Position numbers and translations under genes: made by a program
Assembly: GCA_037969565.1 (NCBI GenBank)
Contig: JBBKXQ010000008.1
Coordinates: forward strand, 14,527-78,526
Direction of reading: 5' to 3'
Source of the DNA: Acidimicrobiales bacterium
Lineage (GTDB): Bacteria; Actinomycetota; Acidimicrobiia; Acidimicrobiales; SZUA-35
Length of the DNA: 64,000 nucleotides
Notes under the pieces: generated by a model
Database searches by the model: none
Seen by the model: the letters and a program-made list of their open reading frames with translations, nothing else
Told to the model about the DNA's origin: nothing
Shown here: positions 1 to 64,000 of the stretch, one piece after another
Layout of the letters: the number at the start of each line of letters is the position of its first letter
Position numbering within the stretch: the first letter of the stretch is position 1

Positions 1-1
1 C

Positions 2-1102
2 GACGCCGGAACCGACAACGAAGAACTCCTGTCCGATCCGCTCTACCTCGGCTGGCGAAACAGGCGCGTTCGAGGCGACCAGTACGACGAGCTGGTCGAC
101 GCGTTCGTCGCTGCGATTGCTCGGCGACTTCCCCAGGCGGTCGTGCAGTGGGAGGACTTCGCCCAGCTGAACGCTCATCGCCTTCTCGATCGCCACCGAG
201 ATCGTGTGTCTTCGTTCAACGACGACATCCAGGGCACCGCGGCGGTCACCGCCGCCGCGGTTGCGGCCGGCATGGGAATCTCCGGTGTTCCGATTCACGA
301 GCTGCGTCTCGTGGTGGTCGGCGCAGGCTCGGCCGGAACGGGCATCGCCAACCAGGTCGCCCAGATGCTCGTCGCCGCAGGTGTGCCCACGAGTGAGGCG
401 CTGAATCGGTGCTGGCTGGTCGATCGGAACGGCCTGCTCCACAGCGATCTCCCGGATCTTCAAGAGTTTCAGCGGCCCTTCATGCGTCAGTGGGACGACG
501 TAGCGGCATGGGACGACGACAACGATGGCATCATCGATCTCGTCGATGTGGTCCGGCGTGTCGGACCCCACGCAATCGTCGGCGTCACTGGCCAACCGGG
601 CCTGTTCACCGAGGCTGTCGTCCGGGCCCAAGCCGAACAGGTCGACCGTCCGATCGTTCTGCCACTCTCGAACCCGACGCCGCGAGCCGAAGCCATCCCG
701 GCCGACGTCATCAAGTGGACAGACGGACGGGCGCTGATCGGCACCGGGAGCCCCTTCGCTCCCGTTGTGCACGACGGCATCACCCACGAAATCGCGCAGG
801 TCAACAATGTCTACGTGTTTCCCGGCGTCGGCCTCGGTGCCGTCTCCGTGAGGGCAACGTCGATAACCGACGGGATGTTCACGGCCGCCGCGAGCGCGGT
901 CGGTGAACTCGCGGCCTACACGAGGACGTCGCCGTCGACGGCTCTGCTCCCGCCGATCACGGAGGCGAGATCGGTTGCCCGCCACGTTGCCATAGCCGTC
1001 GCTCGGGCCGCGATCGAAGACGGAGTGGCGAGTGCCCCACCTGATGGCGACGTCGCCGACCTGATCGATCGCGTCATGTGGACGCCGCTCTACTCCAAGT
1101 GA
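2..1102 (+). CDS. NAD(P)-dependent malic enzyme, C-terminal part (5-prime end lies outside the window)
   Basis: Frame 2 is open from nt 2 (DAGTDNEELLSDPLYLGWRNRRVRG...QWEDF). It continues into the listed ORF with Rossmann motif VVVGAGSAGTGIA and LPLSNPT, the usual malic-enzyme signatures. Confidence 0.85.
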   Translation, partial: DAGTDNEELLSDPLYLGWRNRRVRGDQYDELVDAFVAAIARRLPQAVVQWEDFAQLNAHRLLDRHRDRVSSFNDDIQGTAAVTAAAVAAGMGISGVPIHELRLVVVGAGSAGTGIANQVAQMLVAAGVPTSEALNRCWLVDRNGLLHSDLPDLQEFQRPFMRQWDDVAAWDDDNDGIIDLVDVVRRVGPHAIVGVTGQPGLFTEAVVRAQAEQVDRPIVLPLSNPTPRAEAIPADVIKWTDGRALIGTGSPFAPVVHDGITHEIAQVNNVYVFPGVGLGAVSVRATSITDGMFTAAASAVGELAAYTRTSPSTALLPPITEARSVARHVAIAVARAAIEDGVASAPPDGDVADLIDRVMWTPLYSK

Positions 1103-1190
1103 ACTCCGCCGCCCCCGTCCGGCCTCGCCGGATCGGCTGTGACCGTGTGGGAACTCGCCCACGTGCCATGAGTGTGGGTGCACTCGCCCA

Positions 1191-1775
1191 GTGACCGGTC
1201 CACCCAGCGCCCACCTCCCTCGACCTCGTGATGTCGCCGGATTCGCAGCCGCGGCCTCGGCCGGTCTCACGCCAGCCCGCCCGACGACGCCACCACGGAT
1301 TGACACGGCCCCGACCGCACATCAGGCTTTCGTCCGGCTCGGAGCGACCCTGGCGGTGGCGGTTGCGGCCTCCATCCTGTGCCTGGTATTGCTGCCGACG
1401 CCAAACGATCAAATCGCCGGAAAGACCGCGATCGCCTTCATCGTCACGATGGCGATCGGGTACGTCGTGACCCGTGCGTCGCTGCGCCGGTTCCGGGCGA
1501 TCTTCCTCGAAGAACTCCAGGCCGGCTATGCGACCACCACGTTCTTGCAGGGGCTGTTCTGGCGCCGCAGCCGTGAAGCGTCAGGCTCGACGTGGGGTGA
1601 CGACGTGTTTGGCTGGGAGTGGAAGGGGCTGTGGGTCCTTGATTCCCACGGCAACGTCGTGTCGGCGCCGGATCCGTCGGTGGATCCGCCTGGGCTCTAC
1701 CCGTCGCCAAACGTGCCCGGAAGTCGCGAGCTGTGGACCGGGCATCGCTGGACGGGCGTGCTCCCCGACAAGTGA
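1191..1775 (+). CDS. Membrane protein with C-terminal DUF2510-like motif
   Basis: Two hydrophobic segments (LGATLAVAVAASILCLVLL, AIAFIVTMAIGYVV). The C-terminus PGLYPSPNVPGSRELWTGHRWTG resembles the GWYPDP...RYWDGxxWT motif. Start codon uncertain. Confidence 0.5.
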   Translation: MTGPPSAHLPRPRDVAGFAAAASAGLTPARPTTPPRIDTAPTAHQAFVRLGATLAVAVAASILCLVLLPTPNDQIAGKTAIAFIVTMAIGYVVTRASLRRFRAIFLEELQAGYATTTFLQGLFWRRSREASGSTWGDDVFGWEWKGLWVLDSHGNVVSAPDPSVDPPGLYPSPNVPGSRELWTGHRWTGVLPDK

Positions 1776-1785
1776 CCCAGACCTG

Positions 1786-2240
1786 AGGCCGCAGAGGGCC
1801 GCGTGGCACTCCGGGAACGAACACGAAGATCTTTGTTGGCATCAGGTCAGCGGCCACGTGGGCTTCGACCACCGTCCGTACCTTACGCTTTGGATCGCGA
1901 TCGACGCCGCAAACGTGGCCGACGGATGCGTCTACGTTCTGCCCCGAAGCCTCGACGAAGACGGCGAACCGGAACCACACGAGTGGGACGAGGTCAACAA
2001 GGAACGGATCGGTTACCAGCGGCGACGACCCCGGACTTGCCGTGGAATGTCCGGCGGGCACGATCGCCTTCTCGAGCCTCACCATGCATCGATCCGGGTT
2101 GAACCCCACCGACCACCCTCGGCGGGCATACATCTGTCAGTACTCGCCCGAGCCCGTCGTCGATCCGGTGACCGGGAAACCGAAGCACTTCGCAAATCCC
2201 CTGGCAATGACCCCCCTGAGCCACGCCGATCGACAAGGCA
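1786..2240 (+). pseudogene. Phytanoyl-CoA dioxygenase (PhyH) family remnant, 5-prime truncated and frameshifted
   Basis: Frame 1 reads WHQVSGHVGFDHRPYLTLWIAIDAANVADGCVYVLPRS. Near nt 2010-2040 the similarity switches to frame 2 (ECPAGTIAFSSLTMHRSGLNPTDHPRRAYICQYSP). There is no room for the N-terminal ~100 aa after the preceding stop at 1775, and the HxD Asp reads Val. Confidence 0.45.
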
Positions 2241-2582
2241 GTCAGAGAGTTCCATCCCGGTTTGCGTCGCGGGACCAGGCGAGAGCTCCTAGAGATCAGC
2301 TCGTTCATCGGCTCGTCAAGAGCCGCCCCGTAGACCGGCGCTCACGCGAGCAGCTCTTGGCCGTCGTCGAGCACACCGACAGACCGTCGCCCGTCGCATC
2401 CAGAACTTGCAGAGCCTCGACCGGCGACAGCCGACGCCTTCGATCGGTTTCGAACGGCCGAAGCTTGAGCGATGCGGTGTCGCCCTCGAGGATCGGCGGT
2501 GCGAAGATCACGATGCGCGACCAGAATTCGATGCCGCAAGGACAGCACCGCTGTCAGCACACCTCGTAAGGTAGGTCTCCGC

Positions 2583-3701
2583 GTGATTATCACTATCTTG
2601 CACATCGATGCTTTCGGAAGCGTTGGCGACATCGAGCACATCGATCCAACAGGCGGCGGTTGGAACTGGATTGACATCATGCTCGAACCCGACCAGGTCG
2701 AGAATCCGCCAGCGATCCTCGACGCGTATTTGTTGGATCCGTTGGCGGTGCATGACGCCTTCAACGAGGTCGATGGGCCCAAGTTCGACGATTTCGGAAA
2801 CCAACTCGTCCTCATCCTCCACGGCCTGCGTGACGGTGACCGCCTCACGACCTACGAACTCGACTGTTTCATCACGCCGTCCGATCTGATCACCGTGCAC
2901 ACGGGCAACTCGCGGGCACTGGCGGCTCTTCAGGACAACATCCGTTCACACCCCGAGCTGGCCTCAGGCGGTTGCGCCGAGGTCGCGGCACGTCTCGCCG
3001 ACGGCGTGACCCGTCGTCTGCTTGCAGTGGTCGACGCGTTCGATGCACGCGCCGACGAATTGGTGAGTCAGGCACTTGTCGCTCACCGACACCTTCTCAA
3101 CGATGTCGCGGCCGTCAGAGCTGACTTGGCCGCCATTCGGCGTGTCGTGCATCCCCAACGAGAAGCTCTCGACCTCATCAGAAGCAGTGAGTCGGGGCTG
3201 CTCACACCGGCGGCGCGTCGCCGCTTTTCCGACGTGTTCGACGTCGCCGCTCGTACTTCGAACGGGCTCGACGCAGCTCGATCCCTGATGAGCGAAGCCG
3301 TGGACGCCTATCGGGGCGCCGAGGCGCGATCCGCGACAGAGGTGACGAAGGTGCTGACGATCTACGCGGCCATATTGTTGCCCTTGTCGTTGATCGTCGG
3401 GTTCTTCGGGATGAACCACGAGAACCTGCCCTCAATAGGACAGCGATGGGGATGGCTCGCAGTGACGATCGCCATGCTCGTGATCGTCGCGCTTTCCCTG
3501 GGTGTCTTTGTCAGCCAGGGTTGGATTCGCCGGCCCTCGGGAAGAGCGGCAGGTACCGCACTTGGCCGAGGGCTTGCTGAGGCAGCCCGCGCCCCGGCTC
3601 AGGTCGCGAGTGCCGTGTTCGCCATTTCGACATTGCCAGTGAGTTCGGCCAAAACGCGGTTGGGACGTTCGAACGACGAATCGGTCGAGCAGGACGAGTA
3701 G
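2583..3701 (+). CDS. corA: CorA family magnesium/cobalt transporter
   Basis: GMN signature in FFGMNHENLP between two C-terminal TM helices, after a long cytoplasmic helical domain. GTG at 2583 is preceded by AAGGTAGG. The annotated ORF start at 2472 is probably too far upstream. Confidence 0.8.
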   Translation: MIITILHIDAFGSVGDIEHIDPTGGGWNWIDIMLEPDQVENPPAILDAYLLDPLAVHDAFNEVDGPKFDDFGNQLVLILHGLRDGDRLTTYELDCFITPSDLITVHTGNSRALAALQDNIRSHPELASGGCAEVAARLADGVTRRLLAVVDAFDARADELVSQALVAHRHLLNDVAAVRADLAAIRRVVHPQREALDLIRSSESGLLTPAARRRFSDVFDVAARTSNGLDAARSLMSEAVDAYRGAEARSATEVTKVLTIYAAILLPLSLIVGFFGMNHENLPSIGQRWGWLAVTIAMLVIVALSLGVFVSQGWIRRPSGRAAGTALGRGLAEAARAPAQVASAVFAISTLPVSSAKTRLGRSNDESVEQDE

Positions 3702-3741
3702 GCCCGAACCTTTAGACGGCGACGTCCGGCCGCGCGTTGGC

Positions 3742-4257
3742 TCAGCCTCCGTAGAAGCCCCATGAGTCCGTCGAAAGGCTCACCTCGGAGATGTCAATCG
3801 TCTCGTTCCCATTGGTGAGCACGAGGTCGGTCACGACGATCGTGAAGGGCCCTCCCCCCGCTCCTCCGCCACCGGTCTGGCTTGTGGCCGGCAGCACGCG
3901 AGCAATCTCGATCGTTCCGCTGGTCGCGAGCCAAATGGCCTCAACCTCGACTTCTTCAAAATCGCTGGCGACGTCGTGACACGGCCAAACCCGAAGGCCC
4001 GAGCCCACCTTCAACTTGCCGGTCCAAGTTTTGTCGGCGAGGTCGACCAGGCCAGGTGGGATGTCCTCGCGTTCGGTACCGGGCAACGGAGACAGCGAGA
4101 GTTGTGCGGTGCCTGCCTCGTTCACGCCGGTGAAGGAACGACCGCAACTGTTGTCATGCTCGAAAGCGAGATCGCTCGGAACCCCGCTGCTCGAGCACGC
4201 CACCAGTACGAGGACAGGAAGGACGATCGACACCACTGACGTCAGCGATCTGCGCAT
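3742..4257 (-). CDS. Lipoprotein of unknown function
   Basis: MRRSLTSVVSIVLPVLVLVACSSSG is a signal peptide plus lipobox (LVAC). The rest of the 540-aa ORF upstream of this Met overlaps the GNAT gene region and looks non-coding. Confidence 0.6.
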   Translation of the reverse strand: MRRSLTSVVSIVLPVLVLVACSSSGVPSDLAFEHDNSCGRSFTGVNEAGTAQLSLSPLPGTEREDIPPGLVDLADKTWTGKLKVGSGLRVWPCHDVASDFEEVEVEAIWLATSGTIEIARVLPATSQTGGGGAGGGPFTIVVTDLVLTNGNETIDISEVSLSTDSWGFYGG

Positions 4258-4490
4258 AGCGCCCTGTCGGTCCTTCGGGATGAGTGTGGAGGGGGCCGAG
4301 TCGAGATCGGACTGCCTTTTACGCCCTTCGGCGTCGACCGACGTTCGAACATCGAGCTGCGAACGTGCCACCTTTTCGGTTCCATTCTTCCTCAGACTCT
4401 CATGAATCGATGCGAATGCGATCTGCTGAGTCGTCTCCGGCGGACGAGTGTCAGGCCATCTCGCGGGTCGGGTCCCGAGGAACCCAACAG

Positions 4491-4979
4491 CTACGGGCAG
4501 TGCTTGATGAGAACGTGCTCGTCGTAGCTGATGCCGTGCTCGACGGTGTGAATCAGACGTTCGGTCACGGTCCATCCCGCTGCCTCGTAGAAGGCGATCG
4601 CAGCGACGTTGTCGATCCTGGCATGCAACTCGAACTGCCGGTGGCCACCGGCAGCGATCATGGCTTCGCCCTGCGCCAGCAAATGTCGGCCGAGGCCCGT
4701 GCCCTGGTGGTCTGGCTCGACGAACAGGTGGACGAGCTGGTGCCCGCTGACCGTGAAGTGGGCAATCGGTGCGCCATCGGCCACGGCCACCCACGTCTCG
4801 AACTCGGATTCGGGCCGGAACCAATCGCGGAGTTGCCGTCTGGTGCCTTGTGGGTCGGGGGCCTGAAGCGCGCCGGCGAGCAGTTGCGAGGAGTACGTCT
4901 TGGTGAAGCAGCGGTGGTGATAGTCCGCAACGGCCTCGGCGTCGTCGGGAGTGGCAGTGCGAATCGCAATCGCTTCCAT
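4491..4979 (-). CDS. GNAT family N-acetyltransferase
   Basis: 162 aa from MEAIAIRTATPDDAEAV. Acetyl-CoA loop is HQGTGLGRHLL, followed by NVAAIAFYEAAGW. Confidence 0.8.
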   Translation of the reverse strand: MEAIAIRTATPDDAEAVADYHHRCFTKTYSSQLLAGALQAPDPQGTRRQLRDWFRPESEFETWVAVADGAPIAHFTVSGHQLVHLFVEPDHQGTGLGRHLLAQGEAMIAAGGHRQFELHARIDNVAAIAFYEAAGWTVTERLIHTVEHGISYDEHVLIKHCP

Positions 4980-5085
4980 GTCTCGATACTGACACGGAGC
5001 CGCTATTGGATGTTCCTGAGCACGCTTCGTGCGGGTGCTGCTTCGTCGAGCGGAAGCGGTCTTCGATGCAAGGTAGTTTGCTCGA

Positions 5086-5433
5086 GTGAGCCTCACCTGG
5101 GAGCAAGTAATTGTCGACTCGATTTCGCCAGTCGACCTCGGACGTTGGTGGTGCGCCGCACTGGGCTGGGTCGTCGCGAACGACGACCCAGATGAGTTCG
5201 AGATTCGGCCCGACATCGATCGAATGCCCGGCCTTCTGTTCGCTCGAGTGCCCGAAGCCAAGACCGTCAAGAACAGACTCCACATCGATCTTCGGCCAGA
5301 TGATCGCGATGCCGAGGTCGAGCGCCTCATAGGACTTGGTGCGAGTCGAATTGATGTCGGGCAACGCAACGAGACCTGGGTCGTTCTCGGAGATCCCGAG
5401 GGCAACGAGTTCTGCGTGTTGTCGTCGCGCTGA
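5086..5433 (+). CDS. VOC (glyoxalase/bleomycin-resistance fold) family protein
   Basis: 115 aa. LHIDLRPDD...ETWVVLGDPEGNEFCV is typical of glyoxalase-like domain proteins. Confidence 0.65.
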   Translation: MSLTWEQVIVDSISPVDLGRWWCAALGWVVANDDPDEFEIRPDIDRMPGLLFARVPEAKTVKNRLHIDLRPDDRDAEVERLIGLGASRIDVGQRNETWVVLGDPEGNEFCVLSSR

Positions 5434-5475
5434 CGCGCCAGTCAGGGCCTGAGAGCACTCTCGCCGAGGTGATGA

Positions 5476-7167
5476 TCAGACGGGATCGGATCGGCGCAGG
5501 TCGGTGACGAACTGTGCAACGTTGTCACGAGTGGGTGCGTGGCCGGTCAGTGCAACCAGGAACGCCTCTCGCTCGATCACGCACAGCGTCGTGTCGGTGA
5601 GAGCGGTCACCGTCGCTGTGCGCGGGACGTCGAGAACCAACGCCATCTCGCCGAATCCGTCGCCGCGGCCGAGCACAGCCACTCGTTCGCCACCCCGAGA
5701 AACTTCGACCGTGCCGCCCGCAATCACGTAGTACCGGTCACCGGTTTCGCCGAGCCGGATGATTATTTGTCCGATGGAAACCGACAGCTCCGTGGCGTTC
5801 TGAGCGAGACCTTCGAGGGCCGGCACGGGAAGGGATCGGAAGATCCCCAGCGAGCGCAGCAGCGCGATCCTGACAGTGGGGTATGTGGGTGACCGGTCGG
5901 CGTCCATCAGCGGTCGCAAGCGAAGCAAGACGACGGTCGGCACCATCGCGCCGGTGACGAGAAGTGCGCCACGGATGTCAACGAGCGCGATGGCGATCGG
6001 CACCAGCGCCGACCCGAGGCCCCATGCTGCCATCGCCAGGCCCTCCTTGAACGCAAACACGCGAGCAAGTAGTTGGGTCGACGTGACACGTTGGAGCATC
6101 GTCTGGCCCGTCACCTCGAGCAGGCTGCGCGAGGCTCCGGTCACCGCTGCCGCCGCGAATGCCGAGACGACTGACACCTCGAGGCCGAGGGTGACGAATG
6201 CGGCTGCGGCGACCAGCGATGCCCCGGCCATCACGGGCATGAGACGAGCCCGCGTCAGGAGCTTGGGCGAGATGAACGCGCCGAGCACGGCGCCGGCTCC
6301 GTGAGCAGCCGCCAGGTATCCGGCACCCGATTCGCCGATGCCCAGCGTTCCCACGGCGAGCACCACGACCAGTACGTCGAAGGCGCCCACCATCAGGAAC
6401 GTTGCGCCGAGCACGATGACGACCTCGCGCGGCGCCGCGGCCCGGGCAAGTGCGCGTGCCCCTTGGTTGAGCTGGTGGATCGCGTTTCGTGTCGGTATGT
6501 CGGCATCCGCAACGAGCGGAGGGACGAGATCTCGGAGGTTGGCGACGAGCAAGGTGGCGAGCACCAGACAGGCCGAGCCGGCGGCGTAGACCGCTCCAGA
6601 TGTCGAGACGGCGAGTATCGCGCCGGCACCGGCGGGCGCCATCACGAGGCCCAGGCTCAGGATCCATCCCGTCAGCGCGTTGAGGGCGACGAGCTCCTCG
6701 GTCGATCGAACGATTCCCGGTGAGACGACGGCATGGGCCGGATGGGTGATGACCAGCAACATTGCTGTCGCGGCGCCCAACGCGTAGCTCAGTAGTGCTG
6801 GTGCGCCCGAGAGCAGCGAGGCTGCGGTCGCCGCCATCGCCAATGATTGGGAGGCATAGGCACCGACGAGCACACGGCCGGCCCCGAACCGATCGATCAG
6901 CGGTCCGGCCAACGGTGCACAGAGTGCGGTCGGCGCCAGGAGCGCCAGCGAGACGATCCCGGTTTCGGTGGCGCCACCCCTGGAGTAGGCGTAGACGAGC
7001 ATTGCAACCCACGGACCGAACTCGGCAAGCCGATAGAGAAGCAGCGCGCCGGCTTCTCTACGCATCACGCTGCTGGCCGACAGAGCGCTCAACGGTGACG
7101 GTGTCGCTCCCACCGCGCGAACACTACTGATTCGACCTCGGGCCGTCGCCTGCCTCCACGAATTCAC
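5476..7167 (-). CDS. MFS transporter fused to a C-terminal cyclic-nucleotide-binding domain
   Basis: About 12 hydrophobic helices, then a cNMP-binding fold (GETGDRYYVIAGGTVEVS...LGRGDGFGEMALV...RTATVTA). The start may instead be the Met at about 7065. Confidence 0.7.
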   Translation of the reverse strand: MNSWRQATARGRISSVRAVGATPSPLSALSASSVMRREAGALLLYRLAEFGPWVAMLVYAYSRGGATETGIVSLALLAPTALCAPLAGPLIDRFGAGRVLVGAYASQSLAMAATAASLLSGAPALLSYALGAATAMLLVITHPAHAVVSPGIVRSTEELVALNALTGWILSLGLVMAPAGAGAILAVSTSGAVYAAGSACLVLATLLVANLRDLVPPLVADADIPTRNAIHQLNQGARALARAAAPREVVIVLGATFLMVGAFDVLVVVLAVGTLGIGESGAGYLAAAHGAGAVLGAFISPKLLTRARLMPVMAGASLVAAAAFVTLGLEVSVVSAFAAAAVTGASRSLLEVTGQTMLQRVTSTQLLARVFAFKEGLAMAAWGLGSALVPIAIALVDIRGALLVTGAMVPTVVLLRLRPLMDADRSPTYPTVRIALLRSLGIFRSLPVPALEGLAQNATELSVSIGQIIIRLGETGDRYYVIAGGTVEVSRGGERVAVLGRGDGFGEMALVLDVPRTATVTALTDTTLCVIEREAFLVALTGHAPTRDNVAQFVTDLRRSDPV

Positions 7168-7175
7168 TCAGGATC

Positions 7176-7203
7176 TACTGACTCAATTGTTGATGAGTGA
7201 GTA
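7176..7203 (+). promoter_or_regulatory. Imperfect inverted repeat (candidate ArsR operator) overlapping the arsR start
   Basis: TACTGACTCA-N8-TGAGTGAGTA, arms matching 9/10, spanning the TTG 7187 and ATG 7193 start candidates. Confidence 0.35.
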
Positions 7204-7861
7204 CGATCTTCGTGTGCTGGAGAATCTGGAGGGTCGGGCTCGTCTTCATGCGGCGTTGGGGGAGCCGGTGCGATTGGCAATCGTCGAGGATCTGGCGCTG
7301 AGCGATCGGTCGCCGAAAGAGTTGGGTGTCCGGTTCGGTTTGGCGTCGAATTCGTTGGCCCATCATGTCGATGTGCTCGAGTCGGTCGGCCTGATTGAAC
7401 GCTTCGTGTCGGCTGGTGACCGTCGGCGCCGCTATCTGCGTCTTGTGTCCGCTCCGCTGGCTGAGCTGGGCGTGGCCACAGCCGCCCCGTCAGGTCGGGT
7501 GCTGTTCGTGTGTTCGCACAACTCGGCTCGATCGCAGCTGGCAGCAGCGTTGTGGCGAGATCGAACGGGTGGTGTCGCATCGTCGGCCGGTACGCATCCG
7601 GCTGACCGTGTCCATCCGGGCGCGATCGCGGCTGGGAAGCGAGCCGGTCTGGACCTCGGTGGCGTATCGCCCCGCGTGCTGGCGCCCGGTGAGACCGCCG
7701 ATCTCGTGGTGACGGTCTGTGACCAAGCCCATGAGGAACTCCACCCCGAGCCTTCGTGGTGGCACTGGTCGATCCCTGATCCCGCCGAAGCGGGCACGGC
7801 AGCAGCGTTCGACGCAGCCGTTGCTGATCTCGATTCGCGTATCACCGCACTCACCCACTGA
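7187..7861 (+). CDS. ArsR-family HTH regulator fused to an LMW-PTPase-type arsenate reductase
   Basis: The N-terminus is an ArsR/SmtB wHTH (LGEPVRLAIVEDL...LAHHVDVLESVGLI). The C-terminus has the CX5R P-loop VLFVCSHNSARSQ. An alternative ATG start lies at 7193. Confidence 0.75.
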   Translation: MLMSEYDLRVLENLEGRARLHAALGEPVRLAIVEDLALSDRSPKELGVRFGLASNSLAHHVDVLESVGLIERFVSAGDRRRRYLRLVSAPLAELGVATAAPSGRVLFVCSHNSARSQLAAALWRDRTGGVASSAGTHPADRVHPGAIAAGKRAGLDLGGVSPRVLAPGETADLVVTVCDQAHEELHPEPSWWHWSIPDPAEAGTAAAFDAAVADLDSRITALTH

Positions 7862-7924
7862 AAGGCAGAAAGAGCCAATGGCGAACAACGAAACGATGAC
7901 TGCTCCGAGCGTGGACGTGTCGGC

Positions 7925-8944
7925 GTGAGCGTGCGAGTCGGGATCAACGGGTTCGGTCGAATCGGACGCCTCGTGGTTCGGGCCTTGCGGGAGCAGCCCG
8001 GCCTGCAGCTGGTGCATGTGAACGAGCTGTCGGGCGACGCTCCCACCGCTGCGCATCTGTTGGAGTTCGACACCGTGCACGGCCGATACACCGGGACCGT
8101 CGCCACCGACGGAACGAACCTCACCGTCGACGGCCACACCGTCTCGTACTCGTCGCACGACACGCCGGGTGCGGTTGCGTGGCACGAGCGAGGCGCCGAG
8201 ATCGTGCTCGAATGCAGCGGCGCGTTCCGCACCGCCGAAACACTCCAGCCCTATTTCGGCCAAGGGGTCCGCAAAGTGATCGTGGCCGCACCGGTGAAGA
8301 GCGATGGCGTCTTGAACATCGTCATGGGCTGCAACGATCACCTCTATGACCCGGCCACCAATCATGTCGTGACCGCAGCGTCATGCACCACCAACTGCCT
8401 GGCCCCGGTGGTCAAGGTGCTGCACGAACAAATCGGCATCGAGCGAGGCGTGATCACGACAATCCATGACGTCACCAACACCCAGGTCATCGTCGACGCG
8501 CCCCACAAGGATTTGCGCAGGGCCCGTTCGGCGCTGAACTCGCTGATCCCGACCTCAACCGGTTCGGCGACGGCGATCACGATGATCTATCCCGAGCTGA
8601 CCGGGAAGCTCAACGGGTTGGCGGTTCGCGTCCCACTGCTCAACGCGTCACTCACCGACGCGGTCTTCACGATGTCTCGCGACGTGACCGTCGAGGAGAT
8701 CAACGGTCTCCTCCGAGACGCCGCGACCGGCGAGCTCGACGGCATCCTCGGCTTCGAGGACCGACCCCTCGTCTCCGCCGACTACACCAACGACACTCGT
8801 TCGGGGATCGTCGATGGCCCTTCGACGATGGTGGTCGACGGCCGCATGGTCAAGGTGCTGATCTGGTATGACAACGAGTACGGCTACGCCTTCCGTCTGG
8901 CCGACCTTGCCGCCAAGGTGGCGGCGATACTCCCGCCGTCATGA
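7925..8944 (+). CDS. gap: Glyceraldehyde-3-phosphate dehydrogenase (ars-cluster type)
   Basis: [12 protein letters not shown] motif and catalytic [10 protein letters not shown]. It sits directly upstream of arsJ with an ATGA overlap. Confidence 0.9.
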
Positions 8945-10185
8945 AGGTCCGCAACTACGCCCTCGTCACCGCCGGCTACTGGGCATTCACGATCACCGAC
9001 GGGGCACTTCGGATGCTGGTGCTCCTCTACTTCCACGACCTCGGCTACTCGCCGGTGTCGATCGCGTTCTTGTTCTTGCTGTACGAGTTCATGGGGATCG
9101 TCACCAACCTGCTCGGCGGCTGGGTCGGCGCCCGATCCGGTCTGAACCGGACCCTGCTTGCCGGGCTCGGCCTGCAAATCGTTGCCCTCGTCGCCCTCAC
9201 GTTCCACGAACCCAGCTGGCGGGAGTGGGTGTCGGTCGGTTTCGTGATGGGCGCACAGGCGTTGTCGGGAGTGGCGAAGGATCTCACCAAGATGAGTTCG
9301 AAGAGCGCGGTCAAGTTCGTCGCCGGCGACAGCGAGGGCGCCCTGTTCCGAATGGTCGCTGGCCTCACCGGTTCCAAGAACGCACTCAAGGGTGTCGGGT
9401 TCTTCATCGGCGCCGCGCTGCTTTCGTGGGTGGGGTACGACGCCGCGCTGTGGGCCATGGCCGGACTGATCACCGTCGCCCTCGTTGCGGTCGCGACCCT
9501 CCTCGATGAAGACATCGGCAGGTCGAAGAAGAAGCCACCGCTGCGCTCGGTCCTGTCGAAATCGTCGGCGATCAACCGGCTCGCGGCAGCCCGCTTCTTC
9601 CTGTTCGGCTCTCGCGACATCTGGTTCGTGGTGGCACTGCCGGTGTTCCTCGACGACGTGCTCGACTGGTCGTTCGAAGGCATCGGCGCGTTCCTCGCGG
9701 CGTGGGTGATCGGCTACGGCATGATCCAATCCGTCGCACCCCGGATACTGCGACGATCATCGTCTGGGGTCCAAGCCGAGATCGGCGCAGCCCGAACCTG
9801 GGCGCTCGTCCTCACCGGGGTATCGGCTGCGATCGCCATCGCGGTCGCCCTCGACATGGCCACGACGTTCGCAGTCGTCGGCGGGTTGATCGTGTTCGGG
9901 GTGGTGTTCGCGCTCAACTCCTCACTGCATTCGTATCTGATCCTGGCCTACGCCGATGGCGACGACGTCTCGCTCGACGTCGGGTTCTACTACTCGGCCA
10001 ACGCCGCCGGCCGCCTGGTAGGCACACTGCTGTCGGGCACGCTGTATTTGTGGGGTGGGATCGAGGCAGCACTCTGGGGCTCGACTGCGTTCGTGGCGAT
10101 CACCTGGCTGCTCACCTTGCGGCTTCCCCCACTCCAGGTTGCCTCCGCGGTCGAGAAGGCGCAGGTCGCTCAGCCTCGCCGCTGA
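8941..10185 (+). CDS. arsJ: ArsJ-type MFS permease (organoarsenical efflux)
   Basis: The N-terminus [32 protein letters not shown] is characteristic of ArsJ. The protein is polytopic and is translationally coupled to the GAPDH gene. Confidence 0.8.
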
Positions 10186-10276
10186 TCGACGACTCAACCG
10201 GCGAGACCGCGTACCTCTCTCGTTCAGCTCATCGTGCTGTTCGACCGAGGTAGAAAGACCGGGGTAGAAGTAGGGA

Positions 10277-10813
10277 ATGAACGTCGACGAGGAACCGAGC
10301 GCAGTTCAGCCGGACTGGCCTGCTGCGCTTCACCGAGTGCTGCGGAGCGCAGGGGTCGGGCACGTCAGCTACGTGCCCGACGCCGGACACACGGCCCTGA
10401 TCAATCTGTGCATCGCCGACGAACGAATCACCACGAATGTGCTGACGACCGAAGAGGAGGGGATCGCCATCGCCGCAGGCGCTTGGTTGGGTGGCACCCG
10501 GTCGGCGATTCTCATGCAGTCGTCCGGGGTAGGGAACTGCATCAACATGCTCTCGCTGCCGGTGATCGCACGGATACCCCTGTTGATGCTGGTGACGATG
10601 CGTGGCGAGTGGGCCGAGCTCAATCCGTGGCAGAACCCCATGGGACAGGCCACAGAAGCCTGCTTGCGAGCGGTTGGCCTCACCGTGATGCGAGCCGAAA
10701 CCGCCGTCGATGTGATCGACACCGTCGAACAGGCCACCAGAATGACCTACGACGCCGATCAGCAGATCGCTGTGCTGATCGGCCAGCGCCTCCTGGGGGA
10801 GAAGAAGTGGTGA
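10277..10813 (+). CDS. Sulfopyruvate/phosphonopyruvate decarboxylase-like ThDP enzyme, alpha (PYR-domain) subunit
   Basis: 178 aa; VSYVPDAGHTALI...TTEEEGIAIAAGAWLGG...MQSSGVGNCIN matches the ComD/Ppd N-domain pattern. Confidence 0.7.
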   Translation: MNVDEEPSAVQPDWPAALHRVLRSAGVGHVSYVPDAGHTALINLCIADERITTNVLTTEEEGIAIAAGAWLGGTRSAILMQSSGVGNCINMLSLPVIARIPLLMLVTMRGEWAELNPWQNPMGQATEACLRAVGLTVMRAETAVDVIDTVEQATRMTYDADQQIAVLIGQRLLGEKKW

Positions 10814-11403
10814 CTGCGATGACCGGGTCCCTCGACCGACGCGATGCCGTCTCCCGCCTGCTCTCTGCGCGTGGCGACTCTCTTGTCGTCTCCGGCCTCG
10901 GCTCACCAACGTACGATGTCCACGCCCACGGCGACCACGAGGCCAACTACTACCTGTGGGGTGCGATGGGCGGTGCGGCGCTCGTTGGATTGGGCCTCGC
11001 CCAAGCCCAACCGGGCCGCAGGGTGCTGGTGATCACTGGCGACGGCGAGCAACTCATGGCGCTCGGGGGCCTCGCCACCATCGCCACCATCAGCCCGGCC
11101 AACCTCGACATCGTCGTGCTCGACAATGAGCACTACGGCGAGACGGGCATGCAATCCAGCCATACCGGACTCGGAATCGACCTCGCTGCGATCGCAACCG
11201 CCGCCGGTTTCGCCGACACCTGCGTTGTGACGACCGACGACGAACTCACACGACTGATAGCTGACTACGCCTCACCATCCACGGGTCCCCGGCTGGCGGT
11301 CGTCAAGATCGAGCCCACCAACCTGCCCCGCAGCATGCCGCCACGCGACGCAGTGTTCGTCAAGAATCGATTCCGTGCTCATCTCGGCCTGACACCGAAC
11401 TGA
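10807..11403 (+). CDS. Sulfopyruvate/phosphonopyruvate decarboxylase-like ThDP enzyme, beta (PP-domain) subunit
   Basis: ThDP-binding motif ITGDGEQLMALGGL...VVLDNEHYGETG. The GTG start overlaps the alpha stop (GTGGTGA). Confidence 0.7.
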   Translation: MVTAMTGSLDRRDAVSRLLSARGDSLVVSGLGSPTYDVHAHGDHEANYYLWGAMGGAALVGLGLAQAQPGRRVLVITGDGEQLMALGGLATIATISPANLDIVVLDNEHYGETGMQSSHTGLGIDLAAIATAAGFADTCVVTTDDELTRLIADYASPSTGPRLAVVKIEPTNLPRSMPPRDAVFVKNRFRAHLGLTPN

Positions 11404-11474
11404 TCGCCAGCAGCGAGCCACTCATCGTCGGGGCCGGGCGCTGTCGGCACGAAATCTCACACTCGGGAGTCGGT

Positions 11475-12899
11475 TCAGCCGCGGTCGCTGAGGTCGTACT
11501 CGGCGATGACATACGGATGGTCGGGGTCGTACTCGGTGAGTGGTTGGGGGTTGTCGACACGGCCGATCGGACGGACCTCGCTTCCGTTCCGACCGAGGCG
11601 GGCGTCGCCGAGTGTCGAACGGGCTGCCTCGGCGAGCGCTTCGAGGCGGGCCACGACGTCGGGATGGTCGTCGATCACGTCTGTGGTCTCGCCGACATCG
11701 GCTACGAGGTCGTACAACTCGATCTGTTCGATGCCTCGCTTCGAGAAGTGAAGCTTCCAGCGACCGGAACGGACCGCCTCGAGATCGTTCATCCAGTAGT
11801 AGTAGAACGCCTCGTGCGGCGAAGGTGTTGCGCCGAACCACAGGGACTGCACGTCGCGCCCGTCGATGACCCGGTCGGTGGCAAGTTGTCCGCCGCAGAG
11901 AGCAGCCAGCGTCGGGAAGAGATCCATGGCGGTGACGATCTCGTCGCAGACCAGCCCAGCTTGTACCCGGGCCGGCCATCGCACGATCCCGGGGACCCGC
12001 TGGCCACCTTCCCAGGTGGTGCCTTTGGTCCCTCGCAGCGGATCGTTGCTGCCGCCGAGGGGTTCGGGTGAACCCCATGGCGGCGGGTTGTCGCCCAGCG
12101 ACCCGTTGTCGCTGGTGAAGATGACGATGGTGTCGTCGGCGAAACCCTGAGCATCGAGTTCGGCCAGGATGACCGACGTGGCCCAGTCGATCGATTCGAC
12201 CGCGGCGCCATAGGCACCGTTCGTCGACTGCTCAGTGAATCGCGGCTGCACGTAGATCGGCACGTGAACGTACATGTGGGCGAGGTACAGAAAGAACGGC
12301 CGCCCTGCGGTGCCGCGCATGAACTCGAGCGCCTTCGCCACGTACCGATCGGTGAGTGACGCCTGGTCGGGCTGCTGTTCGACCACCTCACCATCGACGA
12401 TCAAGGGCAGCGGCGGCAGCTCGGGCATGAACTGGGGGCGGTCGGCCTGACGGCCCATGTCGTTGCTGTAGGGCAGACCGAAGTAATGATCGAACCCGTG
12501 GTTCGTCGGCTGGAAGTAGGGCTGATCCCCGCAGTGCCACTTGCCGATGGCCTGCGTCGCATAGCCGGCATCGGACAACACGCGGGCGAGGCTGATCTCG
12601 GTCGGCGGCAGACCAAAGCCCATGCCCGGGAACAGCACCGGCAGCCCGTCGAAGGAACCGAACCCGATACGTGGCGGGTAGCAACCGGTCAACAACGCAG
12701 CACGTGCAGGGGAACACACCGGTGATGCCGTGTAGAAGGAGTCGAAGCGCACTCCCTCGGCGGCGAGCTGATCGAGCGCCGGCGTCTTGTTTCGAGTCGA
12801 CCCGTAACACCCGAGGTCGCCGTAGCCGAGATCGTCGCAGTTGATGAGCACGACATTCGGCTGACGGCCGGGGAGGTCGCCAGGTTGCTCGGTGCTCAT
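11475..12899 (-). CDS. Arylsulfatase (formylglycine-dependent sulfatase family)
   Basis: VVLINCDDLGYGDLGCYG and the C-x-P-x-R formylglycine motif in SPVCSPARAALLTG. Confidence 0.85.
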   Translation of the reverse strand: MSTEQPGDLPGRQPNVVLINCDDLGYGDLGCYGSTRNKTPALDQLAAEGVRFDSFYTASPVCSPARAALLTGCYPPRIGFGSFDGLPVLFPGMGFGLPPTEISLARVLSDAGYATQAIGKWHCGDQPYFQPTNHGFDHYFGLPYSNDMGRQADRPQFMPELPPLPLIVDGEVVEQQPDQASLTDRYVAKALEFMRGTAGRPFFLYLAHMYVHVPIYVQPRFTEQSTNGAYGAAVESIDWATSVILAELDAQGFADDTIVIFTSDNGSLGDNPPPWGSPEPLGGSNDPLRGTKGTTWEGGQRVPGIVRWPARVQAGLVCDEIVTAMDLFPTLAALCGGQLATDRVIDGRDVQSLWFGATPSPHEAFYYYWMNDLEAVRSGRWKLHFSKRGIEQIELYDLVADVGETTDVIDDHPDVVARLEALAEAARSTLGDARLGRNGSEVRPIGRVDNPQPLTEYDPDHPYVIAEYDLSDRG

Positions 12900-12969
12900 G
12901 GTCGTGATCCTGGTCGATTTCGGTGATGTATTCGAAACGAGTGTCGAGGCCCCAGTGGCTGCTCGCTGA

Positions 12970-14010
12970 TCAGCCCTCGAGGGGCGGGGCGTCGGGGCCG
13001 AGTGTGATCGTCGGAAGGATCGTCGCCTCGAACTCGTCGAGCCAGGCCGGGGTGTCGATGTCGGCGGCGGCCCAGATCCCGATCGGTTCGGACCCCTCGA
13101 CCCTGACGAACCACAACCGGAAGGTCAGGGACGAATTGATGATCCGGTTCTGCTGTTGGACGACCAGCGGGTCGAATGGCGCGGTGCTCGCGGTCAGCAC
13201 ACAGCGGGGGCAGTCGTCGAACAAGCTGCCCTCGACATCCGGGTTGACACGAAGGTCCCAAACCTCGACGGTGCGCCCGGAGATGGTGGTGTCTGGCCGT
13301 CGCTCGGCGATGGTCTCGGTCTCGGCGAACATCGCCTCCAGATCATTCGGATCCATGCTTCCTGGTTCTCGATTGAACTTGTCGACCGATGCAGACTTCG
13401 TGTACCAACCGCCGATGCGAGCAGCGACAAAGACTCTCACGGCTTCATCGGGCTTTGTGAGGAACAGTTGGAACTCACCAGGTCGGGCGTAGACCACTTC
13501 CATTGTGTCCGGAGCCTCGAAATTCATGGACACGCCGAGGTAGTCGGTGGCTACGGCTCCGGCGGGGAGCGGCAGACCGGGGAGGAGGATCGTCGGCGCT
13601 GCCTCCGCTTCGGCGACCGTCGTTGCGGTCTCGGCCACGGTCGTCGACGGGTCCTCGGTGGCGGCCTCGCTGCTCGACGGCTGCTCGGTGCTGGACGGCT
13701 GCTCGGTGGTGGACGACTGCTCGTCGGGTTGGTCGGTTACCAAGACGGCTTTGTCGTCACCCCTGTTCAGCAACGCTCCCGCTCCGACGGCGAGGACGGC
13801 CACAGCGGCAGCGATCGCCAGCCACCTCCGCCCTCGGTTGTGTGTTGCCGCGTCTGTGTCTTCTGCGGTCAGCATGATGATTTCCCTCGTTCCGGTGGTG
13901 TCCGGCTCGGCCATCCGTTCTCGAATGGTCTGCCAGGCGGTGGACGATGGAGTTGCCTGATCCGCGATCTGGTTCAGATCACGTTCGATCCGATCGTTGA
14001 ACTTGCTCAT
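12970..14010 (-). CDS. Putative membrane-anchored anti-sigma factor
   Basis: Starts at MSKFNDRIERDL with an ATGA overlap onto the sigma factor stop. Single TM (WLAIAAAVAVLAVGAGALL), a Ser/Thr/Glu-rich linker (STTEQPSSTEQPSSSE), then a C-terminal domain I do not recognise. Confidence 0.55.
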   Translation of the reverse strand: MSKFNDRIERDLNQIADQATPSSTAWQTIRERMAEPDTTGTREIIMLTAEDTDAATHNRGRRWLAIAAAVAVLAVGAGALLNRGDDKAVLVTDQPDEQSSTTEQPSSTEQPSSSEAATEDPSTTVAETATTVAEAEAAPTILLPGLPLPAGAVATDYLGVSMNFEAPDTMEVVYARPGEFQLFLTKPDEAVRVFVAARIGGWYTKSASVDKFNREPGSMDPNDLEAMFAETETIAERRPDTTISGRTVEVWDLRVNPDVEGSLFDDCPRCVLTASTAPFDPLVVQQQNRIINSSLTFRLWFVRVEGSEPIGIWAAADIDTPAWLDEFEATILPTITLGPDAPPLEG

Positions 14011-14492
14011 GAGCCCAGCTCCCTGCGAAGTGCGGCGAGCCCTCGACGCAAGTGGGAACGAACCGTTGCCCCTGGCATGTCGAGGATCCTTGCGATGTCG
14101 GACGACCGGTAGCCGCCGTAGTACCGAAGTACGACAACGATGCGCTGGTCTTCCGGGAGTTTCCCCAGTACATCCCAGAGCTCGCCTGCGCTGTTCGTCA
14201 GCGCCATGGGTCGCTCGGGAGGATTCTGATTCATCACCCGTCGGCGCCGAAGGGCCGATCGGCATCGGCTCACGACTGCGCTGCGAAGGTAGGCGCCGGG
14301 CTTGTCGATCTCGCCCATTCGCCGAGAAACCTCGACGAAACTGTCTTGGACGAGATCCTCGGCCTCCGCGTTGCTACCCACCAGCGTGTACGCAAGACGC
14401 ACCATGCCGGCGTACTCGACCTTGAAGAGGTCGCCAAGGACCTCGTCGGGATCAAGTGCCGTTTCGGCAGTGGTCAATGTCTGCTCCATCAC
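14007..14492 (-). CDS. ECF-type RNA polymerase sigma-70 family factor
   Basis: Region 2 (AEDLVQDSFVEV) and region 4 HTH (YRSSDIARILDMPGATVRSHLRRGL). Confidence 0.85.
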   Translation of the reverse strand: MMEQTLTTAETALDPDEVLGDLFKVEYAGMVRLAYTLVGSNAEAEDLVQDSFVEVSRRMGEIDKPGAYLRSAVVSRCRSALRRRRVMNQNPPERPMALTNSAGELWDVLGKLPEDQRIVVVLRYYGGYRSSDIARILDMPGATVRSHLRRGLAALRRELGS

Positions 14493-14571
14493 TGCCTACG
14501 GCGATCGGTGGGACAGAAGTGTTGCAAGAAATATGGGCGCTGACCGGTGAAGTTCTCTGGGCGAGCTCCGG

Positions 14572-15849
14572 GTGACTAGCGTCGGCCGGATGCGATTCGG
14601 CGTCTTCTACGAACACCAGCTTCCGAAACCTTGGGCCGACGGCGACGAGGAGCGGCTTCTGGCCGACGCTCTGGATCAGGTCGTGCTCGCCGATCGGCTC
14701 GGCATCGATCACGTGTGGGCCGTGGAGCATCACTTCCTGGAGGAGTACTCACACTGCTCGGCGCCCGAGGTCTTCCTGGCCGCCTGCGCCGCTCGTACCG
14801 AGCACATCCGAATCGGGCACGGCGTCAAGCACACTCCGGCCAACTACAACCATCCGGCCCGGGTCGCGGAGGAGATTGCCACCCTCGATCTGATTTCTCG
14901 AGGGCGGGTCGAGTTCGGTATCGGCGAGGGCGCGACTCGAATGGAACTCGGCGGTTTCGGAATCCCTGCGAAGCAGAAGCGATCGATGAGTATCGAGGCG
15001 GCGGAGCAGATCGCGAACATGATGACCCTGACTCCCTATCCCGGCTACGAGGGCGACTCCTTCTCCTTTCCGTGCCGCAACGTGATTCCCAAGCCGAGTC
15101 AGAAGCCGCACCCGCCGATGTGGATCGCCTGCACCAACAGGTCGACCATCGAACTGGCGGCCGAGTTGGGCATCGGCGCCCTGGCGTTCTCCTTCGTCGA
15201 CCCCGACGAGGCTGCCCACTGGGTGAAGACCTACTACGACACGATCAAGAGCGAACGTTGTGTTCCCATCGGGCACAACGTCAATGCCAATATCGCGCTG
15301 GTCACCGGGTTCTCCCTGCACGAGGAAAGGGACGAGGCGATCCGTCGGGGCCGGGAGGGTTTCGAGTTCTTCCGCTACTCCATCAGCGCGATGGTGACCG
15401 AAGACAGCATCCCGGGCCGCACCGACCTGTGGGCCGACTTCCAGGCGATGAGGGGACCCGGCGCCACCGAGGCCTACATCGAGAAGGCCCGCCGCTACGG
15501 CGATGCGTACTCGTCGGCGATTGGCACGCCGGCGGATGCGGCTCGCCACATCCGAGAGCTCGAGGCCATTGGTGTCGATCAGCTCATCTTCATCCAGCAG
15601 GCCGGCCGGAACCGCCATGAGGACATCTGTCGGTCGCTCGAGTTGTTCGCATCCGAGGTCATGCCAGAGTTCCACGCCGACGAGCAAGAGCGTCTGGCGA
15701 AGAAAGAGGCCGACCTCGCCCCGTACATCGACGCTGCACTATCGCGAAAGAAGTGGATGCAGCCCCTGGCCGACGAGGAGATCCCGGTGATCCCAGCCGC
15801 CGTGAAGCGGGCCCAGGTTCCCGATTCCGGCACCGACGGCGGACTCTGA
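14572..15849 (+). CDS. Luciferase-like (LLM class) flavin/F420-dependent oxidoreductase
   Basis: MRFGVFYEHQLPKPW...LGIDHVWAVEHHF...RIGHGV is the typical LLM N-terminus. An alternative start lies at 14590. Confidence 0.75.
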   Translation: MTSVGRMRFGVFYEHQLPKPWADGDEERLLADALDQVVLADRLGIDHVWAVEHHFLEEYSHCSAPEVFLAACAARTEHIRIGHGVKHTPANYNHPARVAEEIATLDLISRGRVEFGIGEGATRMELGGFGIPAKQKRSMSIEAAEQIANMMTLTPYPGYEGDSFSFPCRNVIPKPSQKPHPPMWIACTNRSTIELAAELGIGALAFSFVDPDEAAHWVKTYYDTIKSERCVPIGHNVNANIALVTGFSLHEERDEAIRRGREGFEFFRYSISAMVTEDSIPGRTDLWADFQAMRGPGATEAYIEKARRYGDAYSSAIGTPADAARHIRELEAIGVDQLIFIQQAGRNRHEDICRSLELFASEVMPEFHADEQERLAKKEADLAPYIDAALSRKKWMQPLADEEIPVIPAAVKRAQVPDSGTDGGL

Positions 15850-16042
15850 CGGGCAGATCCTCCGGGCCCCGCAGACGCCACTCGTAGGTTGGCTTCTGCT
15901 TCGTCGCGGTGGCCGCACTGGCGCACCCGTCGTGTGTCGACCGAACGTCATAATGAGAGCGGCCACGCTGCCGACGCGCGAGAGTGGACCAGCCGAGGAT
16001 GAGAGGGGGAGGTCAAGCGCACGACTTGCGTGAGGATCACGA

Positions 16043-18667
16043 GTGATGCCGACTGATGTGTTGAGGCCGCTTCCATCGGGAATGGTCACGTTCTTGTTCA
16101 CCGACATCGAAGGCTCGACGAAGATACTCAAGCGAGTTCCCGACAAGGCCGCCGGAATCTTCGACCGTCACAACGAGATCATTCGTAACGCCATTCGTGG
16201 TTGCGGTGGCCACGAGATCGGCACCGAGGGCGACTCGTTCTTCGTGGCCTTCGATGATGCCGATCAGGCATTCGACGCCTGCGCATCGGCCCAGACAGCG
16301 CTCGTGGCCGAGCCCTGGCCCGAAGATGGTGTTGTCCGTGTTCGCATGGGCGTGCATTCAGGGCTGGCCGCCCCACGAGGCGACAACTATCTGGCGCTCG
16401 CCGTACACCAGGCGGCCCGGGTCTCCGCTGCCGCTCACGGGGGCCAGGTCATCATCAGCGGGACGGCGCTCGAAGGGGCCAAGAGGCAACCCCCAGGCGA
16501 GACGGTCGCCCTGGGGCGTTACCGGGTGCGCGACTTCGACGAACCGGAACTGCTCTACCGGCTCGATCCGCCCGATGTACCGGTCACCGATCGACCGATT
16601 CGGGCCACGCCGGCCGGCGGACACAACCTGATCACCCCGCAGACGTCGTTCGTCGGTCGCAGCCTTGATGTCGACTTGGTCTCGGCGTCGCTCGCCACGA
16701 ACCGGATCCTGAATCTCGTCGGTCTGGGTGGCACGGGCAAGACGAGACTCGCAACCGAAGTTGGGCTGCGGGCGGCTGCGGATTGGACCGACGGGGTATG
16801 GATCGTCGAGTTGGCAGATCTCGCCGACTCGTCCTTGGTGCCCATGGCGATCGCCGATGCGCTCGGTCTAGCCCCGACCGGCGGACTCGACCCATGGCCC
16901 GACGTGCTGGCGTGGGCCCGGGACAAGAACTCACTGCTCATCATCGACAACATCGAGACCCATCTCGATGTGTGCGCCAGACTTCTCCCTGAACTGATTC
17001 GCCATCCGGGCATCGGCGTGATGACAACGAGCCGAGAGCCGCTCCAGGTCGGCAGCGAGGTCGTCTACCGGGTCAAGTCGCTGGATCTACCGGCGTCGAG
17101 CGACGACCCGGCCTCGGTGAGAGGTTCGCCATCGGTCGAGCTCTTCGTCGATCGTGCTCGGACTCGGCAACCGAACTTCGAACTCGATGACCAGTCGGCC
17201 CGTGACATCGCACTGCTGTGCCGGCGGCTCGACGGACTCCCGTTGGCAATCGAGATCGCTGCTGCCCGAGTGAGCGTGATGAGTGTCAACGAGATCCTCG
17301 ACGGTTTGCATGATCGATTCGATCTGCTCCGAAGTACCGACCGCGATCTGCCAGAGCGGCATCGAACGATGCACAACCTGCTCTCCTGGAGCTACGACCT
17401 ACTGGAACCAGCAGAACAGATTGCCTTTCGTCGTCTGGCGGTGTTCGGCGGCTCGTTCACCGTCGACGCCGCGGTCGCCGCTCTCGCCGATTCGGATCTG
17501 GCGTCCGACGACGTCGCCGAACTCGTCTGGGCCCTCGTCGACAAGTCGCTCGTTGTCGCTGATCTGACGGAGCACAGCACCCGGTACCGCCTTCTCGAAA
17601 CGGTCGGTGATTTCGCTGAGCGCCTGATGGTCGATCACGGCGATGAATCTTCGACCGTGCGCCGATCCGCGGCCGCCCTACTCGAGCGAGTCGGCCCGTG
17701 GTCGACGGCTGATCGAGCCTGGATCGGGGAGGTCAGCGTCGAATTGGCCAACATTCGCTCGCTCGTCGATCGGCTGGGGAACAACGAACAGGAACTGGCT
17801 CAAGCACTCGTGTGCTCCCTCGCTCGTTACCACGATGCCGTGCAGTCCTTCAGCACGGGAATCGAGGAACTAGGGCGCGCGGTCGAGCGATTCGATGCAC
17901 CCACGCCGACACGAGTGGCGATGCTCACGTCGCTCGCCGATCTGCGGTTGCGTCGGGCCGAGACCACCGAGGCGCAAGCACTGCTCGACACTGCATTCCA
18001 ACTCGCCGGCGAGGTTGGTGCACCAACGTGGAACGACGCGGCGGTCGATCGCACGCGGGGTGAATTGCTGTTTCGTTCCGGGGCTTCGGGCGAGGCGGTC
18101 GACGTGGCCCGGGCCGCACTGGCCCGCGGTCTCTCACCTCTCGGCGAGGCCCGGATGTGGAACCTCGACGGGATCGCTCACTATTTCGACGGCGACTACT
18201 CGAGCGCATTCAAAGCCTTCGAGCATGAGCTCGAGCTCTATGAGCACCTCGGCTTCGAGGTCAATGTGGCCAGCGCCCACGGCAATCTCGCCGAGGCGGC
18301 CCTGCATCTCGACGACGTTCGCAGCGCAGCAGAACACCAACAGGCCTGTCTCGACCTCGCCCTGGTGATCGGACAGCCGGTGATGCTCGCCTACTCCTCG
18401 CTGGTGGCTGCGCGAATGGCTGTCGACCTCGAGAATTGGGAGCTGGCACTTCGACTACAGGCATCGGCCCAAAGCCACCTCGCAACGGCCGGCCACGCGC
18501 TGTACCCCGATGACCAGGCTTTGCTCGACGAGCTCCGCACCGCAGTAAACGAACGGATTGGGTCCGAAGCGGCCTCCGCCGCGGAGCTGGTTGGCGCACG
18601 GCTCCAAGCCATCGAGGCGGCGTCGCTGGCTGCCGAGGTGTTCGCGATCGTACGTTCCACCGACTGA
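16043..18667 (+). CDS. Class III cyclase-homology domain / STAND (NB-ARC-like) ATPase / TPR-repeat protein
   Basis: Cyclase motifs VTFLFTDIEGST and TEGDSFFVAF. Walker A GLGGTGKTRLA (nt ~16721-16744), Walker B LLIIDNIE, and the GLPLA-type LDGLPLAIEIAA. The C-terminal ~350 aa are helical and TPR-like. No HTH output domain seen. Confidence 0.8.
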   Translation: MMPTDVLRPLPSGMVTFLFTDIEGSTKILKRVPDKAAGIFDRHNEIIRNAIRGCGGHEIGTEGDSFFVAFDDADQAFDACASAQTALVAEPWPEDGVVRVRMGVHSGLAAPRGDNYLALAVHQAARVSAAAHGGQVIISGTALEGAKRQPPGETVALGRYRVRDFDEPELLYRLDPPDVPVTDRPIRATPAGGHNLITPQTSFVGRSLDVDLVSASLATNRILNLVGLGGTGKTRLATEVGLRAAADWTDGVWIVELADLADSSLVPMAIADALGLAPTGGLDPWPDVLAWARDKNSLLIIDNIETHLDVCARLLPELIRHPGIGVMTTSREPLQVGSEVVYRVKSLDLPASSDDPASVRGSPSVELFVDRARTRQPNFELDDQSARDIALLCRRLDGLPLAIEIAAARVSVMSVNEILDGLHDRFDLLRSTDRDLPERHRTMHNLLSWSYDLLEPAEQIAFRRLAVFGGSFTVDAAVAALADSDLASDDVAELVWALVDKSLVVADLTEHSTRYRLLETVGDFAERLMVDHGDESSTVRRSAAALLERVGPWSTADRAWIGEVSVELANIRSLVDRLGNNEQELAQALVCSLARYHDAVQSFSTGIEELGRAVERFDAPTPTRVAMLTSLADLRLRRAETTEAQALLDTAFQLAGEVGAPTWNDAAVDRTRGELLFRSGASGEAVDVARAALARGLSPLGEARMWNLDGIAHYFDGDYSSAFKAFEHELELYEHLGFEVNVASAHGNLAEAALHLDDVRSAAEHQQACLDLALVIGQPVMLAYSSLVAARMAVDLENWELALRLQASAQSHLATAGHALYPDDQALLDELRTAVNERIGSEAASAAELVGARLQAIEAASLAAEVFAIVRSTD

Positions 18668-18680
18668 GAGAGGGTCAATC

Positions 18681-20099
18681 ATGAGTGTCAAGTCATCCGG
18701 GCCGCGGCGTCCGAAGCGTCCGAAGCGCAAGCCGAGTACGCCGTGGCGGGGTCGCGTCGTCTACTCACCCAGAGACGGAGGATACGCCCGCCGGCCCGGC
18801 GAGATCCTGAGCCGGGACGCCGTCTCTCGGGATCGGATCAACAGGATCGTCGGCCTGCAAGAGGTACGCACGATCGATACGGGAGATGGCGAACGCGAAT
18901 ACCTGCATCGATTCGAGGAGCGCACGAAACTCACCGTCGAGGACGTCATCGACAAACTGCACTTCGAGCAGCTGTCCGGCGAACCGAACTACGTGATGTT
19001 CGCCAATCCGATCTACGCCAATCCCGTCTATGCGAACCCGGTCTATGCCAACCCGGTCTATGCGAATCCAGCCGACGAACAAGCGAGCGGTCAGTTCGCC
19101 AACCCGGTATATGCGAACCCGGTGTATGCGAGCCCGGTCTATGCCAACCCTGTCTACGCCAATCCGATCTACGCCAACGCCTACATCTGCGATGGCACTC
19201 GCCCGAGCACGGCTCGGCCTGCGCAAAGACCAGACCGCAAAGGTCCACCCCATTACGGCAAAATCGCCGGGAGGGGCCGTGCCGTCATCTTCGATACGGG
19301 AATCTCCAAGCCGAAGTTCTGTCCGCCGATGCTGCGAACGCTGAGTGATCGCAATCGCGACGAATGGGAAGTGCCCGACAACGGCAAGGTCGGGAAAGGT
19401 GACGGGTTCCTCGACCCGGTGAGTGGTCACGGCACCTTCATCGCTGGCATCATTCAGACGCTGGCGCCGGGAACCAAGATCCTTCCCCGCAACATCATCA
19501 CGTCATTCGGCGATGTGGACGTCTTCACCGTGGTCTCGTGGGTGGCCCGGCTTCTGGCACAGGGAAAATTCGACAAACACACGGTCGTCAACATGTCGTT
19601 CGGCGGCTACGCAGACCGAAACATGGATTCGCTCCAACGGGCCGTTCGGAGAATCCAACGGCAGAAAGCGGTCGTGGTCGCGTCGGCTGGCAATGATGCG
19701 ACGAGCCGCCCGATGTTTCCGGCCTGCCTCCCGGGCGTCGTCGGCGTGGCCGCCCTCGGGCGTCATGGTCGGGCTCCCTTCTCGAATCACGGACCCTGGG
19801 TGAGCGCCTGTGCGCCGGGCACGGACCTCGTGAGCGCCTTCTATCGATACAACGGCGACATGGAGCTCTTCCCGATGCCGGGAAGCGCCGACCCCGATGA
19901 GTACGAGAACTGGGCTCGGTGGACCGGCACGAGCTTTGCGGCACCGATCGTCGTGTCCGCACTGCTCCAACACATGCGATTGACGGGGTGCACGGCTCGG
20001 AAGGCAGCCGATCGCGTCGTGTATGCGCCCGGCCTGTTCCGGTTGCCGGACATGGGCACGGTCGTCAATCTCGACCTGGGGGATCGGTTCTGTTTCTGA
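18681..20099 (+). CDS. Subtilase (peptidase S8) lacking a signal peptide, with prodomain-like N-terminus and an ANP[VI]Y repeat linker
   Basis: ATG at 18681 lies 13 nt after the upstream stop and is preceded by GAGAGGG. Triad contexts VIFDTGI (Asp), GHGTFIAG (His), GTSFAAP (Ser). The N-terminus is basic (GPRRPKRPKRKP) and not hydrophobic. Confidence 0.8.
   Translation: MSVKSSGPRRPKRPKRKPSTPWRGRVVYSPRDGGYARRPGEILSRDAVSRDRINRIVGLQEVRTIDTGDGEREYLHRFEERTKLTVEDVIDKLHFEQLSGEPNYVMFANPIYANPVYANPVYANPVYANPADEQASGQFANPVYANPVYASPVYANPVYANPIYANAYICDGTRPSTARPAQRPDRKGPPHYGKIAGRGRAVIFDTGISKPKFCPPMLRTLSDRNRDEWEVPDNGKVGKGDGFLDPVSGHGTFIAGIIQTLAPGTKILPRNIITSFGDVDVFTVVSWVARLLAQGKFDKHTVVNMSFGGYADRNMDSLQRAVRRIQRQKAVVVASAGNDATSRPMFPACLPGVVGVAALGRHGRAPFSNHGPWVSACAPGTDLVSAFYRYNGDMELFPMPGSADPDEYENWARWTGTSFAAPIVVSALLQHMRLTGCTARKAADRVVYAPGLFRLPDMGTVVNLDLGDRFCF
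19002..19178 (+). repeat. In-frame 15-bp tandem repeat encoding ANP[VI]Y x4, a 12-aa spacer, then x5 plus degenerate ends
   Basis: Blocks at 19002-19061 and 19098-19172. Copies differ mainly at synonymous positions (gcc/gcg, aat/aac, ccg/ccc/cct, gtc/gta/gtg, tac/tat). Confidence 0.95.
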
Positions 20100-20353
20100 C
20101 AGTGCGCGGGTCCGCCTTCAGCCTGCTCTCGCCGCCTATGGGGAGGCATCCATCCGGTCGAAGATGGCCATCAGTTGCCGCAGCGGTGATGGCGGCCGTC
20201 ACGAGCGGGGTGGTTCGCCGGCTGAGAAAGTCCATCATCTGACACCTCAGAGCTGCATCCCGTCGCTCGTCTGGCCTTTTGCCGGCGTCATTTGGTCGGT
20301 GGCTCGACCGAAGCTGTCTTCGTCTGCGGAAGTCCCCGGCCGCCGGCCAACAG

Positions 20354-21553
20354 TCAGTTAGACCTGCCGGCGATGCGTTTGCGCCGTGGGCCGAGGCGAT
20401 GGGCGATGGGGTCTGCGGCCCGGGCGATGAGTGGGCCTCCGATTGCGAGGATCAGGACGTAGGCCGCAGCGAGTGGTCCGAGGTCCGGTTCGATGCCCTC
20501 CGCCACCGCGATGCCCGCGATCACGATGGAGAACTCTCCTCTTGCGATCAGCGTCGCACCGGCTCGGAGCCGGCCGGGTGTGCTGATACCAGCTTGCTTC
20601 GCGCTCCACCACCCGGTGGCCAGTTTGGTTGCCGCGGTGACGACGGCAAGGCCCAGGGCGAGCGCGAGGGCGGGAGGTAGCTCGGCTGGGTTGATTTGCA
20701 GACCGAAGAAGGCGAAGAACATCGCGGCGAAAAGATCTTTGAGTGGGCCGAGGACGTTTCGGGCAGCATGCTCGGCCGGTCCGTTGAGGGCGATCCCCAC
20801 GAGGAAGGCACCGACGGCGGCGGATGCCTGGAGGTGTTCGGCGATTCCGGCGACGAGGAGGGCGACTCCGAGGAGGCTGAGCAGGAGGTTCTCGTCCGAT
20901 CGGTTGAAGACGATCGCGCTGATTCGGTTTCCGAATTTGATGGCCAGCACGAGCGCTGTCATCACGGCGGCGACGGCGATCGTGACTTCGAGGCCGACGT
21001 CGATGGCGTCACCTCCGATGAGCAGGCCGGCCATGAGCGGGAGGTAGAGGGCCATGACGAGGTCTTCAGTGACGAGAATGGCGAGGACGATGGGCGTTTC
21101 TCGGTTACCGGTGTTGCCGAGATCCGAGAGGACTTTGGCGATGATGCCGGATGACGAGATGTAGGTGATGCCTCCGAGAAGCAGCGAGGCCCGGAAGTCC
21201 CACCCGAGGACAACACCGAGAAGCAGGCCGGGTGTGAAGTTCAGGGCGAGGTCGACGGCACCGGCCGGTGCGTGGTCGCGAAGCGCTGCAGTGAGTTCTC
21301 GGCCGGTGTATTCCAGCCCGAGGAGGAGAAGCAGGAGGATGACACCGATCTGGGCGGCGCTTTCGATGAAGTCGCGGGCAGTGACGAGTTCGAAGAAGCC
21401 GCCTTCACCGACCGCGAGTCCGGCCAAGAGATACAGGGGGATCGAGGGGATTCCTGCTCGGGCTGCGAGTCGGCCAAGAAGGGCGAGCGCAACCAGGATG
21501 GCGCCCAGCTCGACCAGCAGCGTTGCCGCGCCAGGCGAAGCGGCGAAGATCAT
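20354..21553 (-). CDS. Cation:proton antiporter (CPA2/Kef-type)
   Basis: Polytopic 399-aa protein with N-terminus LLVELGAILVALALLGRLAARAGIPSIPLYLLAGLAVG, typical of Na+/H+-exchanger family members. Confidence 0.8.
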   Translation of the reverse strand: MIFAASPGAATLLVELGAILVALALLGRLAARAGIPSIPLYLLAGLAVGEGGFFELVTARDFIESAAQIGVILLLLLLGLEYTGRELTAALRDHAPAGAVDLALNFTPGLLLGVVLGWDFRASLLLGGITYISSSGIIAKVLSDLGNTGNRETPIVLAILVTEDLVMALYLPLMAGLLIGGDAIDVGLEVTIAVAAVMTALVLAIKFGNRISAIVFNRSDENLLLSLLGVALLVAGIAEHLQASAAVGAFLVGIALNGPAEHAARNVLGPLKDLFAAMFFAFFGLQINPAELPPALALALGLAVVTAATKLATGWWSAKQAGISTPGRLRAGATLIARGEFSIVIAGIAVAEGIEPDLGPLAAAYVLILAIGGPLIARAADPIAHRLGPRRKRIAGRSN

Positions 21554-22041
21554 GGCGCGTTCGGGGCGAGGAGTTTTGCGGCAGCGTCGATGCCGGCGGG
21601 GGTTCCCACGACGACAGCAGTGTCGTCGACAAGGAGTGTTTCTTCCGGTCCGGGAGCGGGCAGGGGCCGGTCGCCCCGGACGATGGCCACGATGGACACA
21701 CCGGTACGGCTGCGAAGCGCGGTGTCGCCGATCGTGCGGTCGGCATAGGGACTGTGAGGGGAGATCGGGAGCCAGTCGATGGCGAGACCGGCGATCTCTT
21801 GGCGGAGATCGTCGAGGCGCTGTGTGACCGTGCTGCCGCCGAGCAGGTCGGCCAGGACCCGCGCCTCGTCTGGGGTCATGGCTACGGATTCGCTGACCCG
21901 GTCGGGGTCGTCGGGGTCATAGATGACCAGTTCACGACGATCGCTGTGGTGGGAGATGACGCCGATTCGATCGCCGCTCTGGCATTCGAAGTCGTGGAGA
22001 GTCCCGACTCCGGGCAGTTTCGTTTCGTTGATCTGGGTCAT
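21550..22041 (-). CDS. Antiporter regulatory subunit with TrkA-C domain (KhtT-like)
   Basis: MTQINETKLPGVGTLHDFE N-terminal domain plus a TrkA-C-like C-terminus (LRSRTGVSIVAIVRG...LLVDDTAVVVG). Overlaps the antiporter start. Confidence 0.7.
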   Translation of the reverse strand: MTQINETKLPGVGTLHDFECQSGDRIGVISHHSDRRELVIYDPDDPDRVSESVAMTPDEARVLADLLGGSTVTQRLDDLRQEIAGLAIDWLPISPHSPYADRTIGDTALRSRTGVSIVAIVRGDRPLPAPGPEETLLVDDTAVVVGTPAGIDAAAKLLAPNAP

Positions 22042-22274
22042 GGGTCTTCAGGTTGCTCGCCTCGAGCGCTATCGGCAAATAGGACGAAGGAACGCTCGCC
22101 ATCGGACCCGACGTTTTCTCGTCCACCACCTGGCGTTCCTGTCCGCTGCGGCGCCCAACGGTGGTGAGACGCAATGCACCCCAACCGGCACACCGCCCTC
22201 CGACTTCCCGCCTTCGGTCCAACGGCGTGTCATAGAGCGCATCACCGTGATCGGCGATCGCCCATTCTGACTTG

Positions 22275-23162
22275 TCAGCAGCCGCCGGGACCGAACGAAA
22301 CCCGGAGCACCACTGCTTCCCAAACCGACCCGTCCCTGGCACTGCGACTGAGAAACACCACAGCGCCTGATCCCGAACCGGGATCAGCGAACGACACAAG
22401 GCCGTCAAACGGCAGCATCTCGGATCCGCCCCCGGTGACAGCCGTGGTGGCGAGTGGCGCTTCGATGCCATCGGCTCGTACCTGGACCTCGACATTGCCT
22501 TCAAACGTGAAGGCTTGGCCTGACACTGCGAGTGGCGAATCTATCTCGCACAATGCGGTCGGCTCGTCGACGCTGATGTTCTGTGTCGCCGAACCCAAGA
22601 TCCACCACGTGTCGTCCGTCCCGAGAAGGCGAATGAACACCGTGGTCACAGGGCCGTCAGCCATCGGCTGGACCTCGACCTCGCCGGATCGGCTGTCACC
22701 CTGTAGGAACTCGCCCATCACCGGATCGGTGAAACCGAGGAAGTGTTCGGCGAAGCCCGTCGCCGCTTCAACAGGATCGTCATACCGGGTCTCGGAATTG
22801 AACCATGGCCACACGGCCGTCGAGTACTCACTCGGGATCGTGCTGGTCGAGCTTGGCGCGATGGTCGTAGTGGAGTCGGTGGTGGTCGACGAGTCCGATG
22901 TCGTCGTCTCCTCGCTGGTGGAGGACGTTGCTTCTGTTGTCGTTGACTCGGCTTGCGATGTCGTTGACTCGGCGGTGCTCGACGTTGTGATGTCGACGGC
23001 GTCGATGGTCTCGCTGTCATCCCTGAACAACAGCAACAGCACGCCGGCCAAGATCGCCACCAGCACCACCCCCACCGCCCCGAGGATCCAAGGAGGAACC
23101 GCAATCCGTTTCCGGCCGCCGCCGCCGCTTGGCCCGCCGGAGTCGGAAATCTGACCAGTCAT
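22275..23162 (-). CDS. Membrane-anchored Ser/Thr-rich protein with Gmad2-like Ig domain
   Basis: Single TM (WILGAVGVVLVAILAGVLLLLF), a long S/T-rich linker, and a C-terminal LAVSGQAFTFEGNVEVQVRADG resembling the Gmad2 Ig-like domain. Confidence 0.5.
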   Translation of the reverse strand: MTGQISDSGGPSGGGGRKRIAVPPWILGAVGVVLVAILAGVLLLLFRDDSETIDAVDITTSSTAESTTSQAESTTTEATSSTSEETTTSDSSTTTDSTTTIAPSSTSTIPSEYSTAVWPWFNSETRYDDPVEAATGFAEHFLGFTDPVMGEFLQGDSRSGEVEVQPMADGPVTTVFIRLLGTDDTWWILGSATQNISVDEPTALCEIDSPLAVSGQAFTFEGNVEVQVRADGIEAPLATTAVTGGGSEMLPFDGLVSFADPGSGSGAVVFLSRSARDGSVWEAVVLRVSFGPGGC

Positions 23163-23265
23163 GGGGAATCCTTTCGATCAGATCTTCTGTCCATTCCAGT
23201 CCGATCTTCCCGAGGCGGTATCCGCAGAGCACAAGGTCATCCGTCTCTGCCTCGGATGGTATTCC

Positions 23266-23928
23266 TCACTCGTCGCGAACAGAGGGCGCTTTCCGGGGGG
23301 CGGTCGCTCGGTCCAACAGCGCGATCACCTGCTCGTCGCTTGTCTGGCTGAAGTCGCGATAGAACCGGCCGATACTCGAGAACTCTTCGGGTGCGGCCAG
23401 GGAGATGAACTCGTCGGCTGCCCCGGCGAGCCGACGTGTCCAGTCGGCGGGAGCAACGGGCACGGCGAGAATCACCCGCCGAGCACCCTCCGCTCGGGCG
23501 ACCTCACACGCAGCCTTGGCAGTCGATCCAGTGGCGATGCCATCGTCGACGATCACGACCGTTCGTCCTGACAACGGAACTCGAGTGCGGCCGCGGCGGT
23601 ACCGGAGCGACCGGCGGACCAACTCCGCACCCTCTTCGGTCTCGACGGCGGCCAGCTCCTCGTCGCTGACACGCGCCATCGAAACGACCTCGTGATTGAT
23701 GACCTTCACACCGTCTTCCCCGATTGCTCCCATCGCCAGTTCCGGCTGCACGGGGACGCCGAGCTTCCTGACGAGAATCACATCGAGTGGTGCACCGAGA
23801 GCCAGCGCAACCTCGTAGGCCACGGGCACACCACCACGCGGCAGTCCGACAACGACAACTTCGGAGGTGGCGAGATGCTCCAGCCGGGTAGCGAGTTGGT
23901 TGCCTGCGTCGACGCGGTCGCGGAACAT
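23266..23928 (-). CDS. Phosphoribosyltransferase family protein
   Basis: Starts MFRDRVDAG. PRPP-binding loop VVIVDDGIATGST, plus VVGLPRGGVPVA. Confidence 0.8.
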   Translation of the reverse strand: MFRDRVDAGNQLATRLEHLATSEVVVVGLPRGGVPVAYEVALALGAPLDVILVRKLGVPVQPELAMGAIGEDGVKVINHEVVSMARVSDEELAAVETEEGAELVRRSLRYRRGRTRVPLSGRTVVIVDDGIATGSTAKAACEVARAEGARRVILAVPVAPADWTRRLAGAADEFISLAAPEEFSSIGRFYRDFSQTSDEQVIALLDRATAPRKAPSVRDE

Positions 23929-23986
23929 GTTGACTCCGACTCTGGTGCAAATCCTTGGCGTTGGGAAGGACCCCAAGCGTTCAGGT

Positions 23987-24385
23987 CTACGGTCCGGTTC
24001 GCCTCGCTACCGGGAGGAAGGCCCGAAGGAGATCGAAGCTGCTGACGATCCCGACCGTACCGCCGTCTCCGTCGACGATCAGATGATGGACCTGTCGGCT
24101 GAGCATTTTCTCTGCCGCATCGGCGAGCGTCGCTCCCTGATCGATTCGAATCGGTGACGACTGCATCACGTCGGCCACGGGAACATGGTCTGGCCAGTCA
24201 TCGACGAGATCAGTGCTGGTGATGATTCCGACCACGACACCATCCTCGACGACGGGTAGTGCGTTGATGTGCACACCAATCATCAGATCGCGGGCCCGAC
24301 CGACCCGATCAGAGGCGTGGACGGTCAAGATGTCCTCGGTCATCAAATCACTGACGAAATGGGCTATCTGTTCGCTTTTCATCAT
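23987..24385 (-). CDS. CBS-pair domain protein
   Basis: Starts MMKSEQIAHFVSDLMTEDILTV. Two CBS motifs (LPVVEDGVVVGIITSTDL and HHLIVDGDGGTVGIVSSFDLL). Confidence 0.8.
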   Translation of the reverse strand: MMKSEQIAHFVSDLMTEDILTVHASDRVGRARDLMIGVHINALPVVEDGVVVGIITSTDLVDDWPDHVPVADVMQSSPIRIDQGATLADAAEKMLSRQVHHLIVDGDGGTVGIVSSFDLLRAFLPVARRTGP

Positions 24386-24420
24386 GGTTCCATCTGACGC
24401 CGAGTTGCCGCTGCGTGATA

Positions 24421-24434
24421 GGGCCGTTGGTCCC
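24421..24434 (-). promoter_or_regulatory. DosR/DevR-like box B1 (GGGCCGTTGGTCCC)
   Basis: 14-bp quasi-palindrome. Its centre lies 42.5 nt upstream of the CBS start codon at 24385. Confidence 0.55.
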
Positions 24435-24455
24435 GGTGCGGAATACACCGATCGC

Positions 24456-24469
24456 GGGACGTTCTGCTC
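24456..24469 (+). promoter_or_regulatory. DosR/DevR-like box B2 (GGGACGTTCTGCTC)
   Basis: Conserved distal half-site GGGAC. Centre is 42.5 nt upstream of GTG 24505, with GACGAT at -12..-7. Confidence 0.45.
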
Positions 24470-24504
24470 TCCCCGAGCCCCGAACAATTCCTGACGATGA
24501 AACG

Positions 24505-25431
24505 GTGACTTCCCGGCAACTCGTCATCCTGGGATCATCCAGCCAAGTGCCAACAAGGGACCGCGCCCAGAATGGCTACGCAGTTCAGTGGGATGAGCAG
24601 CTGTTTCTGTTCGATCCGGGCGAGGGATTTCACCGTCAGACACTCTTGGCCGGAGTGGCGATCTCACGAGCGAACGCGCTGTTCATCTCGCACTTTCACG
24701 GAGATCACTGCCTTGGCTTGCCGGGCCTCATCCATCGCCGCTTGCTCGAACCCGGCGTCCCTCTCTTGCCGACCTTCTATCCCTCCGAAGGCGAGGGAAT
24801 CCTCGACATGCTGATGCACGCAAGTTTCGACAGCACCCCTCCGGCGCTCGAGCTACGTCCGGTGATGGGTTCGGGCTCGCTCGGCCATTTGGGTGACCTC
24901 GAAATCACCGCTGCTCGTCTCGAGCATCCCGCGCCGACCTACGGGTATCGGATCTCGGAGGTTGACTCGATCGGATTCGATGCACGAAAGCTGAAAGCGG
25001 CCGGTCTGACCGGGAAGGCGGTCGGCGATCTCGAGCGCGACGGGAAGGTCATGACGCCGCAGGGCCGTCTTCACCGCGCTGATTTCGAACAACCCCGACC
25101 TGGCCAGTCGATTGCATTCGTCATGGACACCGCATTCTGTGATGCTGCTCTGACGCTCGCCCACGGAGTGGACCTTCTGATCTGCGAAGCGACTTTCCTC
25201 GAAAGTGATCGACGGCTTGCCGACGAATCTGGCCACATGACAGCCCGCGACGCCGGGCGGCTGGCGAGCGAGGCGGGAGCACGTCGGGTGGTCCTCTCCC
25301 ACTTCTCGGCTCGATACTCCGATGCAGCCAAGTTCGGCGAGGAAGCAGGCGAGCTGCACCCGGATGTCGTCGTGGCTCGTGACCTGGCTCGGATTCCGTT
25401 CCCGTTGCGGGTCCCGAGGGGAAAGGCCTGA
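24505..25431 (+). CDS. MBL-fold hydrolase, ribonuclease Z/BN-like
   Basis: LVILGSSSQVPTRDRAQNGY...LFDPGEG and the HxHxDH motif ISHFHGDHCLG. GTG 24505 was chosen because the annotated upstream part overlaps the promoter boxes. Confidence 0.7.
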   Translation: MTSRQLVILGSSSQVPTRDRAQNGYAVQWDEQLFLFDPGEGFHRQTLLAGVAISRANALFISHFHGDHCLGLPGLIHRRLLEPGVPLLPTFYPSEGEGILDMLMHASFDSTPPALELRPVMGSGSLGHLGDLEITAARLEHPAPTYGYRISEVDSIGFDARKLKAAGLTGKAVGDLERDGKVMTPQGRLHRADFEQPRPGQSIAFVMDTAFCDAALTLAHGVDLLICEATFLESDRRLADESGHMTARDAGRLASEAGARRVVLSHFSARYSDAAKFGEEAGELHPDVVVARDLARIPFPLRVPRGKA

Positions 25432-25461
25432 CAACCTTGGCGGGAAGTCGGTTGGAGACAA

Positions 25462-25998
25462 CTAGAGGTTGAGCTGGCGGCACCGCCGGGCGAGCATGGT
25501 TCCCCATTCCTCGGCCCGTTCCTCCTCGCCGACGAGAAGTGGCCCGTCGCTCCCGTCGAGCAGGAAGCTTTCGGGACCTTCCATCGGCGTGAAGCCGTGG
25601 CGATGGAGACGCCGGGCGATTCCCCGGGCGGCCGATCCTGTCAGGATCGAGGGTTTGTTGATTCGGGTGTCGAACGCCAAGCCCATCTGACTGGATGCCC
25701 GCGGCAGCGAGTCGAGCCAATCCCGAAGCGCGGGAGCGGTCGCGGAATCGTCGAGCTCGACATCAGGGCTTTCGGCGGCGTGTTTGATCGCCACCAGACG
25801 GCTCGATTCGGTTGCGATGCCGTGCTGATGTGTCGGCCCTCCGACCACGACCACATCGGCCCCGACGATCTCGTCAACAGTGATGTCGTCCGTACCCCCG
25901 ACCTTGATGGGACCGACCTTGCCCAGACCTCGGGCGATTGCCTCGGCAATCGTGTGCGTATGGCCGTACATCGATTCGTAAACCAGGACTGACTTCAT
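25462..25998 (-). CDS. Flavodoxin-fold protein
   Basis: Starts MKSVLVYESMYGHTHTIAEAIARGL, a flavodoxin-like FMN phosphate-binding N-terminus. Confidence 0.7.
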   Translation of the reverse strand: MKSVLVYESMYGHTHTIAEAIARGLGKVGPIKVGGTDDITVDEIVGADVVVVGGPTHQHGIATESSRLVAIKHAAESPDVELDDSATAPALRDWLDSLPRASSQMGLAFDTRINKPSILTGSAARGIARRLHRHGFTPMEGPESFLLDGSDGPLLVGEEERAEEWGTMLARRCRQLNL

Positions 25999-26096
25999 TT
26001 CGGAACTCCTCTCGGCTCTCGCCAACGACACGACGAGTCGATGGCCTGTCGTCACATTGACGCCACGTGCCCGGCCGGAGCAGAGGCGAAGGTCGG

Positions 26097-27293
26097 CTAT
26101 TTCGCTGGGCCCGACGGAGCATCGGAATTCGGCGTCACCAGGTGACGGAGAATGACGGCAACGCCGCCAGCGCCCACCCGATCGTCATCGGGCGGCGAAA
26201 CAATCACGCGGGCTCCCGTTTCCAGCGCTCGCTGAACGGCGAAATCGAACCAGTCGTGGGATGGCATTCGGTCGGCGACGAAGAGGGTGTCGACCGTGCC
26301 GGCGGTGATGTAGTCGATGGCACCCGCCAAACCCCGCACGGCTCGACCGCCGATCCGAAGTCCCGAGACCAATCGGTCGAGGGCCTCGTTGATGGTTTGT
26401 GTTGTAGCGGATTCAACGGCTGCGATTGCAGCCAGCCGAATCCGATCGACCGACTCGGGCTCGTGCCGTCCCCCTGCTTCGGCCTTCAGAGCCGACCAAC
26501 GAACGTCTTCGGGCAGTTGGGCCAGGATGAATACGCAGGCCCGCACATCACCGGAGATCACGACGTGTTTCGTCCCGAGCTCGGCCGCCAGCTTGTCCAA
26601 CTTGTCGGCAACGAGTGCGGCGTTTGCCTCCCAGACTTGTTCCGCTCGGGTCTGATAACGGTGTTGCGACCACCCTCCCTGTGCCGCTCGGTGGATGAAT
26701 TCCTCTTGACCGGTCACGGTTGCCACTTGGTCGATCCCAGCAGGCGACACCGCGAAGATGTCGGCGCCGACTCGATCGGCCAACGCCGCGAGTGTCAGAT
26801 CGTGACGGGCAAGCTCGGCCATCACCGGCACGAGTCGGGGCAGTCGTCCAACCACGGCCGCTTCGCGATCTCGGTCCTGTTCGTTTCGCAGCTGGCAGAA
26901 GGCCGAACTGTCGCGGTTTGCCGTGACGAGAACGGTGCCTCCGTCCGGTGGCAGTTGGCGTACCAACTGGTCCATTTGTGCGAGCGCTGCATCGGGGGCG
27001 CCGCGATGGCGAAGTTGAACCTGGCGTGAGTGCCAGCGGCTCTCGAGCGCATCCGGACCTGACCCGGGCCGTGGTGGCCGGATGATGGTTGTGAGATGGG
27101 GACCCGGGAGGCGATAGCGATCCAGGACGTCTGAAGTTGTACGAAGCTCGTAGTCCAGTCTCCGTTGTGTCTGGGTGAGTGGCATGTCTTGACCCCCTTG
27201 GCTGTGTCCGGTCAAGGTAGGAAACGGCTCGCTCATCGCCCAGGGTCGAAGGTCACTGACCCAGTCGTCCCCCGGAAAGTTCTCTGAACACAA
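26097..27293 (-). CDS. Bacterial eRF1-like (baeRF / Vms1-Ankzf1-like, Rv2629-type) protein
   Basis: FIHRAAQGGWSQHRYQTRAEQ aligns by eye with the eRF1 GGQ loop (KHGRGGQSALRFARLR). The C-terminal region resembles eRF1 domain 3. Start uncertain (27293, 27236 or 27185). Confidence 0.6.
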   Translation of the reverse strand: MCSENFPGDDWVSDLRPWAMSEPFPTLTGHSQGGQDMPLTQTQRRLDYELRTTSDVLDRYRLPGPHLTTIIRPPRPGSGPDALESRWHSRQVQLRHRGAPDAALAQMDQLVRQLPPDGGTVLVTANRDSSAFCQLRNEQDRDREAAVVGRLPRLVPVMAELARHDLTLAALADRVGADIFAVSPAGIDQVATVTGQEEFIHRAAQGGWSQHRYQTRAEQVWEANAALVADKLDKLAAELGTKHVVISGDVRACVFILAQLPEDVRWSALKAEAGGRHEPESVDRIRLAAIAAVESATTQTINEALDRLVSGLRIGGRAVRGLAGAIDYITAGTVDTLFVADRMPSHDWFDFAVQRALETGARVIVSPPDDDRVGAGGVAVILRHLVTPNSDAPSGPAK

Positions 27294-27304
27294 ATCGAGG
27301 AGGC

Positions 27305-27318
27305 GGGCCCTTCGACCC
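27305..27318. promoter_or_regulatory. DosR/DevR-like box B3 (GGGCCCTTCGACCC)
   Basis: Located in the divergent region between the eRF1-like gene and ppdK, 88 nt (centre) upstream of the ppdK ATG. Confidence 0.4.
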
Positions 27319-27399
27319 TACGGGGCACGGATCTAGCTCGACAGCATGGGGGGCAGGCCCCGGGACGCGCCCGAGGTGATCAGAAAGGTCGCGATCGCC

Positions 27400-30126
27400 A
27401 TGACGACGTGGGTGTACGGGTTCGATCAGGTTGATGAGGCCGAAGCGGCCGTCGGCGGAGAGTGGGAGAGGGTCCGGGGACTTCTCGGTGGCAAGGGCGC
27501 CAACCTCGGCGACATGACGAGACTGGGTGTTCCGGTGCCTCCTGGCTTCACGCTCACCACCGAGGCATGTAATGCCTACACGGCGGCTGACGGTGAGATG
27601 CCCCCGGGTATGTGGGACGAGACCTTGGCGGCCATGGCACTTCTCGAGGAGAAGTCCGGGAAGAAATTCGGCGACGCCGTGAACCCTCTGCTCGTTGCCT
27701 GTCGGTCAGGGGCGAAGTTCTCGATGCCGGGGATGATGGACACCGTCCTCGACATCGGTTTGAACGACGAGGTCGTCGAAGCGATGATCGACGCAACTGG
27801 CGACGAGCATTTCGTACTCGACTCCTATCGGCGGCTCATTCAGATGTTCGGCGGTGTCGTTCTCGGTGTTGCCGACCAGCAGTTCGAAGGTGTTCTGGCC
27901 GGCCAACGCCACGTTCGTGGAGTGACGAGCGACGCCGAGTTGACGGTCGGCGACCTTCGTGACGTGATCGAATCCTTCAAGTCGATCGTGGCCCGGCACG
28001 GCAGTGTCCCGTTTCCAGCCGATCCGTACGAGCAACTCCGGATGGCCGTCGAGGCAGTGTTCGACAGTTGGGGCGGTAAACGAGCCCACGACTATCGGGT
28101 AGCGGCCGGCATCGCCCACGATTTGGGGACGGCCGTCAATGTCGTCGCCATGGTGTTCGGAAACATGGGGAACGACTCGGCCACCGGAGTGGCGATGAGC
28201 CGTGACGCAACGTCGGGCGAGCCCATCCTCGAGGGCGACTACTTGATCAATGCGCAGGGCGAAGACGTCGTTGCCGGTATCCGGCCGACGAAACGCATCT
28301 CTGAGCTCGCCGGTGACATGCCGAGGGTGGCCGCAGAATTCGCCGAGATCGCCAAACGACTCGAATTGCATCATCGAGACATGCAAGACATGGAGTTCAC
28401 CGTCGAACGGGGAAAGCTCTGGATTCTCCAGACGCGAGCCGGAAAACGCACCGCGCAGGCGGCGGTTCGGATCGCCGTGGACCTCGTCGAGTCCGGGCTC
28501 ATCACCAAAGAAGAGGCCGTCCTCCGCATCAGCCCGGAACAGATCGACTTCTTCCTCCACCCCCAGTTCGATCTGGGTGCGCTGGCGGCTGCACCGTTGT
28601 TGGCCAAGGGTTTGAACGTCTCGCCGGGGGCCGCGGTCGGGGTGGCCGCATTCGATCCCGATCTGGCCGAGCGATGGGCGGGCGAAGGGCGCCAAGTCAT
28701 TCTCGTACGACCGGAAACCAAACCCGATGATGTCCACGGCATGCTCGCCGCGGCCGGGATTCTCACCTCGAGCGGAGGACGCACGAGTCACGCCGCCCTG
28801 GTCGCAAGGCAATTCGGCAAACCGGCCGTGGTTGGCGCGACGGAGATCGACATCGACCTCGCGAGGAGGACCCTCACGGTGGGCGGCAACGAGATTCACG
28901 AGGGTGAGTGGCTGTCCGTTGATGGGACGACCGGCAGGGTTTACGAGGGTCAAATCGCGACGAAAGCCCCTGATGTCGAGAACCGCTGGCTTTCGACAAT
29001 CCTCGACTGGGCCGACGATTTTCGAACGCTCGGCATTCGTGCGAATGCCGACGACCCTGTGGAGGCCAAGCGGGCCCGGAACTACGGCGCCGCCGGTATC
29101 GGTCTCTGCCGCACCGAGCACATGTTCTTCGACCCGGCGCGGCTACCGATCGTGCAAGCGATGATCACGGCGGAAACGCCGGCCGAGCGGCGCGAAGCCA
29201 TTGCTGCTCTTCTGCCGCTGCAACGAGGCGACTTCGCCGGGTTGTTCCGGTCGATGGCCGGTCACCCGGTGATCATTCGACTGCTCGACCCTCCACTTCA
29301 CGAGTTCCTTCCGAGCTTCGACGATCTGATGCGACAGTCCGCCGACCTCCAGATTCGATTGATCAACGCCGCCAACCTGGCGTCGGTCGAAGAGTTGGTG
29401 GATGAGTTGGCGGCAGTCCGCAACATGATCGAACGGGTTGCGACGCTGCGAGAAACCAATCCGATGTTGGGATTGAGGGGGGTCCGTTTGGGCCTGAAGA
29501 TTCCCGAGCTCATCCGGATGCAGACGCGGGCCATCGTCGAGGCCGCGATCGAAGTGAGGCGGGAGGGCATCGATGTTCGTCCGGAGGTGATGGTGCCGCT
29601 GGTGAGTCACGCTTCGGAAATGGCGGCCGCCCGGGCGCTCATCCAGTCGGAAATGCAAGCCGTGTTCGAGGAATTCGGCGAGGAGATCGACGTACCGGTG
29701 GGAACCATGATCGAGGTTCCACGGGCCGCGCTGACGGCGGGCGAGATCGCGAAGCACGCCGACTTCTTTTCCTTCGGCACCAACGATCTCACACAGATGA
29801 CGATGGGAATGAGCCGCGACGACGCCGAGGCGAGCTTCCTGCTCGGCTATCTGGCCGATCGAGTCATCACGGCCAATCCCTTCCACACGATCGACGTGGC
29901 CGGTGTGGGTCGGCTCATCGAGATGGCGATCTCCGACGGACGTGCGACGAACCCGAACTTGACGGTTGGGATCTGCGGCGAACACGGTGGCGAACCTGCG
30001 TCGATCGCGCTCTGCCACCGTCTCGGTCTCGACTACGTCAGTTGCTCGGCCTACCGCGTCCCGGTCGCTCGACTCGCCGCGGCCCACGCCGCACTCGCCA
30101 CGGCGCCTGCCGCCGCCGATTCGTGA
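27400..30126 (+). CDS. ppdK: Pyruvate, phosphate dikinase
   Basis: MTTWVYGFDQ...LLGGKGANLGDM, phosphohistidine region GGRTSHAALVARQFGKP, C-terminal PEP-utilising TIM barrel. GAAAGG lies upstream of ATG 27400. Confidence 0.9.
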   Translation: MTTWVYGFDQVDEAEAAVGGEWERVRGLLGGKGANLGDMTRLGVPVPPGFTLTTEACNAYTAADGEMPPGMWDETLAAMALLEEKSGKKFGDAVNPLLVACRSGAKFSMPGMMDTVLDIGLNDEVVEAMIDATGDEHFVLDSYRRLIQMFGGVVLGVADQQFEGVLAGQRHVRGVTSDAELTVGDLRDVIESFKSIVARHGSVPFPADPYEQLRMAVEAVFDSWGGKRAHDYRVAAGIAHDLGTAVNVVAMVFGNMGNDSATGVAMSRDATSGEPILEGDYLINAQGEDVVAGIRPTKRISELAGDMPRVAAEFAEIAKRLELHHRDMQDMEFTVERGKLWILQTRAGKRTAQAAVRIAVDLVESGLITKEEAVLRISPEQIDFFLHPQFDLGALAAAPLLAKGLNVSPGAAVGVAAFDPDLAERWAGEGRQVILVRPETKPDDVHGMLAAAGILTSSGGRTSHAALVARQFGKPAVVGATEIDIDLARRTLTVGGNEIHEGEWLSVDGTTGRVYEGQIATKAPDVENRWLSTILDWADDFRTLGIRANADDPVEAKRARNYGAAGIGLCRTEHMFFDPARLPIVQAMITAETPAERREAIAALLPLQRGDFAGLFRSMAGHPVIIRLLDPPLHEFLPSFDDLMRQSADLQIRLINAANLASVEELVDELAAVRNMIERVATLRETNPMLGLRGVRLGLKIPELIRMQTRAIVEAAIEVRREGIDVRPEVMVPLVSHASEMAAARALIQSEMQAVFEEFGEEIDVPVGTMIEVPRAALTAGEIAKHADFFSFGTNDLTQMTMGMSRDDAEASFLLGYLADRVITANPFHTIDVAGVGRLIEMAISDGRATNPNLTVGICGEHGGEPASIALCHRLGLDYVSCSAYRVPVARLAAAHAALATAPAAADS

Positions 30127-30143
30127 TGGGCAACACCCCCGAC

Positions 30144-30590
30144 TCAGTGGAGCAAACGCCCGGTGATCTCTGTGGGATCGATCCGCACCCAAACGGGTCG
30201 CCAATCAGCACGAGCCCAGGGGATCAGACCGATCTGTTCGAGTTGGGCGATCTCAGCCCAATCGGTCACTTCTCGGGCATCACCTTTGATGACGACGCTC
30301 CAGCCGCTCCAATTGGCGGTGTTCCACTGATCGACCTCGAAACACACCTTCTGACCCCCGCTGGCCGCTGCGAGTTTCTGGCCGTCGACCGTTCGGAAGA
30401 CGATGGAGTTCTCGAACCAGGCGAAGTTGACCGGAAGGACCAGCGGCCCTTCATCAGTGACGAACCCAATGCGTCCGATCGGAGTCGACGCGCTCAGGTC
30501 GATGCACTTCTGCGGCTCGAGAACCCGCAGTGTTCCCGGCGCAGCGGGTTTCGCCTCCGTCGCTCCCGTGTCGTCGGTTCTGCTGTTCAT
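30144..30590 (-). CDS. Pyridoxamine 5-prime-phosphate oxidase (PPOX) family protein
   Basis: 148 aa from MNSRTDD; IGRIGFVTDEGPLVLPVNFAWFENSIVFRT...WSVVIKG. The remainder of the 692-aa ORF is antisense to PFOR. Confidence 0.7.
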   Translation of the reverse strand: MNSRTDDTGATEAKPAAPGTLRVLEPQKCIDLSASTPIGRIGFVTDEGPLVLPVNFAWFENSIVFRTVDGQKLAAASGGQKVCFEVDQWNTANWSGWSVVIKGDAREVTDWAEIAQLEQIGLIPWARADWRPVWVRIDPTEITGRLLH

Positions 30591-30701
30591 GATCAGTTCT
30601 CCCCGTGGTCGGCGGGCGCTGCTGGGTCCCGCAATCTTGTGATCCCAGTGAACGTCGGAGACCGCGTCGTAGTCCAGAGTCCAAGGTCCGAAAGGTGAGT
30701 C

Positions 30702-33700
30702 ATGCCCGAACATTCCAACCTCACGGTTGACCAACACATCACCGTTGACGGGAACGAGGCAGCAGCGAGGGTTGCTCATCGTGTGAGCGAGGTGATTGCC
30801 ATTTATCCCATCACGCCGGCGTCGTCGATGGGTGAACTGGCTGATGCTTGGTCGCACGCGGGCAAAGAAAATCTCTGGGGGGCGGTGCCCCACGTGGTCG
30901 AGATGCAGAGCGAGGGAGGTGCCGCAGGTACGGTGCACGGAGCGCTCCAGGTCGGTGCACTGACCACCACGTTCACGGCTTCGCAGGGTCTCCTCCTCAT
31001 GATCCCGAACCTGTACAAGATTGCGGGAGAGCTCACCCCGGCCGTGGTTCATGTGGCGGCTCGATCGATTGCCACCCATGCGCTGAGCATCTTCGGAGAT
31101 CACAGCGATGTCATGGCAGCGCGACAGACCGGAATGGCGATGCTGGCTTCCGGGTCGGTGCAGGAGGCCCAAGATCTGGCACTGATTGCCCACGCCGCAA
31201 CGCTTCGAACTCGCGTTCCGTTCCTTCACTTCTTCGACGGCTTTCGCACCAGTCACGAAGTGGCGAAGATCGTGGCTGTTCGAGACGAGGTGATGCGATC
31301 GATGATCGACGACGACCTGGTGATGGCCCATCGGCTCCGGGCGCTGAGTCCTGATGCGCCGGTGGTTCGCGGCACCGCACAGAACCCCGATGTCTTCTTT
31401 CAGGCCCGGGAGGCAGCGAACCTTTTCCACCTCGCTGTTCCGGACGCCGTGCAGGTCGAGATGGATCGGTTCGCCGCCTTGACCGGGCGGCACTATCAGC
31501 TCTTCGAATACCGGGGCCACCCGGCGGCCGAGAGGGTGGCCGTGGTGATGGGCTCCGGTGCCGGCACGGTGGTCGAAGCGGTGGAGGCGATGGCGGCGCT
31601 CGGCGAGCGGGTGGGCGTCGTGACCGTTCATCTCTATCGACCCCTCGATGTTGCCGCTCTTGTCGAGGCCCTTCCCGTGACGACTCGTCGAATCGTCGTT
31701 TTCGATCGGACGAAGGAACCTGGCTCGGCCGGTGAGCCGCTCTACCTCGATGTTGTTGCTGCGCTGGCCCAGAAGTGGAGAGGGACCCCGATTCCGGCCG
31801 TGATCGGTGCGCGGTTCGGCCTGTCGTCGAAGGAGTTCACTCCCGCGATGGTCCTCGGAGTTTTCGCCGAGCTCGCCGCCGACGAACCCCGCAGAGAGCT
31901 GACGGTCGGCATTGTCGACGATGTCACGCACCTCAGCGTCGAATACGACCCGGCAGCATGGAAAGAACCCGACTCGGTGACCCGTGCGGTCTTTTACGGC
32001 CTCGGAAGCGACGGCACCGTCGGAGCAAACAAGAACTCGGTGAAGATCATCGGGGAACTGACCCCTCTTCACGTGCAGGGCTATTTCGTCTACGACTCGA
32101 AGAAGTCTGGCTCGACGACGGTTTCCCATCTCCGGTTCGGCCCCGACCCCATCCGATCCGCCTACCTCGTACAGGAGGCGAACTTCATCGGCGTACACAA
32201 CTTCGCAGCGTTCGATCGCCAAGACGTCCTTGCCCTTGCCGCCGAGGGTGCGACGCTGCTGATCAATTCGCCTTTCTCGCTGGAGGAAACCTGGCGACGA
32301 TTGCCGGTCGAGGCGCAGGCGGTGATTGTCGAGAAGGGGCTGGCGGTCTGGGTCGTCGACGGCGGGGCCGTGGCTCGAGCCAGTGGCCTCGGGAACCGCA
32401 TCAACACGGTTCTTCAGACGTGCTTCTTCTCGTTGTCAGGGCTGCTCCCCGCCGACCAGGCAGCGGAAGCAATCAAGGCTTCCATCGCCAAGACTTACGG
32501 CAAGGGTGGCCAGATGGTGCTGAAACGGAACTTTGCCGCCGTGGACGGTGCGCTGGATGCCCTCCACCGTCTCACCGTGCCGGACGATGTTGGTGACGCA
32601 CACCGTCGCCCAGCACCCGTCCCGACCGCGGCTCCAGACTTCGTGCAGAGGGTCACCGCCAGAATCATCGCCGGCGATGGCGATCTGCTTCCGGTCAGTG
32701 CCCTGCCGGTCGACGGTACCTTCCCAACCGGAACGGCTCGGTGGGAAAAGCGCTCGATCGCATCGGAGATTCCGATCTGGGATCCGGAGATTTGCATCGA
32801 CTGTGCCCGATGTGCGCTGGTTTGTCCCCATGCCGCCATTCGCCTCAAGGTCGTGTCCGTCGAACAAGTGGCAGATGCGCCGTCGAGCTTTCGCCACAAA
32901 CATTTCAAGGAGACGAAACCGGGTGACGGGGCCGGCCCGGAACGGCGGGCCATCATCCAGGTGGCGCCTGATGACTGCACCGGTTGTGGCGTCTGCGTGA
33001 GCATCTGCCCGGCGAAGAGCAAGGAGGCCGTCAAGCACAAGGCGATCAACATGGAGGCGATTGCCCCGAACCTCGAAGACGAGCGAGTGAACTTCGACTA
33101 CTTCCTCGGCTTGCCCGAGCACGATCGCGTCACCTTGAAACTCGATTCGGTGAAGGGTTCACAGCTGGCCCAACCGCTCTTCGAATTCTCCGGGGCGTGT
33201 GCGGGGTGTGGGGAAACGCCCTACCTCAAGTTGCTCACCCAACTGATGGGCGATCGCCTCGTCATCGCCAATGCAACCGGTTGCTCGTCGATCTATGGCG
33301 GGAACCTGCCGACAACCCCATGGACCGTTGATCGAGACGGTCGAGGGCCGGCCTGGGCGAACTCGTTGTTCGAAGACAATGCCGAGTTCGGTCTCGGGAT
33401 GCGGCTCGGACTCGATCACCACAACGCTTCGGCCCGCCATCTTCTCGGCGAGCTCGCTGGAGAAATCGGACCCGTGGCGCTGGAGATACTGGAGAACGAA
33501 CAGGCCGACGAGTCGGGCATCGCCCGACAACGAGCGCTGGTCGCAGAATTGCGATCGTGGCTGCACTCCAATCCGGGCCCACTCGCCGATCGACTCGCGT
33601 CACTTGCCGAGCATCTCGTCACGCGCTCGGTTTGGCTCGTCGGCGGTGATGGCTGGGCTTACGACATCGGCTTCGGAGGCGTTGATCACGTGCTCGCCTC

Positions 33701-34307
33701 GGGCAGTGACGTGAACATCCTCGTGCTCGATACCGAGGTCTACTCGAACACCGGTGGCCAAACGTCCAAGTCGACTCCTCGAGCCGCCATCGCGAAGTTC
33801 TCGGCCGGCGGCAAAACCACGGCGAAGAAGGACATCGGCATGATCGCCATGGCCTACGGAGACGTCTATGTCGCCCACATCGCCATGGGAGCGAACATGA
33901 CTCAAACGGTGAAAGCGCTCGCCGAAGCCGCAGCCCACCCGGGGCCATCGCTGGTGATTGCCTACAGCCCCTGCATTGCTCACGGCATCGACATGAGCGA
34001 CATGATGGGGCATCAGAAGATGGCGGCCGACAGTGGTTACTGGCCCTTGTATCGCTACGACCCGAGACTTGAAGCCGAGGGTGAGCGGGGCCTCCGTCTC
34101 GACAGCCGCAAGCCCACGATTCCGTTCAAGGAGTTCGCTGCTTCCGAAGCACGGTTCTCGATGCTCGAGAGACTGAACCCGGAGGTGGCGGTCGAGCTGT
34201 TCTCGGCGGCTCAGCGCGACATCGACGATCGTTGGCATCTCTACGAGCAGATGGTCGATGTCGAACGAACGGCCCAATACGGAATTCTCGAGGAGGAAGA
34301 GTCATGA
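30702..34307 (+). CDS. nifJ: Pyruvate:ferredoxin (flavodoxin) oxidoreductase, single-chain NifJ type
   Basis: 1201 aa. Ferredoxin-domain cysteines CIDCARCALVCP and CTGCGVCVSICP; ThDP motif GGDGWAYDIGFGG. Confidence 0.9.
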   Translation: MPEHSNLTVDQHITVDGNEAAARVAHRVSEVIAIYPITPASSMGELADAWSHAGKENLWGAVPHVVEMQSEGGAAGTVHGALQVGALTTTFTASQGLLLMIPNLYKIAGELTPAVVHVAARSIATHALSIFGDHSDVMAARQTGMAMLASGSVQEAQDLALIAHAATLRTRVPFLHFFDGFRTSHEVAKIVAVRDEVMRSMIDDDLVMAHRLRALSPDAPVVRGTAQNPDVFFQAREAANLFHLAVPDAVQVEMDRFAALTGRHYQLFEYRGHPAAERVAVVMGSGAGTVVEAVEAMAALGERVGVVTVHLYRPLDVAALVEALPVTTRRIVVFDRTKEPGSAGEPLYLDVVAALAQKWRGTPIPAVIGARFGLSSKEFTPAMVLGVFAELAADEPRRELTVGIVDDVTHLSVEYDPAAWKEPDSVTRAVFYGLGSDGTVGANKNSVKIIGELTPLHVQGYFVYDSKKSGSTTVSHLRFGPDPIRSAYLVQEANFIGVHNFAAFDRQDVLALAAEGATLLINSPFSLEETWRRLPVEAQAVIVEKGLAVWVVDGGAVARASGLGNRINTVLQTCFFSLSGLLPADQAAEAIKASIAKTYGKGGQMVLKRNFAAVDGALDALHRLTVPDDVGDAHRRPAPVPTAAPDFVQRVTARIIAGDGDLLPVSALPVDGTFPTGTARWEKRSIASEIPIWDPEICIDCARCALVCPHAAIRLKVVSVEQVADAPSSFRHKHFKETKPGDGAGPERRAIIQVAPDDCTGCGVCVSICPAKSKEAVKHKAINMEAIAPNLEDERVNFDYFLGLPEHDRVTLKLDSVKGSQLAQPLFEFSGACAGCGETPYLKLLTQLMGDRLVIANATGCSSIYGGNLPTTPWTVDRDGRGPAWANSLFEDNAEFGLGMRLGLDHHNASARHLLGELAGEIGPVALEILENEQADESGIARQRALVAELRSWLHSNPGPLADRLASLAEHLVTRSVWLVGGDGWAYDIGFGGVDHVLASGSDVNILVLDTEVYSNTGGQTSKSTPRAAIAKFSAGGKTTAKKDIGMIAMAYGDVYVAHIAMGANMTQTVKALAEAAAHPGPSLVIAYSPCIAHGIDMSDMMGHQKMAADSGYWPLYRYDPRLEAEGERGLRLDSRKPTIPFKEFAASEARFSMLERLNPEVAVELFSAAQRDIDDRWHLYEQMVDVERTAQYGILEEEES

Positions 34308-35314
34308 CCGATCTCACGACCAAGTACCTGGGGCTGACGCTGCCTCATCCCATCGTTGCATCGGCCTCTCCGCTCACCGGCTCGCTGCCATCGCTGCTGG
34401 CGCTCGAGGCGGCCGGGGCCGCAGCCGTTGTGCTGCCGTCGCTCTTCGAGGAGCAGGTGGAACATGACGCGCTGGCCCTCCACCATTCGTTGGGATACGG
34501 GAACGAGTCCAATCCCGAGGCGCAGGAGGGTTATTTCCCCGAACTCGATTCCTACAACTCCGGCGCCGATGACTACGTGGCGCTTCTGGCCCAGGCGAAG
34601 GCCGAGCTTCGAATCCCGGTGATTGCGAGTTTGAACGGCGTGTCCGACGGTGGCTGGACCACCTACGCGACGGTTCTCGAAGGTGCCGGCGCCGATGCGT
34701 TGGAGCTGAACATCTATCACATCGCCACTGATCCTGATCGCACCAGCCTGCAGGTCGAAGATGGCTACCTGCAGCTGGTGGAATCGGTGCGGTCGGTCAT
34801 CGATATCCCGCTGGCGGTGAAGATCGGACCGACGTTCAGTTCCCCCGCGAACATGGCGCAACGGCTGGCCGGCGTCGGTGCCGACGGCCTCGTCCTGTTC
34901 AACCGCTTCTACCAACCCGACATCGATCTCGAGACGCTCGCCGTCGGGCCGGACCTCGTCCTCAGCTCGTCGTCGGAGATGCGGTTCGTCCTGCGCTGGA
35001 TCGCCATCATGCGAGGAAGGGTTGCCGCCGATCTTGCCGCAACCAGCGGCGTTCACCATGCTGACGATGTGGTGAAGCTCATCCTGGCCGGCGCCGACGT
35101 GACGATGATGACGTCGGCCCTGCTACAAAACGGGATCGGCCATCTCGATACGGTTCTGAGCGGGGTGCGCAGCTGGTTCGAGGACCGCAGCTACGCCTCA
35201 CTCGACCAGGCTCGAGGAAGTGTGAGCCTCGAGTCGGTTCCCGATCCCTCGGCCTTCGAGCGGGCCAACTACATGAAAACGCTCACCTCGTACGTCCCCA
35301 GCCCTGCCTCGTGA
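34304..35314 (+). CDS. Dihydroorotate dehydrogenase-like TIM-barrel flavoprotein
   Basis: MTDLTTKYLGLTLPHPIVASASPLTG...LELNIY...LAVKIGP...LVLFNRF. ATGA overlap with the PFOR stop. Confidence 0.65.
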   Translation: MTDLTTKYLGLTLPHPIVASASPLTGSLPSLLALEAAGAAAVVLPSLFEEQVEHDALALHHSLGYGNESNPEAQEGYFPELDSYNSGADDYVALLAQAKAELRIPVIASLNGVSDGGWTTYATVLEGAGADALELNIYHIATDPDRTSLQVEDGYLQLVESVRSVIDIPLAVKIGPTFSSPANMAQRLAGVGADGLVLFNRFYQPDIDLETLAVGPDLVLSSSSEMRFVLRWIAIMRGRVAADLAATSGVHHADDVVKLILAGADVTMMTSALLQNGIGHLDTVLSGVRSWFEDRSYASLDQARGSVSLESVPDPSAFERANYMKTLTSYVPSPAS

Positions 35315-35361
35315 ACCCTCGAGGCAGGGCTGGGAGGCAGGGCTGGTGATAGGTCTGGTGA

Positions 35362-35775
35362 TCAGGTCCCGGGGACCTTGCGTCCGGTGACCTTGGTGGG
35401 AACGATTCTGATGTAGCGATGTTTGATCCCGTCGGCCCAGGGCTCTACTCGGAGCTCGTCGGCCTCCAGAAGGTCTTCGAGACGTTCGATCTCGCCGGCG
35501 GTCCCGTGAACGACCACACTCCAGCCGGTCTTCCTCATGTCGTCGAGTGCATCGACTTCGAACGCCACACCGTCGCCCAACGTGGCGGCGGCCAGCTTCA
35601 AGCCAGGGGCGGTGAGCACCACAATCGTCTCGTTGTCGATGCGGTAGTTCACGGGAAAGATGTCGGGTTTGTTCTTGACGGACACGGCGAGACGTCCGAC
35701 CGTTCTCGCCGCGAGTAGCCGCCAACATTCGTCCTCGGTCAGCTCCTCCAGGCCGGTGTTCAGTTGCTTGCTCAT
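35362..35775 (-). CDS. PPOX family protein
   Basis: LTEDECWRLLAARTVGRLAVSV...IFPVNY...GWSVVVHG, same family pattern as 30144-30590. Confidence 0.7.
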   Translation of the reverse strand: MSKQLNTGLEELTEDECWRLLAARTVGRLAVSVKNKPDIFPVNYRIDNETIVVLTAPGLKLAAATLGDGVAFEVDALDDMRKTGWSVVVHGTAGEIERLEDLLEADELRVEPWADGIKHRYIRIVPTKVTGRKVPGT

Positions 35776-35802
35776 GTCCGTTCCTTTCGGAGTTGATGTT
35801 GG

Positions 35803-36312
35803 TCAGGTGAAGATGATGTGGCCTCCAGCGGCCATCTCGTAGAACTCGCCGACAGTGATGATCTCGTCGAGTTCGTCGATGAGGTCATCCTTCGTGAGGT
35901 GGAAGAGATCGACTGAAGCAAGGCAGCCATAGAGCCCAGCGCCGGTATCGGAAATCATCTCGACGAACTCCGGAATCGTGGGGATGTCGAGTTCCTCGAT
36001 CTGATGTTCCATGTACTTCGTCATCAACGACGAGACGCCGGGTAACCCGCCGGCCCATGTTGGGATGTGCAGCCCTGGGTTTCCCACCGTCGCCACCTTC
36101 ACATGGTCCTGACGCTTCTTGTGCACAGCGTCGAGGCCGAAAAAGGTGAAGAACAGGTTGACCTCGATGCCTTCGGCTCGGGCCCCGTTGGCCATGATGA
36201 GACCGGGGTAGATCTCTTCGAGCGAACCCTTCGAAATGATGATGGAAACCTTCTCGATGGTCTCTTTCTTTGCCGCGGTCTCTGAAGTGACCCCGGTGAT
36301 GGTGTCAGTCAT
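35803..36312 (-). CDS. DsrE/DsrF-like sulfur-relay family protein
   Basis: Starts MTDTITGV after AAAGGAA; KVSIIISKGSLEE...NLFFTFFGLD...GLYGCLASVDLF. An alternative Met lies at 36342. Confidence 0.6.
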   Translation of the reverse strand: MTDTITGVTSETAAKKETIEKVSIIISKGSLEEIYPGLIMANGARAEGIEVNLFFTFFGLDAVHKKRQDHVKVATVGNPGLHIPTWAGGLPGVSSLMTKYMEHQIEELDIPTIPEFVEMISDTGAGLYGCLASVDLFHLTKDDLIDELDEIITVGEFYEMAAGGHIIFT

Positions 36313-36385
36313 GTGGATGTTCCTTTCGTTCGTGTTCGTCATTGGGTGACGGTGTTGGTGAAGTCGGTGTTGACGATCGAGTGGA

Positions 36386-36706
36386 TCAGACGCAGCCGCG
36401 AGGCTTCGGAATCCCGGCACAGCGGGCGGCGAGCTTCGCCGGACCCTTGGGGAACAACAGGTAGAGCTCTTTCACGGTGACGCCGGAACTCTTGCCGAGT
36501 TTGCGCACCGTGGGTCCGGTGCCCTTCTCGAAGTATTCCTTGCGCATGAAATCGAGGACCTGCCAGTGCTTGTCTGTGAGTGGTGTCGGTACTCCCGACT
36601 CGATGGCCAGCTCGGTGGCCATCTCTCTGGTCCATTGGTTGGGGTCGATGAAGAAGCCTTCTTCGTTGAGTTCGACCTGGGTGTTTGCAAGTGTTCGGAC
36701 GGTCAT
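36386..36706 (-). CDS. TusE/DsrC/DsvC family sulfur-relay protein
   Basis: 106 aa; LNEEGFFIDPNQWTRE...HWQVLDFMRKEY, and a C-terminus ...AARCAGIPKPRGCV with the penultimate Cys. Confidence 0.75.
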   Translation of the reverse strand: MTVRTLANTQVELNEEGFFIDPNQWTREMATELAIESGVPTPLTDKHWQVLDFMRKEYFEKGTGPTVRKLGKSSGVTVKELYLLFPKGPAKLAARCAGIPKPRGCV

Positions 36707-36776
36707 TTCGCTTTCCTTTTTGAATTTTCTGTGGATCGAGTCTTGATGGAATCGAGTGGGCGGAACTGCGGCCGGC

Positions 36777-38039
36777 TCACGCCTCGACCTTCTCGGCCGG
36801 TTGCCGCTTGCCGGCATTCGGCATGGCAGCCCCAATTCCAGGAATGTCACGTCCGGGGAGCAGGCCGTGCCAGTAGAACCACTGGAACATGAGCTTGCCG
36901 AGGTGATTGAGGCGGGATTCCTTGAGCAGCGGCAGGCCGACCGGGCCCGGATAGTGGCCAGGCAGCGGCTCGGTTTCGTAGTTGAAGTCGATGAGTAGCG
37001 CCTTCGAGAAACCGGTTTCGATGAAGCAGTTTGCGTGGCCATCGAACTTGGCGGGCAGTTCGTCGCCGGCCAGAAAGGCCTCGAGATTCTCGACGAGCAC
37101 CTCCCCCTCGAAGTGGGTGACCGAACCGGCTTTCGACGCCGGAACGTCTGCCGCATCACCGAGAACGAAGATGTTGGGAGCGACCGTCGACTGGAGTGTG
37201 GCGTTGTCGGTTGGAATGAATCCGAGTTCGTCGCCCAAACCGGGTGATTCGTTCACGTATGCGGCGCCGCCGTGCAAAGGGATCACGACGGCGAGGTCGT
37301 AGGAAATTTCTCGTCCGTCGAAGCCGATCAGCTTGCGAGCTTCGCCGTCGACCTCGCCCGTGTTGAACTCGGTGACCAGTTTGATGTTCTTCTCATCGAG
37401 AAGGGACGCAAGCGTTGCGGAGGCAGCCGGATTCGTGAACGCACCGTCGAGCGGCGTGACGTACGTGATCGTGATGTCGTCTCTCACACCCCGTTCGGTG
37501 AAGTACCAGTCGGCCAGAAAGGCGAATTCGAGCGGGGCAACCGGGCACTTGATCGGCATGTCGACCACGTTGATCACGAGGTGACCTCGGCGAAACATCT
37601 CGAGCTTCTCGGCCAAGGCCGTGGCCCCTGCCATGTCGTAGAACGTGAAGACCGTTTCCATCCAGCCGGGCCCGGTGAGTCCCTCGGTCTCCTCGGGCTG
37701 CAGCACGGATCCCGTTGCGATGAGGAGGGCGTCGTAGGGGTGGCTGGAACCATCATCCAAGAGCACCTCCTGCGCCTCGATGTCGACGGAGGAGATTCCG
37801 GCTTGGTGATAGTTGATGCCGGATCGCAATTGGCGGTCGCGGGGCCGCACGATCTCCTCGGGGTCGGCCAGTCCGAACGGGACGAAAAGGAGGCCGGGTT
37901 GGTAGATGTGCTGGTTGTCCTGATCGACGATGTCGATCAGGAGATCGTCATTGTCGAAGGTCTTGCGTAGTCGGTTGGCGGCCAGCGTGCCGCCGGTTCC
38001 CGCTCCCAGAATCATCAGCTTCTTCGGCCGAACGGCCAT
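36777..38039 (-). CDS. sqr: Sulfide:quinone oxidoreductase-like FAD-dependent oxidoreductase
   Basis: Starts MAVRPKKLMILGAGTGGT (FAD Rossmann). Candidate redox cysteines in PIKCPVAPLEF and GHANCFIETG. Confidence 0.65.
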   Translation of the reverse strand: MAVRPKKLMILGAGTGGTLAANRLRKTFDNDDLLIDIVDQDNQHIYQPGLLFVPFGLADPEEIVRPRDRQLRSGINYHQAGISSVDIEAQEVLLDDGSSHPYDALLIATGSVLQPEETEGLTGPGWMETVFTFYDMAGATALAEKLEMFRRGHLVINVVDMPIKCPVAPLEFAFLADWYFTERGVRDDITITYVTPLDGAFTNPAASATLASLLDEKNIKLVTEFNTGEVDGEARKLIGFDGREISYDLAVVIPLHGGAAYVNESPGLGDELGFIPTDNATLQSTVAPNIFVLGDAADVPASKAGSVTHFEGEVLVENLEAFLAGDELPAKFDGHANCFIETGFSKALLIDFNYETEPLPGHYPGPVGLPLLKESRLNHLGKLMFQWFYWHGLLPGRDIPGIGAAMPNAGKRQPAEKVEA

Positions 38040-38138
38040 GACTTGCTCCTTGGTGTCAGAGCTCCTCGAGTGGAACTCGTCGTATGGGCGGTGGCCCGTC
38101 CCTTCACCACTGACGCTACGCACCAGAGGCGTGATGGG

Positions 38139-38696
38139 CTAAGGGCTTTCGTCCCAATGCGGGGCGAGCCCAGGCGGATCGGCTGCTTGCGTTCGATTGT
38201 CTGTGCGTTGCCGAAGCTCACTCGCAATCGCTCGAGCCCACTGCCCGATTTGGTCCCATTCCCGAAAGTCGCCGGATGGCGCTCCGACCCATTTGGCAAC
38301 GAAGCGCTCGGTCCGTCCGAGGTCGTCGAGTCGGAGTCGGCCACTGAACAGCCGGTGCTCGATGGCGCCGGTTGTGGTGACGAGCTGTTCGATCACCTCG
38401 GGGTGAACCGGTTCTTCGGGTCGGGCCTCTCCGAGGGGTCCGCTGCTGAAGAGCCAGGTGGGCTTCGAAGTCAGTACGGGGGAGTGTTGGGTCACGAATG
38501 CTGAAGCCGCGGGAAGCCATTCTCCTAGATAGACGGCGCTTCCGATGACGAAACCTTGGTAGTGGCTCAGGTCGTGGATGTCCGCGGGTTGACTCACGTC
38601 GACATCGATGCCCTCACCCCGAAGCGTTGTGGCGATGGCGCGTCCGATCTCGGCGGTGCCGCCGTGTTTGCTGGCTGGGCTGACGAGAACTCGCAT
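38139..38696 (-). CDS. Flavodoxin-domain protein
   Basis: MRVLVSPASKHGGTAEIGRAIA...FVIGSAVYLGEW, a flavodoxin_5/HemG-like pattern. Confidence 0.65.
   Translation of the reverse strand: MRVLVSPASKHGGTAEIGRAIATTLRGEGIDVDVSQPADIHDLSHYQGFVIGSAVYLGEWLPAASAFVTQHSPVLTSKPTWLFSSGPLGEARPEEPVHPEVIEQLVTTTGAIEHRLFSGRLRLDDLGRTERFVAKWVGAPSGDFREWDQIGQWARAIASELRQRTDNRTQAADPPGLAPHWDESP
38142..38155 (-). promoter_or_regulatory. DosR/DevR-like box B4 (minus-strand reading GGGACGAAAGCCCT)
   Basis: About 109 nt upstream of the SQR start. Overlaps the last codons of the flavodoxin-domain gene. Confidence 0.35.
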
Positions 38697-38785
38697 TTTC
38701 GTACTCCCTTGCTGCAGCAGAACTTGTCCGGGCTCTGCCTGTGCTGGTGTTCAACCATTGTCCCCGGACGTGGGTGGGCTGTCCC

Positions 38786-38799
38786 GGGGCGAAGGTCCC
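38786..38799. promoter_or_regulatory. DosR/DevR-like box B5 (GGGGCGAAGGTCCC)
   Basis: Located in the divergent region between the flavodoxin-domain gene (start 38696) and the GNAT gene (start 38928). Confidence 0.35.
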
Positions 38800-38927
38800 A
38801 GCCGGACCAGGCTGGTTTGGGCTGACACGGATCCGCGGACCTCCGACCCTGTTCCAAATCTGCCCCAACTCCGAGGATGGCATCTGTTCGAACGGAGGCC
38901 CCTGACTCGAGTAGGAGGACAGCGAAC

Positions 38928-39863
38928 GTGTCGAAGGATCTTGCGACGACACAACCCGATGAAACACCGAACGAAGCACCGTCGTGTGCGTTGTGCGGGC
39001 CCCCGCTTCCTCTTGAGGGCAATCGGGTCATCCGTATCCGCCACCTCGTGTCCTCGGACGCCGCCGGTCTCAAACGCCTCTACGGTTCGCTCTCGGCCGG
39101 GGATCTCACGCTGAGATTTTTCACCGGAGCGGCGCCGGCAGATTCGTTCTTCGAGCGATGGGCGGGTGTGGCGGAACTCGGAGGGTTCGGATTGGTGGCC
39201 GAGCTCGACGACGTCGGGGAGCACCATCTGATCGGTGACGCCGCCTATACCCCGCTCAGCGACGGAGATGTGGAGCTCGGAATAGCCGTCGACCCTGGCC
39301 ATCGAGGTTGGCTGGGATCGACGCTGCTGTCCGCCCTCCTCGCCCATGCGCACGAACGAGGAGTCAGCAACGTCCAGGCCATCGTGAAAACCGACAACCT
39401 CGCGATGCGAGGACTTGCATCCAAGCGGCCGTGTGCGGTGTTCGGACACCTGGATTGGGACATCGTTCGTCTCACGATGTCGACCGACGGCTCAATACCG
39501 GGCTGGCCACCGAACAAGGTCCGGCCGCGAGTCCTCGTCGAAACGAATCGCACCCGCTGGATGGGGGAGGACCGACTGCGAGAAGCGGGCTTCGACGTGA
39601 TGCTCTGTGCCGGATCAGAACACCCTGACCATCATTGTCCTGTCCAGAACGGGCTGCCCTGCCCGCTCGTGGACGGCGCCGATGCGGTTCTCGTCGACCT
39701 CGATCCCACCTCCGAGCGAACCCGTGAACTGATTGCCGGCGAGCGTGAGCTCCACCCGGCCGTCCCTCTCGTCGAGGGTTTCCGTCGCGCCGACGACGAG
39801 CTGCCCCATCGCAGAGACATTGGCCTCGTTGTCGACGAGATTCAGCGTCTGACCGAAGGCTGA
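38928..39863 (+). CDS. GNAT acetyltransferase with an uncharacterised C-terminal extension
   Basis: GTG 38928 lies 9 nt after AGGAGG. GNAT core is VELGIAVDPGHRGWLGSTLLSALL...NLAMRGLA. The C-terminal ~130 aa carry HPDHHCPVQNGLPCP. Confidence 0.65.
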   Translation: MSKDLATTQPDETPNEAPSCALCGPPLPLEGNRVIRIRHLVSSDAAGLKRLYGSLSAGDLTLRFFTGAAPADSFFERWAGVAELGGFGLVAELDDVGEHHLIGDAAYTPLSDGDVELGIAVDPGHRGWLGSTLLSALLAHAHERGVSNVQAIVKTDNLAMRGLASKRPCAVFGHLDWDIVRLTMSTDGSIPGWPPNKVRPRVLVETNRTRWMGEDRLREAGFDVMLCAGSEHPDHHCPVQNGLPCPLVDGADAVLVDLDPTSERTRELIAGERELHPAVPLVEGFRRADDELPHRRDIGLVVDEIQRLTEG

Positions 39864-40107
39864 GACTTCAGAGCGCGTCGTGCTCGCTTCACCCCATTCC
39901 GGCCGCATTCCCTCGTCTGCTCGTCGAGTGTCCACACCGGTCTGCGTCGCCGGGGCGGGGAAGCCGCTTTTTCCGGATCGACCTCCTGTGGCTCGGACTC
40001 TGGCTGCCACAGCTTTTCCTGTGTTGTCCCCATGGGAGAAGCGTGACAGAACATCAGATCCAGTTACAGGGTCAAATGTCACCCCTGTAATTTGCTTTTT
40101 GGGATCG

Positions 40108-40121
40108 GTGACCTTCTGCTC
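40108..40121 (+). promoter_or_regulatory. DosR/DevR-like box B6 (GTGACCTTCTGCTC)
   Basis: 12/14 identical to box B2. Centre is 42.5 nt upstream of ATG 40157, with AACGAT at -12..-7. Confidence 0.45.
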
Positions 40122-40156
40122 TTGGTCGGTCGCCAGTTCGGGGAAACGATGCATCA

Positions 40157-40603
40157 ATGAAACGGATCATTGTTGGTGTCGACTCTTCGGATGACGCGAA
40201 TCGAGCGCTGCACTGGGCACTCGACAACGCGGGCGAGGGCGACACGATCGTCGCCGCCCATGCGTGGCAGATCTACTCGATTGGTGATCCTGCTACGCCG
40301 CCGTACGACCCAGCCGACTTCGAGGTCGACGCAAGGCGCAGACTCGAAGAACTCGTGGCCGAGGCGGCGGGCCGCGGCGCCGTGGTTGAGATCGAGTTGG
40401 CCGTGCACCACGGCGACCCGGCCAAGACACTCGTCGAGTTGTCGAAAACTGCCGACCTCGTGGTGGTCGGGAGTCGCGGCTTCGGAGGGTTTCGTGACCT
40501 CCTGCTGGGGTCTGTCAGCACGAAGGTCGTGCAGCACTCAGTGTGTCCTGTCGTCGTCGTTCCCGGCCACGGCCGGGAGGGTCGGTCGACCCCGGGCATG
40601 TGA
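40157..40603 (+). CDS. Universal stress protein (UspA family)
   Basis: MKRIIVGVDSSDDA...LVVVGSRGFGGFRDLLLGSVSTKVVQHSVCPVVVVP (ATP-binding G-x2-G-x9-G-S motif). Confidence 0.9.
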   Translation: MKRIIVGVDSSDDANRALHWALDNAGEGDTIVAAHAWQIYSIGDPATPPYDPADFEVDARRRLEELVAEAAGRGAVVEIELAVHHGDPAKTLVELSKTADLVVVGSRGFGGFRDLLLGSVSTKVVQHSVCPVVVVPGHGREGRSTPGM

Positions 40604-40691
40604 GGGTCGTCGAATATGACTTCGGCCCCTGACTCGGATTCGGTCGACCGCATAGTTTCGACTCAGGACCAACTTCGAAAGGAAGCGACTC

Positions 40692-41594
40692 ATGACTGAA
40701 TCAGAATTGGCGCAACGCCACCTGCGACTTTTCGAGGGGAAGACCCTCGATGAGATTCTCGTCCCCGTTGTCGGCACGGACCACTACGAGCGTGGGGCTG
40801 CGCTCGCCACGCGGTTTGCCCACGCCTGGAACCTTCCAATGCGGTTGGTTCATGTTCACCAGCCGGGGGAGCAGGATGCAGCTCAGCTTGCGGTCGCCGA
40901 AACGACGACCCGCAATTTGGCTGCGGCCCATCCCGAAGTCGTCGTCGAGGGGATCGAGATCGAGGGCGGAAACATCGGTCAAACGATTCGTCGAGCCACG
41001 TCCGATGGATCGTTGTTGACGCTGGCTACGAACCATGCGACTCAGTGGGCGGGGAACACCTCGGTTGCCGAGGAGATCACCCGCGCCTCATCGGGTCCGG
41101 TGCTCATGTTCGGACCCAACTGTGACGAGGTCACGGTTGCGGGGACCGTGATCGTTGCGCTCGATGGGTCCAATCGCGCGGAGGAAGCGCTCAGGTATGG
41201 GGCCGGACTGGCGGCCGCACTTGGAGCGATGCTGTGGGTCGTTCAGGTCGTTGACGCCGCGACCGTCCGCCACGTGCAGCATCTGAAGGCCGGGGGCGAG
41301 AAGGTGTCCGAGAGCGCCTACTTGCGGTCGGTCGCCGAACGCCTGGAACACGCCGATCTGAGGGTCGGGTGGGAAATCATTCACGCCGATGATCCCGTTG
41401 TTGCGCTCACCGCGTTCGCTCGTGATCGTTCAGCCGCCCTGATCGTCGCCGCGACCCATGGCGAGTCCGGGTTGCCGAGAACCCTGTTCGGAAGCGTCTG
41501 CATGGGTTTGGTGGAACGAGGGGCCATGCCCGTACTCGTCGTGAAGACGGCCGGCGCTGAAGCAGAACTCGATTCCGAACCATCCGAGGCCTGA
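40692..41594 (+). CDS. Tandem-domain universal stress protein
   Basis: Two USP halves. The second ends in LIVAATHGESGLPRTLFGSVCMGLVERGAMPVLVV. GAAAGGAAG lies upstream of the ATG. Confidence 0.8.
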   Translation: MTESELAQRHLRLFEGKTLDEILVPVVGTDHYERGAALATRFAHAWNLPMRLVHVHQPGEQDAAQLAVAETTTRNLAAAHPEVVVEGIEIEGGNIGQTIRRATSDGSLLTLATNHATQWAGNTSVAEEITRASSGPVLMFGPNCDEVTVAGTVIVALDGSNRAEEALRYGAGLAAALGAMLWVVQVVDAATVRHVQHLKAGGEKVSESAYLRSVAERLEHADLRVGWEIIHADDPVVALTAFARDRSAALIVAATHGESGLPRTLFGSVCMGLVERGAMPVLVVKTAGAEAELDSEPSEA

Positions 41595-41655
41595 GCACCC
41601 AACCGAGAACACAGTCGAGCAGACACCAGTAGAACAAAACCAATAGGAAGGCAAC

Positions 41656-42063
41656 GTGGCAATGATGAGGAACACCGGGCAACCAATGACCGTCGGGGAT
41701 CTGATGAGCGGTGACATCGTTGCCGTCGATGGCCTCGATCCCGTAGAAGCTGTTCGTGAAATTCTTCTCGCATCCGGGCTTCATGCCCTTCCGGTGCTGG
41801 ACGAAGGTGCGAGGGCGATCGGGATCGTGACACTCGCCGATCTCTTCAATGCAGAAGATGAGCAGCAACCAGTCTCCTCGGTGATGGCGCAACCAATTGT
41901 CACCATTGACGTTCAGGCGTCATTGGCCGAGGCGGCTTCCGTGATGAAGAGCGAGTACCTCCATCATCTGATCGTGACTGAAGGACTCGAAACCATCGGG
42001 ATACTCAGCACATTCGATCTGTTGACCGTTTTCGTCGAACCTGCGGCGAACCGGAACAACTGA
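41656..42063 (+). CDS. CBS-pair domain protein
   Basis: MTVGDLMSGDIVAV...LPVLDEGARAIGIVTLADL...HHLIVTEGLETIGILSTFDLL. Confidence 0.8.
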   Translation: MAMMRNTGQPMTVGDLMSGDIVAVDGLDPVEAVREILLASGLHALPVLDEGARAIGIVTLADLFNAEDEQQPVSSVMAQPIVTIDVQASLAEAASVMKSEYLHHLIVTEGLETIGILSTFDLLTVFVEPAANRNN

Positions 42064-42162
42064 GCGAGTCTGTTGTCCGACACCGGGTCGTCTCACACCG
42101 GGTCGTCTGTGCCGTCCGCCACCTCCCGACGGCGCGAGAGCGAACGAACGAACGATGTGGTC

Positions 42163-42176
42163 GGGACCTTGGGCCC
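42163..42176 (+). promoter_or_regulatory. DosR/DevR-like box B7 (GGGACCTTGGGCCC)
   Basis: Centre is 42.5 nt upstream of ATG 42212, with CACGCT at -12..-7. Confidence 0.55.
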
Positions 42177-42211
42177 TGGGGGGCCGACCAGACCACGTCC
42201 ACGCTTGACGC

Positions 42212-43375
42212 ATGACTACTGGAATGGTTCGGCGTGTACTCGTCCCTGTCACCATCGGAAGCGACGAGGATCATCTGATCTTCACCGCAACGGTTCTCGC
42301 TCGATGGTTCGACGCAGCCGTCCAACTCATCGCGAACGACCCAGCCGATCTTCAACACCTACGGATGTTGTCTGAAGGACTTGGGGCGAAATACGAGCCT
42401 CCGATTTTGCTCGAGTCGGCCGACTTCCTTCGGGGTGTGGCCGGTCATGCTGCGCAGGTGGGTCCGTCGGTCACCGTCGTGGGGCTGGATGACGGCGGCG
42501 TCGACCTAGCCGCGATCAACTCACAGCCAACATTCGTCACCGGTGCTCGGGTCGGTCATCGCCTGGAGTCGGGTCCGCTCGTCGTGGAGGTCTCGAGCCG
42601 GGTTCAGCGACTGGATGCTCTTGCAGTGGCGGCCGTCTGGGCCCAGGCACTCGATCTGGGGATCCGAGTCGTTGTGGGCACGGGCGATGTCCGCCGAGAC
42701 GATTTGGCCGCCGCAGTAGGGCGCCTTCGAGAGATGGGGATCGATGTAGGGGTCGACAGTCTCCGAACCCATGGTTTCGACCCACTCGTTCTCGTCGCCA
42801 GAAGTCGTCATTCCACTGCCATCGTTGTCGCCGCCGATCGAGTGACTCGCGAACTCGTCGAACGTGCAGCGCGGGAAGGGCTCTCGGTACTGGTTGCACC
42901 AGTCGATGAGAACTCCGAGCCGTTGCTCCCCGCAGGTTTCGCCGAGAATTCCCCGGGTCACGAGGTTCTCGTGCTCGATGACGAAGAGTGTCTCGCCCGG
43001 CTCGAAGGTGAACGTGTCGGCCGGATCGGCTACATCGATGATGGATGGCCGAACATCGTGCCGGTGAACTTCTCGAACCGGGACGGCGCGATCTTCTTTC
43101 GAAGCCTGGTTGGGGGAAAGCTCTCGGCTGCTCGCCGCCACTCCGTGGTCTGCCTGGAAGTGGACGGCTTCGACGTCGAGTCGAAGTCGGGCTGGAGTGT
43201 GCTTGCCCATGGTGAGCTGGAGGTGATCGACGACCCGATGGTGCTCAAGACGGCCTGGCGGAACGATCCCGCTCCTTGGGTCGAGTCCGAACATTGGCAG
43301 TGGCTCCGACTCGTGCCGATCTCGGTGAGTGGCAGGCTCGTGGCTGCACGCGATGCAGATGCCGGAAGGGACTAA
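42212..43375 (+). CDS. Fusion of a degenerate USP-like region and a PPOX-family domain
   Basis: The N-terminal ~230 aa look USP-like (RRVLVPVTIGSDEDH...) but lack the glycine ATP motif. The C-terminus RVGRIGYIDDGWPNIVPVNF...GWSVLAHG matches the PPOX proteins above. Confidence 0.6.
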   Translation: MTTGMVRRVLVPVTIGSDEDHLIFTATVLARWFDAAVQLIANDPADLQHLRMLSEGLGAKYEPPILLESADFLRGVAGHAAQVGPSVTVVGLDDGGVDLAAINSQPTFVTGARVGHRLESGPLVVEVSSRVQRLDALAVAAVWAQALDLGIRVVVGTGDVRRDDLAAAVGRLREMGIDVGVDSLRTHGFDPLVLVARSRHSTAIVVAADRVTRELVERAAREGLSVLVAPVDENSEPLLPAGFAENSPGHEVLVLDDEECLARLEGERVGRIGYIDDGWPNIVPVNFSNRDGAIFFRSLVGGKLSAARRHSVVCLEVDGFDVESKSGWSVLAHGELEVIDDPMVLKTAWRNDPAPWVESEHWQWLRLVPISVSGRLVAARDADAGRD

Positions 43376-43833
43376 CCGCACGAAGCGAGCAGTTCGACGA
43401 TGCGCCTGGTCACCACCGGAACTGCGTCGGCAACTGCTTCGGTCAAGGTGTCGAATTGCCCACAGCGCTCCACTTCCACGCCGATGACAACGAGTTGTTT
43501 CGGCAGCCGGTCGAGCAGGCGTCCGAGTTCGATCCCCTCGGCAAGGCCCACGCCGTGGCTGGAAAGCAGTGTGTCCTCGGTTGCCAATCGGTGTCGCAAC
43601 GCGTCAGTCTCGACGATGCTGCCTGCGGGTCGTCCGCTCACCATGGCGTCGACGACAACGACGACGTGGTCGGGGCTCCAACGCAAGGCCAGGTCGGATA
43701 GATCTCCCTCCGCGATGTAGGTCTCGACCCATGGTTCGATCATGGGGCGCAAGGTGTCGATCACGATCGGACCGAATCCGTCATCGCCCCGGTCGCGATT
43801 GCCGACGCCGATCACGAGCGGCGGCCGGCTCAT
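43372..43833 (-). CDS. Hydrogenase maturation endopeptidase
   Basis: [19 protein letters not shown] and LVVIGVE motifs. Overlaps the large-subunit stop. Confidence 0.8.
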
Positions 43834-45158
43834 GAGATCTCAGCGTCGTCGATCGCATTGTGAATCGCGTCGTCGATCGTCAGCTTCAAGAAGTGGGTCG
43901 AGCAGGAGATGCACGGGTCGTAATTACGGATGGTCTGCTCGCAGCGGAGTTGCAGCTCGTCCAGATCGAGATGAAGGTTCGCAGCCACGAAGCGGCGGAG
44001 ATCGGATTCGATGCACGGCTGGTTCTGGGCCGTCGGAGGAATGATCTGCGCCTCGAGAATCCTTCCGCCGTCGTCGATGCGATACCGATGGTAAAGCAGA
44101 CCGCGCGGTGCTTCGGTTGCGGCCCAACCCTCGCCGGCGCGGGCAGGTACCTCGACGAAAGGTTGCTCGGGCGGAACGTACGCGTTGATCACGCGGAGCG
44201 CCTCCTCGATGGCAAAGAGGGTTTCGAGGCCTCGAACCACGATGCTCTTGAACGGGTTGGTTTCGACCGGCCCCATACCCACCTCTACGGCGAGAGCCTG
44301 CACGTCGGAGGGAAGGAGATCGAAGTTGTTGGCGTACCGGGCGAGTGGGCCCACCTGGTACCAGTGGCCATCACGAAAGCGGGAGTGGAGCGCAGTGGAG
44401 TGAGCAACGTGTTCTTCCACCGAGACCTGCTCGAACTCGCTGGCGTCGATGTCGAGTCCCCGATTCGAAACGATCCGCCCTTCGTTGAACGGGTACTCAT
44501 CAGGGTGTCGAAGCGAGACGAATTCATAGTCGTGTGAGAGTTCGGGGAAGTCGAAACCGGCGGTCCATCGGATGAGGTCGATGCAGATCTCCCTCGCCTC
44601 CTCCAGCTTGGGCACGAGGCTCGTGAGTTCTTGACGAGTCGGTGCTCGGTAGAACCCGCCGAGGCGCACGTTCACCGGGTGGATCGGTCGTCCACCAACG
44701 ACGTCGACCACCGCGTTTCCGGTTTTCTTCAGAGTGAGGACTCGCTCGACCATCTCGGGGTGGTCGGCCGCGATGGCGATTCCGGAGTGGTATCCGAGAA
44801 AGTCAGGGGCATGGAGGAAGCCGATGTGGAGCACATGACTCTCGATCCACTCACCGCAATACAGAAGGCGGCGAAGCTCTCGTATCGAGCCTCCTATGGT
44901 CACCCCGCAAGCTCGCTCGATCGAATGAGCGGCGCTCATCTGGTAGGCAACCGGGCAGATGCCACAGATTCGCGCCGTGATGTCGACCGGTTCGGTGTAG
45001 TCGCGGCCCCGGAGGAGCGCTTCGAAGAAACGGGGTGGCTCATAGATCTCGAGTCGAACGTCGGTCACCTCACCATTGGCAACGGTGACATGCATGGCGC
45101 CTTCGCCCTCGACGCGAGCGAGCACTGGCACGTGGAAGTCCACGTTCTTGTGGGTCAT
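43830..45158 (-). CDS. hyhL: [NiFe]-hydrogenase large subunit, group 3b-like
   Basis: N-terminal [10 protein letters not shown] and C-terminal DPCISCSTH nickel-binding motifs, followed by a removable extension. Confidence 0.85.
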
Positions 45159-46006
45159 GACGGTTCCCCTCTACCGGTTCTACCGAACGCGACGGCCACC
45201 TCTGTCGGGGACCGCCGGTTCGCTTCGTCTCGGAACGGTTGGGCCCAGCCGTTGTAGCTTCGGAACGTTCGGGCGATCTCGGCGTCATCCATGCCCAGAT
45301 GAGTCAACTGCTGAGCCAGGGACTGGGTGTTCGGGCTTTCCATCGGGCCGAAGCATCCGTAGCAGCCTCGGTTGTAGGCCGGGCAGAGCGCGTTGCATCC
45401 AGACTGGGTCACGGGGCCGAGGCAGGGAGTTCCGTGAGCGACCATGATGCATGGGTTCCCCCTGGACTTGCACTGGACACAAACGCTCGTGGTCGGGATC
45501 CGCGCCGGCCTACCCGCGAGATGCGCTGCGATGACCTCGACGAGTTGACCCCGATCGATGGGGCAACCGCGTAGTTCGAAGTCGACTTCGACGTGGTCTG
45601 CGATCGGGGTGGAGGTTTCGAGGGTCGAGATGAATTCCGGGTGGGCGTACACGATGCCCATGAACTCCTCGATGTTTGCTCCGTTCCGGAGCGCCTGAAT
45701 TCCTCCCGCCGTGGCGCAGGCGCCGATGGTGATCAGTGAGCGTGACTGCCGGCGAATCTCGACGATCCGCTCGCGATCATGTTGAGTCGTGATGGACCCT
45801 TCGACGAGAGAGACGTCGTACGGACCCGTGGCCATCCTGCTCGAGGCTTCGGGGAAGTAGGCAATGTCGAGGCGGCCGGCGACTGCCAGCAAATCGTCTT
45901 CGCAATCGAGAAGGCTCAGCTGGCAGCCATCACAAGACGCGAACTTCCAGACGGCGAGTGTCGGGTTCGGGGGTCGGGACTTCGTTGCGCTTTCGATTCG
46001 TGACAT
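45155..46006 (-). CDS. hyhS: [NiFe]-hydrogenase small (delta) subunit, group 3b-like
   Basis: Starts MSRIESATK; [18 protein letters not shown]...[13 protein letters not shown]. Confidence 0.8.
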
Positions 46007-46019
46007 GGATGTCGACCTC

Positions 46020-46904
46020 TCAGAGTTCTCGCACGCGGTGGAATCGACCAACGTCGGCGTAGTTGACCACCGGACCATCTCGGCAGATGAGGAAAGGGCC
46101 GAGCTGGCAGTGGCCACACAGCGCGTTGCCGCACTGCATGTTTCGCTCGAGCGTCAGCCAGAGGCGGTTCTCGGGCACACCGAGTTCGTGGAGCGCCAAT
46201 GCGGTGAAATGCATCATCACGTCAGGGCCGCAGATGAAGACAGTGGTGTCGGTCCAGTCGACGCCCAGTCCGGCGGGAGTGCCGAGCAGGTCGGTGACGA
46301 GTCCGACCGAGCCCGCCCATGCGTCATCGCCCTGGTCGACAGTGAGCCGAACGTCCAACCCCAGCTCGCTCCACCGATCGAGGTCGCCTTGATAGAGGAT
46401 GAGATCGGGCCGCTTTGCTCCGTAGACGAGGGCCAGATCGTCGAATCTGCTGCGCTCTTCGATGGCCAGATCGATGAGGGCACGAAGTGGGGCGATACCC
46501 AGGCCACCACCGATGATCACGAGGTTCTTCGTAGCAATTGTGTCCAATGGCCAGCCTTCACCGAACGGACCGCGCACGGTGACAACTCCTCCGATCGGCA
46601 CCTCGGTGAGTGCCCGCGTGATTGGGCCGGCTCGTCGGATGGTGTAGGCGTGATGCGATCGAGTCGAAAGCGGCGAACTGATCGAGATGGCGGCTTCACC
46701 GACCCCAAAGGCTCCGAGCATGCTCACCTGGGCCGGTCGGAAGGCGGGGAGTTCACCCTCCACCGGCACCACGTGAAGTGAAAAGGTGTCGTCCAATTCC
46801 TGGATTCGGTCGATCACCCGAAAGGGTCTCGGGACGAGGAGTGGCGAGAGTTCCGAGCGATCTCGGACGGGTACGAGGCCGGATTTCGAGTCAGTTGGTG
46901 CCAT
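46020..46904 (-). CDS. hyhG: Hydrogenase gamma subunit (FAD/NAD(P)-binding, 2Fe-2S)
   Basis: Ferredoxin-reductase-like fold ([22 protein letters not shown]) and a C-terminal [12 protein letters not shown] cluster motif. Confidence 0.75.
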
Positions 46905-48045
46905 GCCCGGGAATCCTTTCCCGCTGCACTGTTCCGCGCATTTCGGCGACCTCGATCGTGAGATCGATTCCCACGGGACACCAGGTGATGCAGCGCCCAC
47001 AACCAACGCAGCCGGATTCGTCGAACTGATCGATCCAACTGGCGAGTTTGTGCACGAGCCACTGGCGATATCGGGACTTGGTCGAGCTGCGATGAGGGCC
47101 ATCTCCGAGATGGGAGAATTCGAGGCTGAAGCAGGAATCCCAAACTCGCCACCGGTCGGTGATGTCGCCGCTCAGGTCGGTGACGTCCTCGAGATTGGTG
47201 CAGAAGCAGGTGGGGCAGGCGAGCGTGCAGTTCCCGCAGCTCAAACAGCGTTCGGCCACGTCGTCCCAGCGGGGATTCTCCAAGTTGTCGTAAAGGTGAT
47301 CCTTGATCCCGTTCGTATCGAGCTTTCGCACGATGCGGCTCGCCGCATTCTCGACGACACCTCGTGCGGCTTGCTGCTCGGTCGGGCTGGTGGGCGACGT
47401 CGCGATGTCGGCTAGTACGTCGGCGCCACGGTCGGAGCCGACCTCGACGACGTAACGCACGTCGGCCCCGTCCACGAGTTCGGTCAGTGCAAGATCGAAA
47501 CCTGATTTCGCTTCCGGACCGGTTCCCATCGACGTGCAGAAGCAGGTGCTGGCCGGATCACCGCAGTTCACGGCAATCAGGAATGCGTGGTCTCGATTGG
47601 TTCCGTAGACGGGATCGGGGTGAGGACCTTCGAGTAGGACTCGGTCCTGCTTTGCGATTGCTGCGAGCTCGCAAGGGCGGACTCCGAGAAATGCCCGGAG
47701 CAGTGGTTCGGGTTCGTGCATTCGCACGTCGAGGTCGCCGGTTTCTGTCCGCCTCATCGTCCACACGGGAGACCGGGACGGATGCAGGAGTTCTTTCCAC
47801 GACTGTGGCCCAACGGCATAGCCGAATCTGGCTCCGTCCTCTCGTGGGACGAGTCGGTAGCGACCGCCCTGCTGCTCGTCGGTCCAACCGAGCGGGAGGT
47901 CAGCGACGGACGTCAGCCGATCATGGGCGATGACCCCGTTCTGAACCTGGGGTCCGAAAACTTCGTAGCCGCGACCACCGAGTGCGTTGATCAGGTTTTG
48001 CAGGCCGTCGAGACCGAGAGAGACCGCGGTGCTGGTCGCCATCAC
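46891..48045 (-). CDS. hyhB: Hydrogenase beta subunit (4Fe-4S dicluster)
   Basis: [16 protein letters not shown] and [18 protein letters not shown] 48045 is immediately followed by ATG 48042. Confidence 0.75.
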
Positions 48046-48077
48046 TCCAGTTTCCGCTGAGTCTGATGTCTCGCACA

Positions 48078-48091
48078 GGGACTTTGGTCCC
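48078..48091 (-). promoter_or_regulatory. DosR/DevR-like box B8 (GGGACTTTGGTCCC)
   Basis: The best palindrome of the set, one mismatch from the M. tuberculosis core GGGACTTTAGTCCC as I recall it. Centre is 42.5 nt upstream of ATG 48042, with GAAACT at -12..-7. Confidence 0.6.
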
Positions 48092-48097
48092 TCCGGA

Positions 48098-48111
48098 GGG
48101 ACGTTCGACTC
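48098..48111. promoter_or_regulatory. DosR/DevR-like box B9 (GGGACGTTCGACTC)
   Basis: Second, half-degenerate box 20 nt (centre to centre) from B8, in the hyh/fadD divergent region. Confidence 0.3.
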
Positions 48112-48194
48112 TGGCCGACAACCACAAGACTGTCATCAATGGAACCATCGATGGTGGCGTTCGACCGACCGAATGCAGTGAAAGGGACGAGATC

Positions 48195-49985
48195 ATGAAG
48201 AAGGATGCATCTGGGCCGCAACTCGAGGCCCACCAAGGCAATCGCAGCGCAGTGGCCGCCGTGGCCCAACGCGCAGCCGAATCTCCCGACACGGCATTGG
48301 CCGCAGTCCGACAAGGCAATCACTTCATCGACCGATCGTGCGCAACAGTCTGGGCCAGGGTGCGCGGACTCGCCAAAGGGCTGATCGCATCCGGCGTGGC
48401 GCCGGGCGATCGGGTTGCGCTCATGGCAAGCACCCGGCTCGAGTGGCTCGAGATCGATCTCGCCATCAATGCAGTCGGAGCCGTCACGGTGCCGATCTAT
48501 GACACATCCTCGGCCAGCCAGATCAGTTGGATCATGGAGGACAGCGGTTCGGTGCTCCTCATCGTCGAGACCGACGTTCTGGAGGTCGAAGCCAAAGCAA
48601 GCGGAGAGGTCGATGAGTGCCGAGAGATCCTCGTCATCGACCGCGGGGATCTAGACGACTTGGCCCATCGAGGCTCGCAGGTAGCTGACGAAAGGCTGGA
48701 TGCACTCGTCGATTCCATCAGACCGGAATCCATCGCGACGATCATCTACACCTCTGGTACGACGGGTCGTCCCAAGGGATGTGTTCTGACGCACAGAAAT
48801 CTGGCAGTGAACGTCTACCAGGTCGGTGACGCCCTGGCTGGTGCCATCGGTCCCGCGGATACCGCACTGCTCTTTCTGCCGTTGGCCCACGTGCTCACGA
48901 AGACGACCGCGCTTTTCTGTCTTGGTGCCGGCGTTCGGATCGCCTTTGCGACTTCTCTGGCGAAGCTTCCCGAGGAGTTCGCGCTGGTCAATCCGTCACT
49001 CATTTCGGCGGTCCCGCGGATCTTCGAAAAGGTGTATGCCAAGGCTCAGCAGAAGGCCCTGGCCGACGGGAAGGGGCGGATTTTCGACCGCGCCGCCCAG
49101 ACGGCGATCCACTGGTCGCAACAACGCGAGGCCGGCTCGATCCGGCTCACCACGAAGGCCGAACACTGGATCTTCGACCGCTTGGTGTATCGCAAGATCG
49201 CCGCCGCTTTCGGAGGCGAATTGCGAATGGCGTTCAGCGGAGGAGGGCCGCTGGGCGAGCGGCTGACGTGGTTCTTCGACGGTGTCGGCCTCCGGATCTA
49301 CGAGGGCTACGGACTGACGGAGACGAGTCCGATTCTCACGATCAGCCGAACAGACGGCTGGCGACCAGGCTCGGTCGGACGGGCTGTGGCCGGAACACGA
49401 ATTCGCGTGGCCGAAGATGGCGAGTTGTTGGTGAAGGGTCCGCAGGTTTTCGGGGAGTATTGGAAGAATGCGGCAGCCACCGATGAGGCTTTCGACTCCG
49501 ACGGGTGGTTCCTCACGGGGGACGTCGGCGAGGTCGATGCTGCTGACTTCGTTCACATCACGGGGCGTAAGAAGGAACTGATCGTGACAGCCGCGGGGAA
49601 GAACGTGGCACCGGCCCCGCTCGAGGATCGAATTCGGTCCGACGCCCTCGTGAGTCAGGTCGTGGTGGTGGGGGACCGGCGGCCGTTCATCGCCGCGCTG
49701 GTGTCGATCGACGAGGATGCATTTGTCGACTGGTCGGCCGGGCACGGTCTCGCCGGCGCGACGGTGGCTGAGTCGACGGAGAACCAGTTGCTCAGAGCTG
49801 AAGTCCAGGGCGCGATCGACGAGGCAAACCGTTCCGTTTCCACAGCTGAGTCGATCCGTGCCTTCGCCATCACCCCTCGCGATTTCGCTCTGGACCGTGA
49901 TGAGATCACGCCAACGCTCAAGATCCGCAGGATGGTCGTTGAAGATCACTACCGGGATCTGATCGAGTCGATCTACGCCGGATAG
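48195..49985 (+). CDS. Long-chain acyl-CoA synthetase (AMP-forming)
   Basis: AMP-binding motif IIYTSGTTGRPKGCVLTH; YEGYGLTETSP; GWFLTGDVG. ATG 48195 follows AAGGGA. Confidence 0.85.
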   Translation: MKKDASGPQLEAHQGNRSAVAAVAQRAAESPDTALAAVRQGNHFIDRSCATVWARVRGLAKGLIASGVAPGDRVALMASTRLEWLEIDLAINAVGAVTVPIYDTSSASQISWIMEDSGSVLLIVETDVLEVEAKASGEVDECREILVIDRGDLDDLAHRGSQVADERLDALVDSIRPESIATIIYTSGTTGRPKGCVLTHRNLAVNVYQVGDALAGAIGPADTALLFLPLAHVLTKTTALFCLGAGVRIAFATSLAKLPEEFALVNPSLISAVPRIFEKVYAKAQQKALADGKGRIFDRAAQTAIHWSQQREAGSIRLTTKAEHWIFDRLVYRKIAAAFGGELRMAFSGGGPLGERLTWFFDGVGLRIYEGYGLTETSPILTISRTDGWRPGSVGRAVAGTRIRVAEDGELLVKGPQVFGEYWKNAAATDEAFDSDGWFLTGDVGEVDAADFVHITGRKKELIVTAAGKNVAPAPLEDRIRSDALVSQVVVVGDRRPFIAALVSIDEDAFVDWSAGHGLAGATVAESTENQLLRAEVQGAIDEANRSVSTAESIRAFAITPRDFALDRDEITPTLKIRRMVVEDHYRDLIESIYAG

Positions 49986-50019
49986 CGGCCTGCGACTGCC
50001 TGTGGCAGACCGGGGACTC

Positions 50020-50044
50020 ATACCGGGTGGGACGTGCCCGGTAT
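50020..50044 (+). terminator. Hairpin (8-bp stem ATACCGGG/CCCGGTAT, 9-nt loop) 35 nt after the acyl-CoA synthetase stop
   Basis: Perfect inverted repeat read directly from the sequence. No U-tract. Confidence 0.3.
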
Positions 50045-50156
50045 CGAAGTCGTGCAGCTTGCTGGCTCTCGTGGGATGCCCGACGAAGTCCATGCCTTGG
50101 CGGGGGCGTGTGACCGTGATGAACACGGTTGGAGGCTCATGCCAGAGACGCGAACG

Positions 50157-50188
50157 CGGTTCGAGCCCCCTTGCGAGGGCTCGAACCG
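50157..50188 (-). terminator. Hairpin (12-bp stem CGGTTCGAGCCC/GGGCTCGAACCG, 8-nt loop) 39 nt after the stop of the minus-strand membrane protein gene
   Basis: Perfect inverted repeat between convergent genes. A second small palindrome GTCGAT-TAT-ATCGAC lies at about 50198-50212. Confidence 0.4.
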
Positions 50189-50226
50189 TTCTGACTGTCG
50201 ATTATATCGACGAGGGTGTCTCCGTG

Positions 50227-50943
50227 TCAGCTGACCTTGACTTGCGTCTTCGGCCCGTTGAGGAACTCCTCGGGGACGGTGTCGGGGAAGTCGACCTCCG
50301 TCTTCTTGCCTCTGATGGCCCACACCAGGCCACCACCGGTCAGCATGAATGTCAGGCCGAGTGCGGCGAACAAGCCGGAGAGTGCGAGGCCCATTTGTAG
50401 GGTCGAGTGGGTGACGGTGCCAACACCGAGCTCGCCGATCAGGCCGTGAACGGTTCCGCTCCACGCCTGCTCACGAGCCGGTCCTTCGATCGGGTGTGAG
50501 CGGTCGAAGTCGGTCCAGTAGCGGCCGCCGACATTGAACTCATAGGTTCCGGCCGTGAAGACCTCACCGTTGTATTCCACGTCCTCGGGAAGGACCACCG
50601 TCTGGGTGCCGTTCAGCGTGTGATAGCTGACGGTTGCCATCTGGTACATGTACTCCGTAGCAGTGTTGACCAGCGGGTCGTTGGGGTCAAGATCGCCCCT
50701 GACAACCGGGAACTTCCAATCGTCGGTGAGCGTGGCCATGATGGCGTCCGCCCCTTCGGTTGTGCCTCGGTCGGTCAGCTGGCCGGCTTCGTTGTAGGTG
50801 AGCTCCACAGCCTGGGCTGCGCTGAAGGCTTGGAGTGAGTCGTAGCCGTCCTGGACTCGGCCGTAGGCGACGCCACCGGCCACCAAGAAGCCCAGCCCGA
50901 CTGCCAATAGTGCATATCCAATCAGCTTGAGTCGGTTCCTCAT
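50227..50943 (-). CDS. Membrane protein (N- and C-terminal TM helices flanking an extracytoplasmic domain)
   Basis: 238 aa from MRNRLKLIGYALLAVGLGFLVAGG, with C-terminal TM GLALSGLFAALGLTFMLTGGGLV. No family recognised. Confidence 0.5.
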   Translation of the reverse strand: MRNRLKLIGYALLAVGLGFLVAGGVAYGRVQDGYDSLQAFSAAQAVELTYNEAGQLTDRGTTEGADAIMATLTDDWKFPVVRGDLDPNDPLVNTATEYMYQMATVSYHTLNGTQTVVLPEDVEYNGEVFTAGTYEFNVGGRYWTDFDRSHPIEGPAREQAWSGTVHGLIGELGVGTVTHSTLQMGLALSGLFAALGLTFMLTGGGLVWAIRGKKTEVDFPDTVPEEFLNGPKTQVKVS

Positions 50944-50998
50944 GACATCTTCTCCTCGTTTGGTAGATCGCAGATCGTTCTGCGATCGCTTGAAACGA

Positions 50999-51442
50999 TC
51001 ATTTCGCCAAACGACGATTGGCGACAGGGACCTTCGTCCCGAAGCACGGAGAATCTTCGGCAGGTCGCTCGAGGCCGAGTTCTGCAACGCCGAGCTCCGC
51101 GATGCCATGGGCGAGTTCGAGCAGAGCGGTTGGTTGCAGCCGATAGCGAACATTCGGTCCGTCTTGGCACGCACAGATGAGGGCGGCTTCACGGAGAAGC
51201 CGGAGGTGTTCGGAAATGGTGGATCGAGCCAGTCCCGATTCCACGGCGATGTCTCCAGCCGCAAGCGAGCGATGGGTCGCCAGTTCTGCGACGATCGACA
51301 CTCTCGCCGGATGGCCGAGGCTTCGGGCTTGTAGAGCCAGCCGTTCGATTCTCGCCCGCTCTGACGCAGGCTGACCGAGCTCGCAGCGCGGGCCGAAACC
51401 TGATGGTGAGGCGGTGCGCTTGCAGGGGGGCAAGGAGACCAT
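50999..51442 (-). CDS. ArsR/SmtB family transcriptional regulator
   Basis: LGHPARVSIVAELA...GDIAVESGLARSTISEHLRLLREAALI wHTH. The start abuts the USP stop. Confidence 0.75.
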   Translation of the reverse strand: MVSLPPCKRTASPSGFGPRCELGQPASERARIERLALQARSLGHPARVSIVAELATHRSLAAGDIAVESGLARSTISEHLRLLREAALICACQDGPNVRYRLQPTALLELAHGIAELGVAELGLERPAEDSPCFGTKVPVANRRLAK

Positions 51443-51931
51443 TTAGTCCTCCGGTCCTGGATTGTGGACAACCAAAACACTGCACGTCGCGTGATGAACA
51501 ATCTTGGTCGAGACGCTGCCGAGCAGCAGGCGTTTGCCGACGCCATGGCCCCGACTGCCCACAACGATCAGGTCGCCATCGCGCTGCTCGGCCGTGGCCA
51601 GTAAGCCATCGAACGCGGTGCCGATGATGGCGTGCCGAAACACCTTGATGCCGCGTTCGTGGAGCCCCAATCGTTGGAGCTCGGCTTCGGCCGAAACGAG
51701 ATGGTTCCTGGCGATTTGACCCATCGCTTCGGCATCTGCGTCGTGGCCGTCCAACTCGCCAGCGAAGTCTCCCATTCTCCACCCGACAAGCGGGTGGTAG
51801 CACGAAACGAGATGCACTTCCACGTTGTTCGCAGCGGTGTTCGCAGCGGCGAGAGCCAATTCTCCCGCCCGCTCGACCGCGGCCGATCCTCCGGCGGATC
51901 CGTCTGTCCCGACAACGATTCGCTCGTACAT
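51443..51931 (-). CDS. Universal stress protein
   Basis: MYERIVVGTDGS...LIVVGSRGHGVGKRLLLGSVSTKIVHHATCSVLVV. Confidence 0.9.
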   Translation of the reverse strand: MYERIVVGTDGSAGGSAAVERAGELALAAANTAANNVEVHLVSCYHPLVGWRMGDFAGELDGHDADAEAMGQIARNHLVSAEAELQRLGLHERGIKVFRHAIIGTAFDGLLATAEQRDGDLIVVGSRGHGVGKRLLLGSVSTKIVHHATCSVLVVHNPGPED

Positions 51932-52045
51932 GGCTGCTCCTGTTCGGCAGGGACCGCTGATCTCGGTCTCGCGTTCAGTTCAACGCTTGTCGTCGTTGAC
52001 GAATTCGACCATGGCCAAAGGTCCTCGAAAGCGTCAGCTTTTGTT

Positions 52046-52059
52046 GGGCCCTCCGACCC
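52046..52059 (+). promoter_or_regulatory. DosR/DevR-like box B10 (GGGCCCTCCGACCC)
   Basis: One mismatch from box B3. Centre is 43.5 nt upstream of GTG 52096, with CAGGCT at -13..-8. Confidence 0.45.
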
Positions 52060-52095
52060 TTCCGCTGGCCACGGTGCTGGCGCAGGCTCGAGTAC

Positions 52096-53091
52096 GTGAG
52101 CACTCTGAGCGATTCGCACGCCGAGGTCCGAGATCAGTCGAGGACGCGAGATCAGTCGGGAGTTCGGAAGCCTCGTCTCGTCGTGGGGCTCGACGGTTCC
52201 GAGGGATCCCTCAAGGCGCTTCACTGGGCGGCTCATCGTGTCGAGATGTTGGGCAACATCCAGACGGTGACGGCCTGGCACCTCCCGTGGTGGGCTGGAG
52301 AAGGAGCGCCGAACCGAGTCGCCGACTATCACCGAGCTGCCCAAAAGCGTCGCATCGTCGAGGAGCACCGCGTTGCCCAAGAGGAGCGAGAGGGTGCGTT
52401 CGCTCGCCAGGTCCGCGCCTCGATCGTGCGCCTTCTCGAGGACGTTCCCGCCGCCGAACACGCAGAGCCGCTCATCACGCTGGGTTCGGCCGGCTCTGTC
52501 CTGGTCCGGGAAGCCCGGCCGCCGGATGTGATCGTTGTCGGGTCGAGAGGCCGGGGCGCGGTGGTCGACGCGATCCTCGGATCAGTGAGCCTGCATTGTA
52601 TTTCGCATGCTGAGGTGCCCGTGGTCGTTGTGCCATCACACGCTCCCCTTCTCGATGAGTCGGCACACGTGGTTGTCGGTGTGGATGGTTCGTTGAACTC
52701 GATCGGGGCGTTGGTCTGGGCGCTCGACCACGTTCCGGTCCGCTCGAAGATCGAGGTCATCCATGTGGTCGACGTTTTGCCTGTGAGCAACGAGTCGCAA
52801 GCGCAGATGGCGATGGGGCTGGGCGAAGAACTGCTCGATCGAACGATCGACTCGGCTGAACGACAAACGACAGAAAGCGAGAGTCGGGAGTTGTTGCGGA
52901 GAGTGGCGTCCGGCGATGCACGGCATGTCCTTCTGGACGCTTCATCCGGCCGAGACATGCTGGTCATCGGCGCTAGAGGCCGGGGCAGACTGAACGACTT
53001 GCTATTGGGTTCGGTTGCAAGTTCTCTCTGTCATCAGCCACTTGCCCCAACGGTGGTGGTGCCAGTGGCGGCTGCGGCAGGGATCTCCTGA
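52096..53091 (+). CDS. Tandem-domain universal stress protein
   Basis: Two USP halves ending in VIVVGSRGRGAVVDAILGSVSLHCISHAEVPVVVVP and MLVIGARGRGRLNDLLLGSVASSLCHQPLAPTVVVP. Confidence 0.85.
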   Translation: MSTLSDSHAEVRDQSRTRDQSGVRKPRLVVGLDGSEGSLKALHWAAHRVEMLGNIQTVTAWHLPWWAGEGAPNRVADYHRAAQKRRIVEEHRVAQEEREGAFARQVRASIVRLLEDVPAAEHAEPLITLGSAGSVLVREARPPDVIVVGSRGRGAVVDAILGSVSLHCISHAEVPVVVVPSHAPLLDESAHVVVGVDGSLNSIGALVWALDHVPVRSKIEVIHVVDVLPVSNESQAQMAMGLGEELLDRTIDSAERQTTESESRELLRRVASGDARHVLLDASSGRDMLVIGARGRGRLNDLLLGSVASSLCHQPLAPTVVVPVAAAAGIS

Positions 53092-53122
53092 GGCCGAACG
53101 GCCCCTTCCGATCGGTCGAGTG

Positions 53123-54571
53123 TCAGTCGGATACAGGGGAGTGTGCACCGGGTGAATCCGAGCGGAGTGTGACGATGAAGGTTGCTCCGCCGCCCGGCGT
53201 TGGCTGGACGGTGATCGTTCCGCCGTGAGCGTCGACGATCTGCTTCGTGAGGGCCAGGCCGAGGCCGGCACCGGCTTCTCCGTCGCGGCTTCGGCTGGCG
53301 TCCACTCGGTAGAACGGGAGGAAGATCTGATCGGCATGCTCGGGAGCGACGCCAGGGCCGTGATCGATCACCGTGATCAGCGCGTTCGTGTCGTGCTGGT
53401 CCAGCTCGACGTGAACGGGTGTTCCCGGTTCGGTGTGTCGACATGCGTTCGAGACGACGTTCAGGATCGCCTGGTGGAGTTGATCCCGGTTTCCGATCAC
53501 GGCCAACTGGCCGTCGACGGGACCGCGGAGTTCGATCTCGGTGTCGGGGCTGGCGGCGCGGAGGTCGCCGGCGACGTCGGCAACCACGGCGCCGAGGTCA
53601 ACGACGCTGGGCGTCGTTTCGTTGGGTGCCCCGTTGCGGGTGAGCTGGAGCATGTTGTTCACGAGGCGCGTCATGCGCTCGCTCTCGCTGCCGATCCGAC
53701 CCATGGCGCGATCGAGCTCGGCGGGTTGCTGCAGCATGTGACCTCGATAGAGGTCGCTGTAGCCCTTCAATGCCGTGAGCGGCGTGCGTAGTTCGTGGGA
53801 GGCATCGGCGAGGAACCGTTCCATGTTGTTTCGGGCCTGTGTGGCTTCCGCGGCCGAACGTTCGCTGCTGTCCAGGTTGGCTTGGAGTTGGTGCAGCATC
53901 CGGTCCAGGTCGGTTGCCAGGTCGGCGATTTCGCTCGACCCGCTCGGCTCTCCGATGGTGGTGTCGAGGTGCCCTCCGGCGATGCGCCTGGCCGACGACG
54001 TCATGCGGGTCAGCGGACGGGTCAAGTAGGACGCGATGAGCCCGACGGCGACGGCCTGGAGCGCAAGAATCACGATCGCCCCGCCGAACAGTGTTCGCCT
54101 GAGGTTGGCGATGGTGTCGTTGACCGTGGCCAGATCGAGTGCAGTGACGATGATCGTCGAGTCGGCTCGGCGGGTCGTGCGAATTCGATAAGAGGGGTCG
54201 TCGAAGGTGTGATCGCCGTCAGTCAGCGTTGCGATTCCGGCGAGGTCGGAGTCGCTGAAGGGATTGGCCGAGCCCCGCTGCCCGACGAGCGTTCCGTCGG
54301 CGTTGAGAAGGAGCTCAACCGGGGTGGCGGTGTCGTCGATCGCTACGGCGTCTCCGATCTGTCCGCTCGTGATCGGGGCAGGAGCGCGATCCGGAGCGCC
54401 ATCGCCTGGGGGCAGGCTGGCCTGGGCGACGCGGCCGAGTTCGTCGTCGACGCCGGCGATCAGATCTTGATGAACCGAGCGGTCGACGTAGACGGAGAAG
54501 GCGGCGAAGCCGATCGTGACCGTGGCCAAGATCGGGATCAGGATCAACGACCGAAGCGGCGGGCGTCTCAT
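53123..54571 (-). CDS. Sensor histidine kinase (TM-sensor-TM, HAMP, HisKA, HATPase_c)
   Basis: H-box FLADASHELRTPLTAL, N-box VVSNACRHT, G-boxes IDHGPGV and GAGLGLAL. Confidence 0.85.
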   Translation of the reverse strand: MRRPPLRSLILIPILATVTIGFAAFSVYVDRSVHQDLIAGVDDELGRVAQASLPPGDGAPDRAPAPITSGQIGDAVAIDDTATPVELLLNADGTLVGQRGSANPFSDSDLAGIATLTDGDHTFDDPSYRIRTTRRADSTIIVTALDLATVNDTIANLRRTLFGGAIVILALQAVAVGLIASYLTRPLTRMTSSARRIAGGHLDTTIGEPSGSSEIADLATDLDRMLHQLQANLDSSERSAAEATQARNNMERFLADASHELRTPLTALKGYSDLYRGHMLQQPAELDRAMGRIGSESERMTRLVNNMLQLTRNGAPNETTPSVVDLGAVVADVAGDLRAASPDTEIELRGPVDGQLAVIGNRDQLHQAILNVVSNACRHTEPGTPVHVELDQHDTNALITVIDHGPGVAPEHADQIFLPFYRVDASRSRDGEAGAGLGLALTKQIVDAHGGTITVQPTPGGGATFIVTLRSDSPGAHSPVSD

Positions 54572-55275
54572 CGGTCGGCCGGTCGCAAGACATATCCGAC
54601 CCCACGCTTGGTGTGGATCAGCGGACGTGTCCCGTCGTCGATCTTGCGGCGGAGGTAACCGATGTACAACTCGACCACGTTCTCACTGCCTTCGTAGTCA
54701 TAGTCCCAGACATTGACGAGAATCTGCGCCTTGGAAACAACAGTTCCGGCATTCACCATGAGGTAATGAAGGAGGCGGAACTCGGTTGGTGACAGCTCGA
54801 TGAGAGCGCCGGCCCGGCGAACCTCGTGACCCGACGGTTCCAGGGTGAGGTCCTCCACCGCTAGTGCGTCGCCCGGAGACTCGTGACCGGTACGGCGCAG
54901 AATGGCTGCCACCCGAAGTACCAGTTCGTCGACGCTGAACGGCTTGGTGAGATAGTCGTCGCCGCCGATCACGAACCCCTTGATCCGATCAGCGGGCTCG
55001 TCTCGTGCAGTCAGAAAGAGAACGGGAGCGAAGCGGCCCGCATCTCGAAGCCGATGACAAACCTCGTAACCGTCGATCCCGGGAAGCATCACATCGAGCA
55101 CGATCAGATCGAAGTCTTCGGTCGAGGCCAATTCGAACCCAGCCATACCGCTGGCGCGCTGCGTCACCGTGTGGCCTTGGTAGCGCAGGGCCGTCGACAC
55201 GATGTCGCTGATTGCCGGTTCGTCCTCGACGACAAGGATCCGACTCGGTGCGGCAGGGATGGATCGGTTGAGCAT
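54568..55275 (-). CDS. OmpR/PhoB-family response regulator
   Basis: Receiver domain (ILVVEDE...DLIVLDVMLPG...LTAR) plus a winged-helix output (LSPTEFRLLHYL...RGVGYVL). ATGA overlap with the kinase. Confidence 0.9.
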   Translation of the reverse strand: MLNRSIPAAPSRILVVEDEPAISDIVSTALRYQGHTVTQRASGMAGFELASTEDFDLIVLDVMLPGIDGYEVCHRLRDAGRFAPVLFLTARDEPADRIKGFVIGGDDYLTKPFSVDELVLRVAAILRRTGHESPGDALAVEDLTLEPSGHEVRRAGALIELSPTEFRLLHYLMVNAGTVVSKAQILVNVWDYDYEGSENVVELYIGYLRRKIDDGTRPLIHTKRGVGYVLRPADR

Positions 55276-55321
55276 CGCCTTCTAGTGAACAGAGGTTCAC
55301 TGTGAAAATGCTGTGAGCCGT

Positions 55322-56335
55322 TCAGCGTTCTGGTCGCCGACGTCTCCGGCGATCGATGAGTGCGGTCACGGCGGGGGATGAAGATCGGTAACTCACGATG
55401 GTGACGTCGAGTGGGAGGTGGGAGAGAAGGGAGCAGGCGCGATCGATGGCGTCGATGATCCAGGTTTCGTCGTTGCCGAAGACGCCGCCGCCGAGCATTG
55501 TCAGGTGTACTGCGGCCTTCCCGGTTCGGTCGGCGTTGAGGGCTGCGGCCCGAAGGGTGGCTTCGTACGATGCTTCGAGAATGAGACGAGCGAAGGCTTC
55601 GAAGCGGTCTGGTGGGAGACGGTTGTAGGCCACCGGGAGAGCTGAGCAGTACGCCTGGGTGACGGTGTGACCGGTCGGCGAGGTGGTCACTTCGACGTCG
55701 TGGTGCACTCCGATACGAAGCTGCGCTCTGACGCCGTCGATCTCGAGTGGCGACATCGTGGCGAGGCGCTCATCGAGTCGGTCGAGGCCCAGCTCGTCGA
55801 ACATGGCATAGCCATTCGCCATGGTCCACGCCGGATCGGTTTCGGGGAAGAGGTGGGTGGCGATGTCGGCGAGGCAGTCGATCTGGTTGTCGACGCTTTG
55901 GCCGATCCGACCGTTGACGTCCACGAAGTAGTTCCGCAGGATGGTGCCGGCGCCACAAGCGACAGCACAGGCGGGGCCCTGGGTCGGGTCGTTCTGATAC
56001 CCGCTGACCCCGGCTTCGGGAGTGACGCCCGGTGACACCATTTCCAGCAGGTTGAATTGCGACGCCGCCTGGAACAGCGCGCCAGCGTTGCGCTGGTCGC
56101 GGTGCAGCGATCCGGCGTCGCCGACGATCTCGCGCAGCACCAGTTTCAGCGAGTCAGCACCGAGGGATGCGGTGCGCTTCCGAAGTTCGGCCAGTGAGAC
56201 CAGTTCGAGCGTGCCGCACTGCATCCGGCGGCCGTTCACTGTGGAGATCAATACGTCGCCATCGAGGATGAGATGCTCACGCACCTCATCGCCCGAAGTC
56301 TCCGCGAACCCGACAAGTTCTTCGAACCACATCAT
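55322..56335 (-). CDS. Conserved-looking protein of unknown function (possible divergent macrodomain-like fold)
   Basis: 337 aa with a clean GC3-rich ORF. Motifs ALFQAASQFNLLEM, DPTQGPACAVACGAGTILRNYF, VHLTMLGGGVFGNDETWIIDAI. Lies 46 nt upstream of the response regulator on the same strand. Confidence 0.4.
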   Translation of the reverse strand: MMWFEELVGFAETSGDEVREHLILDGDVLISTVNGRRMQCGTLELVSLAELRKRTASLGADSLKLVLREIVGDAGSLHRDQRNAGALFQAASQFNLLEMVSPGVTPEAGVSGYQNDPTQGPACAVACGAGTILRNYFVDVNGRIGQSVDNQIDCLADIATHLFPETDPAWTMANGYAMFDELGLDRLDERLATMSPLEIDGVRAQLRIGVHHDVEVTTSPTGHTVTQAYCSALPVAYNRLPPDRFEAFARLILEASYEATLRAAALNADRTGKAAVHLTMLGGGVFGNDETWIIDAIDRACSLLSHLPLDVTIVSYRSSSPAVTALIDRRRRRRPER

Positions 56336-56462
56336 GTCATCGTCCCAGTTGCCGCCAGGCAGTGCACGCGTCGAGGCTCGGTGACACGCAGCTCAAGGTC
56401 GGCGGCTAGCGGGTCGATACGTGGGCATCGAGACGTCGCGAAATCGGTGCTGAGGAGCTCCT

Positions 56463-56843
56463 GTGAGAGATCTGAATCTGTCGGCTCGGGGCAAGGCCGC
56501 ATACGGCGGACTCTGCGTCGTGTGCTGTGGTCTGCCGATGTTGGTGACGCTGGGAATCCTGAGTATCGGTGTTGCGTTCGCCGTCGGTGCCTCGATTGCG
56601 TCCGCAGTCGGGGTTGTTGCCACGGCATACCTCGTTGCCCGACGGCGGTTGATCCACGTGCCAGCGGGGGCTCGCCGGATGCTCACCATTGGCGGAACGA
56701 CGATGTCGGGGCTCGGCCTCTGGCTCGCCAACGAGTCTGCTGACGTGGCGCCGGTGGTGCTGAGTGTGGCCGTGGCGGCCTTGTCTACAGCTGCGCTCCT
56801 CGCTCTTTCGGCTTCGAACGCCCCCGGCCGTACGGCGGCCTGA
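56463..56843 (+). CDS. Small polytopic membrane protein with a Cys cluster in TM1
   Basis: GGLCVVCCGLPMLVTLGILSIGVAF plus two or three further hydrophobic helices. Confidence 0.45.
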   Translation: MRDLNLSARGKAAYGGLCVVCCGLPMLVTLGILSIGVAFAVGASIASAVGVVATAYLVARRRLIHVPAGARRMLTIGGTTMSGLGLWLANESADVAPVVLSVAVAALSTAALLALSASNAPGRTAA

Positions 56844-57022
56844 GCGACCGCCACGATGAACGTTCCCGAGGCACCGGCCTGGCGCTGGGACCCTCGCTGC
56901 TTCAGCAGTGTTGCGATTGAATGACGTTGGTATGACGACACCGTGTCGTAGTATGGCTGCCGGCATGGGAACGGGGTCGGAGTGCCTCCAACCGAAATCA
57001 TTTGCAATCCCCCGAGGTACTC

Positions 57023-58570
57023 GTGAAAGACATCCGCCATGTGGCCGCAAGATTCCTTGCTGTCGTCGCCCTCATTGCCCTACTGGCGGCCACGGTTCTG
57101 GCTGGTCCCGCGGCGGCGCACACAGGCTTCGAATCCTCCGACCCGGTCGACGGCGCCACCCTTGACACACCGCTGGATGTCATCACGCTCGTATTCAGCG
57201 GCGAGGCCGAACCCACGGGAGAGGGCTTCCAGATCCTCGAGCCCACCGGCGGGCTCCGTCAACCCAGTGAGGCGAGCACTGCTGATGGGTCGACATGGGT
57301 GCTGCGGTTCGATCCTCCGGTGACCGGTGGTGTGGTCGGCCTGCGCTGGATGGTCAAGGCGCCCGACGCCCACGCCATCGACGGCAGTTTCAGCTTCACC
57401 GTCACGGCTCCGGCGCCCGCCATCGACGAGCCCGCCCCAGCAGCCGAGGCGACCTCGGCCGAGGAGATCGCGGCGCCGGCCGTGGATCTCGAGTCGTTCC
57501 TCGACACGAAAACGGATCAGAACAAAACACCACAGAGGGTCGGAGCTGCGGGTCGCATGATCAGCCTCGCTGGAACGCTCGTCGGTGTCGGCGCCTTGAT
57601 ATTTGCGGCTGCGGTACTCCGAGGGGCACGACGCGATGTCCGCCATGTCCTCCATTGGGTCCGGCGGGCCGGCCTCTTGGTCGTCGTTGGTGCCATTGTC
57701 GAACTCGTCGCTCAGCTTGCCGTCGACGGTGGGGGTCGGTGGTCGGCGATCTGGTCGTTCACGACACTCGGTTCCGTACTCGTCTCATCCTTCGGGATCG
57801 CCGTCGCGCTCCGGATCGTTGGCGGATTGGCCATGGCTTCGGGCGCCCGGATCGACATCACCCACGCGTCCGAAACGCCCGATCCAGTCGTGGCGATCCG
57901 AGAATTGGTAGGAGCGGGCGTCGGATCATCGAGCGACTTCTGGGCCATCGAGAACGAGGACACGGGATCGGGCCGACAACTCACGGGCTCCGAGCCCTAT
58001 CTCCACCACGGAGATCAGGCCTGGTCTCCGACCCTCGACTCGGCTGGCGCGATGCTTGGCGGCTTCGCGTTGCTCGTTGCTCATTTGTTCGATGGCCACA
58101 CCGTCACGAAGGGCGATCGCTTGTTCACCGGGATCGTCGACTTGGTCCACGTCGCCGGTGGGGCGGTGTGGGCCGGCGGCGTCTTGATGTTGACCTCAGT
58201 TCTATGGCGACGTCACCGGCAGGGCCGCGAGCTACGCGCTCTGCAGCTCGCAGTTCGTTTCTCGGTCGTGGCAACGATCGCTCTGGTTGCCGTCGGCCTG
58301 GCCGGAGTGGTGCTCACCGTGATCATCCTCGACAGTCCTTCCGAGCTCTGGTCAACCGAATGGGGCAGGCTCCTCATGCTCAAGACGCTTTTCGTGGTCG
58401 CTGCCGGTGCGGCTGGGGGATACAACCACAAGGTGCTCATCCCGCAGATGGAGAGTGCACCGGACGACCTTGCGCTGACCTCACAATTTCGAGCAATCGT
58501 CACTGGAGAAGCTGCAGCCTTGGTGGCGGTGCTGATCGCTACGGCCTTCCTCATGGGTGCCGCCTCCTGA
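57023..58570 (+). CDS. Copper resistance CopC-CopD fusion protein
   Basis: Signal peptide then AAAHTGFESSDPVDGATL (CopC N-terminal His). The C-terminal half is polytopic and CopD-like. Start ambiguous (57002, 57023 or 57041). Confidence 0.75.
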   Translation: MKDIRHVAARFLAVVALIALLAATVLAGPAAAHTGFESSDPVDGATLDTPLDVITLVFSGEAEPTGEGFQILEPTGGLRQPSEASTADGSTWVLRFDPPVTGGVVGLRWMVKAPDAHAIDGSFSFTVTAPAPAIDEPAPAAEATSAEEIAAPAVDLESFLDTKTDQNKTPQRVGAAGRMISLAGTLVGVGALIFAAAVLRGARRDVRHVLHWVRRAGLLVVVGAIVELVAQLAVDGGGRWSAIWSFTTLGSVLVSSFGIAVALRIVGGLAMASGARIDITHASETPDPVVAIRELVGAGVGSSSDFWAIENEDTGSGRQLTGSEPYLHHGDQAWSPTLDSAGAMLGGFALLVAHLFDGHTVTKGDRLFTGIVDLVHVAGGAVWAGGVLMLTSVLWRRHRQGRELRALQLAVRFSVVATIALVAVGLAGVVLTVIILDSPSELWSTEWGRLLMLKTLFVVAAGAAGGYNHKVLIPQMESAPDDLALTSQFRAIVTGEAAALVAVLIATAFLMGAAS

Positions 58571-58633
58571 CCCGACTGGCTCGGGGGTCGTCACGTCGAA
58601 TCTGACCGACCGCGATTCTGTGGCCGCCACAAC

Positions 58634-59992
58634 TCACATCGCCATGTGGCCGTCCGGGTCGGTGTGTGAGCGCATGAAGAGCCGTTCGGCGATGACGATG
58701 ATGGCGATGGCGGCGGCGGAGACGTAGAGGATGAGTGCGTCGGCGGAGGCTTTGACCCACAGGAACGCGATCAGGACGGTGACGTCGAGGACGATCGCCG
58801 TGATGACGATGGCAGGTTTGACGTCGATGCGGGATCGGAGGTGGCGCAGGAGTCCCCAGTGGATTGCGATGTCCATGATCAGGTAGAAAATGGCGCCGAG
58901 GGCGGCGATGCGACGTAGGTCGAAGAGCACCGTGAGGGTCATGGCGAAAGCGACGGTGTAGACCATGGTGTGGACCCGGATCGGGCCGGGCAGGCCGAGG
59001 TGGCGGTGGGGGACTTCTTTCATGGTGGACAGCATCGCCAGCATCCGTGACGCGGCGAACACGCTGGCGATGACACCCGACGCAGTGGCGATGACAGCGA
59101 TTGCGACCGTGAACCACAGTCCGGTTTGGCCGAAGGCGGGTTCGGCGGCGCGAGCGATGGCGAAGTTCTCGGCGTCGATGATCTCGGTGAGGGTGAGGTT
59201 GCCGGCGACAGCGACGGCGAGGACGAGGTAGATGGCAGAGCAGATGGCGATCGAGATCACGATGGCTCGGCCGGTGTTGCGGTGGGGATCGACGATCTCG
59301 CCGCCGCTGTTGGTGATCGTGGTGAAGCCCTTGTAGGCGAGGATCGACAGTGCGACTGCGGCCAGGAACCCCTCGAGCGAAGGGGAGGCGCCGCCAGTGC
59401 TGGCGCCATTGGTGAAGTTGGCAGAGCTGGCATAGGCGAGGCCGATGACCGCGAAGATGGCGAGGCCGCCGACTTTGAGGACCGCCATGATCCCTGCGGT
59501 TGCCTGCACGGCCTGATTGCCGGCGAGGTTGATGACGAAGGCGACGACGAGAAGGGCGACGCCGAGGGTCGGGACCCAGAACGACGCAGACCCGAGGTCG
59601 ACGATTTGGAGGAGGTACGAGCCGAAGGTGCGGGCGACGAGGCTCTCGTTGATGACCATCGAGACGTACATGAACAAACCGAACACGCCGGTCGCGGTGC
59701 CGAGCCCGTATTCCTCCTTGAGGAACATGGCCACCCCGCCAGATGATGGAAAGGCATTGGAGAGCTTCACGTAGGAGTAGGAACTGAACGAGGCGACGAT
59801 GGCGGCGACGAGGAACGCGACTGGAAAGAGGTCTCCGGCCAGGCCGGCAGCTTGACCCGTGAGCGCGAATATCCCGGCGCCGATCATGACGCCGGTACCG
59901 AGCGACACCGCCCCTGCCAGGCTCAGACTTGCGGCGACCTCGTCGTCGGAGTGTTCAGGATCGGCCGTGGCCTGGGGCGGGTTGTGGTCCAT
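58634..59992 (-). CDS. APC-superfamily amino acid permease
   Basis: Starts MDHNPPQ; SLGTGVMIGAGIFALTGQAAG is typical of APC transporters. About 12 TM helices. Confidence 0.8.
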   Translation of the reverse strand: MDHNPPQATADPEHSDDEVAASLSLAGAVSLGTGVMIGAGIFALTGQAAGLAGDLFPVAFLVAAIVASFSSYSYVKLSNAFPSSGGVAMFLKEEYGLGTATGVFGLFMYVSMVINESLVARTFGSYLLQIVDLGSASFWVPTLGVALLVVAFVINLAGNQAVQATAGIMAVLKVGGLAIFAVIGLAYASSANFTNGASTGGASPSLEGFLAAVALSILAYKGFTTITNSGGEIVDPHRNTGRAIVISIAICSAIYLVLAVAVAGNLTLTEIIDAENFAIARAAEPAFGQTGLWFTVAIAVIATASGVIASVFAASRMLAMLSTMKEVPHRHLGLPGPIRVHTMVYTVAFAMTLTVLFDLRRIAALGAIFYLIMDIAIHWGLLRHLRSRIDVKPAIVITAIVLDVTVLIAFLWVKASADALILYVSAAAIAIIVIAERLFMRSHTDPDGHMAM

Positions 59993-60199
59993 GACGATCG
60001 GTGTCTCCCGTTCAGGATTGGAGTGTGTTGTGAGTGACGAGATAAAGGATGGGACGAGAAAAGGGGAAAGGTGCCAGTTGTCTCGGTGATGGCCACAATC
60101 GACCTTTGGCCCTACTCGGGATGTGGGGTCGACGCGACGATGTGGGCACGGCGCCGTTGATCGGGCCGTATCGAGCAAGTTCCATCGAAGGAGATCCCC

Positions 60200-60484
60200 A
60201 TGAAGTTTGCAGCAGCAACGACAGCGATCCTGGCCGACGCCGATGGTTTCGGCCACATGGACGGTTGGGGTGGCGGATGGATGTGGCTATGGGGGGTTGC
60301 AATGATGGCCCTGTTCGTCGGTCTCATCGTCTGGCTCTTCCGCAGCACCGACGGGTCGGCCCGACCGACGCAGCCCTCATCGCAGAACCCAAGCGATCGG
60401 CCTCGCGAGATCCTCGCGGAACGGTACGCCAATGGCGAGCTGACAACCGAGGAGTACCGCGAACGCGTCGGCCAACTCCAGTGA
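60200..60484 (+). CDS. SHOCT-domain membrane protein
   Basis: One TM (MWLWGVAMMALFVGLIVWLF) and a C-terminal ILAERYANGELTTEEYRERVGQL SHOCT motif. Confidence 0.7.
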   Translation: MKFAAATTAILADADGFGHMDGWGGGWMWLWGVAMMALFVGLIVWLFRSTDGSARPTQPSSQNPSDRPREILAERYANGELTTEEYRERVGQLQ

Positions 60485-60603
60485 CGAAGTCCCCGCGCAT
60501 TGGCCGTCGCCCAGGGGCCGTTGACGGCTCGCCCCCGTCTGGGCTCCACGTGCGACTCGACATGACCCTCCCACCACCGGCCGGCGTGGTCGAGCCTCGT
60601 TGA

Positions 60604-61230
60604 TCACCCAGGCGCGGCCAGGAAGCTTTGGACGAACTCGCGAATCCCGTGGTCGTCGAACGCGGCGGTGAGCGAGCCGTCGGCATCGTGACCGATGTCG
60701 AGAGACGGACAGAAGAACTCTCGATCCTGCACCCAGAAGTCGGGTGACCCTCGAACACCGCGGCGCTGGCCCTCGGCGTAATCGGCTTGGACTCCCGCCG
60801 TCGGCTCGAGCCCGGGCGGTGCCAGCGCGAACTCCTCGGCTACCCCGGCCAGCACTTGGTCGTCGGCGATGTCGCAGCCTTCTTCGAACACCAAGCTACG
60901 AAGCCGGAGACTGACTGCGAAACCGGTGGCTGCGTCACGCTCGTAGGCAGCGTCGGCGAGGTTCAATGCGGGGATCGTCGTGTTTGGCCAACGGTCCGCT
61001 CGGAACCCGTCGAAGTCGTGAACGCCGAGTTGCGAGCTGAGCGCAGCCGCCTTGACGGCCACGCCTTCTGCGTCGAGGGGAGATCCGTTCACCCATTCCA
61101 GCGGCCACGCGCGAACTCGTATTTCCACCGCCGCGCCTGAGGCCTCGATCTCGGTGGCCATCACCTTGAGTCCGACGTGGGTGAATGGGCAGTTGATGTC
61201 GGCGAACACCTCGATCGTTTTTGCTGTCAT
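60604..61230 (-). CDS. DsbA-like thioredoxin-fold protein with a single-Cys CPFT motif
   Basis: IEVFADINCPFTHVG at the usual CxxC position, and GVRGSPDFWV near the cis-Pro-loop position. Confidence 0.6.
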   Translation of the reverse strand: MTAKTIEVFADINCPFTHVGLKVMATEIEASGAAVEIRVRAWPLEWVNGSPLDAEGVAVKAAALSSQLGVHDFDGFRADRWPNTTIPALNLADAAYERDAATGFAVSLRLRSLVFEEGCDIADDQVLAGVAEEFALAPPGLEPTAGVQADYAEGQRRGVRGSPDFWVQDREFFCPSLDIGHDADGSLTAAFDDHGIREFVQSFLAAPG

Positions 61231-61344
61231 GGCGCGAGTATGCCGTGCATCGGCTTATGGGCGATTTAGGGAAAGCGGGGGGATGGCATAGGGCGTGCTC
61301 GCTGACACTCAGGTTTACAACCTTCTACCGAGTTGGAGACCAAC

Positions 61345-61896
61345 ATGAGCGTGCAACGAGAAATTCGAATGATCCTCGCCGCAGCGACCCTCGCCGCGAT
61401 CGGCGTGAGCGCGGCGGCCGGCGCCACGGTGTTCGACGGGCGTGGTTCAACCGACGACACCCCGTCGACGACCCGGGTCGGGTCAACTGTGACGTCGGTC
61501 CTGGCCACGACTTCGTCGTCGGCTGGTGGCGACATCTCGGGGCCGTGTGACGAGGTGGAGCATGCCGACGATCCGCGTTGCGTGGGTGTTGCCTCGCCGT
61601 CGGTGACTTCTGTGACGTCGGTGCCCGCAACCACTCCAACGTCGACCGGTGGCGACATCTCGGGGCCGTGTGACGAGGTGGAGCATGCCAACGATCCGCG
61701 TTGCGTTGGTGGCGTGGACAGCAGTAGTTCGGGTCGCCACGGGTCGGTCGGCGACGACTCGCAGAGCCGTTCCGACGACGATCACTCGGGACGAGGTGGC
61801 TCCGATGACGACGAGTCTGACGATCATGGCTCGGATGATCGTGGCTCGGATGATCGAAGCGGCCACGGTCGGGGTGGAGACTCCGACGACGACTGA
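61345..61896 (+). CDS. Secreted protein with duplicated Cys-pair module and an Asp/Ser/His-rich tail
   Basis: GGAGAC lies 5 nt before ATG 61345. Signal peptide IRMILAAATLAAIGVSAAAGA; GGDISGPCDEVEHA[DN]DPRCVG occurs twice; the tail reads SDDDHSGRGGSDDDESDDHGSDDRGSDDRSGHGRGGDSDDD. Confidence 0.6.
   Translation: MSVQREIRMILAAATLAAIGVSAAAGATVFDGRGSTDDTPSTTRVGSTVTSVLATTSSSAGGDISGPCDEVEHADDPRCVGVASPSVTSVTSVPATTPTSTGGDISGPCDEVEHANDPRCVGGVDSSSSGRHGSVGDDSQSRSDDDHSGRGGSDDDESDDHGSDDRGSDDRSGHGRGGDSDDD
61525..61709 (+). repeat. Tandem duplication: two near-identical 62-bp cores (61525-61586 and 61648-61709), period 123 bp
   Basis: The cores differ at two positions by eye (gccgac/gccaac, gtgggt/gttggt). 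In frame, the unit is 41 aa. Confidence 0.85.
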
Positions 61897-61950
61897 GTCA
61901 GGCCGCAAAGACAGCGATCGGTGAGGATGGGGCAGGCACGGCCTGCTCCA

Positions 61951-63255
61951 TCAGCGCGTCGAGCCTGTGGCCAGGCTCGGCAACACCACGGCAACCTCGC
62001 TTCCACCCAGGACACTCTCGCCGATCTGAAACGAACCGCCGACGGCCTCGGCGGTTGAACGGGCGATGTCGAGCCCCAGGCCGGTTGACCCGCTGCCGCT
62101 GACCCCACGCCTCATTGCTTCTTCGTCGAATCCCGGACCGGCATCGCCCACCCAGATCCTCACCTCGCCGTCCCGGTCATCGAAACCGACGATGAAACGC
62201 ACCGCGTCGTCGGTGTGGGCGAACACGTTGTCGATGAACACATCGAGTACCGCTTCCAGCGACGACGCCGAAAGGGGCACCGGGAGCGGTGCTCTTCCTC
62301 GATGGAAGGACCATGGTCGCTCGTTGTCCTCGGCCAGTACCGACCAGAACTCCACTCGTTCGGTCACCACTGCCGCCGCGTCGCACGACTCCGGCTTGCT
62401 CCCCAACGCGCCATTGCTCAACGAGGTGCGGGCCTCGGCGATCAGGTCGTTCACCACGCGGGTCAGGTCGGCAACGTCGCTGCGCAGCTCGTTGGCCAAT
62501 GTCTCGTCGCTTACCTGGTCGACCCGCATCAATAGCTTGGTGAGCGGTGTCCGTAGCCGGTGAGACAGCTCGGCCACCAGCTCGCGTTCGCGGGCCAGCA
62601 TCGTGGACACCTGCGAACCCAGACGGTTGAAGGCGCCCGACAGCTCCACGAGTTCCGGGGGTCCGTGCGGGTCGACCCGTGTGGACAGATCGCCGTCTCC
62701 CAGCCGATGAGCAGCTGCCGCCAGCTGTTGCGCCGGCTGAACGATCGAGCGGGCCAAACGATCGGCCACGAGTACCGACAACGCAACGAGCGCGACTGCG
62801 ACCCCGGCCAGTGCCCCCCAGGCCGTCCACTGGCCCCGGCGCAGATCCTCGTTTGGCACGAACACACGGATGGCCGAGAGTTCGTCCGGGCCACTTGCCA
62901 CGGCGATCACCACCTCGACCCCTCCCTCGACGGACCCGATTGCCGAAGACCCCCGAGTCAACGCGGCAGCGAGACGCTCCGATACCTCCACCTCGGGGCC
63001 GATGGTCCAGCCGGCGGATGTCATCACCGTGAGGCGGCCCGCTCGACCGCTTGGTGTCGCTCCGGCCGCCGACTCGATCTGATCTCGGGTGCTGTCGGAC
63101 ACGAGTGTGGGAACGATGGCTGCTGCGTCGGAACGGGCGGCATCCATCGCTCGATCCTCCGCCGTGCTGCGTACGAGAAAGCCGAGGGGCACAACGAAGG
63201 CCACAGCCACCATCACCGATATGGCGACGAAAACGGTGATGAGCTGGCGTCTCAT
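61951..63255 (-). CDS. Sensor histidine kinase (HAMP, HisKA, HATPase_c)
   Basis: H-box ELSHRLRTPLTKL, G-boxes GDAGPGF and GSTGLGLDIA, N-terminal TM. Confidence 0.85.
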   Translation of the reverse strand: MRRQLITVFVAISVMVAVAFVVPLGFLVRSTAEDRAMDAARSDAAAIVPTLVSDSTRDQIESAAGATPSGRAGRLTVMTSAGWTIGPEVEVSERLAAALTRGSSAIGSVEGGVEVVIAVASGPDELSAIRVFVPNEDLRRGQWTAWGALAGVAVALVALSVLVADRLARSIVQPAQQLAAAAHRLGDGDLSTRVDPHGPPELVELSGAFNRLGSQVSTMLARERELVAELSHRLRTPLTKLLMRVDQVSDETLANELRSDVADLTRVVNDLIAEARTSLSNGALGSKPESCDAAAVVTERVEFWSVLAEDNERPWSFHRGRAPLPVPLSASSLEAVLDVFIDNVFAHTDDAVRFIVGFDDRDGEVRIWVGDAGPGFDEEAMRRGVSGSGSTGLGLDIARSTAEAVGGSFQIGESVLGGSEVAVVLPSLATGSTR

Positions 63256-63932
63256 GTCGGATCGATGAGTTTGATGCCAACCCCGCGGACCGTGTGGAGG
63301 TATCGGGGTTCGGCGGCGGTTTCACCCAACTTGCGTCGAAGCCACGAGACGTGCACGTCGATCGTTTTGTCCGCCCCGCCATAGGGCTGGCGCCAGACTT
63401 CCGCGTACAGCTCCTGACGACTCACGACCTCACCAGCTCTCGTGGCGAGATACGCCAGCAGATCGAACTCCTTGCGGTTCAATGCGATCGTCTCACCGCC
63501 GAGGTCGACCGTTCGCGACCGCAAGTTCACCGTCATCGGACCGACGGTGAGCTTGTTCGATGGTCCCACCACCGCTGATCGGCGCAACAACGCTCGGACC
63601 CGAGCTTCGAGCTCGGCCCCTGAGTACGGCTTCACGACGTACTCGTCGGCCCCCGCGTCGAGCAGGCGCACGATCTCGTCATCCTCGTCGCGAGCCGTGG
63701 CGATGATCACGGGCACCTGCGACACACCTCGAATCATCAGCAGTACGTCGCCGCCGTCGACGTCGGGGAGGCCGAGATCGAGCACCACGACGTCGGGACT
63801 GTTGTCGATGGCACTCTGCAACCCGGCCATGCCGGTGGCCTCGGACCACACAACGTGCCCGGCACCGGCCAGCGCTCGAACCGCCAAATCGCGAATCTGG
63901 TGATCATCCTCGACGATCAGTACTGATGCCAC
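63252..63932 (-). CDS. OmpR/PhoB-family response regulator
   Basis: VLIVEDD...DVVVLDLGLPDVDG...ATAR receiver plus winged helix (LNRKEFDLLAYL...VRGVGIKL). Overlaps the kinase start. Confidence 0.9.
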   Translation of the reverse strand: MASVLIVEDDHQIRDLAVRALAGAGHVVWSEATGMAGLQSAIDNSPDVVVLDLGLPDVDGGDVLLMIRGVSQVPVIIATARDEDDEIVRLLDAGADEYVVKPYSGAELEARVRALLRRSAVVGPSNKLTVGPMTVNLRSRTVDLGGETIALNRKEFDLLAYLATRAGEVVSRQELYAEVWRQPYGGADKTIDVHVSWLRRKLGETAAEPRYLHTVRGVGIKLIDPT

Positions 63933-64000
63933 GAGCTGAAACTAAACGACGGCGGTCGTCGCCGTGCGCTCCTCGACCTTCTTAGGGTTCATTTAGGGTG

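Follow-up and report, generated by a model that had tools for sequence, protein, structure and literature searches.

Several described systems resemble parts of the locus examined here, which pairs a cyclase-STAND-TPR protein (gene 1) with a subtilase zymogen (gene 2) in a 64,000-nucleotide stretch of an Acidimicrobiales bacterium genome (the whole stretch is hereafter the window). The mycobacterial cyclase-ATPase-TPR-LuxR proteins Rv0386, Rv1358 and Rv2488c share with gene 1 the order of cyclase, STAND ATPase and TPR; some gene 1 homologues also have their GerE/LuxR domain, but the window protein has no HTH, and to our knowledge no mycobacterial multidomain class III cyclase has been described with a protease partner of its own. 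The cyclase domain itself is closest to Ma1120 and Rv1900c (LipJ), a likeness that includes non-canonical substrate-specifying residues. The Apaf-1/caspase-9 and CED-4/CED-3 apoptosomes likewise combine an NB-ARC-type NOD (matched by Foldseek) with a separately encoded protease zymogen, but the window has no CARD-like adaptor, a subtilase in place of a caspase, an N-terminal enzyme rather than an adaptor, and TPR rather than WD40 repeats. RRNPP systems (Rap, NprR, PlcR and AimR with Phr-type peptides) consist of a TPR receptor and peptides of 5-7 residues matured by subtilisin-type proteases. The unit length of the gene 2 array, 5-6 aa, matches, a likeness claimed in description and not in sequence; in contrast, gene 2 is no secreted pro-peptide and has no signal peptide, the window receptor is a STAND NTPase, and any peptides set free would derive from the linker of the protease itself and be intracellular. 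AfsR-type SARP-NB-ARC-TPR regulators, which are NLR-like transcription factors of bacteria, are built on the same NOD-TPR chassis as gene 1, whose output is a cyclase and not DNA binding. One paper, which speaks of no peptidase or cyclase and uses "protease" for laboratory reagents only, describes the upstream signals of AfsR as unknown (bioRxiv 10.64898/2026.09.02.748808).

On the protease side, the nearest context is that of ECF54 (an ECF sigma factor with a TPR-CHAT protein and a subtilase in Actinobacteria), published only as a genomic association for which proteolytic control was proposed (PMC8999054; PMC7826278). Its subtilase belongs to a sister clade of gene 2, with no signal peptide and a shared prodomain motif (W..RV..GGFAYRP...PN.V.FA); it often has a short tandem-repeat linker, and its partner carries a TPR array. 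The window differs in that its protease is paired with a STAND NTPase that has a cyclase as output, that neither a CHAT protein nor an ECF sigma factor is found there, and that its repeats are NPxYA-type 5-mers, as against FANPAT, GNPSFF, HPSTWP, GNPVMS, NPFKA or none. In Craspase (Cas7-11 with the TPR-CHAT protein Csx29, Csx30 and an ECF sigma factor), experiments have shown that the TPR-CHAT protease, through cleavage of a partner protein, can control the sigma factor (PMC10028731). The likeness, a TPR-CHAT protein controlling an ECF sigma factor, bears on the sister protease clade; the window has no CRISPR component, CHAT protein or sigma factor.

The gene pair and its distribution

The two genes are co-directional (Table 1), with 13 nt between the gene 1 stop (TGA, 18665-18667, from the ORF list and translation) and the gene 2 ATG. 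In homologous loci they overlap by 4 nt or stand 29-72 nt apart. Of the genome loci that encode a gene-2-type protease and can be read upstream of it, 19/19 have a homologue of gene 1 as the immediately preceding gene, on the same strand, full length in 18 and cut by the contig end in L021; conversely, the protease gene is directly downstream in 8/8 gene-1 homologues looked up. The paired loci, whose flanks are unrelated, come from Actinomycetota and Chloroflexota and from one Acidobacteriota MAG, and pairwise distances of the NOD and S8 domains are correlated (r = 0.74). The pairing of the two types is not by chance; they are obligately co-inherited.

Flanking genes are mostly ordinary (metabolism). 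Methyltransferase/Eco57I and AIPR genes stand beside one locus only and a PemK toxin beside another, and no conserved transporter, modifying enzyme or other biosynthetic gene adjoins the pair in the loci examined. No catalogued defence system was matched, PADLOC hits being at noise level only, and no relatives of the module were found in the viral contigs and plasmid collections searched. Since the synteny spans phyla and no catalogued defence system was matched, it is strongly supported that the genes form a widespread, unstudied two-gene module and are functionally linked. An earlier note on this DNA had proposed just such an uncharacterised linked pair, with its 13-nt gap and GAGAGGG before the second start; all of these lie where it placed them, and the adjacency in relatives bears out the linkage.

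Table 1. Features of the two-gene locus (window coordinates, nt)
Feature	Position	Strand	Details and basis
Gene 1, cyclase-STAND(NB-ARC)-TPR protein	16043 (GTG) or 16046 (ATG)..18667	+	874 or 873 aa
Class III nucleotidyl cyclase domain, gene 1	16079..16567	+	aa 12-174; Pfam, PDB profile, Foldseek
NB-ARC-type NOD and winged helix, gene 1	16658..17635	+	aa 205-530; Pfam (weak), invariant columns, Foldseek
C-terminal TPR solenoid, gene 1, ~17 helices	17645..18658	+	aa 534-871; Pfam TPR_12, AF2 secondary structure, PDB TPR matches
Ribosome-binding site GAGAGGG	18668-18674	+	6 nt before gene 2 ATG, inside the 13-nt gap; sequence
Gene 2, pro-subtilase, predicted cytoplasmic	18681 (ATG)..20099	+	472 aa; translation, Pfam PF00082, AF2
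I9-like prodomain (by fold), gene 2	18744..19004	+	aa 22-108, invariant Trp22 to conserved EPNYVMF strand
Tandem pentapeptide array ANP[VI]Y, ~11 units, gene 2	19002..19177	+	TRF, codon table, AF2
Post-array motif GTRPSTARPA, gene 2	19194..19223	+	family consensus G-x-R-x-S-S-A-R-P-A
S8 catalytic domain, gene 2	19278..20075	+	aa 200-465; D205, H250, N338 (oxyanion), S418

The STAND protein and the pro-subtilase

Full-length homologues of gene 1 are 43-65% identical to it. Pfam detects Guanylate_cyc (PF00211, aa 12-146, E 2.9e-7, exceeding the gathering score), a weak NB-ARC/AAA_22 match (aa 218-451) and TPR_12 (aa 702-772). With the AF2 model (pLDDT 91), Foldseek finds the Ma1120 cyclase fold (4wp9; TM 0.9, rmsd 1.8 A), which is also the PDB match of the domain (E 1.9e-21), a NOD of the Apaf-1/CED-4/plant-NLR type (plant resistosomes and 6mfv also matched) and a TPR solenoid matched to 6mfv. 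The NOD motifs, namely Walker A GLGGTGKT (nt 16721-16744), Walker B LLIIDN (D301), TSR (T328/R330) and GLPLAI (G397-L400), fall in columns that are invariant across 66 homologues. The solenoid is presumed to be the sensor arm, and no DNA-binding domain or HTH was found in the window protein by Pfam or in the AF2 model with Foldseek.

In the cyclase, the 66 homologues all keep the metal Asp residues (D20 and D63) and Arg R125, the canonical Lys position is Gly59, a residue that varies across the family, and a nearly invariant His121, four residues ahead of R125, occupies the canonical Asn position. The earlier note had seen the kept Asp pair and both substitutions, and so far it stands; its suggestion of a regulatory rather than catalytic domain is not favoured, because the invariance of both Asp and the catalytic Arg is consistent with a working, if non-canonical, cyclase.

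The gene 2 S8 domain (PF00082, aa 203-428, E 3.4e-19) gives profile matches to thermitase, subtilisin BPN', Tk-subtilisin and intracellular subtilisins, with weak similarity to the PatA/PatG cyanobactin proteases, and each of 110 homologues keeps its D205, H250, N338 and S418. Hydropathy and motif scans reveal no hydrophobic, Tat or lipobox N-terminus, aa 1-21 being a basic, non-hydrophobic tail, and no cNMP-binding, GAF or SAVED-type domain is present by Pfam or in the AF2 model. That model (pLDDT 85) has a confident two-helix/beta-sheet N-domain at aa 27-108 (E27-29, E35-44, H47-57, E62-68, E71-77, H86-95, E101-108). It is by fold only that this N-domain is supported as an I9-like prodomain, since Pfam does not detect Inhibitor_I9 while Foldseek gives the whole model long alignments to unprocessed pro-subtilisin E, fervidolysin, ProN-Tk-SP and PCSK9. 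Thus the domain composition read by eye in gene 1, and in gene 2 the intact Asp/His/Ser, the missing export signal and the pentapeptide array, all held, and the prodomain held in its fold but not as a Pfam match.

The pentapeptide array and the exchange of outputs

The array (TRF period 15, 11.3 copies, 71% nucleotide matches) is broken once, by ADEQASGQF, and AF2 predicts it to be disordered (pLDDT <50 for aa 118-161), the kind of segment bound by TPR grooves. Period-5 units P-[VLIFM]-[YFW..]-[AGS]-[NS] occur in 120/120 of the best gene 2 homologues (mostly full length, of 1716 found), with a median of 9 copies. Divergence between window units is 0.48 at third codon positions versus 0.04-0.08 at positions 1 and 2. 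In the 6 STAND-linked loci tested, units of identical peptide differ at 0-10% of positions 1 and 2; their third positions differ by 25-52% in 5 of these loci and by 9% in the SARP-linked L083. Hence, the units are selected as peptide, and their synonymous sites have diverged. In the motif that follows the array, a candidate maturation site or docking segment, G172, A178 and P180 are invariant or near-invariant, and a related motif is present in CHAT-linked relatives.

What varies in these loci is the N-terminal output of the STAND protein, while the protease is constant. The window has a cyclase; homologues with Trans_reg_C and BTAD (47-53% identity) carry them in place of the cyclase (P0215, SARP only) or N-terminal to it (P0132, SARP plus cyclase), and P0187 has GerE plus cyclase. 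Most protease partners bear a cyclase rather than a DNA-binding domain. SARP and cyclase outputs require no protease, by analogy with AfsR and Rv0386, and since the output is swapped while the protease stays, the protease suits the NOD-TPR part, which is likewise constant. About 56 loci of the sister protease clade (39% identity to gene 2 over 410 aa, same prodomain) have a TPR-CHAT protein beside the protease, usually with an ECF sigma factor as well; the TPR array is the sole feature common to all protease partners. The TPR arm of gene 1 shows no specific similarity to those of the CHAT partners. The repeat array cannot be a universal link, because some CHAT-linked relatives (Kribbella, Actinoallomurus) are without it. 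When repeat-unit type was compared with TPR distance in a Mantel test, r was 0.05 (-0.06 when controlled for NOD).

Proposed mechanism and its rivals

The best explanation, to which we give a probability of about 0.4, is one cytoplasmic signalling module with the protease zymogen on the input side of an NLR-like cyclase switch. Gene 1 would be a STAND switch whose TPR arm senses, whose NB-ARC oligomerises in an NTP-driven manner and whose cyclase is the output; because class III cyclases are obligate dimers, the cyclase would be activated when oligomerisation joins two domains, and would then make a cyclic nucleotide. Gene 2 would be a zymogen-like subtilase, its prodomain tethered to the catalytic domain by disordered NP-x-aromatic pentapeptides, and this array, or peptides released from it, would be what the TPR arm binds. 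The switch would then read how far the zymogen has been processed, and a trigger such as Ca2+ or a stress cue would fit subtilase biology. What we infer here is that the TPR arm and the protease touch, which way the signal runs, that proximity activates the cyclase, and what triggers the zymogen. If so, the module may reveal what turns NLR-like regulators on. Against this explanation stand the TPR and array comparisons above and two further points: the proteins nearest to the NOD in structure, Apaf-1 and CED-4, have protease zymogens as the effectors that they activate, which favours the rival, and the cyclase, whose activity and product are predicted, has its canonical Lys and Asn replaced.

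That rival is a serious one, possible if on balance doubtful: an apoptosome-like effector for conflict or abortive infection, in which the TPR arm senses a ligand (a phage protein, for example), the STAND oligomer recruits the subtilase zymogen and switches it on by proximity, and the protease so activated breaks down proteins of the cell or of the invader, with the cyclase as second signal or amplifier. The Foldseek placement of the NOD with the Apaf-1/procaspase-9 and CED-4/CED-3 holoenzymes and plant resistosomes argues for it, as do the latent, predicted cytoplasmic zymogen, the Eco57I, AIPR and PemK neighbours, and the report of cyclase and CHAT domains as NLR-associated effector domains in filamentous bacteria. 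However, the two proteins have no adaptor domain in common, the STAND protein has its own output, regulatory in type (cyclase, SARP, GerE), and the PADLOC, viral and plasmid searches and the mostly ordinary flanks described above also speak against it. The earlier note saw in the locus the logic of NLR/Avs-like and protease-effector conflict systems, the protease being latent, a framing that is not specifically supported; because the output is swappable, the sister clade is ECF-linked, no copy of the module was found in the viral and plasmid collections searched and the flanks are mostly ordinary, the evidence points instead to regulatory signalling in which the protease belongs with the sensor.

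Other roles for the protease are less probable. It might cleave or degrade the STAND protein, activating it by removal of an inhibitory TPR arm or switching it off, with the sigma factor as target in the sister clade; translational coupling implies stoichiometric co-expression, and proteolytic control was proposed for ECF54 from conserved subtilase and CHAT neighbours (PMC8999054), but this would leave a selected array without a role and is purely by analogy, and we consider it improbable. Harder still to credit is a RiPP-like or peptide-pheromone cassette, in which the array would be a multi-core precursor from which the S8 domain releases (or cyclises) exported pentapeptides under a STAND pathway regulator. 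Head-to-tail identical units of 5-6 residues selected at the peptide level and the PatA/PatG similarity would suit it, and control of secondary metabolism is the classical role of SARP-type STAND proteins, but the pair has no biosynthetic or transport neighbours, most partners carry a cyclase and not a DNA-binding domain, and no export signal was found. Least probable of all is a Pycsar/CBASS-type pair in which the cyclase's cNMP directly activates the protease: the genes are adjacent and the cyclase is weakly PycC-like (E 4e-4), but the protease offers no domain for such a signal, and the same protease family is also paired with a cyclase-less SARP-only STAND protein and with TPR-CHAT proteins.

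Architecture of the gene pair and its surroundings

Translation and the sequence itself agree with the earlier note in placing two co-directional reading frames at 16043-18667 and 18681-20099, the first opening at GTG 16043 or ATG 16046 and running for 874 or 873 residues respectively, and in separating them by a 13-nt gap that holds GAGAGGG (see the table of features). The flanks are ordinary, and the pair sits isolated among unrelated genes. Upstream lie those for an MFS transporter, a TPP enzyme, a sulfatase and a luciferase-like oxidoreductase; downstream, a Na+/H+ exchanger gene in convergent orientation is accompanied by one for a TrkA_C protein. The GC fraction of the pair region (0.64) equals that of the remainder of the window, the promoter and terminator scan gave none above shuffle expectation, and the Rfam search returned no RNA match.

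Coordinates of the gene pair, of other features in the window and of features at homologous loci (L handles denote genome loci carrying protease homologues)
Feature	Sequence	Coordinates	Strand	Description
Gene 1	window	16043-18667	+	cyclase-STAND-TPR protein
GAGAGGG	window	18668-18674		within the gap between the genes
Gene 2	window	18681-20099	+	472-aa S8 subtilase
Pentapeptide array	window	19002-19177	+	ANP[VI]Y, about 11 units, period 15 (TRF), between prodomain and catalytic domain
Long ORF	window	3742-5364	-	540 aa, without Pfam match
MFS transporter gene	window	5476-7167	-	563 aa, C-terminal cNMP_binding fusion (E 6e-18), about 9 kb from the cyclase gene
Long ORF	window	12970-14265	-	431 aa, without Pfam match
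Tandem repeat	window	13666-13723		18-nt unit, 3.2 copies, inside ORF 12970-14265
Metallo-beta-lactamase-fold gene	window	24415-25431		neighbour of release-factor-like gene
Flavodoxin-like gene	window	25462-26055		neighbour of release-factor-like gene
Release-factor-like gene	window	26097-27293	-	398 aa, bacterial archaeo-eukaryotic type (baeRF_family2 E 3.5e-29, acVLRF1)
Tandem repeat	window	61487-61711		unit 123 nt, 1.8 copies, 88% matches, TRF score 366
MFS-CNB or CNB gene	L020	5691-7334		directly upstream of the pair
MFS-CNB or CNB gene	L012	5889-6761		directly upstream of the pair
Protease and TPR-CHAT genes	L007	6874-10740		STAND-clade protease beside TPR-CHAT gene
S8 paralogues	L028	10250-12423		two in tandem, CHAT/ECF-type locus
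N6_Mtase/Eco57I and AIPR genes	L085	1108-5630		abortive-infection (AIPR) type, directly before the pair
Second, larger cyclase-STAND gene	L092 (Chloroflexi)	1627-5946		1439-aa Pkinase-AAA_16-TPR_MalT-cyclase protein, before the pair
PemK toxin gene	L092	10278-10634		after the pair

For gene 1, Pfam, the AlphaFold2 (AF2) model (pLDDT 91, built on 66 homologues) and Foldseek all support the original reading of a cyclase joined to a STAND/NB-ARC module and a TPR region, and Pfam and NCBIfam found no DNA-binding domain or HTH in the window protein. The Pfam matches to NB-ARC/AAA_22 are weak (aa 218-451; NB-ARC E 7e-3), with TPR_12 also found, and the motifs of the NTPase part (NOD) follow in STAND order, namely Walker A G226-K232, Walker B D301, T328/R330 with the sensor-1 Arg, and GLPL G397-L400, each invariant or nearly so among the 66 homologues. 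By Foldseek the NOD has the fold of Apaf-1, CED-4 and the plant resistosomes, while the top overall match of gene 1 is a STAND-TPR protein (6mfv), reached through the TPR solenoid; this C-terminal TPR arm (aa 534-871) is modelled with about 17 helices. Judged by eye, the winged-helix stretch at the MHD position reads TRYRLLE (T512-E518), is nearly invariant and is without the His-Asp. Matches of the pair to the NCBIfam models for mycosin, PrtP, QhpE, PatA and FxSxx_TPR all scored well short of the model cut-offs and show no more than the general resemblance among S8 or among NB-ARC-TPR proteins.

The cyclase domain scores above the gathering threshold of PF00211 (aa 12-146; 30.7 bits against a cut-off of 21.9), matches Mycobacterium avium Ma1120 in a PDB profile search (E 1.9e-21) and, in the AF2 model, superposes on it with TM 0.9 and an rmsd of 1.8 A (Foldseek). 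Metal-binding D20 and D63 and the transition-state R125 align with the Ma1120 motifs and are invariant in the 66 homologues. As had been seen by eye, both metal aspartates are kept and two other positions are substituted: the purine-specifying Lys position is Gly59 (IGTEGD, against VKSQGD in Ma1120), in a column that varies across the family, and His121, 4 residues before R125, is nearly invariant where canonical cyclases have Asn, a position that we assign from the G..VN.A.R motif. The suggestion that the domain may be regulatory rather than catalytic fares less well, since the invariance of D20, D63 and R125, with a variable Lys position and a near-invariant His, fits better with a working, non-canonical enzyme than with a dead one.

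Gene 2 matches Peptidase_S8 at aa 203-428 (Pfam, E 3.4e-19), with PDB profile matches as well, and the catalytic contexts first noticed by eye are borne out across the family: D205, H250 and S418 in S8 order, together with the oxyanion N338, are invariant in 110 homologues. The same holds for the absence of a Sec, Tat or lipobox signal. The N-terminus is basic and non-hydrophobic (maximum 15-residue mean Kyte-Doolittle 0.06 in the first 70 aa, against a family median of 0.63 for the same maximum in 110 sequences), and Tat or lipobox motifs occur in 0 of those 110. A longer start at TTG 18558 was rejected: homologue N-termini do not support it, and the extension, which would overlap gene 1, is itself non-hydrophobic, so no signal peptide would be gained. 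The I9-like prodomain proposed earlier stands by modelled fold but not by profile. Pfam gave no match of gene 2 to Inhibitor_I9 (PF05922; E up to 0.1), while the AF2 model (pLDDT 85, pTM 0.87) has an alpha/beta N-domain at aa 27-108 (pLDDT 90-97), ending in EPNYVMF, which precedes the catalytic domain and is docked on it. Foldseek aligns 449-529 columns of the whole model to pro-subtilisin E, fervidolysin and ProN-Tk-SP, all unprocessed (3whi, 1r6v, 3afg), and to PCSK9 (5vlh). On the strength of the predicted N-domain fold and these alignments to unprocessed pro-forms, gene 2 is best described as a cytoplasmic pro-subtilase.

A constant protease with exchangeable outputs

Alignment of protease homologues against one genome per species gave 80 loci, 20 of which carry a protease of the gene 2 type (Acidimicrobiia, Solirubrobacterales, Kineosporiaceae and one Acidobacteriota MAG are among the taxa). 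One of these (L009) ends at a contig edge; in all 19 with readable upstream DNA, a cyclase-NOD-TPR gene lies directly upstream on the same strand, at full length in 18 and cut in L021. The reverse look-up gave the same picture, with a protease directly downstream of 8 of 8 gene 1 homologues, two of them from Chloroflexi, at a 4-nt overlap or a short gap and with different flanking genes each time. In 22 further protease/STAND match pairs the contigs were of equal size. NOD and S8 distances correlate (r = 0.74, 37 pairs). Chance adjacency of the two genes is excluded, and the adjacency of orthologues, which the earlier note proposed to check, holds at 19/19 and 8/8 loci. The copies at four loci (L042, L007, L005, L015) look broken but come from “MFD” MAG assemblies, in which frameshifts may be sequencing errors, and were not counted as pseudogenes.

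What changes is the output. In close gene 1 homologues (46-53% identity) the N-terminal domain is exchanged or lengthened while the protease remains in place: P0215 is a SARP (Trans_reg_C + BTAD)-NOD-TPR protein without a cyclase, P0132 has SARP plus cyclase, and P0187 has GerE plus cyclase and is followed by a gene fragment that begins with the protease signature W-S-N-R-V...F-A-Y-T-P-G-E. The SARP-linked protease carries nine ANPFG units.

A sister clade dominates the other 60 loci. About 56 have a TPR-CHAT protein (Pfam CHAT E ~1e-30), and mostly also an ECF sigma-70 gene adjoining the protease, in Ilumatobacter, Actinomadura, Kribbella, Microbacterium, Nocardioides and others; a few lie at contig ends where a single partner is visible, and L043 and L047 show neither. 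The same gene neighbourhood has been published for the ECF54 sigma factors, which have been suggested to be under proteolytic control (PMC8999054; PMC7826278). The sister-clade proteases have the prodomain signature in common with gene 2 (39% identity for L017). CHAT and ECF sigma genes are absent from the window and from the 19 STAND-linked loci; the STAND and CHAT/ECF contexts never occur together in one locus. An NJ tree gathers the CHAT-linked proteases into a single clade and leaves the STAND-linked ones outside, the exception being L007, an apparent partner swap in which the two genes also seem frameshifted, possibly through assembly errors. The sole feature common to all protease partners is a TPR array, and a candidate shared ancestry of the gene 1 and CHAT-partner TPR arms was rejected, none being detectable by BLASTP (E = 0.24). 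One CHAT/ECF-type locus (L028) has two S8 genes in tandem.

The repeat array between prodomain and catalytic domain

TRF confirms the pentapeptide array that had been described behind the EPNYV prodomain, and AF2 predicts it to be disordered (pLDDT <50 at aa 118-161). Units that follow the pattern P-[VLIFM]-[YFWHM]-[AGS]-[NS] with period 5, such as PVYAS, PVYAN, PLYGN and PFYAN, occur in 120 of the 120 best gene 2 homologues, with a median of 9 copies (range ~3-19). Many CHAT-linked relatives use other units (FANPAT, GNPSFF, HPSTWP, GNPVMS, FPNPGA, NPFKA), and some, in Kribbella and Actinoallomurus, have no array. The units are uniform inside one protein and different between proteins. Third codon positions of pattern-matching units differ at 9-52% (0.48 in the window) and first and second positions at only 0-10%; the units compared were chosen by amino-acid pattern, although that pattern spans nearly the whole array. 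DNA self-identity of the window array is 71% (TRF). Given the third-position divergence and the low DNA self-identity, the unit peptide is kept by selection and not by recent slippage.

After the array comes a conserved motif, G-x-R-x-S-S-A-R-P-A. An N-P (or S-P) core is kept in nearly all unit types, and the unit F/A-N-P-x-Y, found at aa 106-170 of gene 2 and in its family, has the sequence of the FxNPxY/NPxY turn motif known from eukaryotes. Residue 345, which by-eye alignment makes the equivalent of subtilisin BPN' Gly166 and presumably the S1 floor, tracks the repeat type (T with PVYAS; M or L with PVYAN and PFYAN; S with PL[YW]GN); this co-variation mirrors clade structure, is confounded by phylogeny and proves nothing. 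Repeat type does not follow TPR-arm distance (Mantel r = 0.05, or -0.06 controlling for NOD; 37 pairs, crude whole-region p-distances). Cys-rich clusters (CGCGC, CCxxCGPHP, GCQCGCEPAC) flank the array in many members of both clades, at alignment columns ~215-245 (L030, L033, L037, L013 and L083, for example); window gene 2 has none. They suggest a metal or redox site; separately, a neighbouring 4Fe-4S protein has been noted in the ECF54 literature (PMC7826278).

Readings of the module and its relation to known systems

In STAND proteins the C-terminal repeats are the sensor and the N-terminal domain is the output, and class III cyclases are obligate dimers; the natural reading is therefore that oligomerisation of gene 1 would bring cyclase domains into proximity and so activate them. 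Since regulatory outputs are exchanged freely and the protease stays with NOD-TPR or TPR-CHAT, the simplest model puts the zymogen on the sensor side, where the TPR arm would read its state, most plausibly through the disordered, selected repeat linker or through peptides released from it. We give this model a probability of about 0.4. Against it stand the null result of the crude Mantel test, the lack of a detectable relationship between the TPR arms, an array that some sister-clade members do without and the confounded S1 tracking. A more specific proposal, which we consider improbable, is that the array is a multi-copy ligand store: the maturing zymogen would cleave itself in the linker, releasing about ten identical pentapeptides of NPxYA type that fill the TPR groove and fire the switch. 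If so, the pair would amount to Phr/RRNPP-like peptide signalling that is self-contained and takes place inside the cell, with cNMP, SARP-dependent transcription or, via CHAT, an ECF sigma factor as output according to lineage; an array acting as a ligand store or tripwire would be a new signalling principle.

The main rival reverses the flow of information, in the manner of the apoptosome, with a gene 1 oligomer activating the zymogen as effector. In its favour are the resemblance in structure between the NOD and Apaf-1/CED-4 and a single defence-like neighbourhood, but the two proteins have no adaptor in common, the STAND is already fused to a separate output, and the pair is without PADLOC matches and did not turn up when phage and plasmid collections were searched; we regard it as less likely than the sensor-side model. 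That neighbourhood, L085, is the sole one of its kind among the loci inspected. Activation of the protease by cNMP is unlikely because cyclase-less partners retain the protease, in which no domain for sensing nucleotides is present. A linked cNMP receptor was likewise considered and dropped: at L020 and L012 the pair is immediately preceded by a CNB gene, but such genes also occur in cyclase-less CHAT-type loci, so the linkage is inconsistent. For a RiPP-like cassette, no transporter or tailoring gene is conserved with the pair. Returning to the sensor-side model, the protease becomes a testable candidate upstream element for three regulator classes, and would supply such a component both to ECF54 sigma factors and to regulators of the NLR-like kind. 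Actinobacteria and Chloroflexi have many NLR-like STAND regulators, few of them with a known activating input; here a whole STAND clade keeps one constant, translationally coupled partner whether its output is cyclase, SARP or GerE.

The pair is not a new category. Gene 1 is of the same class as the mycobacterial cyclase-ATPase-TPR-LuxR proteins (Rv0386-type) minus their C-terminal LuxR/GerE HTH, which is absent from the window protein, whereas GerE is present in P0187; it is also a close cousin of the AfsR-like SARP-NLR regulators, and the upstream signals of AfsR are stated to be unknown (bioRxiv 10.64898/2026.09.02.748808). Gene 2 belongs to the S8 subtilase lineage that accompanies ECF54, in a window without that module's CHAT and sigma genes. 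Resemblance to Pycsar is limited to a PycC match of gene 1 (E 4e-4, aa 15-83), and gene 2 has no cNMP_binding domain. RRNPP systems differ from the pair, whose protease is without a signal peptide and whose receptor combines a STAND NTPase and a cyclase. Among catalogued anti-phage STAND systems (Avs, bNACHT and the PADLOC candidates) PADLOC gave no convincing match, the best being PDC-M01A (E 0.023) and mad8 (E 0.043), and its “subtilase” model PDLC03014 (E 1.4e-8) covers only part of the S8 core; the earlier view that the pairing is not a named system thus survives the system-level check. Viral contigs gave only generic S8 matches at 23-26%, and the one record matched in the plasmid collection is actually an 11.8-Mb chromosome. 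The obligate STAND-protease pairing, the constancy of the protease over output swaps and the selected zymogen-linker array are not described in the literature searched, and the pair is a compact two-protein system that would couple proteolysis to an NLR-type switch and cyclic-nucleotide synthesis in bacteria.

Apart from the pair, the window also carries the release-factor-like gene with its two neighbours, a 123-nt repeat, two long ORFs and an MFS-cNMP_binding fusion, and the Chloroflexi locus L092 has a second cyclase-STAND gene before its pair and a PemK toxin gene after it.

Follow-up and report, generated by a model that had tools for sequence, protein, structure and literature searches.

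Genes and boxes at the locus

The DNA analysed here, a 64-kb stretch from an uncultured Acidimicrobiales bacterium that is referred to as the window, appears to carry a tight cluster of genes belonging to a DosR/DevR-type regulon, among them those for universal stress proteins (USPs), CBS proteins, PPOX-family proteins, a NiFe hydrogenase of four subunits, ppdK, flavodoxin-like proteins and others. By Pfam, the regulon content of the window comprises USP, CBS, PPOX-like and PRTase proteins, redox enzymes and the hydrogenase. A preliminary description had proposed that six genes carry a box at a fixed distance from their start codons, with an activator overlapping −35 and transcription initiated right at the start codon. 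The box is a 14-mer, and distances are measured from its centre to the start codon.

Two of the six genes are divergent. The CBS-pair protein gene (23987..24385, minus strand; 132 aa from ATG 24385; Pfam CBS) has the DosR-type box GGGACCAACGGCCC (gene orientation; 24421..24434, minus) centred 42.5 nt from its ATG and the −10-like hexamer TCAGAT (24392..24397, minus) at −12 to −7; with T at −7 and A at −10, this is the one hexamer lacking A at −11. Its neighbour, labelled "RNase Z-like" at first, is a bona fide RNase Z homologue, and the "like" is dropped. This 308-aa gene (24505..25431, plus) starts at GTG 24505, as set by homologue N-termini, and is preceded by the degenerate box GGGACGTTCTGCTC (24456..24469, plus; centre 42.5 nt from the GTG) and the hexamer GACGAT (24493..24498, plus). 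RNase Z is a housekeeping gene and not an obvious dormancy target, a point that counts against the DosR-regulon reading.

The gene for a 148-aa USP (40157..40603, plus), matched by the Pfam Usp profile from residue 1 onwards, lies behind the degenerate box GTGACCTTCTGCTC (40108..40121, plus), centred 42.5 nt from ATG 40157, and the hexamer AACGAT (40145..40150, plus). The same arrangement is seen for a USP-like N-terminal domain fused to a PPOX (Pyridox_ox_2) domain (42212..43375, plus), with the box GGGACCTTGGGCCC (42163..42176, plus) centred 42.5 nt from ATG 42212 and CACGCT at 42200..42205 (plus). For the 331-aa tandem USP (52096..53091, plus), the centre of the box GGGCCCTCCGACCC (52046..52059, plus) is 43.5 nt from GTG 52096 and the hexamer CAGGCT (52083..52088, plus) occupies −13 to −8 of the GTG, so the predicted mRNA would be leaderless or have a 1-nt leader. 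The sixth candidate is the first gene, hydB, of a four-subunit NiFe hydrogenase operon (43372..48042, minus) that resembles group 3b and encodes the beta (Fer4), gamma (NAD-binding), delta and alpha subunits plus a HycI protease. Here the perfect box GGGACCAAAGTCCC (48078..48091, minus) is centred 42.5 nt from ATG 48042, with GAAACT at 48049..48054 (minus). This ATG sits one codon past a GTG, and a GGAG lies only 3 nt ahead of it. A second box (48098..48111, plus) lies 20 bp from that of hydB and probably serves as the proximal one for a divergent AMP-binding enzyme gene (ATG 48195, SD GAAAGGGA).

All six candidates are retained, but the original list had overlooked a seventh: the box GTGACATTTGACCC (40069..40082, minus), with CACGCT at 40040-40045, places a predicted transcription start site (TSS) exactly on the minus-strand ATG 40033 of an unannotated 63-codon ORF (39842..40033, minus). 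Pfam and homologue searches with this ORF gave no match, and the region could specify a non-coding transcript instead.

The same module of box and hexamer also occurs at promoters with leaders. These include ppdK (GGGCCCTTCGACCC with CAGCAT, 27305..27347, plus; predicted TSS around 27354, likely start ATG 27400 behind GAAAGG), a GNAT gene (CGGACCTCCGACCC with GAGGAT, 38836..38878, plus; likely start GTG 38928 behind AGGAGG) and a second USP gene (ATGACTTCGGCCCC with TAGTTT, 40616..40658, plus; ATG 40692, SD GAAAGGAAG). On the minus strand they include a flavodoxin-like gene (GGGACCTTCGCCCC with GACAAT, 38757..38799; ATG 38696), a pyridine-nucleotide disulphide oxidoreductase gene (GGGACGAAAGCCCT with TAGCGT, 38113..38155; ATG 38039) and a 162-aa USP gene (AGGACCTTTGGCCA with AAGCGT, 51983..52025; ATG 51931, SD AGGAG). 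The perfect box GGGACGAAGGTCCC with AATGAT (50998..51040, minus), within the 3' end of an ArsR-type gene, is an internal promoter of a 238-aa gene starting at 50943. The earlier statement that genes with more distant boxes possess SD sites holds for 40692, ppdK and GNAT, all with SD-preceded starts; for PFOR no convincing box was found.

Spacing of boxes, hexamers and start codons

When re-derived from the sequence and re-aligned for the chosen starts, the distances of 42.5 nt at five genes (CBS, RNase Z, USP, USP-PPOX and hydB) and 43.5 nt at one (tandem USP) were reproduced, and all six hexamers were found at the positions first given. Four of these genes start with ATG and two with GTG. An nAnnnT hexamer lies 30.5 nt past the box centre, and it is present at 5/5 of the boxes with at most one mismatch, against a background of 3%. 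The box-to-hexamer distance is constant at leaderless and leadered genes alike, with eight leadered promoters sharing the spacing of the leaderless candidates. A TSS placed 42.5 nt from the box centre thus falls on an ATG or GTG at 6 or 7 genes, and at 8 other promoters it falls 27-67 nt upstream of an SD-preceded start.

The sites are related to the Dev-box palindrome GGGACnnnnGTCCC. Alignment of 13 of them gave GGGAC-C-W-W-n-G-n-CCC-T, in which G-4, C-2 and C+5 are invariant, and this agrees with the M. smegmatis and Streptomyces consensus sequences. The box spans −49 to −36 relative to the predicted TSS, and beyond it only T at −35 shows conservation (12/13 sites). The distal half had been said to be the better conserved one in every case; this is strictly so in 4/6, whereas the hydB box is symmetric and that of tandem USP has one mismatch per half. 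A better distal half is a tendency, not an absolute rule. In two of the six boxes (RNase Z and the first USP) the proximal half is very degenerate (TGCTC). The bare palindrome is not enriched window-wide, enrichment being limited to intergenic copies coupled to a hexamer.

Could the regularity be a coincidence, or a by-product of the freedom with which boxes and starts were picked? Palindromes with at most two mismatches are fewer in the window than expected (42 versus about 73, and 37 versus 66 in a second count), as such an explanation would have it. However, independent enrichment at this offset is strong. Oriented sites with at most one mismatch are coupled to the hexamer in 5/10 cases and those with two mismatches in 9/74, with a background of 0.031. 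A joint scan of the window for box, hexamer and start codon yielded 4 matches at 42.5, versus 0-1 at almost all other offsets. When public genomes were scanned for a box plus ANNNT, an ATG followed 6 nt past the hexamer in 31 instances and 7 nt past it in 15, with about 3.2 at each of the other gaps; 30/31 of the ATGs open ORFs of at least 60 codons, and the products (PPOX, USP, PRTase and DosR) are typical of DosR-regulon genes, dosR itself included. The starts 40157, 42212 and 52096, moreover, are the earliest possible in their ORFs, so that three of the six were forced by ORF structure. The coupling, the window scan and the public-genome scan rule out a chance origin of the spacing, and the probability that we assign to coincidence is negligible.

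The spacing is also kept in relatives. In the Acidimicrobiales chromosome OZ244139.1 (L084), 5 or 6 genes stand at 42.5/43.5 from independently called starts, and a single box serves two divergent genes. Orthologues of USP-PPOX in L082, L083 and L084 keep the 42.5 spacing, hydB orthologues have 43.5 in L003 and L077, and an RNase Z orthologue in L087 has the box TGGACCTTCTCCTC at 43.5. Orthologues of hydB and RNase Z without either spacing carry SD sites instead (GGAGAGG for hydB in L001 and L002, GGGAGG for RNase Z in L086). These observations also bear on whether the palindrome might function at the RNA level, folding into a 5-bp hairpin a set distance ahead of the start codon. Although GGGACnnnnGTCCC can fold into a short hairpin, pairing is lost in the degenerate proximal halves (TGCTC, GGCCC, GACCC), with no compensating changes, one box serves both divergent genes in L084, and the distance from box to hexamer is fixed even at leadered genes. 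A role in RNA is extremely improbable.

The chosen start codons held up. In addition to the three fixed by their ORFs, the RNase Z start agrees with 88/120 homologues, which begin MSTRELIVLGT, and the USP-PPOX start 42212 fits the N-termini of 12 homologues. The CBS start 24385 is less firmly grounded: with other starts the divergent genes would overlap, and the length fits a CBS-pair protein. Consistent with the earlier claim that the six genes have no obvious SD, the energies of duplexes with the anti-SD are −0.2 to −7.5 kcal/mol at the leaderless candidates and −7.5 to −12.1 kcal/mol at 11 leadered genes. A search of 39800-52200, covering 4/6 promoters, for consensus sigma-70 (TTGACA-type) promoters yielded none in these intergenic regions.

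Alternatively, transcription might begin at unrecognised promoters upstream, producing leadered mRNAs, with the constant distance arising from mis-chosen starts or from a signal acting in translation. The starts 24385 and 24505 are both internal to longer ORFs, and the gene call supplied with the source uses the longer ORF for RNase Z (P0013), as would be expected if starts had been mis-chosen. We nevertheless regard upstream initiation as very unlikely: start codons were validated independently by homologues; no consensus promoter lies upstream within the 39800-52200 searched, and an SD is absent; the spacing recurs at gene-caller starts in other genomes and forms a ten-fold spike in the unbiased genome scan; and where orthologues have lost the spacing, an SD appears instead.

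Proposed mechanism of activation

Every sequence-level prediction examined of the proposal that an activator overlaps −35, with a predicted TSS at the start codon, was borne out. What is observed is the sequence geometry with its statistics and conservation, together with the start codons; where transcription starts, which regulator binds, that it activates and what signal induces it, we infer. On these grounds, DosR-type boxes at a class II position are likely to give rise to leaderless mRNAs at the six annotated genes and at the small ORF.

As no NarL/LuxR-type regulator is encoded within the 64-kb window, the protein binding the box is assigned by analogy. At each promoter, a GGGACC-WW-n-G-n-CCC-T box would be bound by a dimeric DosR orthologue whose gene would lie outside the window. 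Because the box centre lies at −42.5/−43.5, the proximal half-site would stand in for the −35 element, and the bound activator, again by analogy, may recruit RNA polymerase via sigma-A region 4 and alpha in a class II-like manner. With the weak VANNNT −10 hexamer 30.5 nt past the box centre, transcription would start 6-7 nt after the hexamer. At the six genes and the small ORF this predicted position coincides with the first base (A or G) of the start codon, which would make the mRNAs leaderless and their translation independent of an SD. The inducing signal is probably hypoxia or redox stress.

DevR orthologues are present in Acidimicrobiales relatives (E = 3.8e-73 and 2.7e-55 to PDB 3c3w), and in their recognition helix all but one residue is that of DevR. 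Ahead of one of these orthologues stands a box at 43.5, with CAGACT at −12 to −7, and another adjoins a USP-PPOX orthologue. A site on −35 is a classic repressor position as well, and with the regulator encoded outside the window the box might be an operator whose occupation occludes the −35 of otherwise constitutive leaderless promoters. However, these promoters look activator-dependent, since their −10 elements (VANNNT) are weak and a −35-like hexamer is lacking; the box conforms to the DevR/OsdR motif; the recognition helix of the Acidimicrobiales orthologues is nearly that of DevR; and DevR at exactly this position is a proven activator (PMC3177182, PMC13486717). Repression is thus unlikely.

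Beyond the proposed activation by a DosR-type regulator at this locus, it is possible, though doubtful, that DosR-type regulons of Acidimicrobiia and many other Actinomycetota, dosR included, are preferentially wired to leaderless mRNAs, coupling hypoxic or dormancy activation to SD-independent translation. If true, such translation might be carried out by, for example, 70S ribosomes or hibernating ones; a pair of divergent leaderless genes about 86 bp apart would, in some genomes, be driven from one symmetric box; and the 42.5/43.5 rule could serve to predict TSSs, and to amend start codons, throughout uncultured Actinomycetota.

Comparison with known systems

At class II CRP/FNR promoters of E. 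coli, an activator dimer centred some 41.5-43.5 bp upstream takes the place of the −35 element and touches both sigma region 4 and alpha. The likeness is a functional analogy only, as the regulator family here would be that of NarL/LuxR response regulators, with the centre at −42.5/−43.5.

A closer parallel, numerically identical to the predicted geometry here, is found in DevR/DosR of M. tuberculosis (Mtb), where in 7/7 experimentally mapped promoters 33-34 nt separate the proximal Dev box from the TSP (PMC3177182 Table 1) and a cryo-EM structure of the DosR-RNAP activation complex has the box centred at −43.5, with direct contacts of DosR to sigma-A region 4 and to alpha (PMC13486717). Both systems share the GGGAC...GTCCC palindrome, a proximal box on −35 (edge 33-34 nt from the TSS, centre −42.5/−43.5, measured here relative to the hexamer and start codon, that is, to a predicted TSS), a weak −35 and the gene classes USP, CBS (Rv2626c-like), PRTase (Rv0571c-like) and ferredoxin/flavodoxin. 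The leaderless-type spacing is shared by Mtb fdxA, with its box 35 nt from the ATG and 34 nt from the TSP (PMC3177182), Rv0571c (33 nt) and Rv2627c (34 nt). However, about 3/24 promoters have this start-codon spacing in Mtb and 6-7 of about 15 here. Mtb DevR promoters always require at least two tandem boxes (PMC3177182, Chauhan et al. 2011), whereas here there is mostly one recognisable box, only hydB showing a clear second one 20 bp apart, or two boxes 34-39 bp apart in three divergent regions; this difference weighs against the proposal, although further, cryptic sites may be present. The central bases also differ (CT-WW-AG there, CC-WW-n-G here), and the host is an uncultured member of the Acidimicrobiales, not a mycobacterium.

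S. coelicolor's OsdR regulon and the DosR regulon of M. smegmatis have motifs (AGGGCCGATCGGCCCT, GGGACTTNNGNCCCT) that bracket the boxes here (GGGCCGTTGGTCCC, GGGACCTTGGGCCC) (PMC5069765, PMC6448022), and USP genes are grouped around the system, but the regulator-kinase pair is absent from the window. The OsdR paper gives no spacing to start codons or TSSs (PMC5069765). In M. smegmatis, ANNNT occurs at −13 to −6 in 79% of promoters and 24% of transcripts are leaderless (PMC6448022); for mycobacteria, PMC6448022 and PMC8022548 cite Cortes 2013 and Shell 2015 for 24-40% leaderless genes. Leaderless mRNAs of Actinobacteria likewise begin with ATG or GTG, have ANNNT at about −12 to −7 and lack an SD; the difference is that leaderlessness here is predicted from sequence and tied to the box of one activator. 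Taken together, the finding is well supported and extends, as might be expected, the picture established in mycobacteria.

Geometry of box, hexamer and start codon

Re-reading of the six sites, together with an alignment anchored on their start codons, bore out all six box-to-start distances in the preliminary description, the arithmetic of which was correct. The box, a 14-mer akin to GGGACnnnnGTCCC, is centred 42.5 nt from the first base of the start codon at the CBS gene (ATG 24385, minus strand), the RNase Z gene (GTG 24505, plus), a universal stress protein (USP) gene (ATG 40157, plus), the USP-PPOX fusion gene (ATG 42212, plus) and the NiFe hydrogenase beta subunit gene, hydB (ATG 48042, minus), and 43.5 nt from it at the tandem USP gene (GTG 52096, plus). 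The hexamers (TCAGAT, GACGAT, AACGAT, CACGCT, GAAACT and CAGGCT) begin 30.5 nt past the box centre in all six cases.

When 13 oriented sites were aligned on their boxes, the motif read GGGAC-C-W-W-n-G-n-C-C-C-T, then 22 nt, then nAnnnT, with A at −11 in 12 sites and T at −7 in every one; numbered from the box centre, G(−4), C(−2) and C(+5) are invariant. Only 3 of these 13 hexamers open with T, and the window hexamers are of the VANNNT class, a class of −10 element that is weaker in M. smegmatis (PMC6448022). No consensus sigma-70 promoter (TTGACA/TATAAT) came up in a scan of the intergenic stretches from 39800 to 52200, where four of the six promoters lie, and this fits activator dependence. 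The best-supported explanation, and on the sequence a quite probable one, is that a DosR-like activator would overlap −35 and that transcription would begin at the start codon. That the box is instead a repressor operator is a weak alternative, as these promoters have no −35 element and weak −10 elements, and DevR (DosR) at this position is a proven activator.

The better-conserved half of the box had been described as always distal; this holds as a tendency, not as a rule. The clearest asymmetry is that the A of GGGAC survives in 11 of the 13 distal halves and its mirror T in no more than 2 of the 13 proximal ones. Twelve of the 13 promoters have a T directly 3' of the proximal half-site (column +8 of the aligned boxes, promoter position −35), and just one has an A at the corresponding place ahead of the distal half. 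This T looks like a promoter-side determinant, perhaps for sigma region 4, rather than part of a symmetric operator. It also follows the proximal half-site in nearly all related sites.

The RNase Z and first USP boxes have the odd proximal half TTCTGCTCT, at 24461-24470 and 40113-40122, in common, and TTCTCCTCT occupies the equivalent place, near position 500, at the RNase Z orthologue of L087, a locus from another genome. This half could be a conserved variant half-site or the site of a second factor. No convincing box was identified for PFOR, which had been listed among the genes with boxes further upstream, or for its divergent PPOX gene; both have half-sites only, without a hexamer at the right distance.

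Start codons and predicted leaders

Checked against alternatives, the chosen start codons are supported by ORF limits and homologue N-termini. ATG 40157, ATG 42212 and GTG 52096 are the earliest possible starts of their ORFs; alignment with the Usp profile begins at the very first residue of the 40157 protein, and hydB homologues likewise align from residue 1. A pattern-based genome search found no relatives of USP-PPOX, and its homologues were taken from the protein database. In twelve of them, four or five residues precede the conserved V/I-x-R-V-L-L-P, so that their N-termini fit the predicted ATG 42212 rather than ATG 42224. For RNase Z, MSTRELIVLGT opens 88 of 120 homologues, exactly parallel to VTSRQLVILGS from GTG 24505. 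The source call (P0013, 338 aa, GTG 24415), which would run through both boxes, is probably wrong. Both this call and that of the L087 orthologue (489-560) start about 25-30 codons too early, through the box. CBS ATG 24385 is the least secure of the starts; a longer version of the gene would extend across both boxes and into the divergent RNase Z gene.

The absence of an obvious Shine-Dalgarno (SD) sequence at the six genes was upheld by duplex energies, with one reservation concerning hydB. Anti-SD duplexes range from −0.2 to −7.5 kcal/mol at seven leaderless candidates and from −7.5 to −12.1 kcal/mol, with normal spacing, at eleven neighbouring leadered genes; the −7.5 kcal/mol of hydB is owed to a GGAG just 3 nt from its ATG. 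With the transcription start site (TSS) placed 42.5 nt from each box centre, the six genes are predicted to have a 5' UTR of 0-1 nt, and so is a seventh site, 40033 (minus). The predicted 5' UTR is 27-67 nt at ppdK, GNAT, USP 40692, the flavodoxin-like gene, the oxidoreductase, a 238-aa gene, USP 51931 and the AMP-binding enzyme gene, and SD sites are present at all eight. Leaders of 43-54 nt are predicted at six of these eight (46, 43, 54, 48, 45 and 48 nt). The predicted lengths are sharply bimodal, none falling between 2 and 26 nt.

At the seventh site, box 40069-40082 and hexamer CACGCT predict a TSS exactly at the ATG of an unannotated 63-codon ORF (39842-40033, minus), which begins MGTTQEKLWQPESEP and has the USP gene at 40157 as its divergent neighbour. 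It has no Pfam match and no homologue in the fetched loci, and may encode a small protein; alternatively, its transcript may be a DosR-dependent RNA, non-coding or antisense, overlapping the 3' end of the GNAT gene. The 3' end of an ArsR-family gene (50999-51442, minus) contains one of the window's two perfect boxes (51027-51040), apparently an internal promoter that would serve the 238-aa gene downstream, which starts at 50943. In another genome (L077), a homologue of the 238-aa gene with 68% identity adjoins hydB divergently, with boxes between them. At the stop codon of the window's 238-aa gene is the sole near-consensus sigma-70 promoter of 39800-52200 (CTGACA-18-TATAAT, 11/12 matches, 50201-50230, minus), facing the gap before the convergent AMP-binding gene.

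Coupling in the window and in other genomes

The bare palindrome with up to two mismatches is not enriched window-wide (42 against about 73 expected; 37 against 66), and significance therefore had to rest on how it couples with the hexamer and with start codons. Each of the five boxes that deviate at one position or none has nAnnnT at +30.5 when read in one of its two orientations. Counted by oriented site, the hexamer accompanies these boxes at 5 of 10 and two-mismatch boxes at 9 of 74 (12%), the background being 0.031. A joint scan for box, hexamer and ORF-opening start gave four matches at 42.5 and one at 43.5, with 0-1 nearly everywhere else among offsets of 25.5-80.5. A second peak, at 34.5, was rejected as an artefact, because a hexamer with AT at its end makes an ATG when the next base is G. 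It comprised ppdK ATG 27346, part of hexamer CAGCAT within 27342-27348, and GNAT ATG 38877, part of GAGGAT within 38873-38879, both upstream of the predicted TSS. The true starts are most likely ATG 27400 for ppdK, preceded by GAAAGG, and GTG 38928 for GNAT, preceded by AGGAGG. Around strong boxes in 80 hydrogenase loci, the offset histogram for any ATG or GTG was too noisy; limited to the first start per ORF, it rose only modestly, with 8 of 78 falling in three bins.

In a collection of genomes at species level, an unbiased scan for GGGACCnnnGnCCCT-N23-ANNNT with an ATG 0-30 nt downstream yielded 125 sites in 120 loci. Gap 6 (42.5) has 31 ATGs and gap 7 (43.5) has 15, with a mean of 3.2 at the other 29 gaps, and 30 of the 31 gap-6 ATGs open ORFs of at least 60 codons. 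The proteins include PPOX-family, USP, flavodoxin-like and PRTase-like members and DosR itself (MIRVFLVDDHEVVRRG, in Sphaerisporangium and Herbidospora); hosts include Acidimicrobiales, Streptosporangiales, Kitasatospora, Pseudonocardia and Micrococcales. A cultured member of the Acidimicrobiia, Salinilacustrithrix flava EGI L10123 (L098), is among the genomes with a match to this pattern. This collection-wide spike suggests that the module of box, −10 and start codon is common across Actinomycetota. Together with the hexamer coupling and the joint window scan, it excludes chance as the source of the regular spacing.

Individual orthologues were also compared. USP-PPOX genes in L082 and L083 (43-48% identity) have a box exactly 42.5 nt from the gene-caller's ATG. 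Hidden upstream promoters or wrongly chosen starts are a weak explanation: the starts have been validated, and starts called independently show the same conserved spacing. In L084, a complete Acidimicrobiales chromosome (OZ244139.1), a USP gene has the box at 43.5, and USP-PPOX, a PPOX gene, a second USP gene and a 153-aa gene have it at 42.5, each with nAnnnT. The 85-nt spacer (9916-10000) between the divergent USP and USP-PPOX genes holds a single symmetric box, A-GGGGCCAAGGTCAC-T, 43.5 nt from the USP ATG and 42.5 nt from that of USP-PPOX, and a single dimer could serve two leaderless promoters there. An RNA hairpin formed by the palindrome explains the boxes only weakly, as their degenerate halves lack compensatory changes and a single box works for both strands. 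For hydB, the ATG is at 43.5 in L003 and L077 (GATGCT and TATGGT at −12 to −7), and L001 and L002 have a GGAGAGG SD instead, with the box further upstream. The RNase Z gene of L087 keeps the unusual half-site TGGACCTTCTCCTC, at 43.5; in L086 the box is absent and a GGGAGG SD is present. Loss of the spacing thus accompanies gain of an SD.

Regulon, regulator and mapped DevR promoters

Gene identities were confirmed by Pfam; Rfam gave no match in the window. The neighbourhood includes several USPs, CBS pairs, three PPOX-family proteins, flavodoxin-like proteins, a phosphoribosyltransferase, ppdK, PFOR, a baeRF protein and a four-subunit NiFe hydrogenase, and this is typical DosR/DevR dormancy regulon content. 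The hydrogenase layout resembles that of the group 3b Hyd3 enzyme, which is under DosR control in M. smegmatis. The closest relatives of hydB and RNase Z are in Acidimicrobiales MAGs. The longest ORF for the gamma subunit of the hydrogenase (46020-47102) shares about 210 nt with hydB (46891-47102); homologues align only from about residue 84-90, which suggests that the real start is further downstream.

Searches with the DevR sequence (tblastn) found no NarL-type response regulator in the 64-kb window and no close DevR orthologue in the first 80 loci. A regulator adjoining the USP-PPOX orthologue of L081 matches M. tuberculosis DevR (PDB 3c3w) with E = 2.7e-55, and an Acidimicrobiales MAG protein (L209) matches it over its full length (E = 3.8e-73), with a recognition helix, FLAEKTVKNYVSnLLAKLGMERRT, one residue off that of DevR. 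The ATG of the L209 gene aligns with DevR's own N-terminus and is 43.5 nt from a box centre, with CAGACT at −12 to −7 (region 2880-2943 of L209). Boxes at 42.5 or 43.5 with a −10-like hexamer precede dosR orthologues in this MAG and in Sphaerisporangium and Herbidospora (L105, L126), implying that these dosR genes would be leaderless and autoregulated.

Our literature search found no paper joining DosR with Acidimicrobiia, and the OsdR paper (PMC5069765) does not mention leaderless transcripts or TSSs. The finding is the expected combination of DevR class II geometry with the abundant leaderless mRNAs of actinobacteria, and no new mechanism; the rigidity and spread of the module, and its use by dosR itself in several orders, seem undocumented in the literature searched. 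These results extend a promoter architecture mapped so far only in mycobacteria to an uncultured Acidimicrobiales lineage, in which box, −10 element and start codon can form a single rigid module. The spacing rule: corrects start codons (the source RNase Z call and the ppdK and GNAT ATGs being probably wrong); predicts TSSs without RNA data; and points to an unannotated small ORF.

In M. tuberculosis, the TSS-proximal Dev box is 33 or 34 nt from the transcription start at all seven mapped promoters (PMC3177182 Table 1). At hspX (34 nt), the cryo-EM study (PMC13486717) places the box centre at −43.5 and shows the DosR dimer in contact with sigma-A region 4 and with both alpha-CTD and alpha-NTD; a distance of 33 nt therefore means a centre at −42.5. 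The box is 35 nt from the ATG and 34 nt from the TSP at fdxA, and 33 and 34 nt from the start codons of Rv0571c and Rv2627c (PMC3177182 Table 1), so the leaderless variant already exists in M. tuberculosis, as a minority. The distances in the window, 42.5 at five genes and 43.5 at one, are the same two values as at the M. tuberculosis DevR promoters.

Follow-up and report, generated by a model that had tools for sequence, protein, structure and literature searches.

The stretch of DNA analysed here (the window, 64 kb) comes from a bacterium of the Acidimicrobiia, not from Mycobacterium. Our own gene calls, combined with Pfam and NCBIfam matches, delimit a putatively regulated island of about 30 genes:

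23266..53091, genes on both strands, putatively regulated island
First part: CBS, PRTase, RNase Z-like MBL, flavodoxin, Rv2629-like protein, PPDK, PPOX-like protein
Middle: PFOR, DHODH-like protein, PPOX, DsrE, DsrC, SQR, Flavodoxin_5, GNAT
Next: USP, tandem USP, CBS, PPOX-like protein, group 3b hydrogenase, acyl-CoA synthetase-like protein
Last: membrane protein, ArsR-family regulator, USP, tandem USP

The island contains multiple copies of a 14-bp inverted repeat with the consensus GGGAC-SWWS-GnCCC (GGGAC-N4-GnCCC type), placed at a constant distance 5′ of about 15 predicted promoters. Each of the ten copies reported in an earlier note on this DNA is present at exactly the coordinates reported, and the genes named there as lying downstream (USP, CBS, PPOX, hydrogenase, SQR, Rv2629-like/PPDK, and flavodoxin) are matched by Pfam and NCBIfam. 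Among the four weak look-alikes mentioned there, those at 40069, 40616, and 26083 are followed by a canonically spaced −10 hexamer, while the one at 30677 is not. Five sites were added. The box at 51027 is perfect, those at 27243, 38836, and 52012 are weaker though in the correct position, and the candidate at 21664 is marginal. Transcription start sites (TSS) given below were deduced from sequence.

21664: candidate site, 14.4 bits; marginal, within a TrkA_C gene
24421..24434, minus: box GGGACCAACGGCCC (minus-strand reading), 20.8 bits (leave-one-out 16.0); −10 TCAGAT (24392-24397); ATG of CBS gene (24385) at box+36, hence a predicted leaderless transcript
24456..24469, plus: box GGGACGTTCTGCTC, 23.4 bits; −10 GACGAT (24493-24498); GTG 24505 at box+36 opens the RNase Z-like MBL gene 24505-25431
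26083..26096, minus: weak box CCGACCTTCGCCTC, manual reading, upstream of the flavodoxin gene 25462-26055 (minus); hexamer CAATGT canonically spaced, overlapping the annotated GTG start; low confidence
27243..27256, minus: box GTGACCTTCGACCC, new here, 17.6 bits; −10 TACCTT; predicted TSS ~27207; candidate target Rv2629-like (baeRF_family2) gene 26097-27185 (minus), RBS AAGGGGG
27305..27318, plus: box GGGCCCTTCGACCC, 21.5 bits; −10 CAGCAT; predicted TSS ~27354; candidate target PPDK
30677..30690, no strand assigned: weak look-alike GAGTCCAAGGTCCG, between the PPOX-like gene 30144-30590 (minus) and PFOR 30702 (plus)
38142..38155, minus: box GGGACGAAAGCCCT, 14.6 bits (leave-one-out only 5.8); −10 TAGCGT; predicted TSS ~38106; candidate target the type III SQR (ATG 38039), DsrC/TusE, DsrE, PPOX operon, 38039 to 35362 (minus)
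38786..38799, minus: box GGGACCTTCGCCCC, 25.0 bits; −10 GACAAT; predicted TSS ~38750; candidate target Flavodoxin_5 gene
38836..38849, plus: box CGGACCTCCGACCC, new here, 17.5 bits; −10 GAGGAT; predicted TSS ~38885; candidate target GNAT gene 38928-39863 (plus)
40069..40082, minus: weak box GTGACATTTGACCC, 13.1 bits; minus-strand −10 CACGCT; 39 bp 5′ of box 40108; either a distal site or a divergent promoter, target unassigned
40108..40121, plus: box GTGACCTTCTGCTC, 22.7 bits; −10 AACGAT; target USP gene 40157-40603, predicted leaderless (ATG 40157 at box+36)
40616..40629, plus: weak box ATGACTTCGGCCCC, composite model <8 bits, manual reading; perfect −10 TAGTTT at canonical spacing; predicted TSS ~40665; candidate targets tandem-USP gene 40692-41594 and probably CBS gene 41656-42063
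42163..42176, plus: box GGGACCTTGGGCCC, 22.4 bits; −10 CACGCT; target a 387-aa protein with a C-terminal PPOX domain, predicted leaderless (ATG 42212 at box+36)
48078..48091, minus: box GGGACCAAAGTCCC, 21.0 bits; −10 GAAACT; target Fer4_22 gene, predicted leaderless (ATG 48042 at box+36), first of the group 3b [NiFe]-hydrogenase operon 48042 to 43372 (FeS, NAD-binding, small subunit, large subunit, HycI protease)
48098..48111, plus: box GGGACGTTCGACTC, 22.7 bits; hexamer ATCAAT; predicted TSS ~48147; candidate target AMP-binding (acyl-CoA synthetase-like) gene, probable start ATG 48195, end 49985
51027..51040, minus: perfect box GGGACCTTCGTCCC / GGGACGAAGGTCCC, missed in the earlier note, 21.5 bits; −10 AATGAT; predicted TSS ~50991; within the 3′ end of the ArsR-family ORF 50999-51442 (minus); candidate target membrane-protein gene 50227-50943 (minus)
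52012..52025, minus: box AGGACCTTTGGCCA, new here; −10 AAGCGT; predicted TSS ~51976; candidate targets USP 51443-51931 (minus) and probably the ArsR-family gene
52046..52059, plus: box GGGCCCTCCGACCC, 17.9 bits; −10 CAGGCT; target tandem-USP gene 52096-53091, predicted leaderless (GTG 52096 at box+37)

Gene models fit the predicted start sites, given the starts of four genes: with the start at 24505, alignment to the RNase Z NCBIfam model begins at residue 1, PPDK begins at ATG 27400 (MTTWVYGF), SQR at 38039 (RBS AAGGAG), and the Rv2629-like gene at 27185. With gene starts corrected, the intergenic placement claimed for all original boxes but 38142 holds; the latter indeed overlaps the 3′-terminal codons of Flavodoxin_5 (38139-38696, minus strand). 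No convincing box was found for the PFOR operon.

Enrichment against shuffled controls, which had been proposed for the full genome, was measured in the window. The core pattern GGGNCNNNNGNCCC occurs nine times, compared to 3.03±1.58 in 100 dinucleotide shuffles, none of which reached nine. An a priori pattern spanning the DevR and OsdR cores, GGGMCNNNNGKCCC, gave 20 matches when up to one mismatch was allowed, and eight of these fell within the non-coding 9.3% of the window (binomial p = 2.5e-4). A composite model consisting of the box and the −10 hexamer had 16 matches at 14 bits or more, with 0.8 expected, and all of them were located at 21.6-52.1 kb. Short GC-rich palindromes are common, and some counts would suit a view of the boxes as functionless chance palindromes picked by eye in a 63.5% G+C genome: lax matching (up to two mismatches) yielded 195 matches, mostly in coding sequence; and the pattern with two mismatches was only weakly enriched (15 vs 8.9). 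The composite model count argues against such a view, as do the spacing and conservation described below. In a naive de novo dyad search GGGCC/GGGAC-N4 was the top non-trivial dyad, non-significant on its own after multiple testing.

The strongest evidence for the boxes is their fixed spacing to promoter elements. A −10-like hexamer, NANNNT, is found exactly 23 nt 3′ of the box in 10 of 11 boxes (P about 1e-11), the layout being box, 23 nt, NANNNT, 6 nt, start site. Of all 22 box-strand combinations, 11 had A-N3-T 3′ of the box at offset 25-29, and no other offset gave more than three (P = 1e-11, or ~6e-10 corrected for 50 offsets). Exactly at box+36, five of the 11 sites have the ATG or GTG start codon of a real gene (p = 1e-5). 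The latter distance implies leaderless mRNAs, which are predicted for about six promoters. Together, the −10 and start-codon spacings place the box centre at −42.5. Most promoters carry a single box. Only 48078 and 48098 stand 20 bp apart centre-to-centre, and the remaining pairs form back-to-back divergent promoters 34-62 bp apart. The promoter-proximal half is poor (TGCTC) in boxes 24456 and 40108.

This geometry bears on whether the boxes could be operators of a repressor (the ArsR-family protein encoded at 50999-51442 or an OmpR-type regulator), or else RNA or DNA hairpins acting as terminators or attenuators. An ArsR-family gene does lie inside the island, the palindrome could fold into a hairpin (5-bp stem, 4-nt loop), and box 38142 comes directly after a stop codon. 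Yet the boxes lie 5′ of the −35 position rather than over the −10 element or the start, and would be untranscribed in most units; no T-run follows them, and an Rfam search of the window matched no RNA family. The sites bound by OmpR-type regulators are direct repeats. Most of the −10 hexamers (NANNNT) are weak, which, as far as the −10 element shows, fits activator dependence. We consider repressor operators or hairpins very improbable.

With the composite model trained on this window alone and a threshold of 16 bits, hydrogenase loci of other Acidimicrobiia (425 kb) yielded 37 sites; the 866 kb from other phyla yielded none. At least 12 Acidimicrobiia genomes or loci (L001-L005, L009, L010, L012, L014, L015, L023, and L030) have a box 5′ of their orthologous group 3b hydrogenase operon, and it is kept although the flanking sequence differs among them. 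The spacing and cross-species statistics refute the chance-palindrome reading, to which we attach practically no credence.

The earlier note had seen a DosR/DevR-like signature, and motif, promoter position, and island genes all match DevR or OsdR systems. Each half of the DevR palindrome has the core G4G5G6A7C8, with G5 and C7 (18-bp numbering) essential for binding (PMC3177182); in the 14-mer these correspond to G3, C5, G10, and C12, which 9 of the 11 boxes retain. The 14-mer also matches the OsdR consensus, AGGGCCGATCGGCCCT; the OsdR regulon includes USPs and PPDK (PMC5069765). The deduced centre coincides with the proximal-box position in M. tuberculosis, where DevR boxes are centred at −42.5 at the tgs1 and Rv3131 promoters (PMC3177182) and at about −43.5 at hspX (PMC13486717). 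The prevalence of single boxes speaks against the match: in M. tuberculosis no DevR promoter has fewer than two boxes, placed in tandem about 21 bp apart (PMC3177182).

No GerE/LuxR/NarL-type regulator was found in the 64-kb window by Pfam or tblastn (best E = 1.1 with the DosR C-terminal domain), and its response regulators are of the OmpR type only, which agrees with the earlier claim that the regulator gene lies elsewhere. In three related Acidimicrobiales (L016, L023, and L030), a DosR homologue is encoded beside the same hydrogenase operon. These proteins have a receiver and a GerE domain and are 51-53% identical to M. tuberculosis DosR over the full length; they share its recognition helix, FLAEKTVKNYVS, residue for residue, K179, K182, and N183 among them. 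The best PDB match of the DosR homologue is DevR (3c3w, 227 bits), followed by VraR (136 bits). The gene 3′ of it codes for a PAS-GAF-HisKA_3 kinase. In L023 and L030, the dosR homologue is divergent from the hydrogenase operon, with three boxes common to both, one of which has canonical spacing for dosR itself.

Activator sites near −42 could also serve another dimeric regulator, of the CRP/FNR family or a non-DosR LuxR type, with the likeness to DevR being convergent. Class II promoters of FNR typically have 5-N4-5 palindromes at −41.5, and the boxes resemble this geometry; a DosR gene is absent from the window, and tandem boxes in the M. tuberculosis style are mostly missing. However, the half-site GGGAC/GTCCC is that of DevR and OsdR (PMC3177182, PMC5069765), not TTGAT or TGTGA, and DosR homologues with an identical helix adjoin the same operon and boxes in the three relatives. 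No CRP/FNR-type transcription factor turned up in the island; the sole cNMP-binding domain is fused to an MFS transporter (5476-7113). Such a regulator is therefore unlikely. The 14-bp inverted repeat is very probably the operator of a DosR/DevR-family response regulator.

Encoded outside the window, the regulator would be of the NarL/LuxR type, have a GerE helix-turn-helix, and bind as a dimer to a box centred at −42.5, just 5′ of the −35 position. When phosphorylated, it would bring in RNA polymerase through class-II-type activation, in the way that structural work has shown for M. tuberculosis DosR, and would switch on 13 to 17 promoters over the 28-kb island. In the source genome, the protein that binds would be a DosR orthologue, acting by activation rather than repression; the signal may be O2, NO, CO, or redox state. 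A DosR-type hypoxia system, known from mycobacteria and Streptomyces, would in this case also operate in Acidimicrobiia, and this deep actinobacterial class would have a regulon of the DosR/OsdR type.

With its stress, hydrogenase, and fermentation genes, the 28-kb island looks like a survival programme for hypoxia and reductive stress. The NAD(P)-linked group 3b hydrogenase could shed excess reductant as H2, SQR/DsrE/TusE would form a sulfide module, and the Rv2629-like protein is a putative ribosome hibernation factor of the Rv2629 type. USP and CBS proteins, PPOX-like flavoproteins, flavodoxins, PPDK, and PFOR may be further parts. USPs, CBS, Rv2629-like, and PPOX-like proteins, PPDK, and group 3b hydrogenase match DosR and OsdR islands. 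The gene content also parallels an island in M. smegmatis, where msmeg_3932-3955, a hypoxia-induced cluster of DosR-regulon homologues with a devR copy, adjoins the Hyd3 genes msmeg_3931-3927, induced in the same experiment (PMC2799521).

Each of the ten 14-mers read in the earlier note as boxes (palindromes of the GGGAC-N4-GnCCC type upstream of promoters) was present at exactly the position reported for it. Their location upstream of genes of a stress, hydrogenase, and fermentation island was borne out by a gene map made with a self-trained codon-usage caller and annotated with Pfam and NCBIfam. The genes at 23-53 kb are the following:

CBS, PRTase, RNase Z-like MBL hydrolase, flavodoxin, Rv2629-like (baeRF_family2), and PPDK
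PPOX-like gene, 30144-30590 (-); PFOR and DHODH-like genes; type III SQR/DsrC-TusE/DsrE/PPOX operon
Flavodoxin_5, GNAT, USP, tandem USP, CBS, and a 387-aa PPOX-like gene
group 3b [NiFe]-hydrogenase operon of five genes, i.e., four subunits and a HycI-type maturation protease
acyl-CoA-synthetase-like gene, membrane protein, ArsR-family regulator, and two more USP genes

The core groups of the DosR regulon are represented by five USP, two CBS, one Rv2629-family (121 bits, under the NCBIfam cut-off), four PPOX-like, and two flavodoxin genes, which lie directly downstream of boxes.

Two of the island genes deserve separate mention. The 148-aa gene at 30144-30590 (-) was missed by the caller, being masked by a long spurious ORF, and sits in a seeming 575-bp intergenic region between PPDK and PFOR; its product looks PPOX-like from a reading of the translation and matched no NCBIfam family. 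With 564 bits, the SQR-like gene at 36777-38039 (-) clears the 525-bit cut-off of "type III sulfide quinone reductase, selenoprotein subtype", an NCBIfam model; its ORF lacks an in-frame TGA, so the protein is presumably the Cys-containing form. Co-oriented DsrC/TusE, DsrE, and PPOX genes are found directly downstream of it, and the "sulfhydrogenase"-type group 3b hydrogenase is nearby.

In the window, whose G+C content is 63.5%, GGGNCNNNNGNCCC occurs nine times, compared with 3.03 ± 1.58 occurrences in dinucleotide shuffles, none of which (0/100) reached nine. A pattern fixed beforehand from the published DevR and OsdR cores (GGGMCNNNNGKCCC, at most one mismatch) had 20 matches, eight of them in the non-coding 9.3% of the window (p = 2.5e-4). 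The scan with this a priori pattern also revealed a perfect box, GGGACCTTCGTCCC, at 51027, which had been overlooked earlier and which lies 90 bp upstream of the membrane-protein gene 50227-50943 (-); with it, there are 11 strong boxes. A search of the window for GGGACNTTNGTCCC with two mismatches was uninformative (15 matches, 8.9 expected). When dyads were enumerated de novo in intergenic versus coding DNA, GGGCC-N4 (p = 1.4e-4) and GGGAC-N4 (p = 8e-4) came out on top once those explained by start and stop codons were set aside. Since the dyads alone are not significant after thousands of tests, we relied on the a priori patterns and on the spacing between the boxes and downstream promoter elements.

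A(-11) and T(-7) are the conserved pair of the actinobacterial -10 hexamer. Both strands were read downstream of each of the 11 boxes, which yields 22 box-strand combinations. We found A-N3-T at 25-29 after the box in 11 combinations, covering 10 of the 11 boxes, and in three combinations or fewer at any other offset from 1 to 50 (binomial P = 1e-11; ~6e-10 after correction for 50 offsets). A -10-like NANNNT is located, in silico, exactly 23 nt past the box at 10 of the 11 sites. Another seven nucleotides downstream, at box+36, five of the 11 sites have an ATG or GTG (p = 1e-5), and one more start codon is found at box+37. The genes that begin at box+36 or box+37 are:

24385, CBS
24505 (GTG), RNase Z-like
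40157, USP
42212, PPOX-like
48042 (ATG), hydrogenase operon
52096, tandem USP

Residue 1 of the RNase Z NCBIfam model aligns to residue 1 of the protein starting at 24505, which independently supports this start. Where the predicted transcription start falls upstream of the gene, the corrected gene starts fit it as well:

27400, PPDK, beginning MTTWVYGF
38039, SQR, ribosome-binding site AAGGAG
27185, Rv2629-like, ribosome-binding site AAGGGGG

Taken together, the position of the -10 element, the start codons, and the fitting gene starts define the layout box, 23 nt, NANNNT, 6 nt, +1. Such a layout would place the centre of the box at -42.5 from the inferred transcription start, and about six island genes, among them the one that opens the five-gene hydrogenase operon, appear to be leaderless. 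The sequences separating the boxes from the -10 elements are unrelated, so the arrangement is not a duplicated segment. The same layout does not fit boxes that serve as operators of a repressor or an OmpR-type regulator, or that form hairpins, as they sit upstream of the -35 element; for hairpins in particular, an Rfam scan of the whole window returned zero matches, and there is thus no sign of the palindromes being part of a known RNA.

A composite model (a weight matrix of the box plus the -10 hexamer at fixed spacing, trained on the window) produced 16 matches of at least 14 bits, with 0.8 expected from Markov shuffles, and all of them were within 21.6-52.1 kb. In a leave-one-out procedure, the 11 sites scored 13-22.5 bits, save for 38142, which scored 5.8. 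The scans added the following sites:

27243 (-), box of the Rv2629-like and flavodoxin operon, outside the training set
38836 (+), box of the GNAT gene, outside the training set
52012 (-), box of the USP and ArsR genes, from the mismatch-based scan, matrix score <8 bits
21664-21677 (-), marginal box plus hexamer, 14.4 bits, inside a TrkA_C gene

The match at 21664 precedes the Na+/H+ exchanger gene 20354-21553 by 75 nt and could be either an internal promoter or a chance occurrence. Among the weaker look-alikes proposed in the earlier note, those at 40069, 40616, and 26083 have a -10 element at the canonical spacing; the one at 30677, directly before PFOR, has none and is an uncertain candidate. 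No convincingly placed box was found for the PFOR operon.

Orientation of the 11 boxes by their -10 elements revealed a marked asymmetry, with three mismatches to GGGAC in the promoter-distal half versus 15 to GTCCC in the proximal half. The distal half is nearly invariant and the proximal one, adjacent to the -35 region, degenerate; nine of the 11 oriented boxes have A at position 4, and two of the 11 have T at its symmetric counterpart, position 11 (p = 0.009). A bias in the same direction was observed in hydrogenase loci from other genomes (L001-L018, L023, L030, L031, and L055), where 37 boxes had the poorer match in the proximal half and 17 in the distal half (p = 0.009). All four of G3, C5, G10, and C12 of the 14-mer are kept in nine of the 11 strong boxes, the exceptions being 24456 and 40108, which have a T at position 10. 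These two boxes (24456-24469 and 40108-40121) have in common an unusual right half and centre, TTCTGCTC (full sequences GGGACGTTCTGCTC and GTGACCTTCTGCTC), each precedes a leaderless gene at exactly box+36, and they may constitute a distinct sub-class of site. Divergent intergenic regions hold many of the boxes as pairs (20-62 bp apart), with each member being the -42.5 site of one of the two divergent promoters. The pair 48078/48098 is the sole one 20 bp apart (34-62 bp in the others). Tandem secondary boxes of the M. tuberculosis kind showed no enrichment at 20-21 bp in the window, though very degenerate ones may exist.

The nearest relatives of the hydrogenase large subunit, at 84% identity or less, come from MAGs of Acidimicrobiia, Acidimicrobiales, and Ilumatobacteraceae; a mycobacterial origin was ruled out, as the closest hydrogenase loci belong to these Acidimicrobiia MAGs. 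The window-trained matrix detected 37 sites of at least 16 bits in 22 Acidimicrobiia hydrogenase loci (425 kb) and none in 58 loci of other phyla (866 kb, 315 kb of it at ≥60% G+C). A box, and often two, precedes the orthologous hydrogenase operon in L001-L005, L009, L010, L012, L014, L015, L023, and L030, and the sequence around these boxes is not conserved. Judged by this pattern of conservation, the box upstream of the operon is a phylogenetic footprint. The cross-species statistics and the spacing statistics together exclude the possibility that the boxes are chance palindromes.

The claim that the gene of the regulator lies outside the window held up in a tblastn search of the window with the DosR C-terminal domain, whose best E value was 1.1. 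Both response regulators present are OmpR-type, as claimed, and the kinases paired with them have the HAMP-HisKA architecture; partner kinases of the DosS/DosT type have GAF domains plus HisKA_3. Another regulator gene, the ArsR/SmtB-family gene at 50999-51442 (-) within the island, holds in its 3' end the perfect box 51027, which serves the next gene. This gene is probably co-transcribed with USP 51443-51931, and its product may provide a second regulatory layer.

Full-length homologues of M. tuberculosis DosR (51-53% identity) were identified by tblastn in L016, L023, and L030, within 3-5 kb of the hydrogenase operon; the DosR query agrees with PDB 3c3w over the aligned region. All three homologues have the receiver plus GerE architecture, and their recognition helix, FLAEKTVKNYVS, is the same as that of M. 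tuberculosis DosR, including K179, K182, and N183. NCBIfam has no DosR-specific model, and its best family, MadR, scores under its cut-off, so orthology was judged from the ranking of PDB matches. The best match of the L016 homologue among solved structures is DevR 3c3w (1.1e-66, 227 bits), followed by VraR (136 bits) and NarL (98 bits). Divergent transcription of the dosR homologue and the hydrogenase operon is seen in L023 and L030, with three boxes in the intergenic region that they share; of these, GGGACCTTGTTCCC has a -10 element for dosR at the canonical distance. The dosR homologue of L023 is followed by a PAS-GAF-HisKA_3 kinase gene and then by a boxed, leaderless tandem-USP gene. In L016, dosR is preceded by a box at a distance of 67 bp and followed by a PPDK-like gene that has a box and is leaderless. 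Boxes in the promoter of the regulator itself suggest that it is autoregulated in these relatives.

The DevR/DosR regulon of M. tuberculosis and its Dev boxes were reportedly described by Park in 2003. The core of the Dev box is GGGAC-N4-GTCCC, and G5 and C7 of each 18-bp half-site, which correspond to G3, C5, G10, and C12 of the 14-mer, are needed for binding (Chauhan 2011, PMC3177182). The proximal DevR box is at -42.5 at tgs1 and Rv3131 (PMC3177182) and at ~-43.5 at hspX (PMC13486717). Cryo-EM has revealed that the activated DosR dimer, bound to such a box, uses sigma-A region 4, alpha-CTD, and alpha-NTD to recruit RNA polymerase (DosR-TAC structure, PMC13486717). The window shares with M. 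tuberculosis the palindromic core, the essential G/C positions, a proximal box position that overlaps the -35 region, targets (USPs, an Rv2626c-like CBS protein, an Rv2629-like protein, and flavoproteins), divergent promoter pairs with shared boxes, and, in relatives, a regulator with an identical recognition helix. The differences are also clear. Promoters of M. tuberculosis always have 2-4 tandem boxes in helical phase, ~21 bp centre to centre (PMC3177182), whereas there is mostly one box per promoter here, with its proximal half degenerate. The box has SWWS at its centre (mostly CTTC, GTTC, or CTTG) in place of TWWA, and conservation does not extend to the TTS/SAA flanks of the 20-bp consensus; the Streptomyces variant lacks these features too (PMC5069765). 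The window regulon adds PFOR, PPDK, the group 3b hydrogenase, and an SQR/DsrE/TusE module, while hspX, nitroreductases (acg), tgs1, and narK2 are missing within the window, whose host belongs to Acidimicrobiia and not to Mycobacteriales.

Streptomyces coelicolor OsdR/OsdK (SCO0204/0203) provides a second point of comparison. OsdR binds AGGGCCGATCGGCCCT (Urem 2016, PMC5069765), and its island is USP-rich and includes a USP/PPDK divergent promoter (PMC5069765). The 5-N4-5 core of the OsdR site is found here, several window boxes being of the GGGCC...GGCCC type, and so is the clustered island with many USP genes. OsdR is autoregulated, and boxes come before dosR in L016, L023, and L030. The centre is GATC/GGTC in Streptomyces and mostly CTTC/GTTC in the window; developmental genes and nitrate reductase are further OsdR targets, and neither hydrogenase nor PFOR has been reported for its island. 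In M. smegmatis, DosR-regulon homologues adjoin Hyd3 genes in msmeg_3927-3955, and both are induced at low O2 (Berney and Cook 2010, PMC2799521). Group 3b hydrogenase operons adjoin USP and other DosR-regulon-like genes in both organisms, and the M. smegmatis, L023, and L030 islands hold a devR copy; the window island, from another class, lacks the regulator and has PFOR, PPDK, and sulfide-oxidation genes.

The reading of the island as a DosR/DevR-like regulon, put forward in the earlier note, is supported by box geometry, conservation, and the DosR homologues of relatives. The sites, their geometry and conservation, and the homologous regulator in relatives were observed directly; binding in the source genome is inferred, as are the signal and the direction in which the genes are regulated. 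In light of the published DevR box positions, essential bases, and cryo-EM data, the OsdR island, and the M. smegmatis cluster, a DosR orthologue would most likely activate the window promoters in a class-II-type manner. A different dimeric activator, e.g., an FNR-like protein, fits the geometry too: class II FNR/CRP proteins are dimers that act from a 14-bp 5-N4-5 palindrome ~41.5-42.5 bp upstream of the start and contact sigma region 4 and the alpha subunits. This is a likeness in the way of working, with no membership proposed. FNR/CRP proteins are of another family and have another half-site sequence; the mismatched half-sites argue against an FNR-like activator, which would also leave the neighbouring DosR homologues unexplained.

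In the literature searched, DosR is not mentioned together with Acidimicrobiia, a deep-branching, mostly uncultured actinobacterial class abundant in soil, water, and wastewater. Thus, while this type of system is already known and its mechanism is not new, a DosR/DevR-OsdR-type regulon in Acidimicrobiia is undescribed in that literature, and the reach of the medically important tuberculosis dormancy switch is extended to this class. As a tentative joint reading, the DosR-type switch could be ancestral to all Actinomycetota, and not just to Mycobacteriales and Streptomyces, with an Acidimicrobiia version that uses a single asymmetric -42.5 box (strong distal, weak proximal half), often at leaderless genes, and whose core output is H2-evolving fermentation (PFOR, flavodoxin, PPDK, and group 3b hydrogenase) plus sulfide handling. 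If so, the mycobacterial "dormancy" regulon would be a derived form of an ancient reductive-stress programme. The operator model, promoter map, and regulon are directly testable in a poorly studied lineage. The genes predicted to serve survival of oxygen loss point to H2 production via PFOR and group 3b hydrogenase and to ribosome hibernation. The simpler, often leaderless architecture also offers a natural comparison for DosR activation from one box versus tandem boxes. Yet another arrangement is seen at L023 7139-7196 and L030 7142-7199, where the three boxes between dosR and the hydrogenase genes lie within 58 bp, with centres 16 and 28 bp apart; this packing is denser than any in the window and unlike the 21-bp phasing of M. 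tuberculosis.
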